In this document: piece by piece, positions 1-64,000 of the stretch | Position numbering within the stretch: position 1 is the stretch's first letter | Layout of the letters: each line of letters starts with the position of its first letter | Translations under genes and position numbers: made by a program | The notes under the pieces: model-generated | What the model was told of the DNA's origin: nothing | Databases searched by the model: none | Seen by the model: the letters and a program-made list of their open reading frames with translations, nothing else | Origin: Fimicolochytrium jonesii | Lineage: Eukaryota | Reading direction: 5' to 3' | Length of the DNA stretch: 64,000 bases | Assembly (NCBI RefSeq): GCF_025526975.1 | Contig: NW_026515668.1 | Span: forward strand, 124,001-188,000

Positions 1-3000
1 CAGATCATGAGTTCGAGTTCGCTGGGGCGGCACATCTGGGGTTATTGCTAGGTGTGAGTTGTGAAATATGAGGGGGTTTGATGAATGCGCCAAGAAAACC
101 CACCTTTAACGCCTCACCCCCACAAACCCTCCAAAATCCCTTCCTAAACGCCGCAAACTGCCTCCTCGTCGAATCGACCACAAAATGGCGGACAAACAAA
201 TCCACATACTGTTTCCTATTCTCGTTGGTGACGAGCACGTCCTCGCCGCCGTGGACGAGCGGGAAAGTCTTGACTTGCCCGTAGACTTCGTAGGAGATTT
301 CAAAAGTGCGTACGAACACGTCTGCGACGTCGCCGTCGGTCCAAGTGAGGAGTTGCTCGAGGCCGCGACCGAGGGACTATGAATGAGTCGGGGGAAGTGG
401 TTGAGTAAGTATTGGTGCCGCAACCACAAATCGAAGTGGGTAGTAACTCACCGGCCACCCCTCCTTCAAATCCTCCAAAGTCGGCCCCTCATCCAGCAAC
501 CTCTTATACATAACCCTCGGGAACCTCACATCCAACATCACCCCATTATACAGCGCCAGCCCAAGCACCGTGCCCACCAGCTCAAACTCTCGCTCACTCT
601 CCAACGATGCGCCGTTGAGCCAGCACAGCCGCGTCTCGTCGTCGTAGGTGAACATGCCGTAGGAAGGATCGACGAGCTGGTCAATGAGGATCTGGAAGAA
701 CTCCTTTTGCACGCCGCCTTGGTCCATGCCTTCTTCGCCGCCGCCGATGAAGCGGATTTTGAGCGGTTTTTTGAGCTCGGTTTTGTGTTTGTCGAGCTGT
801 AAAAACGTGAGGCGGGATTCAGTAAGGCATAAACAACGTTGATTTATGACGACTAGAAGGGACACATCTCACCCACCCACCTGTTCCAGAACATCCTCAA
901 CCAACCTCTCCCTCCTCAAATCCAGCAACAAATACGGGCTACTCCGATCCTTCAACGACTGCTCCAGCATCGCCAAACCGGGGGACGCCTGCAAGAACTT
1001 CTGCGCATTCAGCACAAGGGACTGATGCACGAACGCATCCTCAAACTCGAGCGACATCTGCGCCATGGCGTCGATGTGCATGATGCGCATCTTGGAGACG
1101 GGGTCGAAGAGGAAGGGGTGGTGGAAGTAGCTGAATTCGGGGATGGGGGTCGGGAGGCGGGTGGTGTAGTGGATGTTTTGGGGGGAGGGCGGTTGAGGCT
1201 GAGAGGCGTGGCCCTGACGGGAAGGCTCTTGTTTCTTCGAGGTAGTAGTTGTGCGCTTCCATATCCGGTACTCCTCTTTGAAATTGAGCTTCTTTGTCGC
1301 AGCGTCGCTGTAGAAGGCCGCGATAGGCAGTAAAGGCTCTGGTTTTGCGGTCTCGTTGGCTGTATAGAGCATTTTCAGCACGTTGATGCAGGATAACAGG
1401 CCATCATCGATCTTGGTGCTGGGTTGAAAATTCGTGTCGAGGTACGACAGGAACAGATTGACGATCCGACGCAGGCCATCCGACTCGTAGCGCGACAGCC
1501 AACGGGAGAGGGTTCGCTCCATGTTATGTTTCAAACCGCCCAAGACTAGACATAGTCGGCGCAACAGCGGTTCTTGTGATTGCGCGCCGTCGTGCCATAA
1601 CGGACATTCCAGAATGATCAGAAGCTGGCGGCAATGGTGCGTAGATGCGGAGTTGAGTTTCCTCAGGTTCATTTGCAGTCGTGCAAGTGTGATCTCCAAC
1701 GCTTCCACAATGGCCATATAGAAAACCTCTCGCGGGAGCAGCTCCGCAATAATCGAGGACGCTTGTCGGAGTGCCGACATGTCGATGCCCGACGGGTGAG
1801 TGCGCTCTTCATCTGCAGCGAGAAAGCTGCGATTGAGAGCATCGCTGTCGGAATAGAGGGAGCGAAGTCGGTCAGTCAGCGGTTTGGTGTCGTTGGAGTC
1901 GTCGTACGCGGCCACCAGAGACTTCAGCAACGGTAGTGTCATGGCGGTCAAAGCCTGCGGACGGTTGATGATGGCAGGCTCGAGTGGTCCATTTGTACCA
2001 TGGCTTTCTTCCGCAAATACGGGGTTTGCTCCGAGTTCCTCAGTGTTGGTTGTAAACTTCAACGGCGAGCCTTTTCGCGATTTCGCATCTCGAGTGTTGG
2101 CACGCGACAGCTCGGGGGATGACATGGGCGTGCTTTCCGTTGACACCGACGGTGGTTGCATCAGCGATTCTGCAGGAATTGAGAAGTTGTTTAGAACGTA
2201 TTTCCCCAATGAGCATCATGAAAGGAAGCACCCACCTGTCATTGCTCCCAAACTGGGTAAGTCGGCAGAGGACCTGCTCCGCGCGCCCATCGACACATCA
2301 TTCACATCGACAACAATCTTGCTCAGCAACCGCAATCCCAGGGCCGATCCATCGTCGTAAGGCACCAAAGTCCGCTTCGTTCCGTATTCCACATCCCTCT
2401 CGGTATCCGCATCTGCAACCTCTGGGCGCCGGCCAGCGGCTAGATTCGCCCCATGGTGGACATTATCCAGCTCGCTCGTTGAGCGTGATCGCCGCATCCC
2501 TGATGCGTCTCCACCGCTTGGTCGAAACATGCTCGCGAAGGGTCCTGAAGCCAGCAGCGTGGTGAGGAAAGGCTGCGACACTCGCTTTGTATGTGATGGT
2601 TCGAGGGAAACACACTTTGCGTATGATGTCGGCTGTGATTGACTCGGCAACTTCCGTGACGCCTCTACCAGTCTGAGCGATTCATCGTCTCCATTCCCAA
2701 CAACCGACTGCAATGGTGCTCCACGAGCTGCCTCGTCCTCGGGGATCACCGGATTCAGCGGTATCCTTGGGCAGAAGAAGTGACGAGGCCGCGAAGCGAG
2801 CTGGACCGCCATAATCGCCGCGGCGTCGTGGTTAAGACGCGGACCCGCTCTGCAAGATCTGCATAACTTATGACTACATGACGAATCTCCACATCCCACC
2901 GATAGCTGATAGTAGTACCTGAATGAGGATGTTCGGTAGGAAGTTTGTGAGCTAGGGCACGAAGAGGTAGGAAGTGGCGAAACGGCATGACTACGGTACC

Positions 3001-3306
3001 CTACCGCCTGACCGCCCGTTCGAAGAGCGCTTTGTGGGAGGTGCTGCCGTCTCCGCCGTCACCCAGTCCACGCGCTGGCGAAGCGTTCGAAGAGTTTATC
3101 GGTTGCCCATTGTGGGAAGGGTCGGTTGAAGACGACACACGTTGTTTGGAAGGCGTAGGCAGAGCGGGCCGTGTTGAGAAGTGGAGTTCTTTTTCGAAGT
3201 GCTCGACACCATTCACGATGGAAGTCGGCGCAACGGCTGAAGGAACCGCTACGTCCCCGCCAGCACCTGGACGTCCTATCGATGTGGTAGCGGTTGCTGC
3301 GGACAT
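1..3306 (-). CDS. HECT-domain E3 ubiquitin ligase, multi-exon, 3' end runs off the window
   Basis: ORFs 3001-3375, 2216-2899, 869-2209, 377-865 and 5-319 are separated by GT-AG introns. HECT motifs: LRRERLVED, LKKPLKIRFIGGGEEGMDQGGVQKEFF, GLALYNGVMLDVRFP, VTNENRKQYV. The start codon (MSAATATT, 3306) is tentative. Confidence 0.9.
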
Positions 3307-3486
3307 GTGTTGTCTCGAGCGAGTTCGAAAAGGCGGAGTGAAAACGCGTTCGCGTTGTCCAGGAGCCCACGACAAACACTGCGACGGACGACATCATTGC
3401 CCATGTCCAGCGGGAACTTCGCCGATAGGGAGCAGGATGATCGTTGTTCCCGATTCAAAAATCGGGACCAAAAGAAAAAATCTAAC

Positions 3487-3558
3487 TGCCTGCACCAGGG
3501 ATTGAACCTGGGATCTTCTGTTTACAAGACAGACGCCTTGCCACTTAGCCATACAGGC
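3487..3558 (-). tRNA. tRNA-Thr(UGU)
   Basis: Reverse complement folds as a cloverleaf: GCCTGTA acceptor stem, D-loop TGGCTAAGTGG, anticodon arm TCTGT-CT-TGT-AA-ACAGA, T-loop GGTTCAATCC. A T-run terminator follows. Confidence 0.92.
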
Positions 3559-5062
3559 GCCGTTTCTTGGCCTAGTTCTCAGCGCAATCCTACCTCTGAC
3601 TGTGAGGATAAATGCAACGTTTGTCAGTTATTCTCAGTGCAATTCTGAAATGGACATCCTCCTCGTCCATAATAACAGCCTGCCGCGCGAGTTGTTCAAC
3701 AGCCAATAACATCGCCAGGTTGGTAAGGGAGCATGATCCCCAGGTCGGGAAGGCAGAACAGGCCCCGGGTCCACTCCAAACTTTCCAAAACAGCTTATAG
3801 CGGCCCATCCATCAGGAATATCCCGGCGGTCGTGGTTGACGAGCAGTCTCATGGTTCCCCACAAGCACGTTTGTTGCATTGACGCGCGGAGCTTTTGTGT
3901 CCAGCCAGAAATGCTTCAGAGCACGAGGTGTGTAGGTGAGCGATGGCTTCCGATAGCCGGTAGTGGTATGTGCGGGCCAGGTGAAACAAGCCGATACCGA
4001 GCATCCAATTCACCTTCTGGACGCGATCCCACGCGTTCGAAAGACTCCGTGCACTCACGCGGCACCATGGTGTCCCCACAGTGCCCACACTGCGTCCTCC
4101 ATGTGCATGAGACCTTTCGTGCCCTCCACGTTTTCGCACGGTGCCTGCCAATGTCGAACATCCTCCCTCCCACTTTGCTCCCTCCTCCTCTCACCCTGCG
4201 TGCTCAGCAGCTTCTCCGCGGCCTCCACCACCTCCCCATGCCATTTGGGCCCAACGACGCCAGGAAGGTACATGTAGAGCGGGTGGTCCTCCTGATCGAT
4301 CCCCAGGGTGGGTTTGTGGGCGAGAAGCGTCAGGCCGGTGGTATGGAAGTTTGTTAAGTTCGCCTTCATTTTCCCCCGCTTGGAGATCCGAATGAGATCT
4401 CGGAGGAGCACAGGATGTCCCTTCTTATGGGCAAAGGCTTTTCCAATTTCCTTCTCGAGAGATCTGCATTTCTGGCGAGCAAACTCTACCTCAGGTTCGG
4501 TGTCGAACTCCTCATATGTCGGGATGAACGCGGGCCCTGCGGGTTGCAGTGCTCATGTTGAAGGAGTTGTCGCTGTCCACGTCGTTCTCCCCGGCGCTGT
4601 CATAAGTCTCTGCCTCAGCTCTGCGCATGCCCGTCCCAGCCCTGCTCCGCACCCCCCCCCCACGGCGAACAGCAGAAGTGGTGCGCCCGCCCCCGATCGT
4701 GCGTAGGCTGCCGCGTCCAGCGTGTGAACTGCTACCGCCACCGCTCGCACTGGGTCCCCGGCCTACGCCTCCCCCGCCTCCTCCCCCCCTCCTCCTGGGT
4801 TAAAAGCAGCTCCATCGACGTAGGCATGTCCCACTGGTGTCGTTGGTGATGATGTTGGGCTACGTGGAGTTATGTGGTGTTTAACGCTTGTAACGAGTGC
4901 GCAAAAGATTAACTCGTCACGTGAGGAAGAAGTTTAATCCTTGCGACGTTCCCGACAGGGGAACATCCTGGGGAACATCGAAAGCATTTTGCAAGGACCA
5001 CCTGCCCCCGTTTGCCGTTGACATCCATAGTTTAATTCCTCGCAAACCGCAATATCGAAACC

Positions 5063-5960
5063 ATGATCAACATAAGACCAGCTACCGTAAGTTGCTTCGT
5101 TGTCTTTTTTGCGAATTCATTGTCCTGACCATGTCGTTTGACGTCCACTCCTCAACCGAGAAACAGGTCGATGATCTCCTCTCGATGCAGAACTGCAACT
5201 TGATGAACCTGCCAGAAAACTACCAGATGAAGTACTACATCTACCACGCGCTATCGTGGCCGCAGCTGTCCTATGTCGCGACCGATCCGAAAGGGAGGAT
5301 TGTGGGCTACGTTTTGGCGAAAATGTATGTTGGCGACGGGATAGTTATGGAGGAGAATGGGAGTCTACGGACTTCATCAGGACGGAGAATGCTTGGAGGG
5401 GCGGAGAAGTACTTCGAAACGGACGAGGGGCTGATGTCTGATACGTGATACAGGGAAGAAGACTCGACAGACTCTCCTCACGGGCACATCACGAGTTTGT
5501 CAGTCATGCGAAACTGGCGGCGTCTGGGGCTTGCGGAGAAGCTCATGAGTCAAGCACGTAAGTTGAGGAATGTCATACGAGATTCCAATAATACGCGCCA
5601 GCATGGCTCATATCGACATGTTTACTTGACCACGCTAGAAAAGGCAATGGCAGAAGCCTTCCAAGCGCACTACGTCTCGTTGCACGTGCGTAAAAGCAAC
5701 CGCGCCGCGCTGCATCTGTATCGGGATACGCTGAAGTTTGAGGTGCATGACCTCGAGAAGGCTTATTACGCGGATGGAGAGGTATGTAGAGCCTGTGTAT
5801 CCGGAGGGGTGTAGGTTTATGATGTATCTAACCGTCGTCCCATTGAAAGGACGCATATGCCATGCGCAAGAACTTACGAGAGTCGGAAGCCTCGGCCTTG
5901 GCCAACCCAGCGAAATCAAAAGCTGTGAATGGGCAGGGACCCGTTACGGCTTCTACATGA
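5063..5960 (+). CDS. NAA10: N-terminal acetyltransferase A catalytic subunit (Ard1/Naa10), multi-exon
   Basis: Spliced exons read MINIRPAT / [38 protein letters not shown]...GYVLAKM / [23 protein letters not shown] / [16 protein letters not shown]...YYADGE / DAYAMRK. Confidence 0.95.
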
Positions 5961-6583
5961 GCGTCCCCCTTTGGATACATTCAGAGGCGAATCTCACCAG
6001 GGGGTGATCTACCCCACTCGGAGATGATGGCGTATAACGCCGCATCGCCGCGCCGCCGCACCCGCCTGCTCACGGCTTGCCCACACATACGACCGTCTCC
6101 TGTACCGACCAATCCAGTGTAGAGCGCTCACACCTCACCTGCCCCCATCGTGTATTTATTTACAATACAATCACTGCGAAAAGGTGCGCGGAACATGGTG
6201 ACGTTCTCGAAGCGGGTGTTAAAACAAAAGATGGGCATGAGTGAACATACAGTCGCCTTCAACTCCAGGACAACGAATGTCGTCCAACCCATTCGGCTCG
6301 CTGCGTTGGATGCGTTTGTTGAGGGACACCGCTGGATTGAATACGCTTGTAAGGCCGGATGTCCCCCAACCCAGCGACTGAACCCTGTCGTGGACTCCGA
6401 GTCGCTCCTATAGTTTGAAGCAGTTTTCACAATAAGGGCAGATCCGGTGCGGTCTTGCAGTAGGGAGCGGGTGCGCTCATATCCCTGCTCAAACTTTTTA
6501 CCGCTAGTGGCTCCGGGTTGTTCTGGGATGAGCCATCACACGCAATTGAAAATCGCGCATACCATTCCCTTGCGAGATGCAAA

Positions 6584-7261
6584 TCACCTCTCCATATCCG
6601 CAATGTCCCCATCCGCCCCCTCAACCCCCTCCATCTCCTCGCCCGCCCCCTCAGCCTCCGGCTCCTCATACGGCAACAGCTCATGCACAACCGCAACCAT
6701 AGCCTCCTGCTGGTCATCCGAGAACCGGTCTTCGATGCACTCGATAAGCTAAAAGTCCAAGGCGTCAGAAAAAACTCATAGGTGGGAAATAACGAATTTT
6801 GATGGGAAGAATAAAACGTACAGCGTTCAACTCAGCCGTAGATTTCGGCCGCACGTTCAGTAGCATCAATTTCTCGGCTTTGGTCAGGTCGTAACTCCGG
6901 AGCGCTTGCATGAAGGCTGCGATCTCGGGTTCGGTTTGGCTGGAGGCGGGGGTGCCTTCGAGGTAGGCTATTGTCTGGCGAGGTGAAATTCACGGGTGAG
7001 ACCAAGAGACGGATAGAAATGGGCACAGCGATACATACCTCCTTCTCGACAGACCGTAAATCATCCAGCGGATCCTCCTGCGCAAACCCAAACCGTGCTG
7101 GCACGCTCGGTGGGACCTGGTCTTGTTGAACCTCCTTGAGGAATTGGAGGACTTCTGCATTGCTCACTGGAACAGAGAGTGTCAGGAGAAGTTGGTGGGT
7201 CAGCGGAAAGACTGGGGGGACAACACTAACAGTGAGCGGAGCGCAGTTCTATAACTTCCAT
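6584..7261 (-). CDS. RPC17: RNA polymerase III subunit RPC17/RPC9 (Rpb4 family), multi-exon
   Basis: LSNAEVLQFLKE N-terminus, then YLEGTPASSQ...YDLTKAEKLMLLNVRPKSTAE, then IEDRFSDDQQEAMVAVV and an acidic tail. GT-AG introns. Confidence 0.8.
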
Positions 7262-7385
7262 TGATCGTTAAGTGTTTGGACTGTGCGAGTTCGGGGCGGG
7301 AGGAGGTGTCCTGGGACTAAGAGACCATAGTCTCACAGTTCACGGGGACGGGAACCCGCTGTGGACGTTGGAAATATGATGAGAT

Positions 7386-7544
7386 CCCTAACCCTAACCC
7401 TAACCCAATCCCCCCAGCATCCCATCATCACGTCCTCCAACAAACGCATCCAGCGCAGTGAGCTTCCTCCAACCCAGCGAGCGTCCTCCAACCACCGCAT
7501 CTAACCCTAACCTTAGCCCTAACCCTAGCCCTTAACCCTAACCC
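7386..7544. repeat. Two short interstitial (CCCTAA)n telomere-like clusters
   Basis: ccctaaccctaaccctaacccaatccc at ~7386-7412 and ctaaccctaaccttagccctaaccctagcccttaaccctaaccc at 7501-7544, between divergent genes. Confidence 0.85.
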
Positions 7545-7795
7545 ACGCACACCTAGTTTCAATACGTATGAGAAAAGAGGCAAAGGCGTGTGGTGCATGG
7601 TTTTCTGTCTGTTTCAAACAAATAAACGCGAGAACATGATGATAATCTGCGGTATAATATCCGTGGGCGTGGAGAGTCTTTTCTGGAGGCGGCGGCCCCA
7701 GTTGACGCCGTGGACTGATTTACATACTGCAAAGGCTCTTGTTGTGGGGTCATCAAACTGGTACATTGACTCCATAGAAGCGACAAGCATCAAAG

Positions 7796-9021
7796 ATGGC
7801 GGACTACTACGACGACTTTGCGACCTACGTCATGGAGGCCTCAGGCCCCTTCGCTACCCTGATCGTCGACCTCAAGTTCCAACTCACAAAGCTTCAGTTT
7901 GCCGCCGCACCTTACATCCGCCCCGTCTTCGAACTGGCACAATCCGCCGAGGAGAGCCTGCCGACTTTCGCTAAAGTGCCGATTGCGGCTATTGCTGCTA
8001 TTGCTATCGTCTTGCACGTTGCGAACTACAATGCTACTGCTCACCTTGAATACCGCAAGCGTTATTTCGAGAAGGTGAGGGACTGGCGTTGGAGGTGTGA
8101 ACTGGAGGAGCGGTGATCTGCAGTGGGCCGGCTCTAGGTGGATAGGGTGGACAAAGAAGGGAAATGGAACACATCATATGGGCTAAACACGGCAGACCAT
8201 TGACGACGCTGATTCCTCGAGGCGTTGGCGAAAACTTGAGAAGACGTACGATCTCACTTCCAATCGAACATTCTTCATTTGTTTCCTTTCGTAGATCTTT
8301 GGGAGAGGTGCTGCCATCTACATATATGCCGTCTACTTGATCCTTTCCGCGCTGGTCAGAGATCACTATGTCATGCAGGCTGTGGAGAGTGATGTGAACT
8401 CGGTATGTACGACGCGCAACGGCTTGCATCATCTACCACCGCTACTGACGCATGTTTGCTCATATGCGCAGCTCGTCCTCTTTCCCCACAATCTCGCATC
8501 CACCATCAGCAAGTTCCTCATCTTCTTTGGCGTGTTCTTGAACTTGTGGACTTTGAAAGCCCTCGGAGTCAAAGGGATGTACAACGGCGACAGCTTCGGC
8601 CACTACTTGCCAAAGCGAGTAGAGGATGGTCCCTACCTTCTCTTCGACCATCCGCAATATGTCGGCACCACCCTTGCATTGCTCGGCTATGCTGTCAAGT
8701 TTCAATCTATGGTTGGATATGGTAAATATGCGAGCAGTGGTAACCGAGTTCGGCATCGGGAGAATGAAGACGCTGACGTGCTTCATCCTTTCAGCTCTTA
8801 CAGCGTTGCTTTACGGCGTCTTCATGGTGTCAGCGTACAAGATTGAAGATCCTCATATGCGCAGGATTTTCGCCGAGAAGGACAAGAAGGAAGCTCTCGC
8901 CGCGGCTGTCAATTCTACCACGGGAGTTGGAAGTTCTGACACCCCAAGCGGAAGGAGCTCCACTACCAACCAAAATGCCACCGGCAAGAAAGGCAGCAAG
9001 AAGGGCAGGCGGATCGACTGA
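7796..9021 (+). CDS. Phospholipid (phosphatidylethanolamine) N-methyltransferase, PEMT/Opi3-like, multi-exon
   Basis: LNLWTLKALGVKGMYNGDSFG and GPYLLFDHPQYVGTTL are PEMT-family motifs. Hydrophobic segments and a C-terminal IEDPHMRRIF are present. Confidence 0.8.
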
Positions 9022-9950
9022 GTTGTGAGAATCTGCTTCTTCCGCCGGGAGCAATCATGCCTCTAGTATCATTATGTGTAACTTACAGTAGACGATCACA
9101 GCCCTTTGTACTGCCCTAGCATAATTCGTAGAACGTTCAATTTCGAAATTCCGGCGCTTCGTTCGCGAAATCGACATTACCTTCCGTCGGTTTTCGCATG
9201 GACCTTTTTGCACAATTTCCCCATCTCACAGGCTGGTTTCGTTTTGCAAGTAACATCCTTAAAATCTATTATATTTTCATCGCAGGGGAGTTCCAGAGAA
9301 GGGGGTGTGCAGTTTGGAACACAAGAGACGAGTATGGCCGATGTTACCCCGTTGTTGCAAAGGTTCCGAAGAGCACCAGCGATGAAGTTCTTCCTTGGTA
9401 TGGTCAACCTCAGGCCAGTCACAACCGCGACGGTTCACTTTATGTCGGAGGATACATCAATTCACCTTTCTCATGGGCAATACATTCCAAGACCGGGGTA
9501 TGCTGCATACCTTGCATTCCGAGACTTCCCCAACAAACCTTACCACAAGCTTGGGGGATAAATGCAACGTTTGTGAGTGCCGTCCCCTTTCTCAGTGCAA
9601 TTCTGAAATGGACCTCCTCCTCGTCCATAGACTCTAGAGGACTATACGTTCCTTGTCTAGAGCGCATTGCGTGGGTGACTGGGGGCCGGCCAGCCGCGAC
9701 TACGAACCTACAGTACAAAATGCCGTCGATTTCGACGCGCCCGTCGTAACGTCCTGCTGTAATACTGTTACGTTCCTCGTCCAGAGAAGCACAACCCCTC
9801 CATCACGACATAAGACACACTGCTGCATCCGTTCCCGTTCTCAGGGGCCAGCCAGCCGGTCCCTCGTCTCTCTCTCTCTCTCCCTCTCTCCCTCTCTCTA
9901 CCCATCCAACTCAGCGGCTGCTGCCCCGTGTCTCAATCTCTCGGCCCTAC

Positions 9951-12697
9951 ATGTCAGGTCTGGAAAACACGTCCCAAGTATGGTCGTCCGATGGCGACAG
10001 CTTGGGCTTGACAGACACAGGCTCCAGCACAGCCGTTGAAGGCTTGCCACCCGACGAGGAACTGTTTACGCCAGGAGACACCCTTGTGCCAACGGAAAGT
10101 ATCAACAGCAGTCTTCTCGTCACACCCGCAGCAGAACTTGCACAATCACCACTCCCCAACCCGTTCGCGGAACTTGAAAGTCCATCAGTGAAGCCAGAAG
10201 GAACAACAGACAGCGCTCAGCTCACAGTGGAAGATACTCTGAAAAGCCTGCCACCCCGCAGAAACTCGCCTCTTGAGGAGTTTCTGAGTCTCAAACCGAC
10301 CGAAGGTCCCCACATTGACGCGGGTGAAGATGGCCGAACAACTGAAACACAGGCCGTAGCGAATGACGTTGAAGCCCCCGACGTAGAAGAAGAGGACGAG
10401 CACGCCCTTGCGCCTATCTTGGCGCACATAGATGCTGCCTTGGAGGCGGTGGCTCTACCGCATGAGCCGGAAATTGTTACCGAGGTTGAGTGGGGTGCGT
10501 TTGGGGATGGTGCAGGAGCGAGGGTGGACGCATCAGGGGAGAGTGAGCAGATCGGAGGGCTGGTGGGTGCGCAAACGAAGGCAGACACGGGGGAGACGAG
10601 TCTGCTGGATGACGACGTCCGGAATGCTGATGCCAATGCCGATGTGCAGACGGCACCATTGCTGGACTCGGCCGGACCCCCGCTCGATTTCAGCTTGGTA
10701 GACGACACTGCCCACAAACCACCGGACGATCCGGACTCCACTATCATCCAAGCAGATCCAGCGTCACAGTCGCAAGTCCTCGATTTCAGCCTGCTGGACG
10801 ACACCGCCCACAAACCACCCGACGAATCAAATTTCACGACCCCAATATCACAGCCTCAAACCGACAACGCATTCGATGCTCCCTCCCCAGACCCACAACC
10901 AAAAGATGAACCTCCAGCATCATCTCCCTCCCAACAATCCCCACCACCCTCGCAATCCGCCTTCACAGCCTTCCTTCCCCCACCACCCGCGCCCTCATCC
11001 ACTCTCACATCCTCCCAAACTTCCCTCCTAGGCTCCACCCCCTTCCTCCCGCCCCCGCCAGCAGCCGGACCCCTCTCCACGGGTTTCAACGACGACGACG
11101 ACGGGTTTGGGTCAGACGATGGGTTTGGTGATTTTGGCGAGTTTGGGAGGGGGCATCATCATGCGGCCCCTCCTGTGGTTGCAGCGCCGGTGTTGAGCGC
11201 CCCGCCACCGACAGCTGCGGATGGCGAGGATGATTTTGGCGATTTTGATGATTTTGCTCAGCCGAGTGGGGGTGGGGTTGTCGCTGCACCCGATGTACGG
11301 CCGACACCAACGACGGCCGCACAGAATAGGGATGCGGGGATAGGCAATGTGTTTGATGTCCCGCCGGATCCTCAAGCTGAGGAGCGGATTGCTCGGTTAC
11401 TCGTAAGTCCCACTCCCATCAAACACCTTTCATTGCCCCGCCGTTGACTCACGCTCATTGTGAATGACAGGACGCCCACCTCCCCCACGCCGCATTATCC
11501 ATTCAAACCCTCGTAGACGATTTCAACGCCAAGCTAGCCAAACTCTTCCCCGCGAGCGCGTTACCGGAAAGCAGCGAGGCTGGTGCCGTGGTCTCCTTTT
11601 TGGCCACTGACGAGTCGGCGGCTGATGATGGTGCTGGTGCAACAGCGGGGGAGGGGAAGCCGAAGACGGTTGTGCCGAATGCGGGGTTTGCTGGGGAGGA
11701 ATGGTAAGGGTGAAAATGGAACAACTTGCATTTCTCTGGTCGCCCGATCAAATAAATCAATGCAGGAACTGACACCTCCCTTGTCCTTCGGCAGGTACAA
11801 AACCTACCAAAAACTCGCCTCCGAAACCTGCTACAACGACAACATCGGCAAACAGTTCCGCTGGCGTAAGAGCCATATCCGCCACGCGTTCCTGCAAGGG
11901 TTGGATATCCATGTCAACCTAGACGATGTACGTTCCACACATCGCCCCCTCATCTTAACCCCTCTACGTCTCATCTATCTCACTCCCTCTCCTCAAAACA
12001 GACACCTCGCACGACAGCCCCACCCCTCCTGCACGAAACATCCTCCTCCTCCTCCGCCTTCTTCTCCAACTTCCCTCAACAAGGCAGCACACCCACATCA
12101 GCCTTCCCACCTGCCTCGGCGCTAACAACCCCCGCGTTGTCCCGCCAGCCGTCGGATGTGGGCAGTGCTGCGGAGTTTTCTGTGGCGAAGGGCAAGGGGA
12201 GGGAACAGGAGTTGAGTGAGGCGAAGAGGTTGTGTGATTTGACTGAGGGTTCGTTTTCACCTCTCTCCCTCCGTGCTTTCTCCCGTCCCTTGTGTCCACC
12301 CCCAAACTAAACCCACCCACACCCCTCTAATGGAATCATAGACGACCTCCGCAACAAATCCCTCACGGAGCTCTCCCAACTCATCGCGCAACTGACAACG
12401 TACCACCGCAAACTGCAAGATCAGGCGAACTACTGGCTCGACTCGAAGGAGCAGCTGGTGATGGACGCCGAGATGCATAATAAGATGATCGCCAGTTTGG
12501 TGCAGTATGCGCAAATGCAGCAGGTTGCGCCCAAGGGTAAGGGTTTTGGGAGGTGACCTGACAGCTTTTTACAGTCAATTTACACCGTCGTTTCCCGTCA
12601 TTTACGTTCCATTAACTTTTCCGTCTAATTTTACCTACTACCACCAACCACAGCGGGATCGCGAAGCACATCGCCAGGCAAGAAAGGGCGGCGCTGA
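9951..12697 (+). CDS. Aftiphilin-like acidic low-complexity protein, multi-exon
   Basis: Repeated DDGFGDFGEF / DDFGDFDDF adaptor-binding motifs, an FRWRKSHIRHAFLQGLDIHVNLDD block and a C-terminal coiled coil. Exon limits inferred from GT-AG sites. Confidence 0.65.
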
Positions 12698-12926
12698 GGC
12701 ACTAATCAAGGACGACGACGACGCAGGGTGGGATGCAGAGATGGACTGCAATCGGAAAGTGCATGGGACTTGAGAATACACCCTACACCCCACGTGTTCC
12801 CTCGTTCGCGGGACACTATTGCATGGCTTCATTGGTTATCTCCATATCATTTTTTTTGGGATGTTCACCAATAGAGAATAGGGACGGTGATGTTTCTGGC
12901 TGGTTAAATTACGCCCGTTTTTCACT

Positions 12927-15900
12927 TCACCGTGGGGTATGAAGTGTATGCGGCTTCAGGGGGCTGTATCCTAGATCGGCCTCAAAGGGGGTCATGCCGG
13001 TTGACTGGTTTCGTGCGTCATTGTATGCGAATTCGAGGCGGAAAGGTAACGAGACCAGTTGCGTCCTGAGAGGTCGGGGATGCAGGCCAGCATCTGTTTG
13101 ATCGTCCCGATCGCGCGCTCTGTCTGGCCGTCGGTTTGCTGGTGCCCGGTGGTTGCTATGGCGGTGCGGAAGCCGAGGTAATCGGAGACGTTGAGCCAGA
13201 ACTCGGATGTGAACCGGGGGTCTCGATCGGTTACCAAGGTTTTCGGGATACCATGAAGACGGATGATGTTGTCGACGAAGAGCTGGACGGTTTGCGAAGC
13301 AGTGATGTCGCGGCGGCATGGCGCAATGTGGACGCGCTTCGACAGTCTGTCGACTACGACCATCACGGCGTCGTTCCCATTCGCGTCTCTGGGCATGTAT
13401 GCGAAGTCCAGCGTGAGGTCAGTCCAGTGCGCGGTAGGTATCGGAAGGGGTTGGGTCATTCCGGGTTTCTACCGTCGGGTTTTCGCGCGAAGACAGGAGT
13501 CGCATGTGCTGGTGTAGCGCTTGACATCACGTTCGAGATGCTTCCAGTAGAACTGACCCCGGACGCGCTCGTAGGTGTTGTACCATCCGGGGTGGCCGGC
13601 CGCCTCCGCCGAGTGTGAATCGTGAAGGAGTTGTGGGGTGTCAGGGATGTAAAGCCGGTTGTCGTAGAAAAGCAGGCCGTCGGCGTAGCGGTGTCGTCGG
13701 ATGTGAACCGTTTGTGACTGTGGCGCTCGGTCCAGGGCCTGGATGATTTCGATCGCATAAGGGTCGCTCTTGAGCTCGGCGCGGACGATGTCTTCGAGGT
13801 CATTGGTGCTGGCAAGGACCGCGTTCACGTATACAACGCCGCGGCACTTGTGGCACCGTGGGGCGTAGTCGGGGCGTCGGGAGAGGAGGTCGGCGATGGT
13901 GTTGTGTTGGCCGTTCACATAACCGATGGTGTTCTGGTGTTCTTGGAGGAGTTCGACCCATGTGGCTTGGCACCTGGATAGGTGTGGTTGGGTGCGGAGC
14001 CATGTCAACGACTTGTGGTCCGTGAGAGCCGTGAACTCGCGCCCGCGGACGTAGGGGGAAAAGCTCTTGATGGCCTCTACGAGGGCTAGGAGTTCTCGTT
14101 CGTGTACGCTGTACTTGGTCTGATACGAGACCAGTTTCCGGGACCAGAATGCCACGGGGCGTAGTGTGGGTAGAACGTTTTCCCATGTCGCATTCTTGGG
14201 TATGCGGGGGCTCCCCGGCGGGGGTTGAAGTAGGCAAGCGCCCATCGCGTAGCCCGAGGCGTCGATGGTGATGAATAGCTGGGCATTGGGGTCATACCAC
14301 TGGAGTGTGGGTGCGGTGGTAACGGCCTCGCGCAGCGTATCCCACGCCTTTTGTTCAGCGTCGCCCCAGGTGAAGGTCCGGTTGTTGGCCAGCAGGTTGG
14401 AGAGGGGGAGCGCGATCTCGGCGTAGGGGTGTATGGATCCGGACAGGTAATTGGTGAAGCCAAGGAAGGAGCGGATCTCGGCGCGGTCGGTGGGTTGCGG
14501 CCATTCGACCACTGTCGCGATCTTCTCTGGATCGAGCTTCAATCCGTCATTGGATACGACGAAGCCACAGAAAAGGACCGAGGCCTTGTAGAAAGCGCAT
14601 TTGCGGAGGTTGATGTGGAGGCCGTGTGCCCGGAGGCGCCGAAGGACTTCTTTTAGGATGCGTCGGTGCGTCTCGAGATCTGAAGCGTAGATGAGAAGGT
14701 CATCCATGTAGACGATCAAGCCTTGGTCAAGCATGTCGGCGAAGATGTGGTTCATGAGCTTGTTCCACGTCGCCGGCGCTGAGGTGAGGCCAAATGGCAT
14801 CATCTTCCACTGGAAGTGCCCAAATCGCGTGGGGAAGGCTGTTTTGTGAATGTCGTGGGGTGCAATGGGGATACCGTAATAAGCGTCGGTGATGTCCAGG
14901 GTTGTGAAGTACTTGGCACCCTGCAGCCGGTCGCGCATCTCGACAAGGTGGGGGACAGGTGTGCGATCTGGGATGGTCATCTGATTGATGGCGCGGTAGT
15001 CGATGCAGAATCTGAGACCGCCGTCTTTCTTTTTCGCGAAGAGCACGGGCGCGCCCCATGGGGATGACGATGGCTCAATGTACCCTTTCTTGAGCAAGGT
15101 TTGGAGGCGGTCCCAAAGGACATCAAGCTCAGCGGCAGACATGTGGTATAACCGTTGGTATACGGGTTTGGCGCCGTCGCGCAACGGAATGGTGTGCTCC
15201 ACTATCGGCTTTGGTTTCCGGGTGGGGTCCTTCACTGCCGCGAGGTGCTCCTGAAAACGTCGCGGATTTCATCGGGGATGTAGGAGAGGTCTCGAGGTGT
15301 CTGTTCGGCCGGCTCGGGGGTTGCGTGGGTTACATGGACTTGGGCGACGTTGTTCAAATCTAAGGTGGCTGAGCCCATCGCGACGATAGCGCCGCCTTTC
15401 TTGACAAGTCGGCGGAGTTGATGACGCGACACGGGGGTATCGCTTTCGTAACCCGAGTCATGTCCGTCTGTCGCGACTGCCTTGGGCTTTCTATGGGGTT
15501 TCTTGGGAGTCGGTACGCCCGCCACAGCTGCGGTAGGGATCAAATGTTCATTGCCGCGGATGTCGTGGAGGGCTAGGGAGATCGTGGGGCCGACTTGGAC
15601 GAACGAGGGGCAGTGAGCGGTGAACCACGGCAGGCCCACGATCGCGTCGTAGCGTATGGGAGCGACAATCCACGGGAGCCGTTGGTGATAATCGTTGATA
15701 CGCAGGTCGGCGATGGTGTATTTGGACGACGTCCCAGAGGACTCGCGATCCGCATACTCAAGGGTTATCTTTGTTGGGCGCAGGGGGAGGCTGTGGCGTT
15801 TTGCGAATTGATCGTTGAGTACGTAAGTGGTACAGCCGGTGTCCAGAAGGACCGTGGCTGGAACGCCGTTGATGAAGCCAGTGACGGTGAGCGCCGCTTC

Positions 15901-15936
15901 ACCGATCGCAGGGCTGATGGTTCTTTTTCGAGGCAT
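12927..15936 (-). pseudogene. pol: Ty3/gypsy pol (protease-RT-RNase H-integrase), frameshifted
   Basis: ORFs 15232-15936 (protease), 13469-15235 (RT, RNase H, integrase zinc finger), 12992-13459 (integrase core DF...DRD...E) and 12927-13319 (FAYN...TGMTPFE) lie in different frames. Confidence 0.9.
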
Positions 15937-16269
15937 CTAGGTGGCAGCCGGGGGGGATATGCCGCCATGTCGGGCTAGTGACGTTGGTTTGGGGACCAAG
16001 GGCGGTTGTGGACTGTGAGGGGGGTCGGTACCTGGGGCGCCTCGGGTGCTGGCGGTGTGGGCGTTCCGTCGGGGGGTCGACTGGTGTGGGAGAAGCCTGC
16101 ATAGTTCGTCGTACTAGCAGGCTTCACTGAAAATCCCCCTGGGTGGCCTGGGGAACGTCGTGGTCTGGGGAGTCTTGGGGTTCAGTGGTGATTGCGTTGA
16201 TGCGGGCTTTCGGATACTTGGGGCACTCGCTCTGCATGTGGCCCGGCTGGCGACAGCGGAAACAGGCGC

Positions 16270-16820
16270 TGTTATGATCTCGACGACGGGGGCGGAAGCG
16301 AAGTAGAGAAGACAGGGCGAGTGTGATAGGCGACAAGAGATTGTATTGGCGAAACAAGAAACAAGGACTGGAACAGGAGATGAGAAGAACTGGTGTTGAT
16401 CTGCTGGGGAGGAAGGGAATGGACGAAGAGAGGCCGGCTATTTATAGATAGGCAACCCAGCAGATCAGAGAACAACAACAACAAGAGGGGACTGGGGGGG
16501 CGCCAGCTATGCTCCTAGAGCGTGCGTGGCGAGCGTCGAGAGCATTGCTACAGCTGCTGGCTATGGGGAAGTAGTGGGGGGTGTGGAGAAGCCGAGGGGG
16601 GATTGGCAAAATGAGAGGAGAGAGGAGGAGTAACGATATTGCAAGAGGATTGGCGAAATGAGAGGAGAGAGGGGGAGTGGCATTGACATTGACATTGACA
16701 CTGACATTGACACTGACATTGACACTGACATTGACATTGACATTGGCGTTTGACATTTGGCGGTTGACATTGGCGGCTGTCAGTAGTTGAGCTTATGGTA
16801 TGGGCGCGTCGTCCATAACA
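16270..16820. mobile_element. Solo LTR (551 bp) with 5-bp target-site duplication GGCGC
   Basis: Termini TGTTATG...CATAACA form a 7-bp inverted repeat with TG..CA ends. GGCGC flanks at 16265-16269 and 16821-16825. Removal restores the gag zinc knuckle in frame. Confidence 0.88.
16681..16745. repeat. (GACATT/GACACT)n hexanucleotide microsatellite inside the solo LTR
   Basis: About 11 tandem units visible directly. Confidence 0.95.
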
Positions 16821-18016
16821 GGCGCCTTGGTCCCGGAGACGTTGGCGTTCGTTGTTGGTAAGCTTGCGCAGGCGCTTAGTAGCCGGACCGGTGCCCACAG
16901 CGTCGACTGCAGCACGTTTGTTGGAGGGGGGCCACTGTTTCGCCGGAGGTCGTTAGTCTTTGTAGGCTTCTTCGCGCCGGGCGCTGTCGACGGAGTAGAC
17001 GTTGTCGGCTAACGTAACGAGCTCGGCAAGGGACATGGTCAAGCTCGATGGGTTGGCGGCGAGCAATCGTTGGATCCCGGGTGGCAGCCTTTTGCGGAAG
17101 GCGTGGCAGGCTTGTTTGTCTGACATCTCCGGTACCTCGAGGAGGAGTGCAGAGAACTTTTGGTAGTACTCGTCGATTGAGCCCGTCTGGCAGAGCCGTT
17201 CGAGGGCAAGGAGAGCATGCTCTTCCGCGTTGGGTGGAATGAACCGGTTGCGTAGTCCGTCCTTGAACGCTTCCCAGGTAAGGATGGTGGCCTCTGCCTG
17301 CTCGTACCATTGTTCGGCAGTATCTTTGAGCTTGGATGCCGCCAACGAGATCTTCATGACATCAGGGACTTCGGGGATTGCGGCAAAGTATCGGTCGAGG
17401 CGGGTGAGGAATTCGTTCGCCGACTTGGTTGGGCGGGAAATGCCGTCGAACGTAGCGAGGCCTTCACGGAGGGATTTGGCGATGGGGCCTTCGGGGACGA
17501 AGTTGGTCGTGTCGCCGCGCGCTTGCAGCTCAGGGGGTGTTACCGGGGAAGGTAGGTGGGATTGAGCGGGTGAGGCCAGTGTACGGTTTACAGGGCGTAC
17601 GTTGCTGAAGGTAAAGGGGGTCTGAGGTTTGGCGGTGGTGTGGGTTGGGTGTTGTTGGTTTTGTTGGACTTGTAGGGTAAGGAGACGTTCAAGGCGTTTG
17701 GTGTTTTTGTGGGATTCTTTAACAAGACGGTAAAGGTTGGCTTGACGGGCAAGGATATCGGCCTTGTCAGCGGCAGCTTGCTTGCGGGTTTCGTTCACGA
17801 CGTCGGCGAAGCTGGCTTCCATCTGCGCCATGAGTTTGAGGAGGCTTTTAGGGTCAAGCTCCTCTGCGCCGCTGTTGTCGTCGTCCGGGTTGTTGCGCAG
17901 CTCGGCTTGGTCGGTGTGGGAACTCTCGCTGACTTGGTTGTCCTGGCCGTCTTTGTCGTTTCCCTTGCCGTCATTGTTGGGGTCTTCTTCGTCGCCGTCG
18001 TGGGGTGCGTCAACGG

Positions 18017-18067
18017 GTGGATCAGTGCATAGCATAAACCATTGGTTTATGCTATGCACTGATCCAC
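18017..18067. repeat. Perfect palindrome, 25-bp arms around a single central T (18042)
   Basis: GTGGATCAGTGCATAGCATAAACCA-T-TGGTTTATGCTATGCACTGATCCAC. Confidence 0.98.
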
Positions 18068-18831
18068 TATACAATTGCACTGTGCATTAACCGTACTGAC
18101 TCCACTCAACACTGTGCATTAACCGTAACGGCTGCTGAAAGTGTAATGCATTAACCGTACTGGCGGGTGTATGGTGTAATGTATTAACAATGTACCCTAC
18201 ACCTTCGGTGTTATGCATTAACCGCACAAGCCTTTCAGCCATTAACCATCCTTGCGCATTTGGGAAAAGGGGGGCAAAGTCAAAATTCCCCCCTACATGC
18301 GTCGAGTCCAACCAACCTTTCTACTACTTCCCCATTCCCTGTTCCATGTAGGGGGGCAAAAAGGCAATTTTCGAACCAACTCTCACCACCAAAAAGAGAC
18401 ATCCTTTTCTCATTCTTCTTTTCAAAACTTTTCATATATCCTCTCATAGGTTTAGAAACTGCCAAAATGCCCCCCCTGTATCTTTTTCCCGTCTGCGGGG
18501 GCATTTTTGAAAAAGGGGGGCAAAACAAAAGGCCGCCTACATGCGTCTAGCCAAACTACCCTTCCTATCTATTCGCCCATACCATATTTCATGTAGGGGG
18601 GCAAAAAGGCAATTTTCGAACCCACCCTCTCCCACACAAATCACACTTCTTTTCTCATTATTGCTTCTCAAATACTTTTTATATATTCTCTCATAGGTTT
18701 TGAAACTGCCAAAATGCCCCCCTACATCTATTATCCCGTCCTCACTCTCTCTTTTCTTTCCACTTCTCTACATTCCTCTAGGGGGGCATTTTCACTTTGC
18801 CCCACTTCTCAAAATGCCCCCCGCTTATTCT
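18061..18831 (+). repeat. Left terminal inverted repeat (771 bp)
   Basis: Reverse complement of 41622-42392, with only a handful of substitutions and two compensating 1-nt indels seen by eye. Confidence 0.97.
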
Positions 18832-21515
18832 ATATACGTCTCTCCTTCTCTGGTCGCCTTTTTCAGTCCGAGGAACCATATGTTCCCTCTTATTTTTCGT
18901 TCCTTGATTTGAATGGTTGTTAGTTCTTTGAAGAATTGCTGCTTTCCGACGCGCCTCGATTGATCGAGAACCGTAACGGAATACTCCTTGTATAAATCAG
19001 ATCTCGTCACTCGGTCCTCATCACTTCCTGTGATATCGTAGTGGAACTTCAACCATTTCGCTGCTGCCAAACTGTTCGCTAGGTTCTTTTGGGTGAAGGC
19101 TCGTACCTCTGCAGGGACTTCAATGCTCATATTGAGGGTTTTATCTTCCTTCACAAAACGTTTGCGGAATATGCCAATGAGAAGCAAGATGAACTCGTCC
19201 CGACATGCATTCGTTTTGAAGTATCCTTTCAATTTCATATCACCTTCTTTTTGAAGTTGTTCCTCCTGAATTCCATCTCCCTCTTCCTCGATTGGTTCAG
19301 AGCCATTGAGAGTGAAACTGTATGGAAACTCTTGCATTCGCACCCGATTGCACAATGCGAGGTCTATTTTATCAAAGACCGGGTCTTCATTTGTCTGAAC
19401 ATTGGTTTGCCCAGTGATTGGAAAACTGATGGGTTTACCGTTAAGTGTTCTCACTGTTATCTTATCATTCCCTGACACTTTCTTGAACATTTCAGATAAA
19501 AATCGATCATTCTTATTTGTTTCGCTTGTCATCAGATACCTCTTTCCGAAGCAATTGTATAGTTGCGAGTTTGCTTTGTCAACATCTTGCTGCTCTCGGG
19601 TAAAGTTTTTCTTGTCCAAGGTATAGAAGTAATTTCCAAACGTAACAGCAAGGAGAGTACCTTCCACACCCTTTCCGTTCCGACCCGGCCCCTTGAGGAT
19701 TGTGAAGATTTCCTCAACTAGTTCTCCGTAGAGACACCTCGCAACATTGCAAAGTCGGTAAGTCATCAATTCTTCAGTTCGGAATATAGATTGGTAAAAG
19801 TTTTCAATCTTCTCACGCATCTCAGGGCTTCGTGTCGTCGGATAGTTGTAACCACATGTGAATAGTATGTAATCATCCCATTTGATGGGTCTTGCCTCTC
19901 CTTCAATCAGGTCGTACACTTTATCGTTAAAAGCAAATAGGTGAGGCTTTGAGAGAAAAAGTTCGATGCAGGTGTCGTTTGCGATACAGAGCCGTTCCAC
20001 GTTCTGTGCTACATTGATGGAGTACGTAGTCTCCTCGATCAGCATTCGAAACTTTTCGTAAATCAATCGCAGTTTCAAATACTTACCGTGCTCACTTTTT
20101 TGTGATTCAAAATCATCTAGTAGTTTCTCAAAACTGCTAATCAACGTGTCTGCAATCTGAAGATTCAAGTCGCTATTTCGGACCCCGCCCTCATACTTTC
20201 GCCAGATATTATCTTTGCCTAGAACAAACATCAAGCCGCTTGAATGTTTTAATAAAGTCTCACCTCGCTCTTCAATGAACCATTCAGCGGTATTCTTGTG
20301 GCTAATATTCAAAATTCGGCGGAAATCAAACTTCTCCCAACCTGTTAGACCTTCCAAATCTTCACAAGTTACAACAATATCCTTTTCTTCACTCGTTTTT
20401 GCGGGTTCAGTAATGGGCGGGAACAAGTCCAAGATCTTTTTGCTTTTATGAACATAGGTTTTTGAGCGTTCACAGTGCTGACATTTGAACGTGAATTTTT
20501 TTCGATCCACTATGAAGAATATTTTGGGAACGGAGACATCGTGTTCTGCGTGGTGCAACATGCAGTATGTGGTTCTCAAAAATACCACAATCGCATCCTC
20601 ATATTGTTGTACGGCCCCAAAATCTCTTTCCAAATATTCCGTTTTTCCACAGAGTTTGGTAACTGAATCGTAAATAGTGCTGATTACCTCCGTATTAGCA
20701 TCGTTGTAAATAGGATATTTTGCCTTTTTCTTCTTTGGTTGCGGTTGGTCTTCAAGGTCCGAGTCCGGAACCAGGACAAATTCATCATTGGCAGGACGCT
20801 TTCTACTATCAGATTGAATTGTCCATTCAACCGGGGTCCAGTCCGCCTCTACATATTGAATGATATACGAAGAGATTGGTGCATCCGGTTCGCTTTTGAT
20901 GAGAAGTCGGTTATCCCAACGATTTTTGACTTTGTCCACCATCACCATGGACCGATTGTTGTCATAGACAGAAAGATCAAAAAATCCATCCTTGAAATTG
21001 TAGTCTCGAACAACATCCGGGAAGTCGGACAAATCTGGGATGAATTTCTTGAGTTTCTTCTTCATTTCATTCCGGGTCGTATACATACCGTCTGCCCATA
21101 GGCGATAAGAGACTTTATATCCACCACCGGTTTCGACGTATTTACCATTTTTGTCCTTGGTGTGCTTAGGAGCGTATCCCATTGTACGGAACGCAGAATG
21201 AAAAGTAATATCCTCATTTAAATACAAGGAGGTAAATACTTTATCAACACCTTTACGGATTTCAGTCTCGACTTCTTCAGAGGGCAGATCGGATTCTTCC
21301 TCAAATCTCATATCGAAATCGACAAACAATTTGATCTTGTCATTGGCGCCCAATTTTGTAAAGTTTTCGGTAAGCCACTTGTGTTCCATATGTTTCTTTT
21401 CGTATTCTTCGAGTGTCCAATTGAACTCGGGAACACCTCCGAAGTAAGATTCCTTGAAATGATAGATGTCTCTGATAGGTTTGGATTCAACGTGAGCAGC
21501 AAATTTGGAAGACAT
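18825..21515 (-). CDS. AEP-type primase / Zn finger / D5-like SF3 helicase fusion (896 aa)
   Basis: N-terminal KLFVDFD, KVSYRL and FDLSVYD primase-like motifs. C..HHAEH...CQHC metal site. FAFNDKVYDL (D5_N), Walker A GPGRNGKG, LMTSE, KKVSGNDKITVR. Stop codon lies inside the TIR. Confidence 0.88.
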   Translation of the reverse strand: MSSKFAAHVESKPIRDIYHFKESYFGGVPEFNWTLEEYEKKHMEHKWLTENFTKLGANDKIKLFVDFDMRFEEESDLPSEEVETEIRKGVDKVFTSLYLNEDITFHSAFRTMGYAPKHTKDKNGKYVETGGGYKVSYRLWADGMYTTRNEMKKKLKKFIPDLSDFPDVVRDYNFKDGFFDLSVYDNNRSMVMVDKVKNRWDNRLLIKSEPDAPISSYIIQYVEADWTPVEWTIQSDSRKRPANDEFVLVPDSDLEDQPQPKKKKAKYPIYNDANTEVISTIYDSVTKLCGKTEYLERDFGAVQQYEDAIVVFLRTTYCMLHHAEHDVSVPKIFFIVDRKKFTFKCQHCERSKTYVHKSKKILDLFPPITEPAKTSEEKDIVVTCEDLEGLTGWEKFDFRRILNISHKNTAEWFIEERGETLLKHSSGLMFVLGKDNIWRKYEGGVRNSDLNLQIADTLISSFEKLLDDFESQKSEHGKYLKLRLIYEKFRMLIEETTYSINVAQNVERLCIANDTCIELFLSKPHLFAFNDKVYDLIEGEARPIKWDDYILFTCGYNYPTTRSPEMREKIENFYQSIFRTEELMTYRLCNVARCLYGELVEEIFTILKGPGRNGKGVEGTLLAVTFGNYFYTLDKKNFTREQQDVDKANSQLYNCFGKRYLMTSETNKNDRFLSEMFKKVSGNDKITVRTLNGKPISFPITGQTNVQTNEDPVFDKIDLALCNRVRMQEFPYSFTLNGSEPIEEEGDGIQEEQLQKEGDMKLKGYFKTNACRDEFILLLIGIFRKRFVKEDKTLNMSIEVPAEVRAFTQKNLANSLAAAKWLKFHYDITGSDEDRVTRSDLYKEYSVTVLDQSRRVGKQQFFKELTTIQIKERKIRGNIWFLGLKKATREGETYIE

Positions 21516-21620
21516 GGTGCTTTACTAAGAATACACTTAGAAGTTTAAATGGCATTTAAACGCAAGTAACAAAAATAAACATATATGTACCAATAAAGAA
21601 GCATCGTTATTGCTACAAAG

Positions 21621-21902
21621 ATGTACATTCCTTACAACTATATTGCATCACTCTTTGAGGATGGAGAAATCAAGACTGTCACAGGCCGGAGCGTCCGTGA
21701 TCTTGCTAGAAAACTAGATATTGCCGCATCCACTGTTGCGCGAATTTTGGGTAATGTAGAATCATGCAGGACGCGGAGACACATCACCATCAAAAGGACA
21801 CTGAAAGAGCCTTTGAGTACGAAATCAGATGATCGGGATCAATCCGAATCGAATTCTATCTTGAAACCTTTAGGTTCCTTTGACTTGACCCAACAATCGT
21901 AG
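21621..21902 (+). CDS. Small putative helix-turn-helix DNA-binding protein
   Basis: SVRDLARKLDIAASTVARIL fits an HTH pattern. Divergent from the primase gene. Confidence 0.55.
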   Translation: MYIPYNYIASLFEDGEIKTVTGRSVRDLARKLDIAASTVARILGNVESCRTRRHITIKRTLKEPLSTKSDDRDQSESNSILKPLGSFDLTQQS

Positions 21903-22045
21903 CAGTATGGCCGATTTTTGATGTAGGGAATAGGTTCTGATTGGCATTCAGCGGTCTTGCATTTTCGAGTTCCTTCCGGGTAATTAATTTTGCCTGAAGG
22001 AGAGCGCTTTGGATACCAAGGACGCATTGTTTCTTTGAAATTCAT
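21839..22045 (-). CDS. Small putative zinc-finger protein (68 aa)
   Basis: CKTAEC...YCYDC cysteine pairs. Overlaps the convergent HTH ORF. Confidence 0.4.
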   Translation of the reverse strand: MNFKETMRPWYPKRSPSGKINYPEGTRKCKTAECQSEPIPYIKNRPYCYDCWVKSKEPKGFKIEFDSD

Positions 22046-22107
22046 TCAAATTGATATGTACAAGGAACTATTTACTTATTTACAATTGTAACGCATATTT
22101 CCACAAA

Positions 22108-24399
22108 CTACTCTTCAATGGCTTTTGATAGGATGTCAATATCGCTCAGTAGGAACTTATCACGTCCTCCATGTTTGTCCCCCTCCTCTTCCTTCAACCG
22201 GATCCCGTAAAACCCGGTTGTTTGGACCCCGTCGATTCGTCGGTTCGTACCAAAGGAGACGGCAGGGTACGCGTGAAGCAGGAAAGCCTTGAAATCCTGG
22301 GTCCGCGGTGAGCATTTGCGCCATACTGGATGCTGTTTTGTCCAATTTTGGAGGCACGCCATAGCCATGCATTGTCGCATTTTGGCGCCTTCTTCAATAG
22401 CGCACATTTCTTTTACAAAAGTTCGATACGGATGCACTCTTGTGACTAAATCTGCAGTCGCTGAAATCACTGACGCGGGCTTGCTCAGTAATGGATATTC
22501 TTCCGTTTGAAGATGATCGTGATGCAAAGAAACCATGAGTGCCATCATGGCACTCGCTAAGTCCCGGTCTTCGTTGTTGATGAGCCGGTCGAGTTCACCG
22601 TCCTTGTAATATACATGTTGACTCGGATCTTCATGTTCATGAGCGCTGACGAACTTCGATTTGCAAGGTATTACAACCAACTTGTCCGTAATATCTCTGT
22701 GATCGTTGTCGTAGAGTCCACAATCGAAATATGGAAGATGATTTGTAGCGAGAACAACCAATCCCGTTATCGTAAGTTCTTCATTCTTGCCATAAGCCCT
22801 CCTAACGTACGCAGAATCTCCTCCGACAGCCATTTTGACGGCCGAGCCGGAATACAAATCCTTCTCATCCCCTTCAGAAAACCAAGTGATAAGTGTTGAT
22901 TTTTGCCCCATTTTCCAGTGAATGTCAGACGGCTTATTTCCGTTCCCCGGTTTGCTTTGTAGGCTGCTGGCGGTCGCTCCCAGAAACCGATAACATGTCA
23001 TAAGTTTCATCAATCTTCCAACCAAACTTTTGCCATTGGAACTTGGACCGTAAAGTATAAGCAGTTCACGAAGACCGCGTCTGCTTCCCAGGATGGTACT
23101 GAGATTGGTGAGCCCGAAGAAACGATCGGAGGAATCAGGCCACATTTTGCAAAAGGCATCCCACAAGTACCGCTGTTTGGGATACTTCTCGGGATCCCAC
23201 TCAACAAGATCATAGTCAAACGCTTCAATATCGCCGTCTTCATCGGTGCGCTCCCGATATTCACCGACTTTTCGGTCGTAAACAAGGCCGTTTCTGAAAG
23301 CGATCAGATGGCTGTTGTCCACAGGAGGCTTGGCGTCCTCAGCCTCCCTCCATCGCAATCGTCCGAATATGATGTCGACAACCTTCTTGGCTCCTTTACC
23401 AATTTCATGCTTTGCGCCTTCGCTTTGATTCTTGTCGGTGGTATTAAAACAATCGAATAATACTTGACCAACGTACGCGGTGAAGGCTGTTTTGTCGAAG
23501 TGGGTGTTTGTGCGCGTCGCAGGATTCCATCGTACGAAGCCTTTGGTGTCGTTCAATCGAATGAGATGCCCATAAAACCGTTCGAAGAACTCGGCGGCAG
23601 GGGTTACCCATTGACCCTTTTTCTTTTTGTCCTCTGTTGATTTCGGGTTTATGTGTGCTATCAAAGCATGGCCAAATTCCCAAAACGAAACACGGATAGT
23701 GCACGGTTTGCATTGACACTGGAACATATCATGAGTCGATCCTGCCTTCTGCGAAGAAGCCAGATCTTCATGAGAAACAAGCGCGGTGCTGCCATCGATA
23801 GATTTGTGACGTTCCTGGGGGTCATCATTGTTGGCGGCGATTTGGTTGTTGTCAATCTGGATCTCTTCGTTTTCATTGACTTTCATCTGCAATCTAGGGA
23901 TATCGGGCGGGTTGACACTCGGAGTGCCCGGAAGGATTCGGTCAGGCACATCGTCCAGACGTACCTGGGGATGATCGTTATTGACATCGGTTTGGTTGTC
24001 AATCATGACGTTTTCATTTTGATTGACATCCATCTGCAAGCCAACGAGACCGGGCTTGTTGATCGTCGGAGTGTTTTGAGTCGAAGGAGAATCCAATGGC
24101 TCGATGCTCAAATTCATAGGATCGATATCGAAAATATTGTCCAAGTCCAACGCAACTGGGAAGTCGATATGGTCTTCATTGCAATTCACTTCGTTATTGA
24201 TCACATTTAAAGACCCCGGTTCAGCCCTTTGGACGGTACGTTTGGCTTTTTTGATGCGCTTCGGAGCCAATTCCATGGTGTTTTGGCGTTTTTGCATGTT
24301 GAGAACGTGCGTTGGTTGAAAGTTATGGCGAAAGCGGTTGTGTGCAATAGTTGTTAAGAGTGAGGAACTGTTTGAAATTTTTTGAAGGGAAACAAACAT
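22108..24399 (-). CDS. Second D5-like SF3 helicase without a recognisable primase domain
   Basis: IAFRNGLVYD (D5_N), Walker A GPSSNGKS, WFSE, KMAVGGDSAYVRRAY, LATNHLP. True start may be a downstream Met. Confidence 0.85.
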   Translation of the reverse strand: MFVSLQKISNSSSLLTTIAHNRFRHNFQPTHVLNMQKRQNTMELAPKRIKKAKRTVQRAEPGSLNVINNEVNCNEDHIDFPVALDLDNIFDIDPMNLSIEPLDSPSTQNTPTINKPGLVGLQMDVNQNENVMIDNQTDVNNDHPQVRLDDVPDRILPGTPSVNPPDIPRLQMKVNENEEIQIDNNQIAANNDDPQERHKSIDGSTALVSHEDLASSQKAGSTHDMFQCQCKPCTIRVSFWEFGHALIAHINPKSTEDKKKKGQWVTPAAEFFERFYGHLIRLNDTKGFVRWNPATRTNTHFDKTAFTAYVGQVLFDCFNTTDKNQSEGAKHEIGKGAKKVVDIIFGRLRWREAEDAKPPVDNSHLIAFRNGLVYDRKVGEYRERTDEDGDIEAFDYDLVEWDPEKYPKQRYLWDAFCKMWPDSSDRFFGLTNLSTILGSRRGLRELLILYGPSSNGKSLVGRLMKLMTCYRFLGATASSLQSKPGNGNKPSDIHWKMGQKSTLITWFSEGDEKDLYSGSAVKMAVGGDSAYVRRAYGKNEELTITGLVVLATNHLPYFDCGLYDNDHRDITDKLVVIPCKSKFVSAHEHEDPSQHVYYKDGELDRLINNEDRDLASAMMALMVSLHHDHLQTEEYPLLSKPASVISATADLVTRVHPYRTFVKEMCAIEEGAKMRQCMAMACLQNWTKQHPVWRKCSPRTQDFKAFLLHAYPAVSFGTNRRIDGVQTTGFYGIRLKEEEGDKHGGRDKFLLSDIDILSKAIEE

Positions 24400-24531
24400 T
24401 TTTTTACCCTTTTATATTTTTTCGTGGCGGTTTTCCTTTCCGCAAACGGGAAAGAACAACATCCGCAACCTCACCTAACTGTAAAGTAAATGATATCAAC
24501 ATGTAGAAACAGTACCCAGGTGGTAACCGAC

Positions 24532-24845
24532 AGGAAACACCCCCGCGGGTGTTGGAAAACGGGAGGTAAAAAACACCCCCGCTTGCTCTGCTCAGTTATG
24601 GAAAGAAAACACCCACCGTTTTTTGTTTCGAGAAGAGTCAAATCACCCCCTCTTGGGGGTGATTTGTTTCTGTACCATTTTTACTCACTCCTCATGTGGG
24701 TGAATGCTTAATTTTAGTAACCTTGCCGCGGGGGTGGTTTCGGCTGAATAGACGGCGCAGGTGTGGGCGATTCTGCATGATCATACTCGGGGAAGTGGGG
24801 GTGGTTCTGTACTGATTAAAGTTTTGTTTGGGGGTGGGTGTTTTC
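24532..24845. repeat. Symmetric array of AAA(C/T)(A/C)CCCC motifs around a 12-bp hairpin
   Basis: Forward copies at ~24535, 24570 and 24606. Hairpin CAAATCACCCCC-TCTT-GGGGGTGATTTG at 24639-24666. Inverted copies at ~24730, 24797 and 24831. Confidence 0.7.
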
Positions 24846-24966
24846 TTGAATCCTGATGAAATCGGAGTTCCACCTGTAAGTATTCGCGCGCGATGACATA
24901 AACATGCGTTTAAGATCGATATTAGCGCTGTGATTAAATTTCTTTTTTAAAGAGTAAAAACGAGTA

Positions 24967-26119
24967 ATGGTTTATGCACAACCAAAGAACGACACAGCAA
25001 TGAACATTGAACTAGCAAAGAAACTTATCAACCGTTATGCCGATACCGTCCAACAAAAGAATGGACGGATAGGATTGGCTGCGAGTAGTCGAAAAACGTA
25101 CCTCTCTGCCTGTAATGCACTTGAAGCATACGGGACTCTTGATCCGAACGTTCTATCATCGCCAACCGATGTCATGAAAATCTTGAAAAAGAATTACCCC
25201 AAAGAGTGGAGCGAATTGTACAAAGGTGTTGTCTGCTATGTTCAAAATTATGACAAACGAGGAAAAAATAGGATTGTACGATTGGCTTTCGTCTAGCCTC
25301 TACGGTGAAACTGCAAAGAAACGATTCCTAGATGCGTGCACAATGGACAAACTTACGCATATTGACGAAATGGGAGGTTTCTATCTCAAGATCAATAGCG
25401 ATCGTTGTAAAGAGATACAAGCCCGCGATCTCGTAATGGATAAAGAATATGAAACGAAGCGCTTCATTGAAAAAGACCCTTTAATCAACGCTCTTTACGA
25501 GAAATTGGATCAACTTAAAGAAAAGGCGGTCAAAGACCCTTATAAGTATGGTTTGTTGCTTGGAGCGGCTTGTTTCGTTGGGTCGGATGTTATTCAAAGA
25601 GCGGACATTGGCCAAGCAAAGTTTATGCACATTTCCGAAGCGGATAATGTTACATTTGATACGGAAACCCATACCTTTCTTATAAAAATATGTAATAGGA
25701 ATAAGGGGGACACCGATGTTCTTATTACGGTTATCGATGACATTGTCAAAAGGCACATTGATAATCTGGTTGATATTCGTAAGGCCAAAGGACAGAGTAA
25801 ATTGTTTGAAAAAGCGCGAAACGCAGGTAAACCCTATGAAGGCGGAGGTTTTGGAAGGGCTATGAAGATCGCTTGTAAACAACATATCGGAAAAGAACTC
25901 GGAGTCAATGAACTTAGAAAAATCGTAGTGATTGACTCGATCAAATTGGATAACGGAGATCCTAGGGTCCAAAAAGAGTTTGCGAAAAAGCATGGTCATT
26001 CCTATGCAACACGACAAGTGTATTATAACCTTCACAGGGAGAACGAAGGCTCATCTAATGATTATGCGATGGATATCGACGATCTTAATGACGATTTAAA
26101 TCTAGATGACAAGTTTTGA
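24967..26119 (+). pseudogene. Tyrosine recombinase (YR), split by one frameshift near 25200
   Basis: ORFs 24967-25296 and 25226-26119 overlap in adjacent frames. C-terminal catalytic pattern: QRAD (R), RNK (K), VNELRK (H-x-x-R position), HGHS, VYY (Y). Confidence 0.75.
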
Positions 26120-26126
26120 AAACCTA

Positions 26127-27365
26127 TTATCCATTTTGCTCTTCATACTCGGCTATGGCCTCCCGTGCATTTTCGAGATTCCCTTCATCTTCCCAAGTTG
26201 ATTGGGACGCATCATAACCACTCCATAGAACCTTGTACTGCTTTATCCTTCTGTTGCCTCTACGTACTACTCTTGAATCAAGTATTGAATCAATTTCGTA
26301 TTCGTCGTTTTCATTTGGATCTGGCTGGGAAGCGATGTTTGGTACGGTGACAGTTCCATCAGGAACCAAGCGAAGATCGTTAGCAGATGTTAAACCGGGA
26401 AGTCTTGTTCCATCCATTCGGTTTAATCTATACGATGAAACATAACCTGCATAGTTACTTTGCACTTTCCCATCAATTCTATAAGTTTGTGACGAGAAAT
26501 ATCCCACCTTTGCGCGCCTTTTGATACCACTCGGTAACGGTATTATCTTTCTTACAACATCTCCCACTTTAAATTCGTTCAAAACTGTTGATTTCACTCC
26601 TTTCAATTTCTTGTTCCGTATGCGATCAAATATGGCTTCATGTTCATCTTGTAAGATTTCGTTTGAAGCCTTCCCTGTCGCATACGTTTTCGTGTTGTTT
26701 AAATTATCTATGAGTTTTTGAAGATAATTTGGCCAATCCCGTTTTCCGAATTGGATCGAGGAATAGATCAGATTTTTTATATTTTTGTTAACGGATTCTA
26801 TCTGTCCTTGTCCTTGCGGGACACCGGGTTGTCCGAACTTCCACTCCACGTTATTCGAGTCAGCCCACTCTTGCACCAGACCTTGAAATTCCGTACCTAC
26901 ATCGGATGTGAAACTTACTAATACAGCGCCATCCCGTTTCATTGTTTCTAGAAACTTGACAACAGTGGCTTGATCTTGTGTCTTCATTGCCATACTGTAC
27001 ACTTTTTTGGTGAGAATGTCTGAAGCGTTGACAGAATACTTATATCCATTGTATGCTACGGACAGCAAGTTTATACAATCGATCTGGTAGTTTCCTTCTT
27101 TTCTGGCCAAAATCGGTTTTATCGAGCCTCGGGATCCCATAACTTTTGTGCTCCTCTGCCAAATCTCTTGCTTCTTGAGAAAGTCGTTAAGAAGGGTTCT
27201 TTGCGAAATCCTACTATTTGGAAACGCTTTTCTATATGCATACCACAATTTGTCTCGTCCTAGAAAGTTTTGATTCTGATAATAAAACGTAGTGAGGTTC
27301 CGGAGATCCTCGGCAGTGATGGGGTCATATCGAAGAGAGGAGGTTCCTGTGTTGTCGGAGTCCAT
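26127..27365 (-). CDS. Retroviral-like (RVE) DDE integrase with C-terminal chromodomain (412 aa)
   Basis: YQID...SDVGTEF...QGQIESVNKNIK catalytic D-D-E. Chromodomain EYEIDSILDSR...YKVLWSGYDASQSTWEDEGNL. Confidence 0.93.
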   Translation of the reverse strand: MDSDNTGTSSLRYDPITAEDLRNLTTFYYQNQNFLGRDKLWYAYRKAFPNSRISQRTLLNDFLKKQEIWQRSTKVMGSRGSIKPILARKEGNYQIDCINLLSVAYNGYKYSVNASDILTKKVYSMAMKTQDQATVVKFLETMKRDGAVLVSFTSDVGTEFQGLVQEWADSNNVEWKFGQPGVPQGQGQIESVNKNIKNLIYSSIQFGKRDWPNYLQKLIDNLNNTKTYATGKASNEILQDEHEAIFDRIRNKKLKGVKSTVLNEFKVGDVVRKIIPLPSGIKRRAKVGYFSSQTYRIDGKVQSNYAGYVSSYRLNRMDGTRLPGLTSANDLRLVPDGTVTVPNIASQPDPNENDEYEIDSILDSRVVRRGNRRIKQYKVLWSGYDASQSTWEDEGNLENAREAIAEYEEQNG

Positions 27366-27642
27366 CTTTGTTTATCAATTGACCACAAATTAATGTTGTG
27401 GCCAATTTTTGTCATTTTTGGGTGAAGTTGATAAAACACCTGGGCCTGTTTCTTGGGCTTGATGCAGTCAATTAAGAAGTCAAACTGTATAGGTAAAGCC
27501 CGAATCAACCTGAAAAAGCACAACCCAAATATTAAAATGGCACTAATTGTTCAGGAGTTTGGTCGCGCGGAAGATGTCTTTGTTGCTTAACTTGCAGGAA
27601 AACAGTTTTACGTCATATTTAGGACGGAAATCTTGGAAACTT

Positions 27643-27864
27643 TCAAGCGGCCTTTTTTCTTCTTGGAGTTTGAACTGGAACCTGCTTGTCCAAATGCGAC
27701 TGAACGATATTCACAACTATTTCTTCCTTACATTGCTGTAAAGTTCTCGTCCTTACGTCCTCCGGCATGTCTAACCAAAGCCTATCCTGTGATAGGTCTT
27801 CCAGAAGTTTGTCAAAAGATTCTTTGGTCAGCGAATTTGGCAAATAGAAAATGTTATCAACCAT
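27643..27864 (-). CDS. Small hypothetical viral protein
   Basis: ORF between the integrase and ATPase on the same strand. MVDNIF start preceded by an AGTATA motif, basic C-terminus PRRKK. Confidence 0.45.
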   Translation of the reverse strand: MVDNIFYLPNSLTKESFDKLLEDLSQDRLWLDMPEDVRTRTLQQCKEEIVVNIVQSHLDKQVPVQTPRRKKAA

Positions 27865-27893
27865 TCTATACTTTAAGTACACGAAATTTTTCT

Positions 27894-28628
27894 TTAATGC
27901 GTTTCTGGTTGCAATTCTTTAAAGACTCCTTCGTTTGTCGGGCTTTTCAAATCGACGTAGAGCGCATGATAAGGTTTGACAGTATATTTCTCTGCTAAAT
28001 TTACAAACTCCGATTCTGACAAATGACAGCGAATCTCACCCGCAATCTTCTCGTACTGTTTCTGATTAAGTCGATACAAAATCCAATGGGTGGAATTCAC
28101 TCGTTGTAAAGGAGTGAGTTGTTTCGTGTCATGCAGGCTGCATAAAAGACTCCCCCCTGCGTGTCGAAAGCGGGAGTAAAGTAAGTCTAACATCTGTCGG
28201 ATGCCGCTCGATATCAGTTCAGGTTCTTTAGGCTCCTTTCCGATTGCGGGGCCATTTTCTTTTGCGAGAATTCCGAAATCATCGAGGATAAGAAGAAGGT
28301 GATTTTTGGATTTGTCTTGTTTATAAAGAAGTTTCTGCTTCTCGAAAAGGTTGTTCAGAATGTAATTCGATACTACGCTGGACATGTATACATTATCGCA
28401 TTTCTTCAAACTGGTCCATTCCGGCGAGTCAGCGCTTGGAGAGAAAACCACAACATTTTCATACGCTTTTGCACAATTCTGGATGAGATTGATAATACAA
28501 GTAGTTTTCCCTGCTCTTGAACTCCCGACTAGAGTCAAAGTGAAGAATTTCTTCGGATAGTCATCGGGCGTTTTGTCCTTTAGGTGTATCTGATATTCGG
28601 AAGGAATTTTCGGTTTAGCAATTCTCAT
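27894..28628 (-). CDS. A32-like (FtsK/HerA family) genome packaging ATPase
   Basis: Walker A GSSRAGKT, Walker B LLILDD, SRFRH motif and LTPLQRVN. Adjacent to capsid genes. Confidence 0.9.
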   Translation of the reverse strand: MRIAKPKIPSEYQIHLKDKTPDDYPKKFFTLTLVGSSRAGKTTCIINLIQNCAKAYENVVVFSPSADSPEWTSLKKCDNVYMSSVVSNYILNNLFEKQKLLYKQDKSKNHLLLILDDFGILAKENGPAIGKEPKEPELISSGIRQMLDLLYSRFRHAGGSLLCSLHDTKQLTPLQRVNSTHWILYRLNQKQYEKIAGEIRCHLSESEFVNLAEKYTVKPYHALYVDLKSPTNEGVFKELQPETH

Positions 28629-28683
28629 ATTTAGCGCACTCGTAAAATTAATCTCTTTACATTATACAAAAGATAAGAAATCG

Positions 28684-29433
28684 ATGTTTCGAGAGATTAT
28701 CCTCAATTCTGGTACGTTACCAGATATGAATAATTGTACATTTCGTCTTCAAAATACCGTCCCGTGCTATGCATGGAGACTGATTTCGGTATCTCTACTG
28801 CAGTCATGGAGTGCGACATCGGATTTCAACAACGCAGTTGTTTTTGCAGAGTCAGGATCTACGACTTTAAGAAAAGCAACTTTGCCCGAAGGGACCTATG
28901 ACTCAACAAACATTTTGAGTGCTCTTGGAAGCGCAATGACTGCAGCGGGGTCGCAGCCATACAGTGTTTCTTACGATGGAGTGACTCGACGACTAACTGT
29001 TTCAACCTCTGGAAGTAAAACGTTCAAGATCCTTGGAGGATCCCGTGGTTCAAGCGCTTTTCTGCAACTTGGGATCGATAAAGTCAATGAAACCGGATAT
29101 GGATCAAGTATAACATTTCCAAACACACTCAATCTATCCGCATCACAACCAATTCTAATAACTTCAAGGACTCTACAGACAAATGGAGCGATTCTTTATC
29201 CGGCTGGTATCGACTCGGGCATCAATACCTTAGCGGCGATAAATCCTGATTCGTATGGAGATATCTTGACATGGGTCAACCCGAGTGACAACTTTCATCG
29301 AGCCGAAGATCTCACACTCAATCAAATTGACTTCCAGATTGTAGATAGCGCATCGTTGCAAATTGTGAGAACATCCGCCCCAATAACAATTCATCTGGGA
29401 ATTTTAGACGACCCTAGTGATCTCGTTGTATAA
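28684..29433 (+). CDS. Minor capsid (penton) protein, putative single jelly-roll
   Basis: Begins I-x-L-N-S, carries the LPEGTYDSTNILSAL motif typical of PLV/virophage pentons, beta-rich. Lies between ATPase and MCP. Confidence 0.75.
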   Translation: MFREIILNSGTLPDMNNCTFRLQNTVPCYAWRLISVSLLQSWSATSDFNNAVVFAESGSTTLRKATLPEGTYDSTNILSALGSAMTAAGSQPYSVSYDGVTRRLTVSTSGSKTFKILGGSRGSSAFLQLGIDKVNETGYGSSITFPNTLNLSASQPILITSRTLQTNGAILYPAGIDSGINTLAAINPDSYGDILTWVNPSDNFHRAEDLTLNQIDFQIVDSASLQIVRTSAPITIHLGILDDPSDLVV

Positions 29434-29474
29434 CGAATTGTTTTTCTCTTCTGTACAGTAAAACATTGAACAAA

Positions 29475-29945
29475 ATGTCAGAAAACGAAAGCGTATCTAC
29501 TGAAAACCCTTCTGTACAGGAAGAAAAACCAATTGTTGACGACCCGATCACCGAGGCTGTTATTGAAAAGGTGAAGGTCAAAAAACCGCGATCTGAAAAG
29601 CAGATCGAAGCAATGCGTCGAGCGCAAGAGAAACGTACCGAGAACTTGAAGAAGATGAAGGAAATCAAAGCGAAAGTAGATAAAGAGCAGGAAAAGGAGC
29701 AAGAGAAACGGGCAAAAGAATCTAAAAAAGACGAAGCAAGAAAGATAATTGAGAAATATGAAGCGGAAAAAAAGAAAATTGCTGAACAAAAGCGACAAGA
29801 GCGTATAGCGAAAATCAATCGAATGCCGAAAGCGCTTCAACCTGCTGCGTACAAAGACGACTCTGTTGAGCAAAACACGTTTGTAGAATTTGATCCTCCC
29901 GAAGCAGATGATGACCCGTATATGGGAATCTTTGGTGGGCGTTGA
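29475..29945 (+). CDS. Charged coiled-coil hypothetical viral protein
   Basis: K/E-rich ORF with KKPRSEKQIEAMRRAQEKR inside the structural cluster. Confidence 0.75.
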   Translation: MSENESVSTENPSVQEEKPIVDDPITEAVIEKVKVKKPRSEKQIEAMRRAQEKRTENLKKMKEIKAKVDKEQEKEQEKRAKESKKDEARKIIEKYEAEKKKIAEQKRQERIAKINRMPKALQPAAYKDDSVEQNTFVEFDPPEADDDPYMGIFGGR

Positions 29946-30000
29946 TGAACCTCGATTATTTTTTTCTAAGAGATAGGTTAAACCATTATAACTTAAAATA

Positions 30001-31224
30001 ATGTCAACAAATCCCGTTGTTCCTTCAAACTGGATCTATAGTAGCAGACAATTTTCGATGCATTCAGACGCTCTCAGCGAAAATATTGCTGTATATCGCA
30101 CAATCAAGGAGACGTTTAGTTCAAAATCACCTGGAAATGCTATAAAAATCGTGGTTGATTCCAATAGTTCCTTTTTGAGACCTCAACGTTCGTATCTATC
30201 GGGAACAATTTCTGTGAAGAACGCGGATGGCAGCCCCGTCACGGATGCGCAGATTTCTCAAATCGGGGCGATGGCTTGCTTCCGAACGATGAACATAAAA
30301 TTTGGCGGAAAAGTTGTAGACGAAATTGAAGATATGCCAAGTTTTGTTGCGGACACTCTCCAGTTTGTGGAGGCAGAGAAACGAAAATACCTAAAATATA
30401 ACGAAGGAGCAGGTAACGCGGATGCGTTCAAAAATCCCAACGGAACTTTCACATTCAAACACCATTTGTTAGCAGGGTCCATGAGAAATTTGAACGGAAA
30501 CCCGATTCCACTAGCGATTTTGCCAAATCAATCGGTGGAATTGACATTTACTTTGAACACACCACAGCAAGCCTTTACAAACGTCGGTTCTGGAGTATAC
30601 TTTGAAGTTTCAAATCTTCGTTATGTAGCACAACTTGTGGTCCCGAGTGCCGCTTATATGTCCGCATTGTGGTCCGGGATAAGGGCTGGTAAGTATCTTG
30701 AAATGGATGTAATAGGCGTTCAACAACTCTCCAATGTATGTAGTGGTGCGTCACAGAACAACTTCATCCTCCCACTTACAAACGGCCGGACTGTCGGATT
30801 AACACATAGGTTTAGAGACGATAATAAATACGCCACTACATCAGGGGACAAAAGTTTGATTTATGATACAGCGAACTTGAAGTCATGGCGTTACCAGATA
30901 GGACAATATAGATTACCTTTGACCGAAGATTTCCAAATAGAAGATACGGTTATGATAGGCAACCTCTCCATGAACGACAACACATCATACGCCTCTGAAG
31001 ACCTGGACCTCGATAACTTTTACAACAAACAGTTCGTAATGCGTTATTCGTGGCAAAGCGCAGATGAAGATTCCAGTAGCGCTTTGAACCTACTCGGAGG
31101 CTCCGGAAACGTACATCTAATTACGACACATAATTTACCCGCCCCTAGTACCGCCGTCGCATTGCAAACAACCGTCTATTCACAACGCACCATCTTGATT
31201 GGAGCAACCGTCGATATCGTATAA
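30001..31224 (+). CDS. Major capsid protein, putative double jelly-roll (407 aa)
   Basis: FLRPQRSYLSGTI and FRTMNIKFGGKVVDEIED resemble PLV MCP N-terminal motifs. Size, beta-rich composition and context next to penton and ATPase agree. Confidence 0.8.
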   Translation: MSTNPVVPSNWIYSSRQFSMHSDALSENIAVYRTIKETFSSKSPGNAIKIVVDSNSSFLRPQRSYLSGTISVKNADGSPVTDAQISQIGAMACFRTMNIKFGGKVVDEIEDMPSFVADTLQFVEAEKRKYLKYNEGAGNADAFKNPNGTFTFKHHLLAGSMRNLNGNPIPLAILPNQSVELTFTLNTPQQAFTNVGSGVYFEVSNLRYVAQLVVPSAAYMSALWSGIRAGKYLEMDVIGVQQLSNVCSGASQNNFILPLTNGRTVGLTHRFRDDNKYATTSGDKSLIYDTANLKSWRYQIGQYRLPLTEDFQIEDTVMIGNLSMNDNTSYASEDLDLDNFYNKQFVMRYSWQSADEDSSSALNLLGGSGNVHLITTHNLPAPSTAVALQTTVYSQRTILIGATVDIV

Positions 31225-31251
31225 AATTTTTTAATCATATAGTAGAAACCA

Positions 31252-31389
31252 ATGCCGAGAAAACAAAAGGTTTTGAAACCAGTTCGCATACATGACAGAA
31301 CTAAATCTGGAAAACCGAAAAAAGGTGTAATCCCTCCACAACTGCTTCCATTTATCCTTGCTCGACGAGCCGGGAAGAAGATCGTTTGA
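31252..31389 (+). CDS. 45-aa highly basic peptide, candidate DNA-condensing core protein (not in ORF track)
   Basis: MPRKQKVLKPVRIHDRTKSGKPKKGVIPPQLLPFILARRAGKKIV*, directly after MCP and preceded by AGTAGA. Confidence 0.6.
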   Translation: MPRKQKVLKPVRIHDRTKSGKPKKGVIPPQLLPFILARRAGKKIV

Positions 31390-31477
31390 AACTTATGCGC
31401 TTTTGTACATTTCAGAATCCTCTATGATTCTCAAATATTACAATTATAATCTTCTATACAATTATGATCTTTTTATC

Positions 31478-32941
31478 TTATACTTTTCGTGCCCGTTTTG
31501 AAGATTGTTCCCAGCCGTGTTCATAAGATAATCTCTCGGGAGGTAAACTCGTTCGTATACTTTTCTTTTTCCTTATTGGCGCGATGGGCGTATTTTCTGG
31601 AGCCCTCACTGCTGGGGAATCGGTGAAGATGTCTCTCTGTGTTGGTGTTGCAGAATCCTCATTTCGGGAAAGAACTTGAGTAATCGGTTCGGCGGTAACA
31701 AACTGTTCAATTGGTGTGGAGAGATCCAGAGGGGATCCTACCGTTCCAGTTGAAAGGGTAGATTTCGGACTCCTATTCGGGAAAATGTCGCTTTGAGTGA
31801 CTGCTGAACTGGCAGATGGATAACTTATTGTTGGTGAGAAATTCGTAATTATTGGTGGTGGGCGTGGTCTAGCAACCCGTGGCACATCTCCATGAGAATA
31901 TTGTGTCCCTACATCTTTGCTTTCTGTAATCTTTTCCTTTCTTAAAGTTTCTATCAATCTTTGCATCGCTCCCACCTCACTTAATGCGATAGGTGTGACG
32001 CTTTGCACTTGGCTGAGAAGTCGTTCCATCTCGTCCGGCGTCATTGTCGAAGGAACATTTTTAAAACCTACCGATTCTAACATTCTTTTGAACGTAGACA
32101 TTGTGGCTGTTGTCATCCTTCCAAGTTGCTCTTCTTGGGATCGGAGTTGTGTTTGCAAGGTTTGATTCGCGTGAGCCACTCCATCCATAAAATGTGTAAA
32201 TTTTCCTCCAGACGAGAATATAAGATCTAACGTATCGCTGTCTAGATCCGGTGTTGTACTCTGCGTTTCAACTGTTCTAAGATCTCGAACCCGATGGAGA
32301 GGAATATCTGTCTGTGTGCGGCTATTTGACATGCTTATCTTTTCAGCAGAACCGATTCGACCAATTTCGTCCGTCATTGTTTCACGATCGTTCATTTTTG
32401 TTACCACCTTGTTGTTACCAAGTATCGTATTGGTTTCGCTCATGTTTGCTTTTTCCGGAAGGTGATCATCACCGGTTCGTTGCACATTGGATGATGCATC
32501 TCCAATGAATTGATTCTGTTGAGCGCGAATGTAACTCGGCTGATGGTAAATTGTATCGCCTTTCGACGCTGTGGTTTTGGTCAAAGAGACCGTTCGACCT
32601 TGTCGAGGGAAAAGATTGTCTTTATCCAGTTCATCAAAGTATGCTTGTCTTGCACGTTCCTTATCGATAGCATGGAGCGCTTCCACAGCCTGTTTTCCAA
32701 TCTGAGACTGGTACTCTCCTTCACGGAGTTTGAGTGGTTGATCTACAGTCTTTTTTATAGAGAATGCATCCGATATTTTCCCTTTGCCTGGAACAAAGAA
32801 GGGAGTTTTGAATAAACGGTCAAAGGTCTCTTCCGGCTTTCCCTGTATGTAACCGAACTGATTTGAATGGATATTCAACACTGGAGGGGAGGGAAAAGTA
32901 TTGTTTGGCAATCGAGCAAACTTGTCGTCAAGAACCAACAT
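31478..32941 (-). CDS. Hypothetical viral protein (487 aa), S/T/P-rich C-terminus
   Basis: Long intronless ORF with no recognised domain. Confidence 0.75.
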   Translation of the reverse strand: MLVLDDKFARLPNNTFPSPPVLNIHSNQFGYIQGKPEETFDRLFKTPFFVPGKGKISDAFSIKKTVDQPLKLREGEYQSQIGKQAVEALHAIDKERARQAYFDELDKDNLFPRQGRTVSLTKTTASKGDTIYHQPSYIRAQQNQFIGDASSNVQRTGDDHLPEKANMSETNTILGNNKVVTKMNDRETMTDEIGRIGSAEKISMSNSRTQTDIPLHRVRDLRTVETQSTTPDLDSDTLDLIFSSGGKFTHFMDGVAHANQTLQTQLRSQEEQLGRMTTATMSTFKRMLESVGFKNVPSTMTPDEMERLLSQVQSVTPIALSEVGAMQRLIETLRKEKITESKDVGTQYSHGDVPRVARPRPPPIITNFSPTISYPSASSAVTQSDIFPNRSPKSTLSTGTVGSPLDLSTPIEQFVTAEPITQVLSRNEDSATPTQRDIFTDSPAVRAPENTPIAPIRKKKSIRTSLPPERLSYEHGWEQSSKRARKV

Positions 32942-32989
32942 AGAATGGAATATATATTCTTTAGTACATGTTAAGAAAAAGAATATTCA

Positions 32990-33286
32990 ATGGGATTCTT
33001 TCAAAAAGCGAGAGGAAAAGCGCGCACATTTTTTAACGAACTGCCACAAAATATCGGAAAGGCGAGGAATTTTCTAGACAAAGCGGTTTCCGTTACTCGA
33101 AAGGGATATGCGATAGCAAGCCATGTAAACAAAGGGATTCAAGAGAATGATGTCTTCCACGATAAAATCAAAGAAACTGCGCGAAAAGGGCAACAGTTTG
33201 CAGATCTGGGAATAAAGAAGGTTGAAGATTTCCATAAAGGCGGTGATCAATTCTTAGAACATTTACAGCAAACTCCAATCGGATAA
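32990..33286 (+). CDS. Small amphipathic-helix viral protein (98 aa)
   Basis: MGFFQKARGKARTFFNELPQNIGKARNFLDKAV. Sits upstream of the fibre gene. Confidence 0.65.
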   Translation: MGFFQKARGKARTFFNELPQNIGKARNFLDKAVSVTRKGYAIASHVNKGIQENDVFHDKIKETARKGQQFADLGIKKVEDFHKGGDQFLEHLQQTPIG

Positions 33287-33306
33287 TTTTCTTTAGCAAT
33301 TAGTAA

Positions 33307-36300
33307 ATGAGCGGTCTAAATTCCCGAACCTCAAGCGGAATCAGAGTGCTTGAACGAACAAATCTCGTTTCTCCTTTAGTGACCAATAGTCTTCGTGCTA
33401 ATGGAGAGAACGTATCAATTGATAATTTCATTCAGCAGGCTTTCAAAAGGTATCAAATGAAAACGGACCGATCCTTGTGAATGACATCGTTGAGAGCGAA
33501 GATGCGATTATTCACAAAACCGAAGGAGTGGCTTCAATTGAAGTAGTCCATGACAATATGGAATTTCCACTTGCAAGAGACGACGGAAGCCGAACTGTTT
33601 CCCTTTTGACAAACCTGCCTCTTGGAGTAAGTCAGGACGGATTGACTTTGTTCCACGATCAGACTCTTTCAGTGAGCAATGAAGGTTTGACTGTAAATTT
33701 TCCCCCGCCTGATCTGGAAAATCTGCAAGAACCCTTGTCAAGAGACGATGAAGGACTTAAATTGAATTTTGATGAGGATTCATTGGAGGTGAATAATGGT
33801 AAATTGGAAGTTGTCAAAGAGCCTTTGACAGCCCCTTTGACGCGTAGCGTACAAGGACTCTGTCTTGATATTGACTCTACATTGACAGTTGAAAACGGTC
33901 AGTTGTCAGTTGTTCAAGAAAATGTTGAAGCGATTGTTGACGAGGCTGTTCGAGTAGAAGTTCCGCTTTCAAAAGATGCAGATAAGGCTATCCACCTCGA
34001 TTATGGGAAAGGGTTGAAAGTAAACGATGAAGGGAACTTGGAAACCGACGTTGATACAGTGATTGTTGGGAGAGGGGCTATTTCAAACGATAAAGCAGGA
34101 AGTCTGGCACTCGATGATCTCCTGCAAGAAGGTTTTGATTCCCTTGCGGACTTTTTAGGAGAAGATACGGATGTTGATACAACCGTTGTGCGTTTGAGGA
34201 CATCTGACGACTTTCAACAGACTGGGAACAAATTGGCGATCCGTTCGAAGGGTATGGGGCAAATACCATTCTATTCTGCATTATCGGGGTTAAATGGAGA
34301 CAGTAGTTTTATGTATAATGAAACACTCAATGAACTACATGTTCCGCATGTATACGTTAACAGCAACTTCAACCCTTCGAATAATGAAGTGGTGACATCC
34401 GGGAACGTAGAGCAATTGTACCAAGCAGGGTCAGGTATAGACATATCCGGAGTGTCCAATGGTCGGCGTACTATCGATGTTAGAACAGATGCAAGTTTAG
34501 CAATTGACTCTTCACAAAATCTTTCAGTAAATCCGTCGGCTATCGTTGACAATAAAGGTGTTCGCATCGTAAATGATAAAATTGCGATAGGACTAACTTT
34601 TCAACCTGGAAATGGCGGATTGAAATTAGAGAATTCGAATCAAGTGAAACTCGCTCCATCTGTCTCAGGTTCAATCACATTCGATGGTAACAACACGTTC
34701 GGTGAGAAACTCACAGCAAGTAACGGAGTTAAACGCATAGAAGATGATTTGCAGTTGGATTTACAGCCTGGTGATTCGACTGTTACGGTAGCAGGCAATT
34801 CGATTAAGGGCGCATATACAGGATCTAATGGAGTGTCAGTTACGGGAAACACTATTTCCGGGGCCTACACCGCCGGAAACAATATATCCATTTCAGGGTC
34901 GAGCATCAGTTGCACATATCAACCTGAGCCGGAAACACCAACGGTAATTACCGGCGCTTTACCTATCATTGTAACTGGAGCAGATAAGGAGTATAACATC
35001 GCGAAACAACCTTTGGTTTTAACAGGGGGCTCCGGAATCCTCGTTGTTGGCTCCGAGGAAACCGGTTTCAATATCTCCTCGATTCAGCCCTACAAAAACC
35101 GGAAAGAAGATGATGATCCAGAAGAGAAAAATGAGGATTCGGAGCCCAGTGGCGAATCTGATCCTTTAACAGCATCTGGATCTAATCCCGTAGTCTCCGT
35201 TACCGGACCCCTTTCAACAATCCTTGGAGGCGCGGTTGGTCTCATTGGCCCTGCGGCTGGCGCTCCATTTGCCACATCTGCTATCGGTGGCGTCGGGGGT
35301 CTTCTTGGAGGACCTGCTGCAGCAGCCGGAATCCTTGGTGGTTTCATCGCTGCAAGTGGTCGAGAGAGAAAGAACCAGAAAGACGCAAATGGTAACAATG
35401 TAGTGGATTCAAAGGGAAACCCTGTTCCAGATCCAAACGGCTCACAAGTTATCATTGCAACTTTCCCTAAAACGGATGATACATCCTGTGATGTTACAAG
35501 ATTACTTTTTGACACTCCACCTCCATGTTCATATCTTGGTATTGCAGGAGAGGTCCCACAGCAGGCAATCAACTTGCAGATGCTCCGCGAATACGATTCT
35601 ACAATCATACAGCCAACTTATTCAAATTTGATAAGTCAGAATACAAGTCTTCTTTTAACTGCTATCGATAGTAAAGTCGCAAAAACGGATACCATTCCGT
35701 ATGCGAGAATAACGGGTGCTCCAGATCTCACCATCTACGAGAAGAAATTAACATTTGCTGGACCTATAATTTCCAGAGATACATCTAATACCATTTCCGT
35801 TAATACCGGAAATATCACTACCCTTGGGACACTCACATCTCTTAACGTAACAGGCGCTTTGACCGCCGGCTCCATAAGCAGTCCCACTCTGAACAATTAT
35901 CTATTATCAAGTGTTGCTTCAACAACGTATCAACCTCTAAATGCTCGTCTTACTAATTTGGGGAACATTGCGCCAACAAACACGTACATGCTTATCGCAA
36001 GCGGAGGCAATTTCATTCAATTTAGTCCTGCAGATGTTCGTGCAAATCTCTCATTAAAAAATCTGAGTTTGCTCGATACTTTAGACTACACTAGTTCGGC
36101 GTTGGTGAACAAACCTACGCTTGGTTTGCTTGCAGCACTTAGCAGTATTGACTATGCTTCGACGTACATTACTGGAAAGCCAACTCTTAATTCTCTTGCA
36201 GCACTGAGTAATATAGATTACACTTCGGCTTTACTTACAAACAAGCCTTCGCTTGGTTCACTTGCAGCACTGAGTAGTATAGATTACACTTCGGCTTTAC

Positions 36301-39300
36301 TGACAAACAAGCCTTCGCTTGGCAGTTTGGCTGCTAAATCCGTTATCAATCTTGCAAGCGCAGATGTCACCGGTATTCTTCCTGTTGGAAGTATTGACCC
36401 GAACATTGTGCTTGCTGGAACCGGTTTGACTAAAAATTCTCAAACTCCAAGTGTCAATTCTGTACAGACACAAATCACATCGGTCGGAACCCTTACTTCC
36501 CTCTCAGTTAGTGGTGCATCTACATTTACTGGAGCGGTAACGATTCCTGCTCCCACCGTCGCATCAAACCCAGCAACAAAATCATATGTGGATGGATTGA
36601 TTTCTACAACATCCGGAAATGCTCAACCTCTTAATCCTAAATTGACTGTTATTTCCTCATCTACCCCAACTGTTAATAATTTTCTCGTAGGAGATGGAAG
36701 TAATTTTGTCTCAACGACTCCATCAGCATCTAGAACAGCACTAGGGCTCGGTTCCGTGGCGTTAAAGAACACCATCACGCTCACAACAGATGTGACAGGT
36801 ATCTTGCCTCTTGCCAATATAGACGCCCAAGTAAGCACGAAAGCCTACGTCGATGCTCAGACATCAACAGTTTGGCGCAGGATTGTCAAAGTCAGGCACA
36901 GCCATTTCAGTCAACACGGATCAGTCGGCTGTTATCACCAAAGTTGGAACTCTGCAGGGGTTGAGTGTTACAGGCGACGTGACCATATCAGGGAACGCCA
37001 TCATCTCGACAGCCCCAACAGCAGATACACATCTCACAAATAAGACTTATGTTGATACGCTTCTAAGTGCAGGAACCGGTTTAACACGTACAGGAAACAA
37101 TTTCTCTGTCAATGTGGCTCAACCTCAGATAACATCAATTGGGACGTTATCATCATTGAGCGTCGGTGGGAATGCGAGTTTTGCTGGAGATGTCACGGTG
37201 TCAGGAAACGCTGTCGTCTCAACAGCACCGACCTTAGCAAATCATCTTACGAATAAGACTTATGTTGATACGCTTCTTAGTGCTGGAACAGGTTTGACAC
37301 GCACTGGAAACGCCTTTAGCGTAAATCCTGCTCAGCCTCAAATTACAAGCGTTGGAACTCTATCATCTCTGAATGTTGGTGGAAGTCTTCAAATTGCAGG
37401 GACGACTGATACTAGTTCAATCACAACTGGCGCTTTACAGGTCGCCGGAGGGGTTGGTATCTCGAAATCATTATACGTCGGTGGATATGGAATCATAAAA
37501 GAATCTACAGCCGGAAATGGACCTTCTGTAGGTCTTATAAACTCAAACGGTGGAGGTTGGACTTTGTGGCATATAGGTCAAACTAGTGGCCTTGGAACTA
37601 ATAATTTCGGCTTATACAACAATACTGCCGCAAATCTTGCGTTATCGGTGAATGTGACAACGAATGCACTAACTATCAATTCGGTATCCGACTCCAACGC
37701 TACAAATGCTGGCGCTTTACAGGTCGCCGGAGGTGTTGGTATCGCCAAGAAATTGACGGTAGGAAGTGATGCGAGTTTTGTCGGGTCAAATCAAAGTATC
37801 TTTTGGTACAACGGTTCGGTATCAACACCCACATTTGGAAGCAGCATAACGGGCAACGTTTCAGCAGCAGGGTATTTTTCCTCAAATTCGGCTATTGGCG
37901 ATATGGTAATTCGGGCACAGTACAATAATTCACCGACAAACTTACGATTCGCTAATGGACCCGGCGTATCAAATCTTGATATATTGACAAATGGAAATGT
38001 TCTAATCAATACAACAACCGACTCCTCTTCTACAACAACTGGCGCTCTAACAGTTGCTGGAGGTCTAGGTGTGGGAAAATCTCTATTTGCTGGTTCAGCC
38101 GCCACGGGAAGTCATACAATGCAAGTAAATTCAACTTCCTTTGACGTTTTGAAACTTCAAAGTCTTTCGGCATCTGGGTTTTCTTCTATCGGTTTTGTTA
38201 ACAACACAGGAACAACGGTGGGAGCATTCGGGTTCGCAGGAGTCAATACGACCGCTCCAAATGCTGGAAACTTCTTCCTATACTCCGGGTCTAATGCCAA
38301 TTTCATAATCAACTCTAACCTCCCCAGTGTACAAATTCTTTCCACCATAGATTCTACTTCGACAACATCAGGTGCATTTCTGGTGAGAGGTGGAGCGGGT
38401 ATTGCAGGAAATGTCAATCTTGGTAAAGATTTGACTGTTAATGGCACAATCTACTCCAATATTGCCTCAACCGGACCTATTGTTAGCAGCCATCTTGGGA
38501 CACCGAACTTGGCAGCGGGGAGTTTCTCAACACTTCCAATTGGAGTAGGAGCGGCTACAAATAACATGGCCAGATTGTACTTTAACTATGCTGGAGCAGG
38601 TCTTGCAACTAATACGTTGGGTTTGGGATTATGGAATGCACCTCAAGGGCTTACAGTGGATGGAACGGGAAAGGTTGTTATTCCTAATGGTTCCATCGGC
38701 AATTTAACAGTGTCAGGAAACATGAATTTCACCGGGAATCTTGCAACAATCAGTGCAACTGGTTCACAAGGTCCTCTCTCCATAGATCCGAACCAAAGTT
38801 CCAACCCTTATGTACGGGTATGGGACGATTTACGGGTGGTAGGCGATTTTTCCGTGTGGAATTCGGCCGAAAATACCACTTGGTTCAAAGTCTTTACAAA
38901 TAATGGTGTTGCATCTGTCTTTACCACAACCGATTCCACAGGCGTTGGATCAGGCGCTCTTCAAGTGTCTGGAGGCGCATCTGTAGCGAAATCTTTATAT
39001 GTTGGGGGAAATCTGAACAACAGTGGTACTGTATCGATCTTGACCACTACTGATGCCACTTCTAACGCATCAGGCGCTCTTCAAGTGAGTGGAGGCGCAT
39101 CTGTAGCGAAATCTTTATATGTTGGGTCAAATCTCAATGTGACCGGTGATTTGAACAGTCCTGCCTTAACATCGAAAACTACTTTGTTCCCTTACCCCAC
39201 AACGCCAGCAACAGGTTCCTCATGGAACGGCTATACAGTTACAGCCTCCAGCGAATACACGTATGCAAATGGAAACGGTGTAGATGGATACACTGGTCAT

Positions 39301-40233
39301 CCATTCGATGCGTACATGAACGCCTCCATTGCATCCAGACTGCGATGGCAAACCAGTTCCACAAGTACAGCCAATTTAGGTTTAGATGGAACAACACAAA
39401 GTCTTCATTACTCTTTATTGAGACTCCCGTCGGCCATTGCTATGAGTTCAATCAAACTCACCGCCTACCTGATGGACGCCGTGGCGATGCCTACTACGTT
39501 CTCCGTGATTGCCGGAACTACCGAGTCCGCTATGGTAACCATTGCAACGTTTTCGAATATACCTGGTTCTACTTGGACCACTGATGGTAATTCATTTAGT
39601 TTTGCCAACGCCACTGCTTACCCTGTTTATGGTATCTCATGGGCATACGCAAATCAAACCACAACCGGAGGGGTCGCTATCCGAAATATTCAATACAATC
39701 AAGCCGTTCCCAAAGCGACCCTTGTCACTGCTTCTGCAAACACTATAGATGTTTCCGGTGCGTTAACTACGGGCACATTCGCAGCAAGTGGTTCAGCAAC
39801 TGTGAATTCCTTGACATGCAATACGAACGTATATGCTTCACAAATCATTCAATCTGCTGTTTGTATCAAAGACGGTGTTGTAGATACGTTGTTGACCAAT
39901 GGAAACGGTTATACAGGCGGGTTTGGTCCGATAATGTGGAAAGCAGGTATGTCTGGCGTCGTTGCTCATGTTAGTTTTATGGGATATATGAATTCGAATA
40001 ACACTCGGGTAACAATAACTGTTCAAATATTGGATCAATCCTCTACCGTAGTCGCCTCTAGAGCAGTCTCGTACTACTGTGATATAAGCAATTATCAGAC
40101 TCGCTACCCATTCAGTTTTCAAGTGCCGTTGCTGTTTTCTTCGACGAATACGCAGTTAAGCGCAAGGATTGTCATACCAACATCTATAACATTATCTAAT
40201 TCATATCTCAACTTTTGGACGCAATGCTACTAA
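33307..40233 (+). pseudogene. Giant fibre/spike gene (~2,300 codons if joined), apparently broken by two frameshifts (~33440 and ~36871)
   Basis: Short ORF 33307-33480, ORF 33477-37043 and ORF 36853-40233 overlap in different frames. Fibre-shaft-like repeats (LTVENGQLSV, GKGLKVNDEGNL), TKxYVD repeats and GALQVAGGVGI repeats. The repeat pattern continues across the 36871 break. Confidence 0.8.
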
Positions 40234-40688
40234 GTATCAATATCAAGAACGCACGCTCGATGGTCTTTGTCTGTTCCACATAGCATTCTCAGTTGTCCCT
40301 TATCGTCTGTGATCCCTAGATACCCGCTCTGAAAAATGAAATCTTTACGGAGACGATTATTCTTCTTGGTAAAAATAGTGTAAATCTGCTTAAAGATTTC
40401 CCGATTCTCGTCATTTATTTTGATATATGCCATGTAACCGGGTTTGTTTAACATAGACCGACATATTCGTTCCAGACTATCGAGGTCTGCTACGAGAAAA
40501 CGAATAACAAAAACTCCCTCGATAAACTTGATATGTGAGTTAATTTCAAAAACGTTCGGCATTGGTTTGAATTTACTCAAGAAATTGACTTTGGCTGTTG
40601 GAGAAAATGCGTCCACAGTATTTCGGGATGAATGGCAACAAAATCGCCCCCACCGCTGTTGAACCGGTCTCAACAAAATCACCCCCAC
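40230..40688 (-). CDS. Hypothetical viral protein (likely start MPNVFEIN at 40562)
   Basis: Convergent with the fibre gene. The upstream part of the ORF runs into a repeat array. Confidence 0.5.
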   Translation of the reverse strand: MGVILLRPVQQRWGRFCCHSSRNTVDAFSPTAKVNFLSKFKPMPNVFEINSHIKFIEGVFVIRFLVADLDSLERICRSMLNKPGYMAYIKINDENREIFKQIYTIFTKKNNRLRKDFIFQSGYLGITDDKGQLRMLCGTDKDHRACVLDIDT

Positions 40689-40826
40689 AAATTTGAACTA
40701 CGTCTCGAAATCGCCCACTCCAAAATTATGCAAGGCGTCCGGAACAAAACACCCCCAGTGGGGGCGATTTTTACGAACCTCTTTACGTTGGGGGTGGGCG
40801 ATTTTACAAAGCCCATCACACGAACG

Positions 40827-40886
40827 GCGGGGGCATTTTGAGAAGTGGGGCAAAGTGAAAATGCCCCCCTAGAGGAACGTAGAGAA
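40827..40886 (+). repeat. Internal ~60-bp copy of the inner end of the TIR
   Basis: gcgggggcattttgagaagtggggcaaagtgaaaatgcccccctagag matches 41629-41689 in direct orientation. Confidence 0.92.
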
Positions 40887-41086
40887 TTAGGAGGATGAAT
40901 AGTATTTAGATACCTACTTGACCATTTATAGATTTGTTTCGAGTTCAATGACCGCTGATCATGTCATATAACCTCATTTCTTGACAGTTAATATCGAATG
41001 TAAGTTGTTATCGGATTTGGTTTCGGTCCCACGCCAAGATTTAAATAGAAGCGACAAGGTGCAGATTGGAGACGTGAGCATTAAAC

Positions 41087-41473
41087 ATGTCTTTCTTCAA
41101 TAAATCGCTTGTCAAAAGGTTAACGGGAGTTTCGCACCGCGAAAAGATGTCCGACGATGATTTCATAACTCGCTGTGGATTTATCACTGGTACGATAATG
41201 GGTTCAGGTTGGGAATGCAAAGAATACTTACGGGACTTTTGCAGATTCAATTCCATCATGAAACCTGCCTGGAAAAAACTGTATGACCGTTGGATTGAAA
41301 ACGAGAAAAAGGAATGGGCTTGCTTCGACGAGCCTGGAAAATTGGAGTTTGTCAAGAATGACGCTGTCACAGAGAGTCTCTCTATGCCCAACGAGTGGGC
41401 TTTTGGCACTGGCAAAATTGAAGAGAATAGTTCAGAAACCACTACCGATGCTATACCTGATAAAGCAGACTAA
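41087..41473 (+). CDS. Hypothetical viral protein (128 aa)
   Basis: Intronless ORF between the internal TIR fragment and the right TIR. Confidence 0.55.
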   Translation: MSFFNKSLVKRLTGVSHREKMSDDDFITRCGFITGTIMGSGWECKEYLRDFCRFNSIMKPAWKKLYDRWIENEKKEWACFDEPGKLEFVKNDAVTESLSMPNEWAFGTGKIEENSSETTTDAIPDKAD

Positions 41474-41621
41474 AGTTCTGAAGGAAAGCAAAGATTTGAA
41501 TGTAACGTAATTTTAAACAATGAACGAAAGAATGTTCGTATTGGTGGATGTCACAGTAGAGTATGAGTTTGTCATTTACTGTAACGGGGTCGACTAATGA
41601 AGTAGGGAAATCTATTTTCTC

Positions 41622-42392
41622 AGAATAAGCGGGGGGCATTTTGAGAAGTGGGGCAAAGTGAAAATGCCCCCCTAGAGAAATGTAGAGAAGTGGAAAGAAA
41701 AGAGAGAGTGAGGACGGGATAATAGATGTAGGGGGGCATTTTGGCAGTTTCAAAACCTATGAGAGAATATATAAAAAGTATTTGAGAAGCAATAATGAGA
41801 AAAGAAGTGTGATTTGTGTGGGAGAGGGTGGGTTCGAAAATTGCCTTTTTGCCCCCCTACATGAAATATGGTATGGGCGAATAGATAGGAAGGGTAGTTT
41901 GGCTAGACGCATGTAGGGGGGCATTTTGTTTTGCCCCCCTTTTTCAAAAATGCCCCCGCAGACGGGAAAAAGATACAGGGGGGGCATTTTGGCAGTTTCT
42001 AAACCTATGAGAGGATATATGAAAAGTTTTGAAAAGAAGAATGAGAAAAGGATGTCTCTTTTTGGTGGTGAGAGTTGGTTCGAAAATTGCCTTTTTGCCC
42101 CCCTACATGGAACAGGGAATGGGGAAGTAGTAGAAAGGTTGGTTGGACTCGACGCATGTAGGGGGGAATTTTACTTTGCCCCCCTTTTCCCAAATGCGCA
42201 AGGATGGTTAATGGCTGAAAGGCTTGTGCGGTTAATGCATAACACCGAAGGTGTAGGGTACATTGTTAATACATTACACCATACACCCGCCAGTATGGTT
42301 AATGCATTACACTTTCAGCAGCCGTTACGGTTAATGCACAGTGTTGAGTGGAGTCAGTACAGTTAATGCACAGTGCAATTGTATAGTGGATC
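41622..42392 (-). repeat. Right terminal inverted repeat (771 bp)
   Basis: Reverse complement of 18061-18831. Ends ...GTATAGTGGATC. Confidence 0.97.
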
Positions 42393-42586
42393 TGGGGTAG
42401 GGCGTGGTTGCGCCGTGCGAGCGAGATCGTCATCGGAGTTTAAAACTTTGGACTCCGCTCGTGCGCTCTGCTGCGCTTTCGTGGTTGCTTTGGTCGTACA
42501 TTTGGCCATTCTTGCAGGTGTTTATCGTAAAAAAAATGGCGGGTTTGTCGTGCGGGTTGTCGTCGTCGTTCTTCCAAAGAAGGGTG

Positions 42587-42595
42587 GTGCTACCA
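42587..42595 (-). promoter_or_regulatory. Candidate primer-binding site of the gypsy element
   Basis: TGGTAGCAC directly follows the LTR end ...TGTTACA on the minus strand, upstream of the gag ATG at 42509. Confidence 0.65.
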
Positions 42596-42745
42596 TGTAA
42601 CAGAGTAGACTCTATTGTTGATGATAAAGTACAAGAAGAACGACTCTCAAAAGAGGAAGGGCTTTTAAGGGGGTGAAGAAAAGGGTGAAGTTCCCAGGTC
42701 ACGTGGTATGTGGCGTGTGGCGTTCCGTGACCTGTATCCCTCACA
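42596..42745 (-). repeat. Candidate 5' LTR of the gypsy element (~150 bp)
   Basis: Minus strand TGTGAG...CTGTTACA next to the PBS. The outer boundary is tentative because no second copy is present. Confidence 0.55.
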
Positions 42746-43522
42746 GTGGGAGTGCCTTAAAAATTCTGACGGCCAATATCATATCTCTGGTGCGCCTTAT
42801 CCTTGCGCCCATCTCCTCACATCTATTTACTTTCCTTGCCTGACAGATGCATTGGGTCTCATGACTGGTCGATGGCATTCCCAGCCATATTACGGCGACA
42901 ATGGAGCGACATACGGATTCTATTCGCAAATCTGCTTGCTCCCAAACTCTGACCTAGGAGTGGTCATCCTGACAAATAGTGGTCCGAGCCGGTGCTTCTT
43001 GGAGCGTGTTTGTACCTACGTATTTGAAAGGTGCGTTTATCCGGGTTATGGAATTGAGAGCGTGGGTATGGAATCGACGATGGGCTACGGACATTGAACT
43101 TGTTTCTTTATGCCTTTAGTTTGTTGAGGCCCGGCAGCCACCCTGCCTCATCCTACACATGCAAAACCGGCTCAGCCACAACACCAACGCCTCAGCCTCA
43201 CCGTACCGGTACAACCAGGCTGCCCATGTCCGCGTACCAAGGAACTTACCATTCGCATGGATACGGCAATCTGACCCTGGCTCTTCAAGACGACACACTC
43301 CTTCTCTCTATTGGACAGTACCTTCCGCAACTACAGACCTCCATCACCCCGATCGGTCTTGATACATTCTTCGTCCCCGTAACCGGGCTCAACGCAACTG
43401 TAGCGATGAAAGATGATGGAGTCCTCGGGATCCATTTGCAGATGGAGATGGAGATGCTGAAGGATTGCCGGGATCCGTTTGCTGGGATGGGCTGTGCCGA
43501 GTGGTTTGAAAAGGTCGCTTAG
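42746..43522 (+). pseudogene. 3' fragment of a beta-lactamase-like serine hydrolase with DUF3471-like C-terminus
   Basis: YYGDNGATYGFYSQICLLPNSDLGVVILTN and YQGTYHSHGYGNLTL. No SxxK-bearing 5' half found. Confidence 0.65.
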
Positions 43523-44429
43523 AGAGTGAGCGGTTAGAAACCGGACTTCTAGAATGTAGACTTGCAGTGGAAACTTGGCGTATGTAGCTGAACAATATCA
43601 TTCGGCCTCAACCAGACAGTTCGACCAGCAAATTATTCGAACATGATTCTAGCGAACGGGGACGGAGGGGCTTGTGGGCGAGGTAGGGAACTGCAACCCG
43701 AACAAAGTCCAAAAGGCGAGGCCGGGACTGAGAGCTCGACGCTTTTAGAACTCACTTTCCGGCCAGTAGTTTCGTGTGAGAGATCTTCTTCGATAGGCGA
43801 CTCTATAATTATCGCGTGACGACTTTTAGAGGCCGTCTGACCCATGCCCGTCGGCACTGTGTGGGGTCAACTTGCTAGGGTATTTTACGTGCACCTGCAC
43901 ACACGGGTGGAACAGACACTAACTAACTAAGCTAACTAAGTAGCTAGTCGACTTGTCTTGGTCCATTTTCGCAGAGACTGCACCGATACCATGGCCAGGC
44001 GTACTCGTTCAATTGCGCAATGCACCAACTTCTGGCCCCTCCTCCTCCCCCGCTAGCTAGTGAACAATGCGGTATCCACGAGACAGGAAACGCGCCCGCG
44101 TCGCTGTGGATGAAGTCATCGATGTTGATGAGTTAGTGAAGGAGAAGGAGTAGTGGAGAAGGAGGTAGTGGAGAAGGAGGTGGAGGCAGACGGCAAATCG
44201 CCGACGAGGAAGAATAGCACGAAGAAACCGATTCAGGTAGTGACGTCGGAGAGGGCGAGTGGATCGACGGTTCGGCCTACGAAAGCTCAGAGGCAATCTG
44301 GCGTATGGCCACAGAGAGGCATCGTCAAGAAAACATCGCGGCGATTGTCAGGATGCTCAATTCATGCCATTGGCGCTCCGTTGCTGACCTGCACGACACT
44401 TTTGTGCGTGAATGGGACGCCGCGGTGTT

Positions 44430-44640
44430 CTACGCTCAGCGCTCTGTGCGCACTCAGGCCAAAACTACACTGGAGATGGTCGCCACGACCATCGGCTTGT
44501 GCACGCTCGGCGGCCTGTTCACGCGCCGAAAGATCCTCTGGCTGACCGACAGCTCGCCGACCGTGTCCCTCTGGTCTTCAGGGTACGCTGCGGGGTCGTT
44601 GATCTCCGGCGCTATTCGCATCACCGACCTACTCAACCCC
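44430..44640 (+). pseudogene. Possible DIRS/Ngaro-type RNase H remnant
   Basis: TLEMVATTIGLCTLGGLFTRRKILWLTDSSPTVSLWSSG resembles the LEL.A...TD[NS] RNase H core of YR retroelements. Confidence 0.4.
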
Positions 44641-46529
44641 ATGCCTCCCGCCCCGGCTGCCCCGCCCGCCACCGCTGCTGCGCCCGCCCCCGCTCGCCCA
44701 ACGCGTGCTGCTGCTGTCGCGACCGTGTGTGCAGCAGCAATGGCGGCTGCGGCGCCATCACCGGCCGAAGATGAGGAGGGTTACGACGAAGCGCTGGCGG
44801 CGGAAGAGGATCTGGAAATGTTGAATGACGAAGATGTCAAATTGCGAGATAGCAGCGACCATCCGATCCGAACTCCATGGCTCCCTTCGCCTCAACTTCC
44901 TCCGAAAGTTTAGGCCTTTGTGGGAGAACCATCTAGCACGATCTAAGCGACTCCGAGGCAATCTGCAGCGTTCCGGCGGACATCTACACATGGCATCGTA
45001 TGACAGCTTGCCAGACGAGCGAACGACAGGAACAGGTCAATGATACTCGGTATCACTCAGCGTATCAGGACCAGCAAATACTACATCAACGGGCGATTCA
45101 CGTATGTCCAAAGCCCATGGGCAGACACACATTGTCAAACAGCTCCGCTACAGTTCCGCATTTGCGGCATCTTCAGTACGCCCTTATTCCTTAAGAGTAC
45201 TCGCATGGAAAATATGACCGACCTTGGCACGGCGACGGAATTGGCTCTGCCCATGCCACGGACCTAAGGACCCCTTTCCTGGGTCGCTCCTCCGGCCCTG
45301 AGGTCACAGGTTCGACCCCTGTACAGAGCAGTTGCATGGTCTGAATGTCCGTATTCGCGCTAGCAGCGGAGCCAGGGCTGAAGAAAACCAAGTCATACAA
45401 CGTCGATGTGATTGGAGGTATCGGGAGCGACCGGCAGGAGCTCTGCTTCGTTGAAAACAGTGGTGGGCAGGGTGCTTCCAGTCATTAGCATGCGTTAGAT
45501 GACAGCATCAACGTATGTGTGTAAGAAGCAGATCCGCGACATTGTCCTTTTGCGGATTTGTGGTGTTGTGTTTCTTTTTCCGTTCGGAAATCGCGCTACG
45601 CGTGTGTAGTCCTTAGGAGGGGGTTTTGGTCCGGTATGCACGGAGGCGTACGGGGTCCGGAGTTTGGACTCGGGGGCTTCATATCCATGGTAGTGAGGAG
45701 GAAGGTAGGCAAAAACGTAGGAGTGCAGACCGACGCCGTGAGGTGCCCTTCAGCTTTTCCCGGCTGCTTCTCTGGCCTCGCATGGCATTGGGCGAAAGCG
45801 AGGACGCCGGCTCAAGAAAGCGGCCGCTAAACAGACAATCATACTGTGCATGTGTATGGCAAATTGTTGGGTGAATGTCCGTTTTCACTTACAGAACACT
45901 GGAAAGTTGCTTAGGAATGTTCCGCGGAAGGTCACTCCTTACTGTCCGTCTGCGACTTTGAGTCGTGCATGTGTGCATAAGTGCCGTCGGAGCGATGAAA
46001 GTTGGGGCTGCCGACATTATGAAAGTGTCTGTTTTACATGGAGACACTCCCCAACAGTCCGTCTCATATACTGTGCATAGATCTGGATTGCAGAAGATTA
46101 ATACCTAGAGAAGGTAGAGCCACATTTGCTACGACACAGTGGAGGTGATGCGCGGAGGACGTGTAAACGACGAATCGGAGTGATGCGGCAGACGGACGGA
46201 ATCTCCATTCATCCAATCTCGTTCGCGGACCACTTTGCCGACTCCGACCGGTTGGCTAACCTTCCTCGCCATCATCGCACCCCCCGCGGACAGCCCCATC
46301 TTCCACATCCGCCCGCATCGGCGTCGGCGTCCTTGCACTGGCGTCCACCGCAAGACATTGTCCCATACGACCACTCTTGTCACAGCAACCCCAACGTCCA
46401 ACCGAAAGTACCGATGGTGTCCCGAACAGATTGTATATTTGACTGTACATCCGCCCACGCGCACATGAAAAAGGAATATCAAAAAATCATGCCATTTCTA
46501 AATCGGATTTTCGATGATTAATTTTTCGT

Positions 46530-47499
46530 TTACGCAGAGGTGGTGGAACGGGTCTTGGGCTTGGCGATGGCACCTAAATATGGGAGAAGGAGAGAGATCG
46601 AGAGGTGAATATGTGAGGGAGAAGTATTGTAAGTGCACAGTCAGATGTATGGGACGTACCTTCACGGAAACCGTTCTTGAAACGGCGAGCGACCGTCTTC
46701 AGGTAACGCATACGGCCGGTACCGGTGGTCTTGCGACGCTTGCCCTTCTCAGACCACTCGACTAGGAGAAAAAAGGAAGGACGGCGAAACTCAGTTTCCT
46801 TGGTTCCGTTCCGCCTCGAGTGTGGAAAACAACGTCCAGTTTCAATACTCACAGTGACGAATCTTGGCCGCAGGGTAACCGCACTGCGCGCAAGTCTTCT
46901 TCTGGTTGTGGAAAGAACGACGTCCACATCGCCTGCACAGAGTGTGCGACTTTGTGTGCTTCTTACCGAAGGATTGAGTACCCTTGGTCTGTTTGCGTGA
47001 GGGAAGACATCTCGTTAGTATTGTCCACGAAGTGAGTCCAGAAAGGAGAAGTTCGCTCCCTCCGCCCGTGTTGTTGCGGCAACAGGACGTCGGCCGTTCC
47101 AGAGTTCCATGCCCAATGGTCGTCTCCCAACCCACGCGAAATTCGTAGTCGTCTTGAATTCCCCAACGATAATTCGCCTCCGACCGCTGACCCAGAATCC
47201 GCCAGCGAGCCAGACCCTAGCTGAGAGCCCCGCCGCCATCGTTTCTCCCACATCTGGTCTCCATGTCGTTGACGTTCATGTCGTTAATTCCCAACCTCCC
47301 CCTGACCATCCGGTGGGAATCATGCTCGTCTCCATTTCGTTTGTCGGAATTCCTGCACCGCAAAACCATACGCTGCGGTGCCGACGATATCCCCAGTTGT
47401 CGTTCGTAATCCCCGTCCCAAGTAACACCCCTCGACCGTCGATTCCATTCAGCAATTCGATTTCAAACTCCATCATCCCATTCCCACCCCGCTCCACCT

Positions 47500-47534
<35 letters not shown>

Positions 47535-47609
47535 CTCCGGCATAGGTTCTCCCTGCTCCGGTTGTTGTCGGGCGTTGTCGTCTCCTGCTCTCTCTCTGCT
47601 GCGTACCAT
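46530..47609 (-). CDS. RPL37: 60S ribosomal protein L37 (eL37), four exons
   Basis: GCCACC-ATG|GTACGC ATG-only first exon, then [62 protein letters not shown] and [14 protein letters not shown]. Confidence 0.95.
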
Positions 47610-47951
47610 GGTGGCTGCTTCCTAGATTGATAAGGATTCGACCCTCGCTCGGAAGATATTGAATCGCAGAATGCCGTGCCAAAGCGCAGGTGCCAAAGGG
47701 AAGCATATGCAAGGCGACCTTCCCAATTGAGACTCTGAGGCGCGTGACTCATTGTGTGTCATCTCGATTGAAACTCCTCAAGCACGTGCGGGGAAGAGCT
47801 AGTTGTATTGGCGCCGCTTTTTTCCTGCAGAATCCGGCGTCTGTTGCAAGATCGAGAAGATCGTTTCATTCCCCATGCTCATCGCCGCGACGGATTCTCG
47901 CCCCCGCAACCTCCCACTCTCCCCTGTCCTCGTCAAAAACTTCCTTCGCCA

Positions 47952-48959
47952 ATGCCACCACCCCGCATCCACATTCTCGGCGCAGGCGCAATCGGCCTCC
48001 TGCACACCCACATCCTCGCGCAGCACAACGTCCCAACAACCCTCCTCCTCCGCCCCGCAACTCTCCAATCCTTCCTCAAAGCCGGGAGCATCATCCGCGT
48101 ACATGACGCTGCGGACGATTCGACTGTGGAACATACTGGGATTCAGGCTGAGGATGTGGCTGCAAATGGGAAGGAGGGGAAGGGGGGGATCGATTGTCTG
48201 TTAGTATGCACCAAAGCAGGCGACACGCACGCGGCCGTGCAATCCATCCGACACCGTCTCATCCGCCCCCGCTCCATCTCTCATCCCGCAATTATAATCC
48301 TCCTCCAAAATGGCGTCCTGGCCCTGCACCCGACCATCCAATCCCTCTTCCCGCCCACCTCGCACGGCGGACCCGTCGTTTTCGCGGGGTCGACGACGCA
48401 TGGCGCGTGGATGAGGGATCGCTTCAATGTGGTTTGGGCGGGCAGGGGTGGGACTTGTTTCGGACCAATCTCTGGTTCTCCCGCATCTATATCAGATACG
48501 ACAGGAGGTATACTAACAACCCTCAATCGCGCAGGACTCGAATATCAGCCACCAGATGCCCTCCTCCCAACCCTCTTATTAAAACTCGTCACAAACGCCT
48601 GTCTGAACCCCATCACCGCCCTCCTCGGCCTTCCCAACGGGTGCGTCCTCACACCCCTGGGTCGTGGCTTGATAACCCAAATATGCACAGAACTCGCTTC
48701 TCTACTCCCCCATCTCCACGCCCCAGCATCACAAAAGTGGTCAGCGGAGATGTTGACGGATTATGTATGCGGGGTAGCGGACGCGACAAAGGGGAACAGG
48801 AACTCAATGTTGGTGGATGTGGAGAGGGGCGGGTGCACGGAGGTGGATTTTATTTTGGGGTATTGTGTGACGAAGGGGGAGGAGTACGGGGTGCAGACGC
48901 CTGTTTTGAGGGCGCTTTGGGACTTGGTTAGGTTGAAGAGTGGGGATGTGGGTGTATGA
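47952..48959 (+). CDS. 2-dehydropantoate (ketopantoate) reductase, Pan5/ApbA family
   Basis: IHILGAGAIG, LVCTKA, LLQNG, KLVTNACLNPITALL, NRNSMLVDV and TEVDFILG. Confidence 0.92.
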   Translation: MPPPRIHILGAGAIGLLHTHILAQHNVPTTLLLRPATLQSFLKAGSIIRVHDAADDSTVEHTGIQAEDVAANGKEGKGGIDCLLVCTKAGDTHAAVQSIRHRLIRPRSISHPAIIILLQNGVLALHPTIQSLFPPTSHGGPVVFAGSTTHGAWMRDRFNVVWAGRGGTCFGPISGSPASISDTTGGILTTLNRAGLEYQPPDALLPTLLLKLVTNACLNPITALLGLPNGCVLTPLGRGLITQICTELASLLPHLHAPASQKWSAEMLTDYVCGVADATKGNRNSMLVDVERGGCTEVDFILGYCVTKGEEYGVQTPVLRALWDLVRLKSGDVGV

Positions 48960-48997
48960 TCATGATGGGATGAATGATATGTCTTTTAAGTTATGTT

Positions 48998-51297
48998 CTA
49001 CCGAAAATACAACGGCGTAAACCCGACACTCCCATCCTCCCAAACACACGTCAACAGCGCGCCCCGTTTGAACATGGGCGCGAATACGATGGTTGTCGGT
49101 AGCGGGGGTGCACCATCACCTTCTTCATTGTCTTCTTGTTGTTGTTGTTGTTGGTCATCATCCGTGTCCATTTGAGATTCATTAGCGAAAGGGGATCGAG
49201 GTGGGAGTGGTCGTGGGGCGTCAGGGTGCCATTGTGGACCTCTTATAAACCCACTAATGCAAAAATCAAAGGGTTAAGGACATACTACTGGATGGGATTC
49301 TCGCCAGGAAACTCACATGATATCCAAAACAGGTAACGGGCCCCTCCCGACCCTAAACAGCGCCACCAATTCCGCCCCGTTATGCGTGCCTTCAAACGTA
49401 ACTGCGAGCCGTTTACATGTTGGGTCGGCCGCCATTTGTTTTATATATCCGCCGACCCTATAGAAAGTCATATCAGTGATTATCCATCGAGACGTGAATT
49501 GTGGTGACATGGTCACGCACCTGAACCCCGTCGAGGTCTCAAACAGAGGCATTTTGGTCTCTTCAACGGCCTTGATATCCAGTGAAGGCGGCGGGGAGTT
49601 GATCTGCTGGGAAAAGATCTTGCGGCCGCGGGCGAGGGCAAAGAAGTAGAGGCGGGAGTCGGGGTGCCATATTACTGACTGGGGGAGGGTGTTAGGGGTG
49701 GGCAGAGTGAGGGAGTGAAGAGAAGGGGAGGGTACGTACATGTGGTCTCCGCCCGTTGGTATTGACGACTTCATCTTTCCAGGTTCGTGTTTCCCAGATC
49801 CGCATCATGTTCCTATCACCGCACCCAAATCAGTGTCCCACTCACACAAACCCCAACCCTCCACCAAACACCACCACCTACGTGCAAGCCTGAACCAAAT
49901 ACTCCCCATTCGGACTCCACCATACCCCTGTCGTCCCCCCATTCGCGCCCCCGACAACCGTCGCTTCTTCCATCGCCACATCCCACACAACTACCGCACT
50001 AGATGTCGCCGAGCCCGCAACAATGTACTGCCCATCCGGCGACCATGCGAGACAGGTGAGGTTGTCGAACCCCGGGTAGCGGAGGAAGGTGAGCCAGGCG
50101 AAGGTGGGAGTGGAGGCGTGGAGGAATGTTGCTGGGGTGGTGGAGGTGTTAGGTGTGGGGTCGAAGATGAGGCGCCAGAGGGTGATGCCGTGGCTGGGGA
50201 GAGGAGGGGGAATTAGGTTTGGGGGTGGGGATAGGTGAGGAAGGGAGGGGACGTTACCGTGATGCGACGGCGAGCAGCGTGCCGGTCTGTGGACTCCACT
50301 CTAAGGCGGTGATATCTGTCTGGAACTCGTGGCGTAAACCCGACGGGAGGGATGGAAACCATTCTAAACCGGCAGTACATCGTCCGTCAGTTTCATCCGT
50401 TCACACAAAAGCTTTTGTAACGAGTTGAATGTACGTACTTTCCGACACGATATCGTAAATATGCACGCTGTTCTGCTTATGGGCCACAGCTATCACTTGC
50501 CGACTCGCATGCCACGCCAGCGTTCTTATGGGCCGGGTCGCGAGATCGGCTTGCAGGCGCGTGTAGTACTGTAGTTTCCTCGACGGCTGTCACACCATTC
50601 CACCATCAGTGCTCGCCTCGCGTCCTTCAAAAGCATATGCTTCCGCGCCTTACCCACCTGCTGCATACTAGCAACCCGATTCAAAACCCACTCAACAACC
50701 TGATGTGTCTTCTCTGAGTACCGCGCAATAGGCTCCTTGCGGTCCTCCCACCACGTCAACACCGAGTTCAATAATGTGTCCAGCTGGTCTTCGAGGGCTG
50801 AGGGTGGTGGCGCTTTTGCTAACCGCGCGATGGGGAATTGGACGTCGCTGGGGTCTGAGAAGGCGTAGGGGAATTTGAGGATGGGGTATAAAACCCCCTG
50901 GGAAGGTGAGCTTGGGGTGAGTCTCCGATTCCCTTATCCCGTCCCTGTTCGCATCGGCTGTCCCACAATCTCGAAGCATCAATCCCGTCCCCTACCTCAG
51001 CCTGCACATAATCAAACAGCCTCGGATCGTCGTTCTCGGTCACTTGCACTTCGAAGATAATCCGCATTAGTATCCCGGTCGATGAAGCGTCCCGCGACCG
51101 ACAACATACCCAAGCTTCCCGAAAGCTCCGCAATCGTAACCGCCTCCTCGGACGGCACGAGACTTTCTAGGTATTCGGTTGGAGACTGCGTTCGGGTGTC
51201 TGCGATGAGAAGGAACGTCGCGGTGGTAACTAACTATGCCAGTTGAACGGGACTGGAGGCGAGGCAAACAAATACCTTTCTCTCGTCGGGGCGGCAT
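48998..51297 (-). CDS. Aladin-like WD40 nucleoporin, multi-exon
   Basis: TLAWHASRQVIAVA, HEFQTDITALEWSP, WSPDG and WSPNG repeats, LWETRTW, DPTCKRLAVTF, GFIRGP, FKRGALLTCVWEDG..FTPLYF. Start uncertain. Confidence 0.8.
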
Positions 51298-51729
51298 TTT
51301 CGGGATGCTGTGAATGCTATGAACTGGGTTAAGGGCGGTGGGAATGCTTGGACGGACGGTGATGGGTGAGTGATCTAAAAAGCCGGGAACGACGTGCGGG
51401 TGGATATGTTCTGGGGCCTTTGAGAAAGCTGTTGGAGTATGAGTAGTATCAGACGGCAAGCGCAGTCAGTTGATGACCGTTGGTATATCAAGGTTGCTGG
51501 GAGTCTCGTTGCGCCTTTCCCCGAAATGATCGAGTCAAGTAGATCAACAGAGTAAAGTTGAAGAACACGCGCAACCCCCACTGTCTGGCAGAATGGCAAT
51601 AAACCTTCTCCTCATCCATTGAACTCATGAACTACGTTCCTCGTCCAGAGCATATTCCTAAACCTCCGTGCATGTCCGCGGATGAGAGAACGGCATATTG
51701 ACCGGCGATTCCAAGACTGCTGTAAAGTC

Positions 51730-54004
51730 ATGAGCGACGTGACCGGCTCTTGGGCGCCATCCTTCTCACTAGCCTTCAAGCTCCTATGCCTGTCCAGACT
51801 CCTGGCCGCGATATACTCCAACATTAGCGGTGAGGCTTCCTCGCATGAACTCAACAAGTCGTATATCTAAAAATACTGATATTTCGCTGCAGATTGCGAC
51901 GAGGTATTTAACTATTGGGAACCGACTCATTACTTGCAGTATGGCCTGGGCCTGCAAACGTGGGAGTACTCGCCGGTCTACGCCATTCGATCGTGGGCAT
52001 ATGCCCTCCTTCACTCGACATGGGCTGGGGTGATGGAGATGCTGGTATCGAAGAATAAGGTTCGCCGGAGGAGGGGAGACTTCGTGCTGCTGAAAGCCAC
52101 TTGGGCCGAACCTCTGGCTCATCATCTCATTCAAGCCGACAGTCTTTTACGAAACGCGCGGACTATTGGCCATAGCTTCTGCTACTACGGAAGCATGTCT
52201 TGTCGATGCTGTGGTGAAGCACGTGAATCCGAAAGTAGGCCGCGACTTGTTCTTCATGCTCTTCATGAGCACCGGCTTGTTTGTGGCTTCGACAGGTATG
52301 TTATATCACAATAGGTTCCTGAGATCAACAGGGATGGTGTTAACCACAATCTGCAGCGTATCTACCATCAACATTTGCAATGTATGCTGTGACGCTGGCT
52401 ACTGCCGTGTCCTTGGAGAAGCCTGGGCGCCTCCGCACATACGCGCTAGTGCTGATATATGGAGTTGGGTCGCTCCTTGGTTGGCCGTTCAGCGCCGCGG
52501 CTGGGACTCCATTTGCTGTTGAGGAGCTTTTCTTGTCCGGCCGCCGGCTCATGCGGCTGCGACATCTTCTTGAAGCAATCATTGCCACCCTGCTACTTGT
52601 GCTTGTAAGCTGCTTCTCTGAATCTCCTTGACGGAACATACGCTCAACGATGATTTGCTGCACCAGGGACCTATGGTGTTGCTGGATTCCACGTTCTATC
52701 GCAAGCTCGTAGTGGTGCCGTTGAACCTTGTGCTGTACAACGTCTTCAGCGGCGCGGACAAAGGCCCGGACATCTTTGGAACGGAGCCATGGTGGTTCTA
52801 TCTGCTCAATGGCTCCCTGAACTTCAACGTTCTCTTCCCCATGTACCTCCTGGCATTGCCCCTTCAGGTACCTTCTCCACTGCTATCTCATTCATTGATT
52901 ACAATGTGCTCACGATCGCATACCTTTCTTGTTCTTTCGCAACAGCTTGCCGACATGATGCTCCGGGGCGCAGGCGCATCCCAAAACTCAGCGTTGTTGA
53001 TTCTCAAGCTCCTACCAGCAAATGTGATGCTAGGCATTTTCAGTCTCCAGCCGCATAAGGAGGAACGATTCCTTTTCGTCGTATATCCGCTGATCTGCTT
53101 TAATGCGTCTATCGCCTTATTCATTGCGCGATCGTGGATCCAAAACGCCGCGTCCTTCTTCACCTCACGGGTAAGGCTTCTGCTGGCAATGTATCTCGTC
53201 AAGACACTAACGCTGACGACATTGTCTTTCTCAGACCGTAGGCAGACGCGCAAGTCGCGCTTTTGCAGCCATATTCTTCGCCATCTTCACGGTTCTCTCG
53301 CTCTCCCGTACCCTGGCGCTGTACTTCCACTATCACGCGCCCCTAGATGTATACCCACAACTCCATTATCGAGTCCCAACCGGATCTGCCACCAGCAGCA
53401 AGGAAATCAATCTCTGCGTCGGAAAAGAGTGGTACCGGTTCCCCTCTCACTACTTCCTCCCGGATGGCGTGCGGTTACGGTTCCTGAAATCCAGCTTCGA
53501 TGGGTTGCTCCCGAAATACTTCGAAGAACATCACCTGTTCGTTAATGTAACAGCCGAGAAGGAGCGGTCGCCGGCCCATATATTACAAACAGAGGGCGTA
53601 GCAGCGTACGCGGCGATGCTGAGGAATGCGCCCAGGCTTACCCATGTAGAGGTTACTGGCATGAATGATCAGAACATCGAGGCCATGGACCGATATGTAA
53701 GTTTCGTGGAATACCTCTTTCCGCCTTTCCTCCCGGGAAAACCACCCTCACGGATTCTCCTTCCCAGGTTCCAATAGAATCATGCGATTTCGTCATAGAC
53801 TACACTCCACCCAACGCACAGTTCCACCCGGACGCCGCGGAACCGTTATACAGCTTAGACGAAGAGCATTGGGTGAAGCACTATTGCAAGCCGTTCCTGG
53901 ACTCGGCTTCCACTGCTCGGCTTGCACGTGCGTTCTATGTACCCGGCCTAGGGTCTAAGAGCTGGGGCGAGTATTGTTTACTCAAACGACGGCATGTACT
54001 GTAG
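51730..54004 (+). CDS. ALG9: Alpha-1,2-mannosyltransferase (GT22), multi-exon
   Basis: DCDEVFNYWEPTHYL..G.GLQTWEYSPVYAIRSWAY, LGWPF, YNVFSG..KGPDIFGTEPW, QPHKEERF, CVGKEWYRFPSHYFLP. Confidence 0.93.
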
Positions 54005-54121
54005 ACAGCCGGGGCGTAGAGTTTTCTTAACACCGAGGTGTCCGTGTGAGAGGTTTCGCATATCCGATTCAATCGGGGAACTGGAGACACTGCACTCACG
54101 CCTTTCACACCGTCTTCATAT

Positions 54122-54431
54122 AAGAGTAAATCTTATAACGCGTTCCGTCGACCTGTGCAATGCCCTCGCGGCCCAGGGCGGAGGCGCCGCGTGTCCCGTA
54201 CAGCCCGGGGACCAGAATTGGAGTGTCGTGCAGCAGGTCCCCGCCGGTGTGCCCGCGGCGACGTTTGTGTTGACGGCGAATGCGAAAAATGGGGATGGGA
54301 GTCTGGATGGGAGAGGGTGAGTGGTTTTTTTTTTTTCGTGGTTTCAATTAGTGGACTTGGTTTGGTTTGATTGATGTTTTGTGTCTTGTAGAATCACCTG
54401 CTTCACCGGTCCGGTTCAAGTCGCCGGTTGA
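54122..54431 (+). pseudogene. 3' half of an ML-domain (NPC2-like) lipid-transfer gene
   Basis: VDLC...CPVQPG...VPAGVPAATFVLTANAKNGDG, then a GT-AG intron (~54317-54390), then ITCFTGPVQVAG*. Confidence 0.6.
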
Positions 54432-54868
54432 AATTACACCTCTGCTGCGTCGCCGCGCGATGGGTGGTAATAATACATTACGATCGAATGCCGTCGGATG
54501 TTGCTCGAAACACATTCCCCGGATTCCTCAAAGGCGTATCTATCTCTAGTGAGTGTAGTGTATTTCGAACCGGCGCGTACCCCAGGCGTACCCACCTTGC
54601 GATTTCGTCGATTAGTCTGATTGTTGGGGATGTCCATCTCGCAGGAATGCGAGAAAGATGTATAGTATAGAACGATTCAGATGTAACTACGTTTACAAAA
54701 AGTCTATGTACAAAGGAAGTGTCTCAGTATGTGCAAAAGACGTCGCAGACGTCGGGAATATGAGGCAAGGTAAAAAAATCCACTTGGTGAAGCACATCGC
54801 CAAATACGCCGTCTGCAAGGATGTCCTTTAAACAGGTCAGGAAAGGTCCGCCAGCGGTCCAAATCCTC

Positions 54869-57800
54869 CTATGCCGTCTCCCTCCTCCACCACCCCCGTC
54901 CGGTCTTCGGCACCCTAACCGCCCAATACACCACCAACGCCATCGCGACATTAACCCCGACAAACGCCCACACGACGGCAAAATTCCTCCACCGATCCGC
55001 GTACTTCATCCCAAACATATCCAAAAACACATCCGTATTGCTCAGCGGACAGAAGTGGCACTTTTCCACATCGCCCGGGTTCTCCATGTACCCGCCCGCG
55101 ACGGCCTGGAAGAACGAGATGTACTGCCCGCAGGAGAGCGGGGCGGTGGTGTTGGGGAGCGTGGGTGGGTCGAATGTAAGGATCTCGGAGGGGGAGCAGG
55201 TCATGGTGACGTTGGAGAGGCCGGTGGAGAGGAGGCCCGAGACGAGGTAGGTGAAGGGGGAGAGGTGGTACATCCATTTCCAGAGGCGGGGGAGGGTGGT
55301 TGGGGAGGCGAGGACACTGTGAAAAATCGATAAAAAAATCGTGAGTGGGATGGCTAAAACTAGAGAAGAGTGGATAGTTTGCGTGAAACGTACCCGCAGA
55401 AGATGAGACACATCGCATACCCCACGTTCGCCATATTCCCCGCCGTCTCCGGCATCTCCACCCCCGCGATAAACATGATCCCATACGTGCTCGTAAACAT
55501 CAAAAACTGCCATATATACAGAAACATCAACCCAGACCGTTCAACCACCTCCCCCTCCGCCGCGTTCCTGTCCATCCCGATCGGGTAGTACCACCCGCAA
55601 AACATCACGGCGGCGAGAAGCAGGTTCCACGGCACCTCGACGATGATGTGGCTCAACATGAACGCTTGCCATGAGTATGTTTTGCTTGGCCGTTCACGCG
55701 CCTCGTACAGCGCGCGTTGGGTGACGAAGAGCGGCATGAGTTGTTGGCAGAGGTTGCCAAAGATGGTCATGAGCATGAAGATGGAGTACATTTGGTTCTG
55801 CAGGCCTTGTTGGGTATGTGGGGCGTTGAAGAAGGAGAAGCCGATGAAGAGGCCGGAGCCGATGCCGAGGAGGAGTTTGGAGTAGATGTAGGAGGGGGTG
55901 CGGTAGTATTGTTGGAAGATGCGGAGGAGGGTTTGCGATAGTTGGGTGTGGAAGGGGGCGGCGAATTCTTGAGCGTGCTTGGGTATCTTGGTGTCGGTTG
56001 GACTCGTATTCGGCGCAGGCAGACTGAACTGTGAAGCGTTGGTCTTCATATACGCCAACTCCTCCCTCACCTCTGCATACTCCGGGCTGCTCTCCCACAC
56101 TGCACACCAATCCACCTCCGTCGTACTCCCCGGCGTCGCCCCAATCACCTCCAACATCCATTCCGCCGGGTTCGCACCACGCGGACATGGCGACGCACCA
56201 TTCCTCTCGAAATACTCAATCAGCGCCATGCAGTCCGGCCCAATATCCCCAAAATACACCGTTTTCCCGCCCTCGGCCAACAAAAGCAGCCGGTCGAAGC
56301 GCTGGAAGAGTATAGCGGAGGGCTGGTGGATCGTGCAGAGGATGGCTTGCCCGTTCTGCGCGAGCGTGCGGAGGAGGGAGAGGATGGACCAGGAGGTCTG
56401 CGAGTCGAGGCCGGAGGTGGGTTCGTCGAGGAAGAGGAGGAGTTCGGGCCGCGCGGCGAGTTCGACCCCGATTGTGAGGCGTTTGCGTTGTTCGACGTTC
56501 AATCCTATGATCCACGAAAAAGAAAAAAACAACTGATCAGTTTCATCTTACCCCCGCATCCCATACAAAATGCAATGGAAAATCAACATACCTTCGCCCG
56601 GAACACCAACAACAGCCTCCGTCCACCCCTCCATCCCCAACATCCCAATCACCGCCTCCACATACTCCCTCCTCTCCCTCCCACTCCCTCTCCCCCTCAA
56701 CATCGCACTAAAAACCAATGCCTCCCTCACCGTCGCCGTCGCCAGATGCATATCCCCCTGCTGCACATACCCCGCCTTCCGCGCAAACGCCTGATCCCGC
56801 TCCTGTCCATCCACCCGTATATCGCCCGTCACGACCCCCGTGGTGATGCGGGAAGCGAGAACGTCAAGGAGGGTGGTCTTGCCGGCGCCGGAGACGCCCA
56901 TGAGGGCGGTGAGGGTGGAGGGTTTGACCCAGCCGGAGACGGAGGTGAGGATTTGCTTTGGGGAAGGGGAGGCAGGGAGGGTGTAGGTGACGTCTTGCCA
57001 GTGGAACACGGAGGTGTGGGGGTGGATTGACGGGTGGGTCGAAGGGCGCGGGGTCGTATTTGGGCGAGATAGGGAGACTAGGCGGGCGCCTTTGGATTCG
57101 ATGTCGGTTTCCGTTTTGCCGTGGGTATCATCATCATCATCGTCATCTCGCTTTTTTGTGGGTTGCCGTTCACGTCGAAACAGCAACACCTCCCCCTTCG
57201 ACTTCTTCGCAACGATGTACTCACTCGCCAGCAAATACGTGACCAAGAACAGCACCATAAACCCCACCACAACCCCCACATTCCGCCACTTCCTTCCCAA
57301 CTCATACGCATACGCCACCCTCATGAAATCATCTCCCTTCACCGTCGTACTCCCCGGCATCGCCCCCGCGGCCACACACGCGCGATTCACAGCAGGGAGG
57401 TCGCTGTAAAACGGACCCATGGGGAGCATGGTCGTGCAGGGGAACTCCCGCCCTTCGAATTCGTTGATGATGAGGCTTTCGAACCCGTAGGAGATGGGGG
57501 AGATCTTGACTAGCCATTTGGCCCAGCCCAACATATCCTTCACGGGGATCGTGAACCCCGTATACATCACCAACGCCAGCATCAGCACCGCACTCGGGGC
57601 GTCCGCCTGGACCTGGCTGCGACTGGCCGCGCCGATCGTGCGGAACAGCATCGACATTGTCAGAGTGATCACGAAGGTGGTGAGCCAGAAGAAGAGAAAG
57701 GCTTGAGGGGTCCGGCGGAGGTTGGCGAGTAAGTAGATGGGGACGTTGAAGGTGAGCGAGTTGAGGAGCTTGTAGGGGAGGTCGGTGAGCATGGAGGCGA

Positions 57801-59756
57801 GGGCTTCGCAGGAGGGGTGGTAGAGGGCGTAGCGGGTGTGTTTTTCGACGATGGGGCGTTGGGCGTAGAGGGTTATTATCTATAATAATATCATGGAGAA
57901 TAAGCATACCGTACACGGCACCCCCGACGCAGCTGAATGATATGAATTGGGTACATTACCTCCAGGATACTACTGAAAGCAGCCATCAACGCCACAAAGA
58001 ACAACAAACTCCCCCGTTCATAAAAACTTCCCGTCTCCGCCGGCAACCCATAATACACGCTCCCGACCACAAGCGCCACAAACATATTCCCCGCCAGCGC
58101 CGTCAGCGGCAACGACGGGTCGGCTCTCAACCGCACGAACCCGCGCCACACGCATAGTTTCGTTTGGCCCCAGTAGGATAGGGTGTAGGGTGAGTTTACG
58201 GTCTGGTACCGGGATTGCTGAGCCCGGCGGGAGGCGATGAATCTGGTGAGGTGGTCCCCGCCGATGGGGTAGGTTTTGTCGTACTGCTCGATCTCACGCA
58301 GGAGGGATTTATACGCGTCGCTGTTTTTCCAGGCGGCGGCGAATTCGTCCGGGGTATGTGGGACGGTGTTTTCAAAGCCTGGGCGGATGAGGCGCTCGGA
58401 GGGGCTGGTGAGGGAGGTGAGGAAGTCGGGGGTGGTTTGGCGGTCGGGGCAGGTGAAACCTAGATCGAGGAAGTATTGTTTTGCGGCGCTGGTGGGGCCG
58501 AAGTAGATTTGGCGGCCTTTGTAGAGGAGGGTGACTTTGTCGAACAGCTTTTGGGGATTGAGGGTAGGTGGTAAGATTTTGATTGAGAGGAGGGAAGCAG
58601 GGGATGGGGTTAAGGGACGACTCACATCGAAAGCGCTCTGAGGCGCCTGGTATATAGCCACACAAGCAGTCGCACCCAATAGCTCCGTCTCCAGCCTCAA
58701 ACTCCTACAAAACTCCACCGCGTTCGCGCTATCCAGCCCCCTCGTCGAATTATCCCAACACTGCAGCGGCGCGCCACTCAACACCGCCTCGGCGATGCTA
58801 ACGCGTTTCCGCTCCCCGCCGCTGATCCCCCGCACGTAGTCATTCCCCACTTTTGTGTTGACGGTGTGGCTGATCCCAAAGACGGCCATGACGATATCGC
58901 GGACGTGGCGCGTGAACATGTCGCGGTCGATGCCGCCGGGGACGTGCCGGTGTTGGCGAGCGGCGGCAGCGAAAGTCAACGTGTCGCCGACGGTCATCAT
59001 GGGGAAATGCACATCGGTTTCAGCCGTATAAATCGCTTCCCCGCGGAAATCGCTGTGCATCTGTTTGGCGCTGATCCCCTGGTAGTTGAGGTACACGTCG
59101 CTGTTGATGATGTATCCGTGAGTTTCCCCCGCGAGTGTTTTGAGCAGGGTTGAACATCCACTGCCGGGTGATCCAAGCAGCACTAGCATCTCCCCGCTAT
59201 GCACGACACCGTCAAAGTCATGGAGGATCTGGATCTTGCGCTGTCCGATCCCCAACACGCTTTTCACCCACCCGACGACGTCATGCAGCCCGGTCTGCAC
59301 CGTGCGCTGGTAATCCGTGTCCGCACCATACCCAAACACGTTGAGGTTGCGAAACGCGACGCCGGCCGTGCGTTTTGGGAACCGTTCGGGGTCCCGGGAA
59401 TGTAAGCTCAGCAAGGCCTTCACCCACGCCCGCGGACTGAATGTGGGCGATTGCGGGTCGAGATTGGATCCGGGTTCGATGTGAAAATCGTTATTTTGCC
59501 GTAGTGAGGACAGTGACTCGATGGAGAATTGCCGGGAGAGGCCTTTTGCTAGCATCGCGACCTTTCCATCCGATTCTGTTTGTTTGTGCCGTTCGTCTAC
59601 GTTGATTAATCGCTCGCTGCTGCTGTTGCTGGAATAATGTGGGGGTTCGCTGGCTTGGCGATGGTATATGGTCTCCTGGAGAGGGATATTGTCGTCCACG
59701 TCGTATCCTAGCCCACTGCCTTCGCTGCTTTGGCGAGTTCCCCTATCTGGTGACAT
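54869..59756 (-). CDS. Pleiotropic drug resistance (ABCG/PDR) full-size ABC transporter, multi-exon
   Basis: NBD1 [39 protein letters not shown]2 [38 protein letters not shown]. Two membrane domains. Confidence 0.96.
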
Positions 59757-61692
59757 GGTGTCTTGTGCTATGCCCCTAGTCGATACTGTTATGTGCTATG
59801 ACCTTCACGAACTTGTGACCTAAGTGAGCTCCGTGCACTTGCATCCATTTGCTTTCGTAAAAACTGGCTTTCTGGGGGAGGTGGAGTCTGCGCGCGGGAA
59901 TGCAGCTGATGAGGACCGTCAGTTCCAGCCTGGGGGCGCTGCGATAGGACGGGTGCTGCTGGACAGGACAGTACAGTAGCTTGGAAGGCGGGTTCTTGTT
60001 AGACAGTGAGTCTGGGAGGGTATTGCGGCGGCTTCAAGGCGCAACGAAAGCCGCCGTTGTGCTATTATACATATCCTATTGCGCGAGAGAGTCCCACGGG
60101 CGGCCGAGAATCAAATCATCCCCTTACGTTTGCAGGATGGCCGTAATACAATAATATTGCGGTGATCTCATTTACGCATCTGGCCTGGAATATGAGTTGT
60201 AGTGGACGGGCGGCACCATAAGACGGCAAGCCCTGTCAAGTGGCCCCAAGTGTAGGATGTACCGCGCGACGGCAGAGCGAAGAGTAGGCGTCGTTGGGCC
60301 CCCATGTGATGCGTTTCCGCCCACGGACAAGCCATGCGCGCCGGGCTCCTCCTGCCAACCTTCTCGAACCATTCCTATATTATACGCCGTGCTCTGTGTA
60401 TCAGAAAACGAGTGCATATGGCGCCAAGAGCGACGACAGGACCAGGGGACCACGAACATCAACACGAAAGAAATCCCAGGCAAGGGATAGTGGGATGTCG
60501 TTGTCCTTGAGCAGACTCATGTGCAGATGAACGACGGCGAAGGCTTCCGATTCAACCTGTGTGCCGCGTTGGGCAAACTCAAGCCCCCAGATCGAGCGCC
60601 AGACGAAGGAATCCCCACATCTAACAAATCCACTCCCTCAAGTGTCCGTCGATCTGCAAAATCAGCTTGGTGTCCTCCCCGACCATACCCTCATAAGATG
60701 CGAGAACCTCCCATTTTCCTCCAAGGACTTCCGAGTCATTTTCATGGTGATGGATCGAGAGAGGATGCAGACGTTCACGTACTCCACAAAGCATACCCGC
60801 AGCCAGCATCTCCTGTACCACCCGCAGCGGCCGATAGGTTTCCCCGCGTCGGTTTCTGATGCGCACCCAGCCGTCGATGGACGTAGTAGTGGATCTTCGA
60901 CAGTCGCCGTGACCGGCGGAGGGTACGTAAGCCGTTGACGAGTTCGAGTGGGGACTGGACTGGCACATTCCTACCCCATTTGCCGTTGAGAAACACCTTC
61001 GCTCCGCATCCCGGTGGACCGGAAGACGTCTTCCATGTGCATGTCCTTCAGCGCCGCGTGGACCCACAGGTGATGGTGGCGGTCAGCGCCGCTCTCTTGG
61101 CCCTCTGGCTTCTCGGCTGGACAGACGCATAACCAAGTAGGCCTCAGGTGTATCATGTGTAATTTCCACAAGTGGTGTAGCGGATCAAAGACACACACAA
61201 GACTGGCGCATGGTGGTCAGGTCAAAGCCACTCAAAGCTGGCGCATGATGATACCTGGACGATCAATGCAGGTAGAAATAGAAAGCTACGACATATGAGT
61301 AAGTAGTGTTCGCATCTACAAAATCCGGCGCTACACCACGGATTCGCTAATTCCAGAGCAATGCAACTCGATCCTACGACGATCCGCGGAGGTAGGATGG
61401 CCCTTGGAGATGGCGAAGCTGCGAGTGATGAACGTTCTGGTGGACGATCTGCATCCATTCAGAGAATTTGGGCTGAGAGGTCGTCGGAGCGAGCGATGCC
61501 AAGGCTTTGTATTGTTTAAGGAATGATACGTTTGGCGGTTTCATGGGTTAGGAGGAGGAATTCGCCACAGGCTTCTGATGCCTATATATGGTTTCGCCTT
61601 TTGATATTTGTCCTGGCAGATGGGTTTCCTTCAAAGACTACGACATCCGAGGTGTTTGTCGCATACAAAATTGAAAACTCAAAAAAGCAAAA

Positions 61693-61765
61693 CGATCTTA
61701 CCAGGAGTCGAACCTGGAATCTCCTGTTCCGTAGACAGGCGCCTTGACCATTGGGCCATAAGACC
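61693..61765 (-). tRNA. tRNA-Arg(ACG)
   Basis: Cloverleaf GGTCTTA..., anticodon arm CCTGT-CT-ACG-GA-ACAGG, T-loop GGTTCGACTCC, downstream T-run. Confidence 0.92.
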
Positions 61766-63091
61766 GTGTTGATTCCATGTCTCATTACGTCAAATGAGAG
61801 ATTCTTGAAAAGGCGACGTTTGTGGTCAAACTTGGCCTGGGCGCCGCTCGAGGTGTCGCGTCAATTGGTCGTTAGCGTTGGGAACTTAGAGCCGACGTGT
61901 CGATTTGCAGCACCTGCGCCGTACTGTCTCCACATCTTTCAACGCTCAGCAACGCCCATCGATAGTTTTGCGACGCCGAAGGAGTGTTGAGGACGTGGAG
62001 CCAGAGCCCTGGTGCTCCCGGGGTCGGCGATCGTGGTCACCCGCACAAAGAACGCCCGCGAGGAGATTGCGGAGGTCGTCGACGATCGTGCAAGTCGCGC
62101 GGCTCGGAGGGGGTGAGCGCTCACTCTACGTATCCGGCAAATCTTTCTATACAGAAGTGGGTTTGCGGTTTTTGCTGTTCTCGCTGCGAGAGGCGCTCGG
62201 ACAGCGAAGTGAGTCCGTGAGAAGCGGTTTGATTTCGGGGAGAGGGTCCTCGTCCAGCGCCTTGCTGGGTATTTCTGTTGACACTAGGGAATGCTTGTAT
62301 CATTTGAGCATTTTTGGGCCAATAGCGTTTTGTTTATTACGCGTTTTGGTTGGGGTGGTTTGTCACCCTCCACGCACTCCCGTGAACCGAGATGCTAGTA
62401 TTGTAATGCAGGGAGGCGTCCAAGTGTCGTTTCTCTTGGACACTGTCTGCGAAAACGGGATGAAGACCCAGGGCCAAGGTGGTTTCCGAGCAAGGCAGGG
62501 TGAAGTTGCTGACTTTGAGAAAGCGGGTTTGAGACAGAAAAGGGGACCCAATCCGGTTGCCGTGATATTGACATTGGAACACTTGGGGGACAGATGTCGA
62601 AATCCGCCATTCTCCAAGTTGCTGCTACGGTCACGCGTCGGCCTCATTCTCCGCCGTTCGGACTTGCTATTTGGCCAGCGTACGGAAAGCTTGGCATCAA
62701 CAGCAGACATTCCAGGCTACCAGATGAATCCTGAGCCCGGGATTGCGCGCCCTTTGTCGATGTCCGTGACGGAAGAAAATATGTAAACGAGGGTGTGGTG
62801 GCGATCGCACCAAAATGGTAGATGACAGGGCTTCAACTCCCACTGGTACTTTGTGAAAGAACGCATGTGATTAACCGTAAGCAAATGACCCGCTTTATGT
62901 TAAACTCTCAAAGTTACAAATCATCGCTCCAACCAGAAAGAATACATGTAAAAACGAAGGAGGGTGATTTGCTCAGACAATAGAGACGACCATATATAGA
63001 AAGTCTGTTTTCCGATCTCACGAATTGTCCAGCCCCCTCCTCCCATAGCTCACGCCCGCCAGCAGAAACGAGAGCGGTCAGATCAAACTAT

Positions 63092-64000
63092 CTATACCCG
63101 AATCTCCTCTTGCAAGGTATTGTTGCTCCCCTTACGCTTCAGACTGCTCTCACTGCCCGACTTGCGCACGACCGCCGCCTCACTCGGGATCTCACGACCC
63201 TGCAGCTTGGCGAGGATCCCGCTGCTGATCAGCACAAAGTCCTTGCGGCCGTCCCACAGCGGTAACAGCCCGACGGAGAGGAAGGCAAAGAACGCCCACA
63301 CGATCGAGGTGACGACCCACCCCCGGAAGAACTTTTCGCTAAACACGTAGTCGCGGTACAGCGAGAGCGGCCAGATGAGCATAAACACCGCAAAGATGAT
63401 GATGGACGCGACCGACGCGACAATCAACCACTTGTGCAGGTTTTCCTTGCCGTATGCGTCGTTCTGCTCGATCTCCTGGATCTCCTTCTCGTCGACGTTG
63501 CCATTGCGCCGGGACTCCCACACGCTGTCGAACTTGAAGTCGCCGGGGGAGAAGATGGATCCCAGTGTGCAGACGATCAACCCGAGGCCGATGGCCCCCG
63601 CGAACGCGTAGATGCAGGCAGTGGGGTTGGAGAGGGAGGTGACTGTGAGACCCTCGGCGCTGTAGTGGTTACCGAGCACGAGCCAGATGATCAGGCCGAC
63701 GAAAAAGTTGCCCCAGATGGCCGCCGCGGCCCAGTTGGGTGTACGCTCGACCCAGAAGGAGAAGATCATTTGAGGCAGCGCGGCGCAGGACCAGACGCCC
63801 GTCATGTTGTACAGCAGGCCGAGGTCGACGCCGACGCCGTGCAGGAGTGACGCAAAGGCCGCGGTGAAAAGCGTGAAGGCGACGACGGCGTAGTGCTGCG
63901 TGCGAAGGATGTCGTCGGGCTTGGCGGCGCGGTTTATGTAGGTCTTGTAGATGTCGTAGCCGCTGATCGATGACACCGCAATCAGTTGCGCGGAGATGGC
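63092..64000 (-). CDS. DUR3: Urea/polyamine active transporter (Dur3, sodium:solute symporter family), 3' part
   Basis: SAQLIAVSSISGYDIYKTYIN, LIWPLSLYRDYVFSEKFFRGWV and PLWDGR. Confidence 0.85.
   Translation of the reverse strand, partial: AISAQLIAVSSISGYDIYKTYINRAAKPDDILRTQHYAVVAFTLFTAAFASLLHGVGVDLGLLYNMTGVWSCAALPQMIFSFWVERTPNWAAAAIWGNFFVGLIIWLVLGNHYSAEGLTVTSLSNPTACIYAFAGAIGLGLIVCTLGSIFSPGDFKFDSVWESRRNGNVDEKEIQEIEQNDAYGKENLHKWLIVASVASIIIFAVFMLIWPLSLYRDYVFSEKFFRGWVVTSIVWAFFAFLSVGLLPLWDGRKDFVLISSGILAKLQGREIPSEAAVVRKSGSESSLKRKGSNNTLQEEIRV

What the first reader, a model, noticed from the sequence alone, without database searches (positions are those of the whole stretch)
18024..42392. Full-length endogenous Polinton-like virus in a fungal genome, lacking pPolB and protease
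Seen: a 24.4-kb AT-rich intronless block with 771-bp TIRs and a clustered ATPase, penton-like, MCP-like and fibre module plus two D5 helicases and two integrases. Known: this morphogenetic module defines Polintons, PLVs and virophages; Polintons also carry a protein-primed PolB and a cysteine protease, and I recognise neither here. Inference: a PLV-type virus, possibly of an undescribed fungal lineage. Near-identical TIRs suggest fairly recent insertion.
Basis: partly seen in the sequence, partly recalled or inferred. Interest (0 to 1): 0.92.

Follow-up and report, generated by a model that had tools for sequence, protein, structure and literature searches.

The report
Integrated Polinton-like virus in chytrid fungus
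A full-length 24-kb DNA virus with capsid, packaging and fibre genes sits inside a jumping gene of what is likely a chytrid fungus; it belongs to an already catalogued but little-studied group, and its lopsided ends suggest it likely entered the chromosome as a circle by a precise cut-and-join step.

Summary
Observation largely confirmed: 24.4-kb, 43%-GC block in 55%-GC DNA, 771-bp TIRs (765/772 columns match), A32 ATPase, rve-chromo integrase, two D5 helicases, fibre, no pPolB or protease. The MCP model is a double jelly-roll (pLDDT 92.7; Z 29 to PBCV-1 capsid). The penton fold was not tested; the second integrase (tyrosine recombinase) rests on motifs only and is frameshifted, as is the fibre.

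The lineage is not undescribed. The penton is 44% identical to Powellomyces chytrid fungus MELD virus 5 (2021), and all organism-named MCP relatives are chytrids. Lacking pPolB and protease is normal for PLVs.

The extra finding is the ends. The element sits in a Ty3/gypsy gag gene between two copies of a 7-mer. A perfect 51-bp palindrome lies at the left end only, and its extra part equals what the right end lacks. This fits crossover of a circular form at a 7-bp core (about 55%); rve insertion plus later loss of the right palindrome is the rival (about 30%). Palindromic ends and two-integrase pairs are in print for protist elements, and this scan noted both on another chytrid genome (unchecked). 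New member of a known kind.

The parts
18017..18023 (+). 7-bp direct repeat GTGGATC, left copy (predicted crossover core; apparent TSD)
18017..18067 (.). perfect 51-bp palindrome (25-bp arms, one central base), left end only
   Evidence: z -14.6; next-best palindrome in window has 9-bp arms
18061..18831 (+). left TIR, 771 bp, with six GCATTAAC-type repeats at about 32-bp spacing and two 245-bp internal units
18825..21515 (-). 896-aa primase-helicase: D5/SF3 helicase (shown), N-terminal AEP-like motifs and C/H zinc-like motif (by eye)
   Evidence: (PPL4 E 0.1 only)
21621..21902 (+). 93-aa protein with weak helix-turn-helix matches
   Evidence: E 0.009-0.05, below cut-offs
22108..24399 (-). 763-aa second D5/SF3 helicase, no primase match; 26% identical to the first over 197 aa
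24967..26119 (+). candidate tyrosine recombinase, split by a frameshift near 25200 (ORFs 24967-25296 and 25187-26119)
   Evidence: motifs only; no profile or homologue hit; frames
26127..27365 (-). 412-aa retroviral-type integrase with C-terminal chromodomain, intact ORF, D-D-E motifs present
   Evidence: (rve 1.6e-7, Chromo 3e-14)
27643..27864 (-). 73-aa ORF, unknown
27894..28628 (-). 244-aa A32-like packaging ATPase
28684..29433 (+). 249-aa penton candidate, 44% to the penton of Powellomyces MELD virus 5; fold not tested
29475..29945 (+). 156-aa charged protein, conserved between penton and MCP in relatives
   Evidence: Geranomyces 56%; MELD virus 5, 31%
30001..31224 (+). 407-aa double jelly-roll major capsid protein
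31478..32941 (-). 487-aa ORF, unknown
32990..33286 (+). 98-aa ORF, unknown
33400..40233 (+). long fibre-like gene in pieces (frameshifts near 33425 and 36870); 39% to a Powellomyces hirtus protein over 639 aa
40230..40562 (-). 110-aa ORF, unknown
40829..40886 (+). 58-bp third copy of the inner TIR end (97-98%)
41087..41473 (+). 128-aa ORF between that copy and the right TIR, unknown
41622..42392 (-). right TIR, ending in the second GTGGATC (42386-42392), without the outer palindrome
12930..18016 (-). host Ty3/gypsy element: downstream part of gag, protease, RT, RNase H, broken and truncated integrase
42393..42602 (-). host Ty3/gypsy element: start of gag (ATG 42509), primer-binding-like motif and LTR-end-like motif (42602-42589)
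   Evidence: motif labels recalled

Best explanation
This is a full-length Polinton-like virus lying in a Ty3/gypsy gag gene of what is likely a chytrid fungus, and it likely got there as a circle that a predicted tyrosine recombinase crossed over with the host at a shared 7-bp core. Shown: double jelly-roll capsid model, A32 ATPase, fibre, two SF3 helicases, rve integrase, TIRs, 7-bp direct repeat, one-sided palindrome. Inferred: the free genome is copied without a protein primer, by its own primase-helicase and/or host polymerase, from the repeat-bearing TIRs. The two TIRs meet in a palindromic junction (an opened hairpin end or a head-to-head join). The core lies 19-25 bp off the junction centre, so crossover leaves the whole centre on the left end and none on the right. 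ATPase, MCP, penton and fibre would build an icosahedral particle. Whether it needs a giant helper virus, and whether this copy can still excise (the recombinase-like and fibre genes are frameshifted in this sequence), is untested. Odds: PLV identity alone about 0.95; with the crossover mechanism about 0.55.
For: Capsid: AF2 on 123 sequences, pLDDT 92.7, pTM 0.89; Foldseek top hit PBCV-1 capsid E 8.6e-18, TM 0.66; VIA-align Z 29.1, rmsd 3.3 over 350 residues, with the first 16 rows all viral capsid-type proteins and the first non-viral row at Z 8.6. Lineage: 8 of 13 close MCP hits carry names, all chytrids; a 17-row clade with SH support 100 holds the query and 11 named chytrid rows; gene order penton-156aa-MCP-fibre is shared with Geranomyces and Powellomyces proteins. 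Junction: counting the 7-mer once gives a continuous 395-aa gag frame; every in-frame reading with a duplication of 4 bp or more needs all 7 host bases to match the virus, chance 7e-5 per site. The 18 bp plus centre that are extra on the left are what the right lacks. Precedents: a 7-bp 'TSD' on an oomycete PLV with tyrosine recombinase and helicase (PMC7805220 Table S4 row); attL/attR crossover by tyrosine recombinase in phaeoviruses (PMC13236599 passages).
Against: The recombinase is not confirmed by any profile or homologue and is frameshifted, while the rve integrase is intact. The gag frame also stays open under readings with a 3-bp or shorter duplication (393 aa, 4 or fewer coincident bases), so frame continuity alone does not prove that the host held the 7-mer. 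In Halocafeteria, palindromes lie within the TIRs next to TSDs and go with particular RVE integrases. I saw no clear inverted binding arms around the core, by eye. One locus only; no empty site, second copy or reads were seen. Host taxon is inferred from viral relatives; host genes show only a fungal-type PDR transporter and Ty3 element.
Confidence: 0.55

Rival explanations
1. Same virus, but inserted by the rve integrase as a linear DNA with opened-hairpin palindromes at both ends (Halocafeteria type); the outer part of the right palindrome and perhaps the TSD were lost later, which leaves an apparent 7-bp repeat.
For: rve-chromo ORF is intact with D-D-E motifs; palindromic ends next to TSDs go with non-pPolB replicases and RVE integrases in the Halocafeteria preprint; a 3-bp TSD reading keeps gag in frame; EMALE TSDs are mostly 3-5 bp; long palindromes are deletion-prone (general knowledge).
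Against: Needs a second event whose breakpoint happens to leave 7 bp and an open gag frame, or 4 chance base matches plus unequal ends; the rest of both TIRs is 99% alike with no larger loss.
Confidence: 0.3
2. A circular or hairpin-ended viral DNA was captured by host break repair using 7 bp of microhomology, with neither viral enzyme involved.
For: Microhomology joining explains a shared 7-mer without a working recombinase; the recombinase is unconfirmed and broken here.
Against: Both junctions use the same 7-mer with no loss on either partner under the 7-bp reading, which repair rarely gives (general knowledge).
Confidence: 0.1
3. Misassembly, fold-back read or contaminating viral contig joined to host DNA.
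For: No reads or second copy could be examined; small indels in TIRs and genes look like long-read errors.
Against: Both flanks are halves of one gag gene that join in frame; relatives sit on megabase contigs of chytrid assemblies.
Confidence: 0.05

Closest known systems
Powellomyces chytrid fungus MELD virus 5 (Starrett et al. 2021, PMC8502044; proteins DAC81684.1, DAC81683.1)
   Same: Penton 44%, next ORF 31%; the likely matching P. hirtus gene model gives MCP 30% and fibre 39%; adenovirus-like fibre; the paper reports non-PolB replicases among the six Powellomyces viruses.
   Different: A distinct virus on a sister branch of the MCP tree. I could not see its genome map, so its replicase, integrases and ends were not compared.
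Spizellomyces punctatus-group PLV (Bellas and Sommaruga 2021, PMC7805220)
   Same: Endogenous PLV with TIRs in a chytrid genome.
   Different: That element has 154-bp TIRs and pPolB, and its group's MCP matches SPPG_00925. The S. punctatus relatives of this MCP are SPPG_02195, 08453 and 07203, about 29%.
Halocafeteria seosinensis endogenous virophages and PLV subtype 4 (bioRxiv 10.64898/2026.07.28.741278)
   Same: About 52-nt terminal palindromes, non-pPolB replicases, sometimes two replication genes, RVE plus Yrec.
   Different: There the palindromes flank the TIRs next to TSDs, and RVE plus Yrec occurs in virophages but not PLVs; here the palindrome is one-sided and a PLV-type capsid carries both.
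Mid-GC EMALEs of Cafeteria burkhardae (PMC8547959)
   Same: No pPolB, long primase-helicase, rve plus tyrosine recombinase.
   Different: Virophage capsid module with protease; TSDs mostly 3-5 bp; no sequence-specific integration reported.
Oomycete PLV PHYSODRAFT_306846 and phaeovirus EVEs
   Same: Tyrosine recombinase with a 7-bp flanking repeat; attL/attR crossover and hairpin-like ends.
   Different: Gossevirus-type MCP and giant-virus genomes respectively; phaeoviruses use a 2-5-nt core and a separate telRL site and resolvase.

Membership tests
Polinton-like viruses (working definition, Bellas 2026) | double jelly-roll major capsid protein | tested here: met
Polinton-like viruses (working definition, Bellas 2026) | A32-like packaging ATPase | tested here: met
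   Pox_A32 32.2 bits, cut-off 22.8
Polinton-like viruses (working definition, Bellas 2026) | single jelly-roll minor capsid (penton) | tested here: inconclusive
   44% to a deposited 'penton'; no PDB or Pfam profile hit; not folded
Polinton-like viruses (working definition, Bellas 2026) | 15-45-kb genome with TIRs or circular map, replicase and integrase genes | tested here: met
   24.4 kb, TIRs, D5 helicases, rve
Aquintoviricetes (ICTV class) | placement by MCP/ATPase with Gezel-14T and TsV references | not testable with these tools
   no reference PLV sequences obtained; one search places chytrid ATPases there, not this one
Maverick-Polintons (Polintoviricetes, group 1) | protein-primed PolB | tested here: not met
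   0 of 125 frames hit; no room
Maverick-Polintons (Polintoviricetes, group 1) | adenovirus-type cysteine protease | tested here: not met
   0 of 125 frames hit; a very divergent protease among the unknown ORFs cannot be fully excluded
Maverick-Polintons (Polintoviricetes, group 1) | retroviral-type integrase | tested here: met
Maverick-Polintons (Polintoviricetes, group 1) | symmetrical ends with a 5-6-bp TSD | tested here: not met
   ends unequal; 5-6-bp readings need a 7-base coincidence
Virophages (Virophaviricetes) | virophage-type MCP | tested here: inconclusive
   Sputnik Z 20.6 and mavirus Z 18.8 rank below PBCV-1 Z 29.1; 0 of 123 relatives hit a virophage Pfam, 6 hit Capsid_N weakly
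Virophages (Virophaviricetes) | maturation protease | tested here: not met
Mriyaviruses / NCLDV-like small viruses | HUH endonuclease, VLTF2/3, Mriya48 | tested here: inconclusive
   no Pfam hit, but no dedicated profiles were available
S. punctatus-group PLV (PC_0050) | MCP of the SPPG_00925 type | tested here: inconclusive
   not among names seen, but names were looked up for only 27 of the MCP hits
Tyrosine recombinases | catalytic R-K-HxxR-H-Y set and fold | tested here: inconclusive
   R138, K173, NELR (R244), H269, Y279/280 in order by eye, numbered in frame 25187-26116 (consensus recalled); no profile hit; no match to N15 protelomerase; not folded

The most novel reading that the evidence does not exclude
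A chytrid-wide clade of polymerase-less PLVs replicates through hairpin ends or a circle with a 1.6-kb palindrome, and integrates by tyrosine-recombinase crossover at a 7-bp core next to the hairpin tip, preferring Ty3/gypsy gag genes as safe sites. This locus would then be a readable attL/attR pair that preserves the hairpin tip, and would show which of the two integrases is used on the host genome.
Probability: 0.35. Interest if true: 0.72.

Novelty: new member of a known kind. Interest (0 to 1): 0.5.

Why it matters
DNA viruses of fungi are poorly known, and the chytrid PLVs in print are metagenome-style assemblies or single marker genes with no described ends in the texts I read. This copy has both host junctions. 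How PLVs without a protein-primed polymerase copy their ends, and why some carry two integrases, are open questions named. The junction gives exact, testable predictions: the empty-site sequence, the circle junction and the recombinase substrate. Giant viruses of zoosporic fungi have now been described (listing and passages), so a helper-parasite relation in a culturable fungus could be tested. The existence of the virus itself would not surprise a specialist.

Tried and rejected
Single-sequence fold of the MCP failed (pLDDT 29). No whole genome is held, so no genome-wide TIR search was possible. No sequencing run was listed; that is no evidence either way. Viral-contig scans gave no usable locus: MCP alignment, palindrome arm, ATPase, primase-helicase, penton alignment, recombinase; one search found 1 relative of P0029 but returned 0 loci. 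Metagenome scans: MCP none; the TIR-end 18-mer gave one hit, L001, a chance match with no further similarity. PDB sequence searches for MCP profile, recombinase, penton and ATPase gave nothing meaningful. Phage tblastn: none for penton, recombinase and ATPase; primase hits for the helicase only. Protelomerase idea: no similarity to N15 gp29, so not supported, though a pairwise test is weak. The protein atlas did not complete, so recombinase and penton folds stay open. No tRNA or Rfam family lies in the element. No LTR pair was found for the host retroelement. The maximum-likelihood tree did not finish; FastTree was used. Rejected: Maverick-Polinton and virophage filing (defining genes missing); a recent duplication as origin of the two helicases (26% identity); a plain 5-6-bp TSD. 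Literature searches and the passages read showed no report of a one-sided palindrome with a shared core in a PLV; bioRxiv supplements and all figures were not visible and may bear on this.


Full report
Observation. The block 18024-42385 has 43.0% GC against 55.7% and 55.0% in the flanks. Its TIRs (18061-18831, 41622-42392) align over 772 columns with 765 matches, 5 mismatches and 2 gaps. Fifteen ORF blocks cover 89% of the DNA between them, and the largest gap is 567 bp. Pfam gives Pox_A32 for 27894-28628, rve plus Chromo for 26127-27365 and Av_adeno_fibre for the long ORF from 33558. PHROGs and NCBIfam give D5/P4-type primase-helicase matches for 18825-21515 and 22108-24399; the two are only 26% identical over 197 aa. 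Of 125 stop-to-stop frames of 62 aa or more, none matched a pPolB or protease family at E 0.001; the five that matched anything were the integrase, ATPase, fibre and first helicase frames, four in all.

Capsid. A homologue search found 13 relatives at 42-86% identity; 8 of 13 are named, all from Geranomyces, Gaertneriomyces, Phlyctochytrium arcticum or Powellomyces. A profile search found 164 proteins at E up to 0.001. An alignment of 123 sequences gave an AF2 model with pLDDT 92.7. Its best matches are the PBCV-1 and iridovirus capsids (Foldseek E 8.6e-18) and, by VIA-align, PBCV-1 Z 29.1, faustovirus 26.9, ASFV 24.8, Sputnik 20.6 and mavirus 18.8, with non-viral folds from Z 8.6 down. The double jelly-roll is therefore well supported as a prediction. 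The penton was not folded. It has 7 relatives, one deposited as the penton of Powellomyces chytrid fungus MELD virus 5 at 44%; its profile hit nothing in PDB or Pfam.

Lineage. I looked up names for 27 MCP hits; 11 carried an organism name and all 11 are chytrid genera, adding Spizellomyces, Thoreauomyces, Rhizophlyctis and Borealophlyctis. A FastTree of 131 rows (hits shorter than 270 or longer than 520 aa left out, two fused proteins trimmed, no outside references, midpoint root) puts the query in a 17-row clade with SH support 100 that holds 11 named chytrid rows; 2 named rows lie outside it. That these genera are mostly Spizellomycetales is recalled. The P. hirtus gene model g06199 clusters with the MELD virus 5 penton; its neighbour by number, g06200, matches the MCP (30%) and fibre (39%) here, so I infer that MELD virus 5 is a sister element with similar order. 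Starrett et al. describe six Powellomyces MELD genomes with adenovirus-like fibres and varied non-PolB replicases (section 3.4 read; passages; supplement cut and without hits; figures not seen). Bellas and Sommaruga 2026 report chytrid ATPases in two places among Aquintoviruses, treat MELDs as PLVs, and note that only Gosseviruses among major PLV groups have a protease (parts 1-3 of 5 and passages; supplements not seen). The S. punctatus PLV of Bellas 2021 has pPolB, 154-bp TIRs and apparently another MCP (passages and supplement rows). So this is a new member of a deposited but uncharacterised chytrid PLV lineage. The host is likely a chytrid; host genes themselves show only a PDR-type ABC transporter, other eukaryotic genes and a Ty3/gypsy element.

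Ends. The element interrupts the gag gene of a decayed Ty3/gypsy element on the minus strand. GTGGATC stands at 18017-18023 and at 42386-42392. On the left it opens a perfect 51-bp palindrome centred on 18042 whose inner end is the start of the TIR; the right TIR stops at the 7-mer. The next-best palindrome in the window has 9-bp arms, and none of 200 shuffles folded as well. If the right end is joined in thought to the left through one copy of the 7-mer, the two TIRs meet in a complete palindrome, so the integrated form is a circular permutation of a TIR-to-TIR junction. Counting the 7-mer once in the host gives a 395-aa gag frame from the ATG at 42509. All in-frame boundary choices with a duplication of 4 bp or more require the 7 host bases to equal the viral ones, a 7e-5 chance per site. 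This is what a tyrosine-recombinase crossover gives (general knowledge; phaeovirus example in passages of PMC13236599; oomycete PLV with a 7-bp repeat). Against it: readings with a 3-bp or shorter duplication also keep the frame, the candidate recombinase has no profile or homologue support and is frameshifted, and the Halocafeteria preprint ties terminal palindromes to RVE integrases and TSDs (section read). I put crossover at 0.55, rve insertion with later loss at 0.3, repair capture at 0.1 and artefact at 0.05.

How it would work. Shown: the genes and ends above. Inferred: the 896-aa protein, next to the left TIR as in the end modules of Barth et al. (passages and part of section 9), has AEP-like and zinc-like motifs by eye (Pfam PPL4 only E 0.1) and would prime and unwind from the TIR repeats spaced about 32 bp apart. 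A hairpin or circular junction removes the need for a protein primer, which fits the lack of pPolB. ATPase, MCP, penton and fibre would package the DNA. Two integrases recall mid-GC EMALEs (passages). Dependence on a giant virus is untested. Three frameshifts, in the recombinase-like gene and the fibre, are either decay or sequencing error; no reads were listed.

Earlier notes of this scan. Two unchecked notes from another genome describe a chytrid PLV with integrase plus recombinase and one in a retrotransposon with a 44-base palindrome at its left end. I could not see that DNA and do not count them as support; if independent and one-sided, the second would favour crossover.

Verdict. The virus is real and of the PLV kind; the lineage is already deposited; the junction is the part worth following. 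Interest 0.5, new member of a known kind.

Noticed in passing
window 40829-40886 and 41087-41473: A 58-bp third copy of the inner TIR end lies 803 bp inside the right TIR and brackets a 128-aa ORF of unknown function; similar to the direct repeat described around the Gezel-14T end module.
   Followed up: partly
window 24400-24966 and 40563-41086: Two non-coding gaps share GC-rich short inverted repeats (E 4e-4 in a small local comparison); the first lies upstream of the second helicase, which has higher GC (47%) than most viral genes and may be a later addition.
   Followed up: partly
window 18084-18246: Six GCATTAAC-type repeats at spacings 32, 32, 33, 34 and 24 bp near the TIR end, origin-like; none found in host DNA of the window.
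   Followed up: partly
window 12930-18016 and 42393-42602: The host Ty3/gypsy copy is decayed: stop codon after the integrase zinc finger, frameshift in the core, 3' truncation, no LTR pair found.
   Followed up: partly
window 16666-16756: Six-base TGACAT/TGACAC microsatellite within the retroelement, downstream of the gag stop.
   Followed up: no
window 7388-7537: CTAACC telomere-like repeats inside the contig.
   Followed up: no
window 3487-3671 and 9536-9629: A tRNA-Thr gene at 3487-3558 and a 74-bp sequence repeated about 5950 bp apart (84%).
   Followed up: no
P0004, P0024, P0160, P0170: Public chytrid gene models fuse penton, the 156-aa ORF, MCP, fibre or an AP2-like gene into single 'hypothetical proteins', so these viruses are mis-annotated as host genes.
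   Followed up: partly
window 42669-43522: Fragments with a DUF3471 match (beta-lactamase-associated C-terminal domain, recalled) right of the retroelement.
   Followed up: no

Follow-up and report, generated by a model that had tools for sequence, protein, structure and literature searches.

An endogenous Polinton-like virus (PLV) of 24.4 kb, located within a gypsy gag gene of Fimicolochytrium jonesii, has two unequal ends which together amount to one TIR-palindrome-TIR junction plus one extra copy of the 7-mer GTGGATC. With a probability of about one half, we attribute this copy to insertion by the tyrosine recombinase (YR) of the element from a circular form with head-to-head fusion of its inverted ends. 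All positions refer to the window, i.e. the whole stretch of 64,000 nucleotides that was analysed, and the features are collected in Table 1.

Table 1. Features of the element and its insertion site, numbered from the first nucleotide of the window
Feature	Position	Strand	Remarks
Endogenous Polinton-like virus	18017..42392	.	24.4 kb, 43% GC, gypsy gag insertion
3' part of gypsy gag	16953..18023	-	79% identity with a Fimicolochytrium gag (323 residues aligned)
5' part of gypsy gag	42393..42509	-	39 codons
Left 7-mer GTGGATC	18017..18023	+	putative crossover core; TG at 18018-18019 is an alternative RVE-type start
Right 7-mer GTGGATC	42386..42392	+	
Perfect 51-nt palindrome (25-1-25)	18017..18067	.	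at the left end only; TIRs joined head to head, or tip of an opened hairpin
Left TIR	18061..18831	+	
Right TIR	41622..42392	-	ends in the 7-mer, without the remaining 44 nt of the palindrome
13-nt motif RTGCAT(T/A)AACCRT, seven copies	18030..18249	+	one in palindrome arm, six in TIR
Best interior copy of terminal motif	24967..24979	-	21-33 nt upstream of Met at 25000
D5-type primase-helicase	18825..21515	-	896 aa
Second D5-type primase-helicase-like protein	22108..24399	-	763 aa
YR gene, frameshift-split	24967..26119	+	pieces 24967-25296 and 25238-26119
RVE integrase, stand-alone	26127..27365	-	chromodomain; open frame, D96-D155-E190 (D,D35E spacing)
A32-type packaging ATPase	27894..28628	-	Pox_A32, E 1e-7
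Probable minor capsid protein	28684..29433	+	suggested by position and size; no family match
Probable major capsid protein	30001..31224	+	Pfam Capsid_N at E 0.083 only
Fibre-like ORFs	33558..40233	+	adenovirus fibre repeat in the first; overlap in two frames

Gene content and the tyrosine recombinase

The element displays the long TIRs, the size in the 15-30 kb class and the GC shift (55-56% in the flanks) of Polinton-like viruses; aligned over 772 columns, its two TIRs show 5 mismatches and 2 gap columns. A Pfam scan of 16 ORFs of the element gave no match to a protein-primed PolB; judged from these ORFs, the element is without this hallmark of Polintons sensu stricto and has two D5 primase-helicases in its place. 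A stand-alone RVE with a DDE triad is found together with replication genes of the non-pPolB type. The probable major capsid protein has 13 homologues, those named coming from chytrids; 2 of the 13 family members match Capsid_N, weakly (best E 0.02), and a sequence match in the PDB is absent. In Gaertneriomyces, one contig of 81,652 bp carries homologues of both the capsid protein and the YR at a distance of five locus tags, which indicates that the YR belongs to this virus family. Searches for a related DNA locus found none in viral contigs (queries: capsid ORF and alignment, D5, ATPase, two YR homologues and the palindrome pattern) and none in metagenome contigs, genome contigs or phages.

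The downstream ORF of the split YR gene contains R121, R227, H254 and Y263, which are kept in 18-19 of 20 family members. Position 154 is R here and K in 18 of the 20, and the first His position is variable in the family. Relatives were collected by a full HMMER protein search, which gave 22, while a word-index protein search gave none. A single-sequence fold (pLDDT 34) was set aside; the predicted model used instead (pLDDT 84) has the lambda-Int catalytic fold, with XerA (Foldseek E 2e-4), Cre and IntI as top matches (VIA Z 12.2, 11.5 and 10.6, respectively). In this comparison, for which the C-terminal ORF was modelled, protelomerases rank low (TelK Z 7.3, TelA 6.6-6.7, ResT 5.0), a ranking still compatible with protelomerase activity. 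The junction seen here lies off the palindrome axis, at which an enzyme of the telomere-resolvase type would act.

The terminal palindrome and the gag junction

The original prediction had reported GTGGATC at both borders, its complement GATCCAC at 18061-18067, and asymmetric ends with 37 extra nt (18024-18060) on the left only. All positions were reproduced, and a direct comparison of both ends bears out the asymmetry; the repeat is exact over 7 bp, with 0 nt of further match on either side. What had been overlooked is that the 37 nt and both 7-mers form one perfect palindrome with 25-nt arms around a single T at 18042, so that the left and right ends sum to one head-to-head TIR junction and a spare 7-mer. 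The palindrome is the longest in the window (the runners-up have 9-nt arms), and its hairpin, at -30.5 kcal/mol, is more stable than expected (z = -10.3; 0 of 200 shuffles as stable). The right end holds 7 of the 51 nt, and a palindrome is thus seen at one end. Most likely, it represents the unfolded hairpin tip of a genome replicating without a protein-primed polymerase. Three copies of the 13-nt terminal motif are spaced by 32 nt and the whole set is mirrored in the right TIR; in the 22.8-kb interior there is one copy against 0.03 expected, adjoining the start of the YR gene, where Met 25000 corresponds to the start of the homologues.

The 3' part of gag ends prematurely compared with its Fimicolochytrium relative. 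As had been claimed, retaining a single GTGGATC restores the frame, giving an ORF of 395 codons (..PRPTP-DPPVDAPH..) with no alignment gap against relatives at the junction. When retained lengths of 0-7 nt were tried, 1, 4 and 7 nt each reopened gag (393, 394 and 395 codons), and alignment to the closest relative did not separate them (scores 231/223, 229/230 and 228). Codon compatibility (7% of random 7-mers fit the A-S-P of the relative) is a weak test, since shifted alignments suit 1 and 4 nt equally. Hence, the assumption that the 7-mer was shared by donor and target stands for the donor, where it is the TIR tip; for the target, we infer GTGGATC rather than observe it, because the three lengths fit gag alike. 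Since the left end forms a palindrome with the TIR tip, any truncation of the right tip automatically leaves a repeat of the left one; both copies could then be viral, and the repeat would require no coincidence.

Apart from the 7-mer, the 6-mer TGGGGT, the sub-words of both and a few 4-mers, a scan for host duplications returned nothing; it found no TSD of unrelated host sequence that leaves gag intact. We rejected a 6-bp TSD consisting of TGGGGT (18001-18006/42393-42398), since gag would then shrink to 48 codons and lose the PV.A residues common to relatives; its chance level is about 2-4%. The gypsy element yielded no LTR pair, and the insertion site lies inside a decayed retrotransposon.

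Routes of insertion

In a crossover by the YR, a circular virus genome with its inverted ends joined head to head would exchange strands with a host target matching GTGGATC. The exchange would take place at the 7-bp core, which lies 19-25 nt from the axis of the palindrome, and requires neither loss nor duplication of host sequence. The 7 bp present at both junctions agree with the core of 6-8 bp of a YR attL/attR product and fall within the YR spacer of 6-8 bp (PMC3212892). Targeting would be loose, as in Cryptons and phaeovirus EVEs, since there is no similarity between the viral arms and the host flanks, and the frameshift in the YR would have arisen after insertion, or a sister copy may have provided the enzyme. 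The original prediction of this route is sustained in part, by the YR fold, by the composition of the ends and by the absence of a gag-compatible host TSD of 5-6 nt. The interior copy of the terminal motif next to the YR start and the link between YR and capsid homologues in Gaertneriomyces also speak for this route. Counted against it are the single copy; the equal fit of 1, 4 and 7 nt, which leaves the target 7-mer unproven; the absence of inverted 11-13-bp binding arms of the loxP or dif type around the core (each of the six arm pairs agrees at 2-4 of 13 positions); and the state of the enzymes, with a YR that is frameshifted and carries R154 for K next to an open RVE with D,D35E. A further point is that the left end can also be read as a 49-nt TG...CA palindrome starting at 18018, a length class associated with RVE.

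The last reading leads to the main rival, a possible but less probable route. Here, the RVE would have inserted a hairpin-ended linear genome with the 49-nt palindrome at both ends and a short TSD, and the right palindrome with its TSD copy would later have been deleted, so that the 7 nt left behind repeat the left tip automatically. The original prediction had dismissed RVE on the premise that it joins plain TIR tips; this overlooks non-pPolB, RVE-bearing elements that have been described with palindromes of about 52 nt beside TSDs (bioRxiv 10.64898/2026.07.28.741278, available part). Besides the TG at 18018, this route is favoured by an RVE that looks intact beside a broken YR, and by gag being reopened by 1 retained nt as well as by 7. 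It demands, however, a second event in a copy that the near-identity of its TIRs marks as young. This event must delete 43 viral nt and the entire TSD with few host bases, keep the gag frame (1 in 3) and by chance spare 7 nt, the size of a YR core, and the sequence read directly shows no microhomology at the breakpoint of the 1-nt parse.

Two further explanations appear improbable. Host break repair might have captured a fragment with a viral end-junction or opened hairpin through microhomology at both ends, without viral integrases. Asymmetric ends, the lack of a TSD and of arm symmetry, and a site within a decayed retrotransposon would suit such a capture, but each TIR runs in full up to the shared 7-mer, gag requires no host deletion, and identical 7 nt at two junctions imply a staggered cut or a coincidence of roughly 1e-4. 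It is just as doubtful that a right-end palindrome exists in the DNA and was lost during sequencing or assembly. In favour of such a loss are the high stability of the hairpin and the frameshift-type breaks in YR and fibre genes, which could be consensus errors. However, a skipped hairpin should drop the whole stem and keep the TSD; here, the arm is partly kept, no TSD is seen, and assembly of this hairpin succeeded at the left end.

Related elements and a possible use of two integrases

Terminal palindromes have been described for endogenous virophages (subtypes 1, 2, 5 and 6) and PLV subtype 4 of Halocafeteria seosinensis (bioRxiv 10.64898/2026.07.28.741278, available part). Our element shares with them a palindrome of about 50 nt outside the TIR, non-pPolB replication genes and an RVE, and its left end fits this type by analogy if TG at 18018 is taken as the start. 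In the Halocafeteria elements, however, the palindromes flank the TIRs beside TSDs, whereas here one end has it and an unrelated TSD is absent. Some of the virophages bear both RVE and YR, as does our element, but none of the PLVs in the available part does.

Elements of cryptophytes and oomycetes with TIRs, helicase-primase and YR, for which a circular donor has been proposed, occasionally show TSD-like repeats of at least 7 bp (PMC12220804, PMC7805220, as far as available). Examples that favour the YR route are a YR/helicase PLV from Phytophthora sojae, given with a TSD of 7 bp (PMC7805220 Table S4), and some cryptophyte YREC PLVs with partly symmetric repeats of 7-23 bp (PMC12220804). Unlike here, their junctions are not split into core and palindrome in these texts. 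The cryptophyte main text makes no mention of palindromes or hairpins, and a stand-alone RVE together with a YR was not found in the available part of that set (PMC12220804). Cafeteria EMALEs, some with both enzymes, speak against this route: they have ordinary TSDs, and the role suggested for their YR is integration into giant viruses (PMC8547959, available part).

Ectocarpus phaeovirus EVEs resemble our locus in a viral YR, minimal attP/attB homology, asymmetric ends and, in our reading, a switch between circle and hairpin-ended linear form; they derive from giant viruses, with a CC core surrounded by inverted repeats and a separate telRL site and protelomerase (PMC13236599, available part). 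In contrast, core and palindrome coincide here, and the YR model is nearer to XerA and Cre than to TelK and TelA. Cryptons are likewise fungal YR elements whose short terminal direct repeats have been interpreted as the sites at which a circular form recombines, but they have repeats of 4-6 bp and lack TIRs (PMC3212892, available part), whereas our element has an RVE, TIRs of 770 bp, and genes for packaging and for probable capsid proteins.

A rather speculative extension, which we hold to be unlikely, is a life cycle using both integrases at one site. The RVE would insert a hairpin-ended linear genome with the palindrome at both ends; the YR would recombine these palindromes, which at the same time form a direct repeat, into a circle with one head-to-head junction and re-insert it at host sites matching the core, this copy being a footprint of that route. 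Since the junction carries the core twice, inverted, with inner arms of 18 bp, its cruciform would be a YR Holliday intermediate, and the same YR could therefore regenerate hairpin ends without a protelomerase. The motif copy before the YR gene would then be a putative autoregulatory site.

As far as available, the literature on YR-encoding PLVs proposes circular donors or integration into giant viruses and defines no integration site, and a full-text search returned no paper linking attP to tyrosine recombinases and polinton-like elements. If the RVE acted and the right end was later deleted, the locus would only add another PLV with palindromic tips, damaged at one end, and its interest would be modest. 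The locus supplies candidates for attP, core and binding motif that are exact to the base and can be assayed, and ties a candidate recombination site to the recently described terminal palindromes.

Element ends and terminal palindrome

The original prediction described two copies of GTGGATC, the complement of this 7-mer, and 37 extra nucleotides at the left end only; all of these were recovered. The feature is genuine, with a sharper definition than the prediction gave it. The direct repeat is confined to these 7 nt. Together with the left GTGGATC and its complement, the 37 nt form a perfect 25-1-25 palindrome (folding z -10.3), the sole one in the window with arms longer than 9 nt. Since this segment is palindromic, the right terminal inverted repeat (TIR) and the left end make up one long palindrome when joined, its arms pairing without mismatch until 50 nt from the axis. 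An alignment of the two TIRs has 5 mismatches and 2 gap columns in 772; they contain an internal repeat of about 245 nt. That a right-end palindrome was lost in assembly is considered improbable.

Coordinates of features of the element and its surroundings
Feature	Position	Strand	Remarks
Direct repeats	3586-3671; 9536-9629		5.95 kb apart (77% and 98%); possible termini of a further mobile element
ORF, 498 aa	9951-11447		unassigned; possibly a second viral remnant
Match to Geranomyces viral gene model	10545-10910		weak tblastn match to the 498-aa ORF (E 0.006)
TGACAT/TGACAC array	16666-16756		tandem, within gypsy gag 3' region
GTGGATC copies	18017-18023; 42386-42392		
Complement of GTGGATC	18061-18067		
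Palindrome	18017-18067		
ATG supplied by palindrome	18033-18035	-	in frame with gag 3' part (ORF 16953-18035, MLCT-DPPV...)
TIRs	18061-18831; 41622-42392		
Frame split in YR gene	about 25200-25296		two overlapping frames
Overlap of two long fibre-like ORFs	36853-37043		different frames; second frameshift-type break (decay, consensus error or recoding)
Internal copy of inner TIR segment	40829-40895		67 nt, 91%, with G/C-run inverted motifs
Host PDR-type ABC transporter	55360-59756	-	13 kb from element

The gag junction

It had been claimed that keeping one 7-mer restores gag. The frame does reopen, but it also reopens with 1 or 4 nt retained, and all three lengths score similarly against a gag relative with 79% identity. 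Presence of the 7-mer in the target is thus something we infer rather than observe; if both copies are viral, the repeat requires no coincidence. Comparison with gag relatives shows the loss of host sequence to be small and assigns the PV.A residues directly left of the insertion to the host. A scan of all boundary pairs for duplications of 4-8 nt yielded the 7-mer, a few 4-mers and TGGGGT, the first and last with their sub-words; TGGGGT was rejected as a target duplication, its parse breaking gag.

Inverted symmetry is lacking in the arms around the core, and host and viral arms are dissimilar, which excludes a loxP-type site and means that any targeting by the tyrosine recombinase (YR) is loose. 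Capture of the element during repair, involving neither enzyme, appears unlikely.

On one Fimicolochytrium contig of 171,636 bp, a YR homologue (KAI8815687.1, P0004) is found five accessions from a protein related to the interrupted gag (KAI8815692.1, P0041); the latter gene model is without about 28 residues spanning the insertion point. These observations possibly reflect a preference for this gypsy family, or a mere repeat-rich cluster.

Recombinase, integrase and gene content

The element (24.4 kb, GC 43% versus 55% in the flanks) encodes two D5-type primase-helicases, an A32 ATPase, an RVE-chromodomain integrase, fibre-like ORFs and probable capsid genes, among which the assignment of the major capsid protein is weak; no PolB match was obtained among 16 ORFs scanned. 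Named relatives of capsid, YR and gag come from Fimicolochytrium, Gaertneriomyces, Geranomyces, Powellomyces, Phlyctochytrium and Spizellomyces, so the host would be a chytrid of this kind.

A search found 22 YR relatives at E <= 0.001, 19 of which were aligned (three short fragments were left out). In a fold search, the resulting model (pLDDT 84) best matched XerA (E 2e-4; Z 12.2), Cre (Z 11.5) and IntI (Z 10.6), with protelomerases ranking lower (Z 6.6-7.3). R121, R227, H254 and Y263 are retained, and position 154 is R versus K in 18 of 20. Homologues of the YR and of the capsid protein lie five locus tags from each other in Gaertneriomyces, and the YR is accordingly native to the virus family. 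In one Spizellomyces gene model (P0050), a YR from this family is fused with a cytosine methyltransferase; two neighbouring genes of a related element were probably merged.

Seven copies of a 13-nt motif are present at the left end. With a pattern derived from terminal copies only, the best match in the 22.8-kb interior (0.03 expected) lies 21-33 nt upstream of the conserved start of the YR, which suggests the motif as a candidate YR binding site.

Mode of insertion and known elements

TG...CA is the end used by retroviral integrases. The main alternative, judged less probable, is insertion by the RVE that left each end with a 49-nt TG...CA palindrome, followed by a right-end deletion. It is in keeping with the TG at 18018 and with the apparently intact RVE (open frame; D96, D155 and E190 present), and would require that a young copy underwent another, suitably placed event. 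As a precedent, the parts of the report available on Halocafeteria elements describe 52-nt terminal palindromes beside TSDs, with hairpin priming proposed (bioRxiv 10.64898/2026.07.28.741278).

In the accessible portions of further papers, YREC PLVs are described with proposed circular donors and partly symmetric 7-23-bp repeats (PMC12220804), a YR PLV with a 7-bp TSD (PMC7805220, Table S4), EMALEs, some with both enzymes, with TSDs mostly of 3-5 bp (PMC8547959), phaeovirus EVEs with attP and telRL (PMC13236599), linkage of YR with primase-helicase end modules (PMC11296320; bioRxiv 10.64898/2026.10.13.758929) and Crypton repeats (PMC3212892). The corresponding portions of PMC13533422, PMC10120064 (a screen excluding fungi) and bioRxiv 10.1101/2022.07.28.501842 and 10.1101/2025.10.09.676808 add no junction information. 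A search outside the subscription literature gave no paper combining polinton-like, tyrosine recombinase and attP, and no paper describing a one-sided palindrome emerged, going by titles and abstract beginnings. Terminal palindromes and YR cores have been known separately; no published account was found of the two coinciding at one end of a fungal PLV with both integrases.

Judged rather than computed, and from a single copy, the probability is about one half that the YR inserted the element by crossover at a 7-bp core. The donor would be a circular form with a head-to-head TIR junction, exchanging strands with the host site 19-25 nt off the axis. Such a single YR crossover would account for a palindrome on one side only, a repeat the size of a core, the absence of a TSD and a frame left intact.

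Follow-up and report, generated by a model that had tools for sequence, protein, structure and literature searches.

How Polinton-like viruses (PLVs) without a protein-primed polymerase (pPolB) replicate and integrate is treated as an open question in the part of a preprint on Halocafeteria seosinensis considered here (10.64898/2026.07.28.741278), and a locus in the chytrid Fimicolochytrium jonesii raises it in a concrete form: one end of an integrated viral element carries a perfect palindrome, of which the other end keeps a few base pairs. What kind of genome end does this palindrome record, and by which enzyme did the element enter its host? With the palindrome one-sided and the junctions exact to the base, the locus yields predictions of the free end's structure and, to within 7 bp, of a cut site, and an element carrying both a tyrosine recombinase (YR)-like gene and an rve (RVE) integrase gene sets the one enzyme against the other. 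The stretch analyzed, here called the window, comprises 64,000 nt of contig NW_026515668.1; positions are numbered from its first base and the features are collected in Table 1.

Table 1. Features of the viral element and of its junctions with the host, in order of position in the window.
Feature	Position	Strand	Basis or remark
Host Ty3 gag, 3' part, left flank	16953..18023	-	Retrotrans_gag, E 2e-14
Perfect 51-bp palindrome, left virus–host junction	18017..18067	.	Repeat and fold computation
7-bp GTGGATC, left copy	18017..18023	+	Candidate crossover core, or host G plus a TG.. viral end at 18018
37-bp centre, left end only	18024..18060	.	One GCATWAACC per arm, oriented toward the axis
Left TIR, 771 bp	18061..18831	+	GCATWAACC at 18084, 18116, 18148 and 18215; ~246-bp internal repeats
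AEP (C962R-like) primase fused to D5-type SF3 helicase, 896 aa	18825..21515	-	Domain and family matches
Second D5-type SF3 helicase, 763 aa	22108..24399	-	PHROG primase families, best E 8.7e-16
Tyrosine recombinase-like gene, two frames (24967-25296, 25238-26119)	24967..26119	+	Motifs by eye and Atlas neighbours
rve integrase with chromodomain, open frame, D96/D155/E190	26127..27365	-	Pfam rve, E 1.6e-7; Chromo, E 3e-14
A32 packaging ATPase	27894..28628	-	Pox_A32, E 1e-7
Double jelly-roll major capsid protein	30001..31224	+	Model pLDDT 57; matches PBCV-1 and SGIV capsids, E 7e-12
Fibre-like gene, two frames (33558-37043, 36853-40233)	33558..40233	+	Av_adeno_fibre, E 3e-13
Right TIR, 99.1% identical to left	41622..42392	-	Terminates in the 7-bp repeat
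7-bp GTGGATC, right copy	42386..42392	+	Host DNA directly after
Host Ty3 gag, first 41 codons, right flank, ATG 42509	42387..42509	-	Reading frame and related gag start

Recomputation in the window confirmed the 25-bp perfect arms (18017–18041 and 18043–18067) that a preliminary description had placed around T18042, for a total of 51 bp (25-1-25). The runner-up perfect palindrome in the 64-kb window has 12-bp arms and the longest arm in the base-shuffled window was 7–10 bp in all 20 of 20 shuffles, so the 51-bp palindrome lies far beyond chance. With DNA parameters it folds to a single hairpin of −27.4 kcal/mol. The 18-bp arm found only at the left end has no other copy in the window, its best other match being 14/18 inside a TIR repeat, while each palindrome arm contains an exact GCATWAACC and the left TIR a further four; 9 of the 10 exact matches in the window lie in the palindrome and the TIRs. 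Because the arm is unique and shares the repeated motif of the TIR, the palindrome is viral rather than copied from the host, and the description of it as a viral, terminal structure stands: a Polinton-like virus of 24.4 kb is integrated here, and the palindrome forms its left tip. An exact 24-base arm gave 0 matches in metagenome contigs and prokaryote genome contigs. The sole viral-contig match of a degenerate palindrome pattern (L001:90-110) lies in an unrelated phage-like contig and was set aside as chance.

That the palindrome is a fold-back artefact of the assembly or the library at the virus–host junction is barely credible. It is known from a single assembled copy of this end, and sequencing error could account for two frameshifts in the element, but neither the host flank nor the right end offers a template for the 18-bp arm, the inversion amounts to just 25 bp, the host gag continues in the correct frame on the other flank, and palindromes of similar size are published (10.64898/2026.07.28.741278, in the part considered).

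The element itself (18024–42385; 24.4 kb) has a GC content of 43% versus 55–56% in the flanks. Its double jelly-roll capsid and A32 ATPase, together with a length within 15–40 kb, TIRs, an integrase and a replicase, identify it as a Polinton-like/MELD virus. The capsid search returned 13 homologs, 8 of them named and all 8 of these from chytrids; a search in phages returned no homolog. A minor capsid candidate (28684–29433), proposed by size and position, is without a Pfam, PHROG or NCBIfam match, and exact protein look-ups gave a match for 1 of the 25 window proteins tried. Powellomyces chytrid fungus MELD virus 5 has a helicase with which the primase-helicase shares 50% identity over 507 columns. 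A pPolB was found neither in a Pfam scan of 17 element ORFs nor, as its motif DTDS, in any of the six frames, which agrees with the claim that the virus lacks one, and the AEP primase fused to a D5-type helicase likewise bears out the primase-helicase as its replicase. The two D5-type SF3 helicases are adjacent (18825–24399), with an AEP domain recognized in the outer one only. In two non-coding gaps (24490–24670 and 40640–40810), AAA(A/T)C(A/G)CCCC-like motifs cluster in both orientations and are candidates for promoters or for sites of protein binding; the first gap also contains a perfect palindrome with 12-bp arms (24639–24666). The fibre-like (33558–40233) and YR-like (24967–26119) genes are both split over two frames, by decay after insertion or by sequencing error.

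The preliminary description had joined the two ends of the element (42392 to 18024) into an inverted repeat of ~1.58 kb. Its arithmetic holds (771 + 18 = 789 bp per arm, 1579 bp in total), but only the central 51 bp are perfect and the long arms are imperfect: in the TIR alignment 765 positions match, 5 differ and 2 are one-base gaps (99.1%). The rejoined molecule is a construction on paper and not an observed molecule. Since the joined ends of any element with TIRs give a long inverted repeat, the 37-bp centre (18024–18060) is the only new information in it. Each TIR also contains two ~246-bp repeats (18259–18740; 41713–42194), 81–82% alike and rich in G6/C6 inverted motifs, and a 58–67 bp piece of the inner TIR end recurs 803 bp inside the right TIR (40829–40895), perhaps an older TIR boundary.

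In its integrated state the palindrome is probably the opened, double-stranded form of a fold-back genome end, and we consider it likely that the virus has ends of the hairpin type. A hairpin tip can well have an odd centre, as flip-flop ends illustrate. In Halocafeteria seosinensis, the considered part of the preprint describes palindromes within TIRs, next to target site duplications (TSDs), in virophage subtypes 1, 2, 5 and 6 as well as in PLV subtype 4; they measure 52 nt in one subtype and are found mostly alongside replicases other than pPolB and particular RVE integrases, and the authors propose hairpin priming (10.64898/2026.07.28.741278). The main idea of the preliminary description is thus already in print, as a proposal there too. 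The type of end is known, and what differs here is the one-sided layout: a PLV with a palindrome at one end and a 7-bp core was not found in the literature searched, although the supplements of the Halocafeteria preprint may contain such cases.

The motif pair at the axis and the repeats in the TIR could also be taken to mean that the genome is circular, has no hairpin-ended form and uses the palindrome as an attP- or dif-like site for a recombinase or resolvase, or as an origin; the facing GCATWAACC boxes would then be bound by the YR or by the helicase. PLVs with a circular genome in which head-to-head inverted repeats adjoin a YR and a primase-helicase have been described (PMC11296320, in the part considered). 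We regard this as very unlikely here: the junction does not coincide with the axis, a linear genome would be in keeping with TIRs of 771 bp, and the relatives are described as linear with terminal palindromes in the pages of the Halocafeteria preprint drawn on above (10.64898/2026.07.28.741278).

The virus interrupts a minus-strand Ty3 gag of Fimicolochytrium jonesii, a chytrid of the Spizellomycetales. The gag frame is continuous across the junctions and stays open whether the host supplied 1, 4 or all 7 of the shared bases; its start at ATG 42509 is supported by the similar N-terminus of a related gag (P0028). This was the one close relative among 1391 matches of the gag search, and at the junction it is too diverged to discriminate between routes of insertion. 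Around this site the host Ty3 is decayed (12930–18023, 42393–42600): the integrase frame stops near 12930, and no matching second LTR was found between the flanks tested. A TGGTA primer-binding-site-like motif follows an LTR-like end near 42597, an array of TGACA(T/C) hexamers lies between gag and protease (16666–16756), and interstitial telomere-like CTAACC repeats occur farther left (7388–7537).

As the right end comprises only the first 7 bp of the palindrome, the same 7-mer stands at both junctions. Other than this 7-mer, no direct repeat that could be a TSD was seen at the junctions, except a G-rich 6-mer 10 bp off; this TGGGGT (18001 and 42393) was rejected for its distance, its G-rich composition and the break that, as read from the sequence, it would make in the gag frame. 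The 7-bp repeat alone is no proof of a crossover because a right end cut inside the palindrome gives an identical repeat; a probability of 1e-4 for the shared 7-mer was dropped as evidence for the same reason, truncation of the palindrome giving the repeat for free. Viral sequence about the 7-mer is asymmetric (3/13 matches) and, in contrast to a standard YR core site, lacks inverted arms directly next to a core; homology does not extend past the 7-mer (1/10 and 3/10 matches).

Since the palindrome is present at one end only, the virus may have inserted by a single crossover beside it. The reading we favour, at a probability of just under one half (about 0.47), is that a virus with a hairpin-type tip inserted by one conservative crossover at GTGGATC, probably through its own YR-like protein; we infer the joined intermediate, the crossover and the enzyme from the layout of the integrated copy. 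Replication of the free genome would rely on the AEP primase-helicase and dispense with a terminal protein, and copying through the tip, or recombination between two tips, would produce a TIR–palindrome–TIR junction, for which the "double-D" circle of AAV offers an analogy. The 7-bp GTGGATC in the stem of this junction would then recombine with the same 7-mer in Ty3 gag in one conservative crossover, which would leave the palindrome entire on one side and a stub of 7 bp on the opposite side. Such a crossover accounts for every base: the left end has 37 bp that are absent at the right, and gag is open from its real start. A precedent comes from the three integrated PLVs with a TSD in Table S4 of PMC7805220, in which the one with a YR and a helicase has 7 bp (a single table row) and the two with an RVE and a pPolB have 5 and 6 bp. 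According to the part considered of another preprint, YRs are correlated with AEP/PolA replicases, as DDE enzymes are with PolB (10.64898/2026.10.13.758929).

Several observations count against the crossover. The 7-bp repeat would also result from any cut within the first arm of a palindrome at the right end, and the viral sequence around the 7-mer is asymmetric. Of the two candidate enzymes, the YR-like one has a frameshifted gene and rve an intact one. Position 18018 begins with TG like a retroviral-type end, and the Halocafeteria palindromes adjoin TSDs and are linked to RVE in the preprint as far as considered (10.64898/2026.07.28.741278). The YR assignment itself depends on residues picked by eye in ORF 25238–26119 (R121, K156, R227, H252/254 and Y262/263, at YR-like spacing) and on its nearest Atlas clusters, which are unnamed Preplasmiviricota; Phage_integrase is annotated in 1 of 30 of them, on 16% of its members. 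The likely N-terminal part of the protein lies in another frame (24967–25296), which makes this copy a frameshifted gene. No Pfam, PHROG, NCBIfam or PDB sequence match was obtained for the protein, its single-sequence model (pLDDT 34) is too low to use, and a search for homologs accepted 0 of 568 candidates and none in phages or viral contigs.

The intact rve integrase with a chromodomain, whose rve match scores 32 bits against a Pfam cut-off of 32.6, was omitted from the preliminary description and offers a rival route of insertion. On this account the tip is of the same hairpin type, and the virus was inserted by the rve enzyme with a full palindrome (5'-TG…CA-3', from 18018) at both ends inside a short TSD; the right palindrome and the TSD were lost at integration or later, down to a stub of 6–7 bp that would look like a crossover core. 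The open rve gene, the insertion into a retrotransposon and the TG at 18018 speak for it, as do the published Halocafeteria layout and a palindrome size (49–51) in the range of the published 52 nt, both from the considered part of that preprint (10.64898/2026.07.28.741278). Moreover, a host contribution of 1 or 4 bases, and not just of 7, is compatible with the gag frame, and any cut inside the first arm yields a direct repeat at both junctions. What the route demands is a second event that ended 6–7 bp into the arm, removed the TSD exactly and kept the gag frame (1 in 3); no remnant of a TSD lies beside either junction, and the left palindrome is still perfect while the TIRs have diverged by 0.9%, which indicates that the palindrome is not very unstable. 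Insertion by rve fits nearly as well as the YR crossover, and we hold it to be quite possible, with the balance somewhat against it.

A stronger form of the favoured YR crossover, which we think unlikely, is that a single end site serves as both hairpin telomere and attachment site, the YR recombining the stem of the folded tip, 19–25 nt from its apex, with a 7-bp match in the host. The distance of 19–25 nt between axis and shared 7-mer was recomputed and is correct, the 7-mer being a candidate crossover only. If this were true, every insertion would show the complete palindrome on one side, left or right, and a stub of 7 bp on the opposite side. Precedents, for the favoured crossover too, come from bacteria: integron attC sites are described as recombining away from the axis of a folded palindrome (PMC4792948), and CTXphi is integrated by Xer single-strand exchange (PMC3442271), in both cases as given in the parts of these papers considered.

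For the suggestion that the YR acts as a protelomerase we found no support: the protein had no Pfam, PHROG, NCBIfam or PDB sequence match that would tie it to telomere resolvases, and its gene is frameshifted here. The preliminary description had itself pointed out that an odd centre differs from protelomerase sites, and rightly so; the core of telRL is even, at 6 bp (PMC13236599, in the part considered), and the palindrome is centred on a single base. In the phaeoviruses treated in the same part of that paper, resolvase and integrase are separate genes that act on separate sites (PMC13236599). A dual role in resolving and integrating is chemically possible, because few changes switch telomere resolvases to recombinases and because they can fuse hairpin ends (PMC13221069, in the part considered).

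Related copies exist in the same organism and make the question decidable from existing assembly data. Primase models 97–98% identical to the one in the window, as well as models of the right-end gene, all labelled Fimicolochytrium jonesii, lie on at least four other contigs; a further model (P0026), identical over 855/855 aligned residues, was counted as this locus. One primase model (P0023) runs into TIR sequence and equals the left-TIR version of the window at 56/56 residues before ending short of the palindrome, so the TIRs are shared among copies. Should the sister copies have palindromes at both ends, the present locus would be merely another, damaged, example of the published kind. On one contig, the accessions of the right-end gene model P0015 and the primase P0023 differ by two; on another, those of two primases (P0024 and P0025) differ by four; this spacing may reflect head-to-tail junctions, tandem copies or deleted elements. 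No related locus was confirmed in viral contigs or metagenome contigs.

Among known systems, the closest counterparts are compared here from the parts of the respective papers considered. The Halocafeteria elements share with the chytrid virus a palindrome of ~50 bp at the TIR extremity, a non-pPolB replicase, an RVE integrase and a size of ~24 kb (10.64898/2026.07.28.741278). There, however, palindromes flank the TIRs beside TSDs, whereas here a palindrome stands at one end only, with the 7-bp stub at the other and no TSD outside the palindrome (one may have been deleted); the part of the preprint considered also contains no PLV with both an RVE and a YR, while the chytrid virus has both, in a fungal host. 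The MELD viruses of the Powellomyces chytrid fungus resemble it in their chytrid host family, fibre-like proteins and non-PolB replicases, but the N-terminus of the primase-helicase is an AEP here in contrast to the PolA label in the record of MELD virus 5, and the word "hairpin" is absent from the main text of that paper (PMC8502044).

With respect to the junctions, the best likeness is a YR/helicase PLV of the Gossevirus group in Phytophthora, which combines a YR and a helicase with long TIRs (1587 bp) and a 7-bp repeat at both junctions; it differs in its host group, and no palindrome is reported for it (0 mentions in the main text of PMC7805220). Like attC and the attP of CTXphi, the chytrid palindrome would be recombined off the axis by way of short homology and left on one side of the insert. 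Those systems are bacterial, a single-strand stage for the chytrid virus would be an analogy, and the arms of attC are imperfect with extrahelical bases, unlike the perfect palindrome described here (PMC4792948, PMC3442271). Finally, the phaeovirus EVEs of Ectocarpus, considered along with telRL of phage N15, provide a eukaryotic virus with YR integration through short attP/attB homology and proposed hairpin telomeres (PMC13236599). Their attP and telRL are separate sites for separate enzymes, with a homology of 2–5 bp and an even 6-bp telRL core, whereas in the chytrid virus, with its odd centre and no protelomerase detected, one site would serve both purposes.

What the first reader, a model, noticed from the sequence alone, without database searches (positions are those of the whole stretch)
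24967..27365. Two mechanistically different integrases tail-to-tail: YR plus RVE-chromodomain
Seen: the YR gene (+) ends at 26119 and an intact DDE integrase with chromodomain (-) ends at 26127. Known: Polintons usually carry RVE and many PLVs carry YR, so both together is unusual. Inference: either two integration routes, or division of labour (end resolution versus insertion). The scar here favours the YR even though the RVE is the intact ORF. The chromodomain could steer the element to repeat-rich chromatin, in line with its position inside a retrotransposon.
Basis: partly seen in the sequence, partly recalled or inferred. Interest (0 to 1): 0.75.

Follow-up and report, generated by a model that had tools for sequence, protein, structure and literature searches.

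The report
Fungal virus with two integration enzymes
A 24-kb virus-like element in what is likely a chytrid fungal genome carries two unrelated DNA-inserting enzymes back to back, a pairing already reported in virophages, and its lopsided ends suggest that this copy was likely inserted as a circle by the recombinase whose gene now has a frame break.

Summary
Both genes are real. 26127-27365 (-) is an intact rve integrase with a chromodomain. 24967-26119 (+) is a tyrosine recombinase (YR) split by one frame change: its closest named relatives are chytrid proteins, and its model matches XerA/Cre. The stops lie 7 nt apart. The rve gene has no ends of its own and has viral base composition, so it is not a nested transposon. 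Both genes belong to a 24.4-kb Polinton-like virus without pPolB, with 772-bp terminal inverted repeats (TIRs), inserted in a decayed Ty3 gag. The pairing is not new: mid-GC EMALE virophages carry YR plus rve, with chromodomain targeting already proposed, and 20 of 61 related rve loci fetched here have a YR upstream. Papers read call it absent or retrotransposon-derived in PLVs, so a fungal PLV case is a new variant. The junctions are asymmetric: one 7-bp core at both ends and a 51-bp palindrome at the left end only. This best fits YR crossover from a circle (about 0.6). An rve insertion that lost its right palindrome remains possible (about 0.25). One insertion cannot show chromodomain targeting.

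The parts
18017..42392 (.). Whole Polinton-like virus insertion, 24.4 kb, GC about 0.40-0.49 against host 0.51-0.60
18017..18023 (+). 7-bp core GTGGATC, left copy; the only direct repeat of 5 nt or more at the junctions
18017..18067 (.). 51-bp palindrome (25-bp arms, one central T); folds as a 24-bp stem with a 3-nt loop; present at the left end only
   Evidence: I19; -27.4 kcal/mol, z -14.6
18061..18831 (.). Left TIR, with repeated GCATTAACC motifs and an internal 245-bp duplication
   Evidence: 765 of 772 columns identical to the right TIR
18825..21515 (-). D5-like primase-SF3 helicase, 896 aa
22108..24399 (-). Second SF3 helicase / primase-like protein, 763 aa
24967..25296 (+). Tyrosine recombinase, 5' piece (N-terminal domain), before the frame change
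25226..26119 (+). Tyrosine recombinase, 3' piece (catalytic domain; R125, R158 in the Lys column, R231, H258, Y267, counted from 25226)
26120..26126 (.). 7-nt spacer between the two convergent stop codons; no room for a transposon end
26127..27365 (-). Intact rve integrase (D96, D155, E190) with C-terminal chromodomain (Y356, W381, Y384)
27894..28628 (-). A32-like packaging ATPase
   Evidence: Pox_A32 above cut-off
28684..29433 (+). Likely minor capsid protein
   Evidence: E 1e-7 to an unannotated ORF of locus L048; function inferred from size and position
30001..31224 (+). Likely double jelly-roll major capsid protein, not of the Sputnik type by Pfam
   Evidence: feature score 0.98 to viral clusters, PF21738 on 10% of members; recognition value low; Capsid_N E 0.08 only
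33558..40233 (+). Long repetitive fibre-like gene in two overlapping frames (change within 36853-37043)
41622..42392 (.). Right TIR; stops at the core and lacks the 44 outer bases seen at the left end
42386..42392 (+). 7-bp core GTGGATC, right copy
12900..18016 (-). Host Ty3/Gypsy relic (most of gag, protease, RT-RNaseH, truncated rve), frameshifted, no LTR pair found; left limit approximate
42393..42520 (-). Likely 5' start of the same gag, 45 open codons up to the junction

Best explanation
The two genes are a tyrosine recombinase (split by one frame change) and an intact chromodomain rve integrase of one 24.4-kb Polinton-like virus, likely giving it two alternative insertion routes, and this copy was likely inserted by the recombinase from a circular form. 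Shown: both gene identities, that the rve gene has no ends of its own, the TIRs, the 7-bp core at both junctions, and the one-sided 51-bp palindrome. Inferred: the free genome has hairpin ends copied by its primase-helicases; copying gives a head-to-head TIR junction, which is a long palindrome; the YR crosses over at a 7-bp core 18 bp from the palindrome's centre with an identical 7-mer in the host. That puts the centre of the junction on the left end, shortens the right TIR by the same amount, duplicates the core and loses no host base. Inferred by analogy with EMALEs: the rve enzyme inserts linear genomes with target-site duplications, possibly guided by its chromodomain, and the YR may also serve insertion into a helper giant virus. 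The YR frame change likely postdates insertion or is an assembly error.
For: Fold and motifs of the YR. DDE triad and chromodomain aromatic residues intact. No terminal repeat around rve, 7 nt to the YR stop, GC3 0.40 like other viral genes (0.36-0.51) against host 0.62-0.77. Tips are not mirror images, so a canonical two-ended rve event is excluded; as a pure target duplication the 7-mer would equal the element's own sequence with p 8e-5. The host gag frame stays open only if the core is counted once: 45 open codons with an ATG, against 18 and 14 in the other frames. A 7-bp overlap lies in the 6-8 bp range of YR sites (PMC3212892), and a YR/helicase PLV of Phytophthora sojae is listed with a 7-bp 'TSD' (PMC7805220 Table S4). 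Decay after insertion is visible: 7 TIR differences, two at CpG, and a second frame change in the fibre gene. The pairing recurs: 20 of 61 rve loci, 17 of 28 with at least 1 kb upstream.
Against: A direct repeat of some length appears automatically if an element with palindromes at both ends loses most of the right one, so the 8e-5 figure does not exclude that rival. The frame test passes by chance one time in three. No inverted binding arms flank the core (6 of 16 matches; 49% of random TIR pairs do as well) and the host arms do not resemble the element's. The palindrome is nearly the length of the 52-nt end palindromes that lie next to target-site duplications in Halocafeteria virophages. 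The YR is broken here and has Arg in the column where 23 of 31 rows have Lys (6 of 31 have Arg). One junction only; no empty site, second copy or reads. None of the nearest relatives of either gene came with flanking DNA.
Confidence: 0.6

Rival explanations
1. The rve integrase made the insertion from a hairpin-ended linear genome, leaving a palindrome and a short target duplication at both ends; the right palindrome, its duplication and perhaps some host DNA were then deleted during or after insertion. The YR would serve another target, such as a giant virus.
For: rve is the intact gene. Halocafeteria elements without pPolB have 52-nt palindromes next to target duplications. EMALEs, four types of which carry a YR, are flanked mostly by 3-5 bp duplications. 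From 18018 the left end reads TG, like retroviral-type ends (recalled; one chance in 16). An unchecked AI note describes a 44-bp end palindrome in another chytrid element.
Against: Needs an extra deletion that stops exactly 7 nt into the palindrome and leaves the gag frame open with locally typical Asp-Pro codons. No remnant of a target duplication on the right.
Confidence: 0.25
2. Division of labour: the YR is an end-resolving enzyme that processes hairpin ends or dimer junctions, and rve does all insertion.
For: The two genes are neighbours of primase-helicases here and in loci L017, L025, L033. Dimer resolution by a YR has been suggested for entomopoxvirus ends (PMC11296320). The junction palindrome is what copying through a hairpin would give.
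Against: No protelomerase among the Foldseek rows shown; XerA, Cre and Int lead. The palindrome has an odd centre, unlike protelomerase sites (recalled). End palindromes occur in a Halocafeteria PLV subtype that is not reported to carry both enzymes. Does not by itself explain the asymmetric scar; it can coexist with either insertion route.
Confidence: 0.15
3. The pairing is a passing state of gene replacement, rve displacing a YR that was already dead in the virus, with no joint function.
For: The YR is the broken gene. The window's YR (chytrid clade) and rve (own clade) are both distant from the paired genes in aquatic loci and differ in orientation. Module replacement is the published model (PMC11296320).
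Against: Catalytic-domain motifs are largely kept and there is only one break in about 1.15 kb, like the fibre gene. The pairing recurs in several lineages.
Confidence: 0.15
4. Host break repair or an assembly error around a palindrome produced the asymmetric ends.
For: Palindromes and G/C runs are error-prone; 4 of the 7 TIR differences lie at such runs. No reads could be checked.
Against: Both junctions are clean, the TIRs are 99% identical and the host frame reads through.
Confidence: 0.08
5. The rve gene is a separate nested transposon (Ginger- or chromovirus-like).
For: Chromodomain integrases are typical of chromoviruses (recalled).
Against: No inverted or direct repeat brackets it, 7 nt to the YR stop; viral GC3; no RT; its relatives sit beside capsid, ATPase and primase-helicase genes; far from the host Ty3 integrase in the tree.
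Confidence: 0.02

Closest known systems
Mid-GC EMALEs (endogenous mavirus-like virophages, types 5-7) of Cafeteria burkhardae, Hackl et al. 2021, PMC8547959 (passages read)
   Same: YR in addition to rve-INT, no pPolB, long primase-helicase, TIRs; chromodomain targeting of rve-INT already proposed.
   Different: EMALEs are virophages with mavirus-type capsid and maturation protease, and have short target duplications. This element has a non-virophage capsid, no protease found, a likely fungal host and an asymmetric shared-core junction.
Endogenous virophages and PLVs of Halocafeteria seosinensis, bioRxiv 10.64898/2026.07.28.741278 (section 7 read; supplements closed)
   Same: Terminal palindromes of about 52 nt in elements without pPolB; hairpin-primed replication model; both integrases in some elements, with host versus giant-virus targets proposed.
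   Different: Both enzymes occur there in virophages 'but not PLVs'. Their palindromes lie next to target duplications; here there is one palindrome, at one end, and a shared 7-bp core.
Primase-helicase/YR PLVs, including oomycete and Spizellomyces elements (Yutin 2015 PMC4642659; Bellas and Sommaruga 2021 PMC7805220; passages and Table S4 rows read)
   Same: MCP, minor capsid, A32 ATPase, primase-helicase, YR, TIRs; circular donor proposed; one YR element with a 7-bp flanking repeat.
   Different: Those carry one integrase type. The YR here belongs to a chytrid clade that Pfam Phage_integrase misses (0 of 12 members).
Maverick-Polintons
   Same: rve integrase, TIRs, capsid module.
   Different: No pPolB, no protease found, no symmetric ends with a 5-6 bp duplication.
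Cryptons (YR DNA transposons), PMC3212892 (passages read)
   Same: Ends marked by a short direct repeat thought to be the recombination core; circular intermediate proposed.
   Different: Cryptons lack TIRs and capsid genes and have 4-6 bp repeats.

Membership tests
Tyrosine recombinase superfamily | Catalytic-domain fold of Xer/Cre/Int | tested here: met
   Model pLDDT 87.5; XerA E 1.3e-4, prob 1.0, TM about 0.4; family profile hits Tn1549 Int E 1.2e-4
Tyrosine recombinase superfamily | R-K-HxxR-H-Y catalytic residues | tested here: inconclusive
   R125 (21 of 31 rows), R231 (29), H258 (27), Y267 (28) kept; the Lys column holds Arg here (K 23, R 6 of 31); the first His column is variable, Asn here
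Tyrosine recombinase superfamily | Single intact reading frame | tested here: not met
   One frame change near 25226; real or assembly error not decided
YR recombination site | 6-8 bp core shared by donor and target | tested here: inconclusive
   7-bp repeat at both junctions; host origin rests on the gag frame; no empty site seen
YR recombination site | Inverted binding arms around the core | tested here: not met
   6 of 16 matches, reached by 49% of random TIR pairs
Protelomerase / telomere resolvase | Fold closest to TelK/TelA/ResT | tested here: inconclusive
   None among the Foldseek rows shown; the second structural aligner gave no result
rve (retroviral-type) integrase with chromodomain | D,D(35)E triad in an intact frame | tested here: met
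   D96, D155, E190 invariant in 10 of 10
rve (retroviral-type) integrase with chromodomain | Chromodomain with three aromatic cage positions | tested here: met
   Pfam Chromo E 3e-14; Y356, W381, Y384 align with Y/W/Y of Chp1; their role as the methyl-lysine cage is recalled, binding untested
Nested transposon (Ginger, chromovirus) | Own terminal repeats and target duplication, or RT | tested here: not met
Polinton-like virus | Double jelly-roll MCP, minor capsid, A32 ATPase | tested here: met
   ATPase above Pfam cut-off; MCP by atlas features 0.98 and minor capsid by weak homology, both likely rather than proven
Polinton-like virus | 15-45 kb with TIRs and a helicase or pPolB replication gene | tested here: met
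   24.4 kb, 772-bp TIRs, two SF3 helicases
Polinton-like virus | Placement in a named MCP or ATPase cluster | not testable with these tools
   No reference PLV set held; MCP scan of viral contigs found no relative
Maverick-Polinton | Protein-primed PolB | tested here: not met
   No DNA_pol_B_2 hit in the 17 element ORFs scanned
Virophage (Lavidaviridae, EMALE) | Virophage-type MCP and maturation protease | tested here: not met
   No Sputnik_MCP or protease hit, while the same library detects the Sputnik MCP of locus L001; a very divergent protease could be missed

The most novel reading that the evidence does not exclude
A family of fungal Polinton-like viruses has hairpin-ended genomes and two working routes into DNA: rve joins opened hairpin ends, while an HMM-invisible YR integrates the circular form through a 7-bp core 18 bp from the tip of the head-to-head TIR junction. 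This locus would preserve that junction whole, defining a PLV attachment site to the base, and dual-integrase PLVs would be far more common than surveys report because Pfam misses these YRs.
Probability: 0.35. Interest if true: 0.75.

Novelty: new variant of a known kind. Interest (0 to 1): 0.5.

Why it matters
How YR-bearing PLVs integrate, and why some relatives keep two integrases, is proposed in print but untested in the papers read. This locus names the candidate substrate: a 51-bp junction palindrome, a 7-bp core and a matching target. It also extends the dual-integrase design from virophages to a PLV of a likely chytrid host, a group now known to carry giant viruses (PMC13533422, passages). 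Pfam Phage_integrase hit 0 of 12 members of the chytrid YR clade and 4 of 18 rows of the rve-linked set, so the published rarity (12 cases in 8300, all retrotransposon-derived; PMC12220804) is probably an undercount.

Tried and rejected
Word-index search with the YR ORF found nothing; with alignment A3 it gave 4 unhelpful hits. The single-sequence fold failed (pLDDT 34). Pfam, PHROGs and single-sequence PDB search do not see the window's YR. Viral-contig scans with the rve ORF, the MCP and the chytrid YR alignment, and the prokaryote genome scan, found no close relative with flanks. No sequencing run was listed, which is no evidence either way. No whole genome is held, so copy number, other junctions and dN/dS could not be measured. 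An intron as the cause of the YR split was rejected because homology leaves no gap. No LTR pair was found for the host Ty3. A loxP-like site was not found. The rve tree has no named Polinton, Ginger or chromovirus references, a long outgroup and many open forks, so it shows only that the window's rve groups with four unnamed proteins (SH-aLRT 94). Literature searches found no description of a fungal PLV with both enzymes or of a one-sided palindromic PLV junction. bioRxiv supplements were closed and the 2024 taxonomy review was not held; either may list such cases.

Full report
The element. A low-GC block (about 0.40-0.49 against 0.51-0.60) is bounded by inverted repeats at 18061-18831 and 41622-42392, identical in 765 of 772 columns. 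Inside are two D5/SF3 primase-helicase genes, an A32 ATPase, a likely minor capsid gene, a likely double jelly-roll major capsid gene and a long fibre-like gene. Pfam found no pPolB, protease or virophage capsid among the 17 element ORFs scanned. This is the anatomy of a Polinton-like virus. The host is likely a chytrid fungus: flanking genes include a PDR-type ABC transporter, and 4 of the 5 best YR homologs are named proteins of Fimicolochytrium, Gaertneriomyces, Powellomyces and Spizellomyces. The element interrupts the gag of a decayed Ty3 retrotransposon with no LTR pair in the window.

The YR. ORF 25226-26119 has no Pfam, PHROG or word-index hit. Exhaustive phmmer found 23 homologs, the best two at 39-40% identity over almost the whole ORF. 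The upstream ORF 24967-25296 matches their N-termini, and homology passes from one frame to the other near 25226 without a gap, so this is one gene with one frame change. A model built on 31 sequences is confident (pLDDT 87.5) and matches XerA, Cre, lambda Int and Tn1549 Int in the PDB and giant-virus recombinases. The family profile also hits Tn1549 Int (E 1.2e-4). R125, R231, H258 and Y267 are kept. The Lys column holds Arg, as in 6 of 31 rows, and the first His column varies across the family. No protelomerase appears among the rows shown.

The rve integrase. ORF 26127-27365 is intact, with D96, D155 and E190 invariant across 10 proteins and a chromodomain whose Y356, W381 and Y384 align with those of Chp1. 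It is not a nested transposon: only 7 nt separate its stop from the YR stop, no repeat brackets it, and its GC3 of 0.40 matches the virus, not the host. It groups with four unnamed proteins at 40-47% identity that came without flanks.

How unusual is the pair? I dropped one duplicate (L004), one chromodomain-only hit (L060) and one without a callable rve ORF (L042). Of the other 61, 20 carry a YR at E below 1e-5; among the 28 with at least 1 kb upstream, 17 do. All 20 lie upstream on the same strand, not tail to tail. They are redundant: of the 15 placed in the tree, 12 form one close clade and L002, L022 and L025 stand apart; 5 were too short to place. Forks between these are unresolved, so separate origins are not shown. 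L002 has a PF21738 capsid and an A32 ATPase, so it looks like a PLV with both enzymes. In print, all mid-GC EMALE virophages carry YR plus rve and lack pPolB, and chromodomain guidance was suggested there (PMC8547959, passages). A 2026 preprint finds both enzymes in virophages 'but not PLVs' (section read). A survey of 8300 elements found co-occurrence only through nested retrotransposons (PMC12220804, passages). Pfam Phage_integrase misses 12 of 12 chytrid-clade rows, so HMM surveys probably undercount. The pairing is a known design; a fungal PLV with a stand-alone, convergent pair is a variant not found in my searches. An unchecked AI note reports the same arrangement in another chytrid-type genome; I could not test it.

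The scar. GTGGATC stands at 18017-18023 and at 42386-42392 and is the only junction repeat of 5 nt or more. It is also part of the TIR. The left end begins with a 51-bp palindrome (25-bp arms, central T) that folds as a 24-bp hairpin; the right end stops at the core and lacks the outer 44 bases. The two ends together contain exactly one head-to-head TIR junction, opened 18 bp from its centre. The host gag frame reads through if the core is counted once: 45 open codons with an ATG on the right flank, against 18 and 14 in the other frames. A normal rve event needs mirror-image tips and a duplication unrelated to the element; neither holds (p 8e-5 for the match). Crossover of a circle at a shared 7-bp core explains everything in one step. 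It fits YR chemistry (6-8 bp cores; PMC3212892, passages) and a listed YR PLV with a 7-bp flanking repeat (PMC7805220, Table S4 row).

The case against. Halocafeteria elements without pPolB have 52-nt palindromes beside target duplications. If this element once had a palindrome at each end and lost most of the right one, a direct repeat would appear automatically, and the 8e-5 figure would not apply. The frame test passes by luck one time in three. No inverted arms flank the core and the host target does not resemble the element's arms. An unchecked AI note of a 44-bp end palindrome in another chytrid element raised my weight for this rival. My judgement is about 0.6 for YR crossover and 0.25 for rve plus deletion, with the rest on repair or assembly error; the end-resolution and replacement readings concern the pair's function and can overlap with either.

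The broken YR. The TIRs differ at 7 columns: three isolated transitions, two of them at CpG, and four differences at G/C or A runs; the fibre gene also changes frame once. So the copy has begun to decay or carries assembly errors, and a YR break after insertion is plausible. No reads were available to decide.

The chromodomain. The domain is intact, but binding is untested. The Ty3 relic is about 14% of the window's host DNA, so one landing says little, and under the favoured model the rve enzyme did not choose this site.

Verdict. This is a new variant of a known kind, with interest 0.5. The lasting value lies in a base-exact candidate attachment site and hairpin end, and in a YR family that standard profiles miss.

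Noticed in passing
window 18825-24399: Two SF3 helicase genes in tandem on the same strand, with a small HTH ORF (21621-21902) between them; possibly a replication gene caught in replacement.
   Followed up: partly
window 40829-40895: A third copy of the inner 58-67 nt of the TIR; with the right TIR it brackets the 128-aa orphan ORF 41087-41473 as direct repeats.
   Followed up: no
window 18032-18250 and mirror in the right TIR: GCAT(T/A)AACC occurs four times in the TIR and once on each arm of the palindrome; candidate binding sites for an initiator or recombinase.
   Followed up: partly
window 18259-18740: Each TIR holds an internal 245-bp tandem duplication, about 82% identical, rich in G6/C6 inverted runs.
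   Followed up: no
window 24529-24850: Repeated AAACACCCCCGC motifs and several inverted repeats (one perfect 15-mer pair) in the divergent gap between the second helicase and the YR.
   Followed up: no
window 33558-40233: A fibre-like gene of about 2,200 codons in two frames, with an avian adenovirus fibre N-terminal Pfam hit (E 3e-13) and internal repeats.
   Followed up: partly
window 41622-42392: The three isolated TIR substitutions are transitions that appear to lie in the right copy, two at CpG, hinting at host methylation.
   Followed up: partly
window 7388-7537: Interstitial telomere-like (CTAACC) repeats in host DNA.
   Followed up: no
L051:1430-2185 and L023:1340-1984: A GIY-YIG nuclease gene (Pfam hit for L051; L023 similar by eye only) sits between YR and rve in some aquatic loci.
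   Followed up: no
L001:6342-8018: In a locus with a Sputnik-type capsid, the rve integrase has about 200 extra N-terminal residues that look by eye like a cysteine protease; not tested.
   Followed up: no
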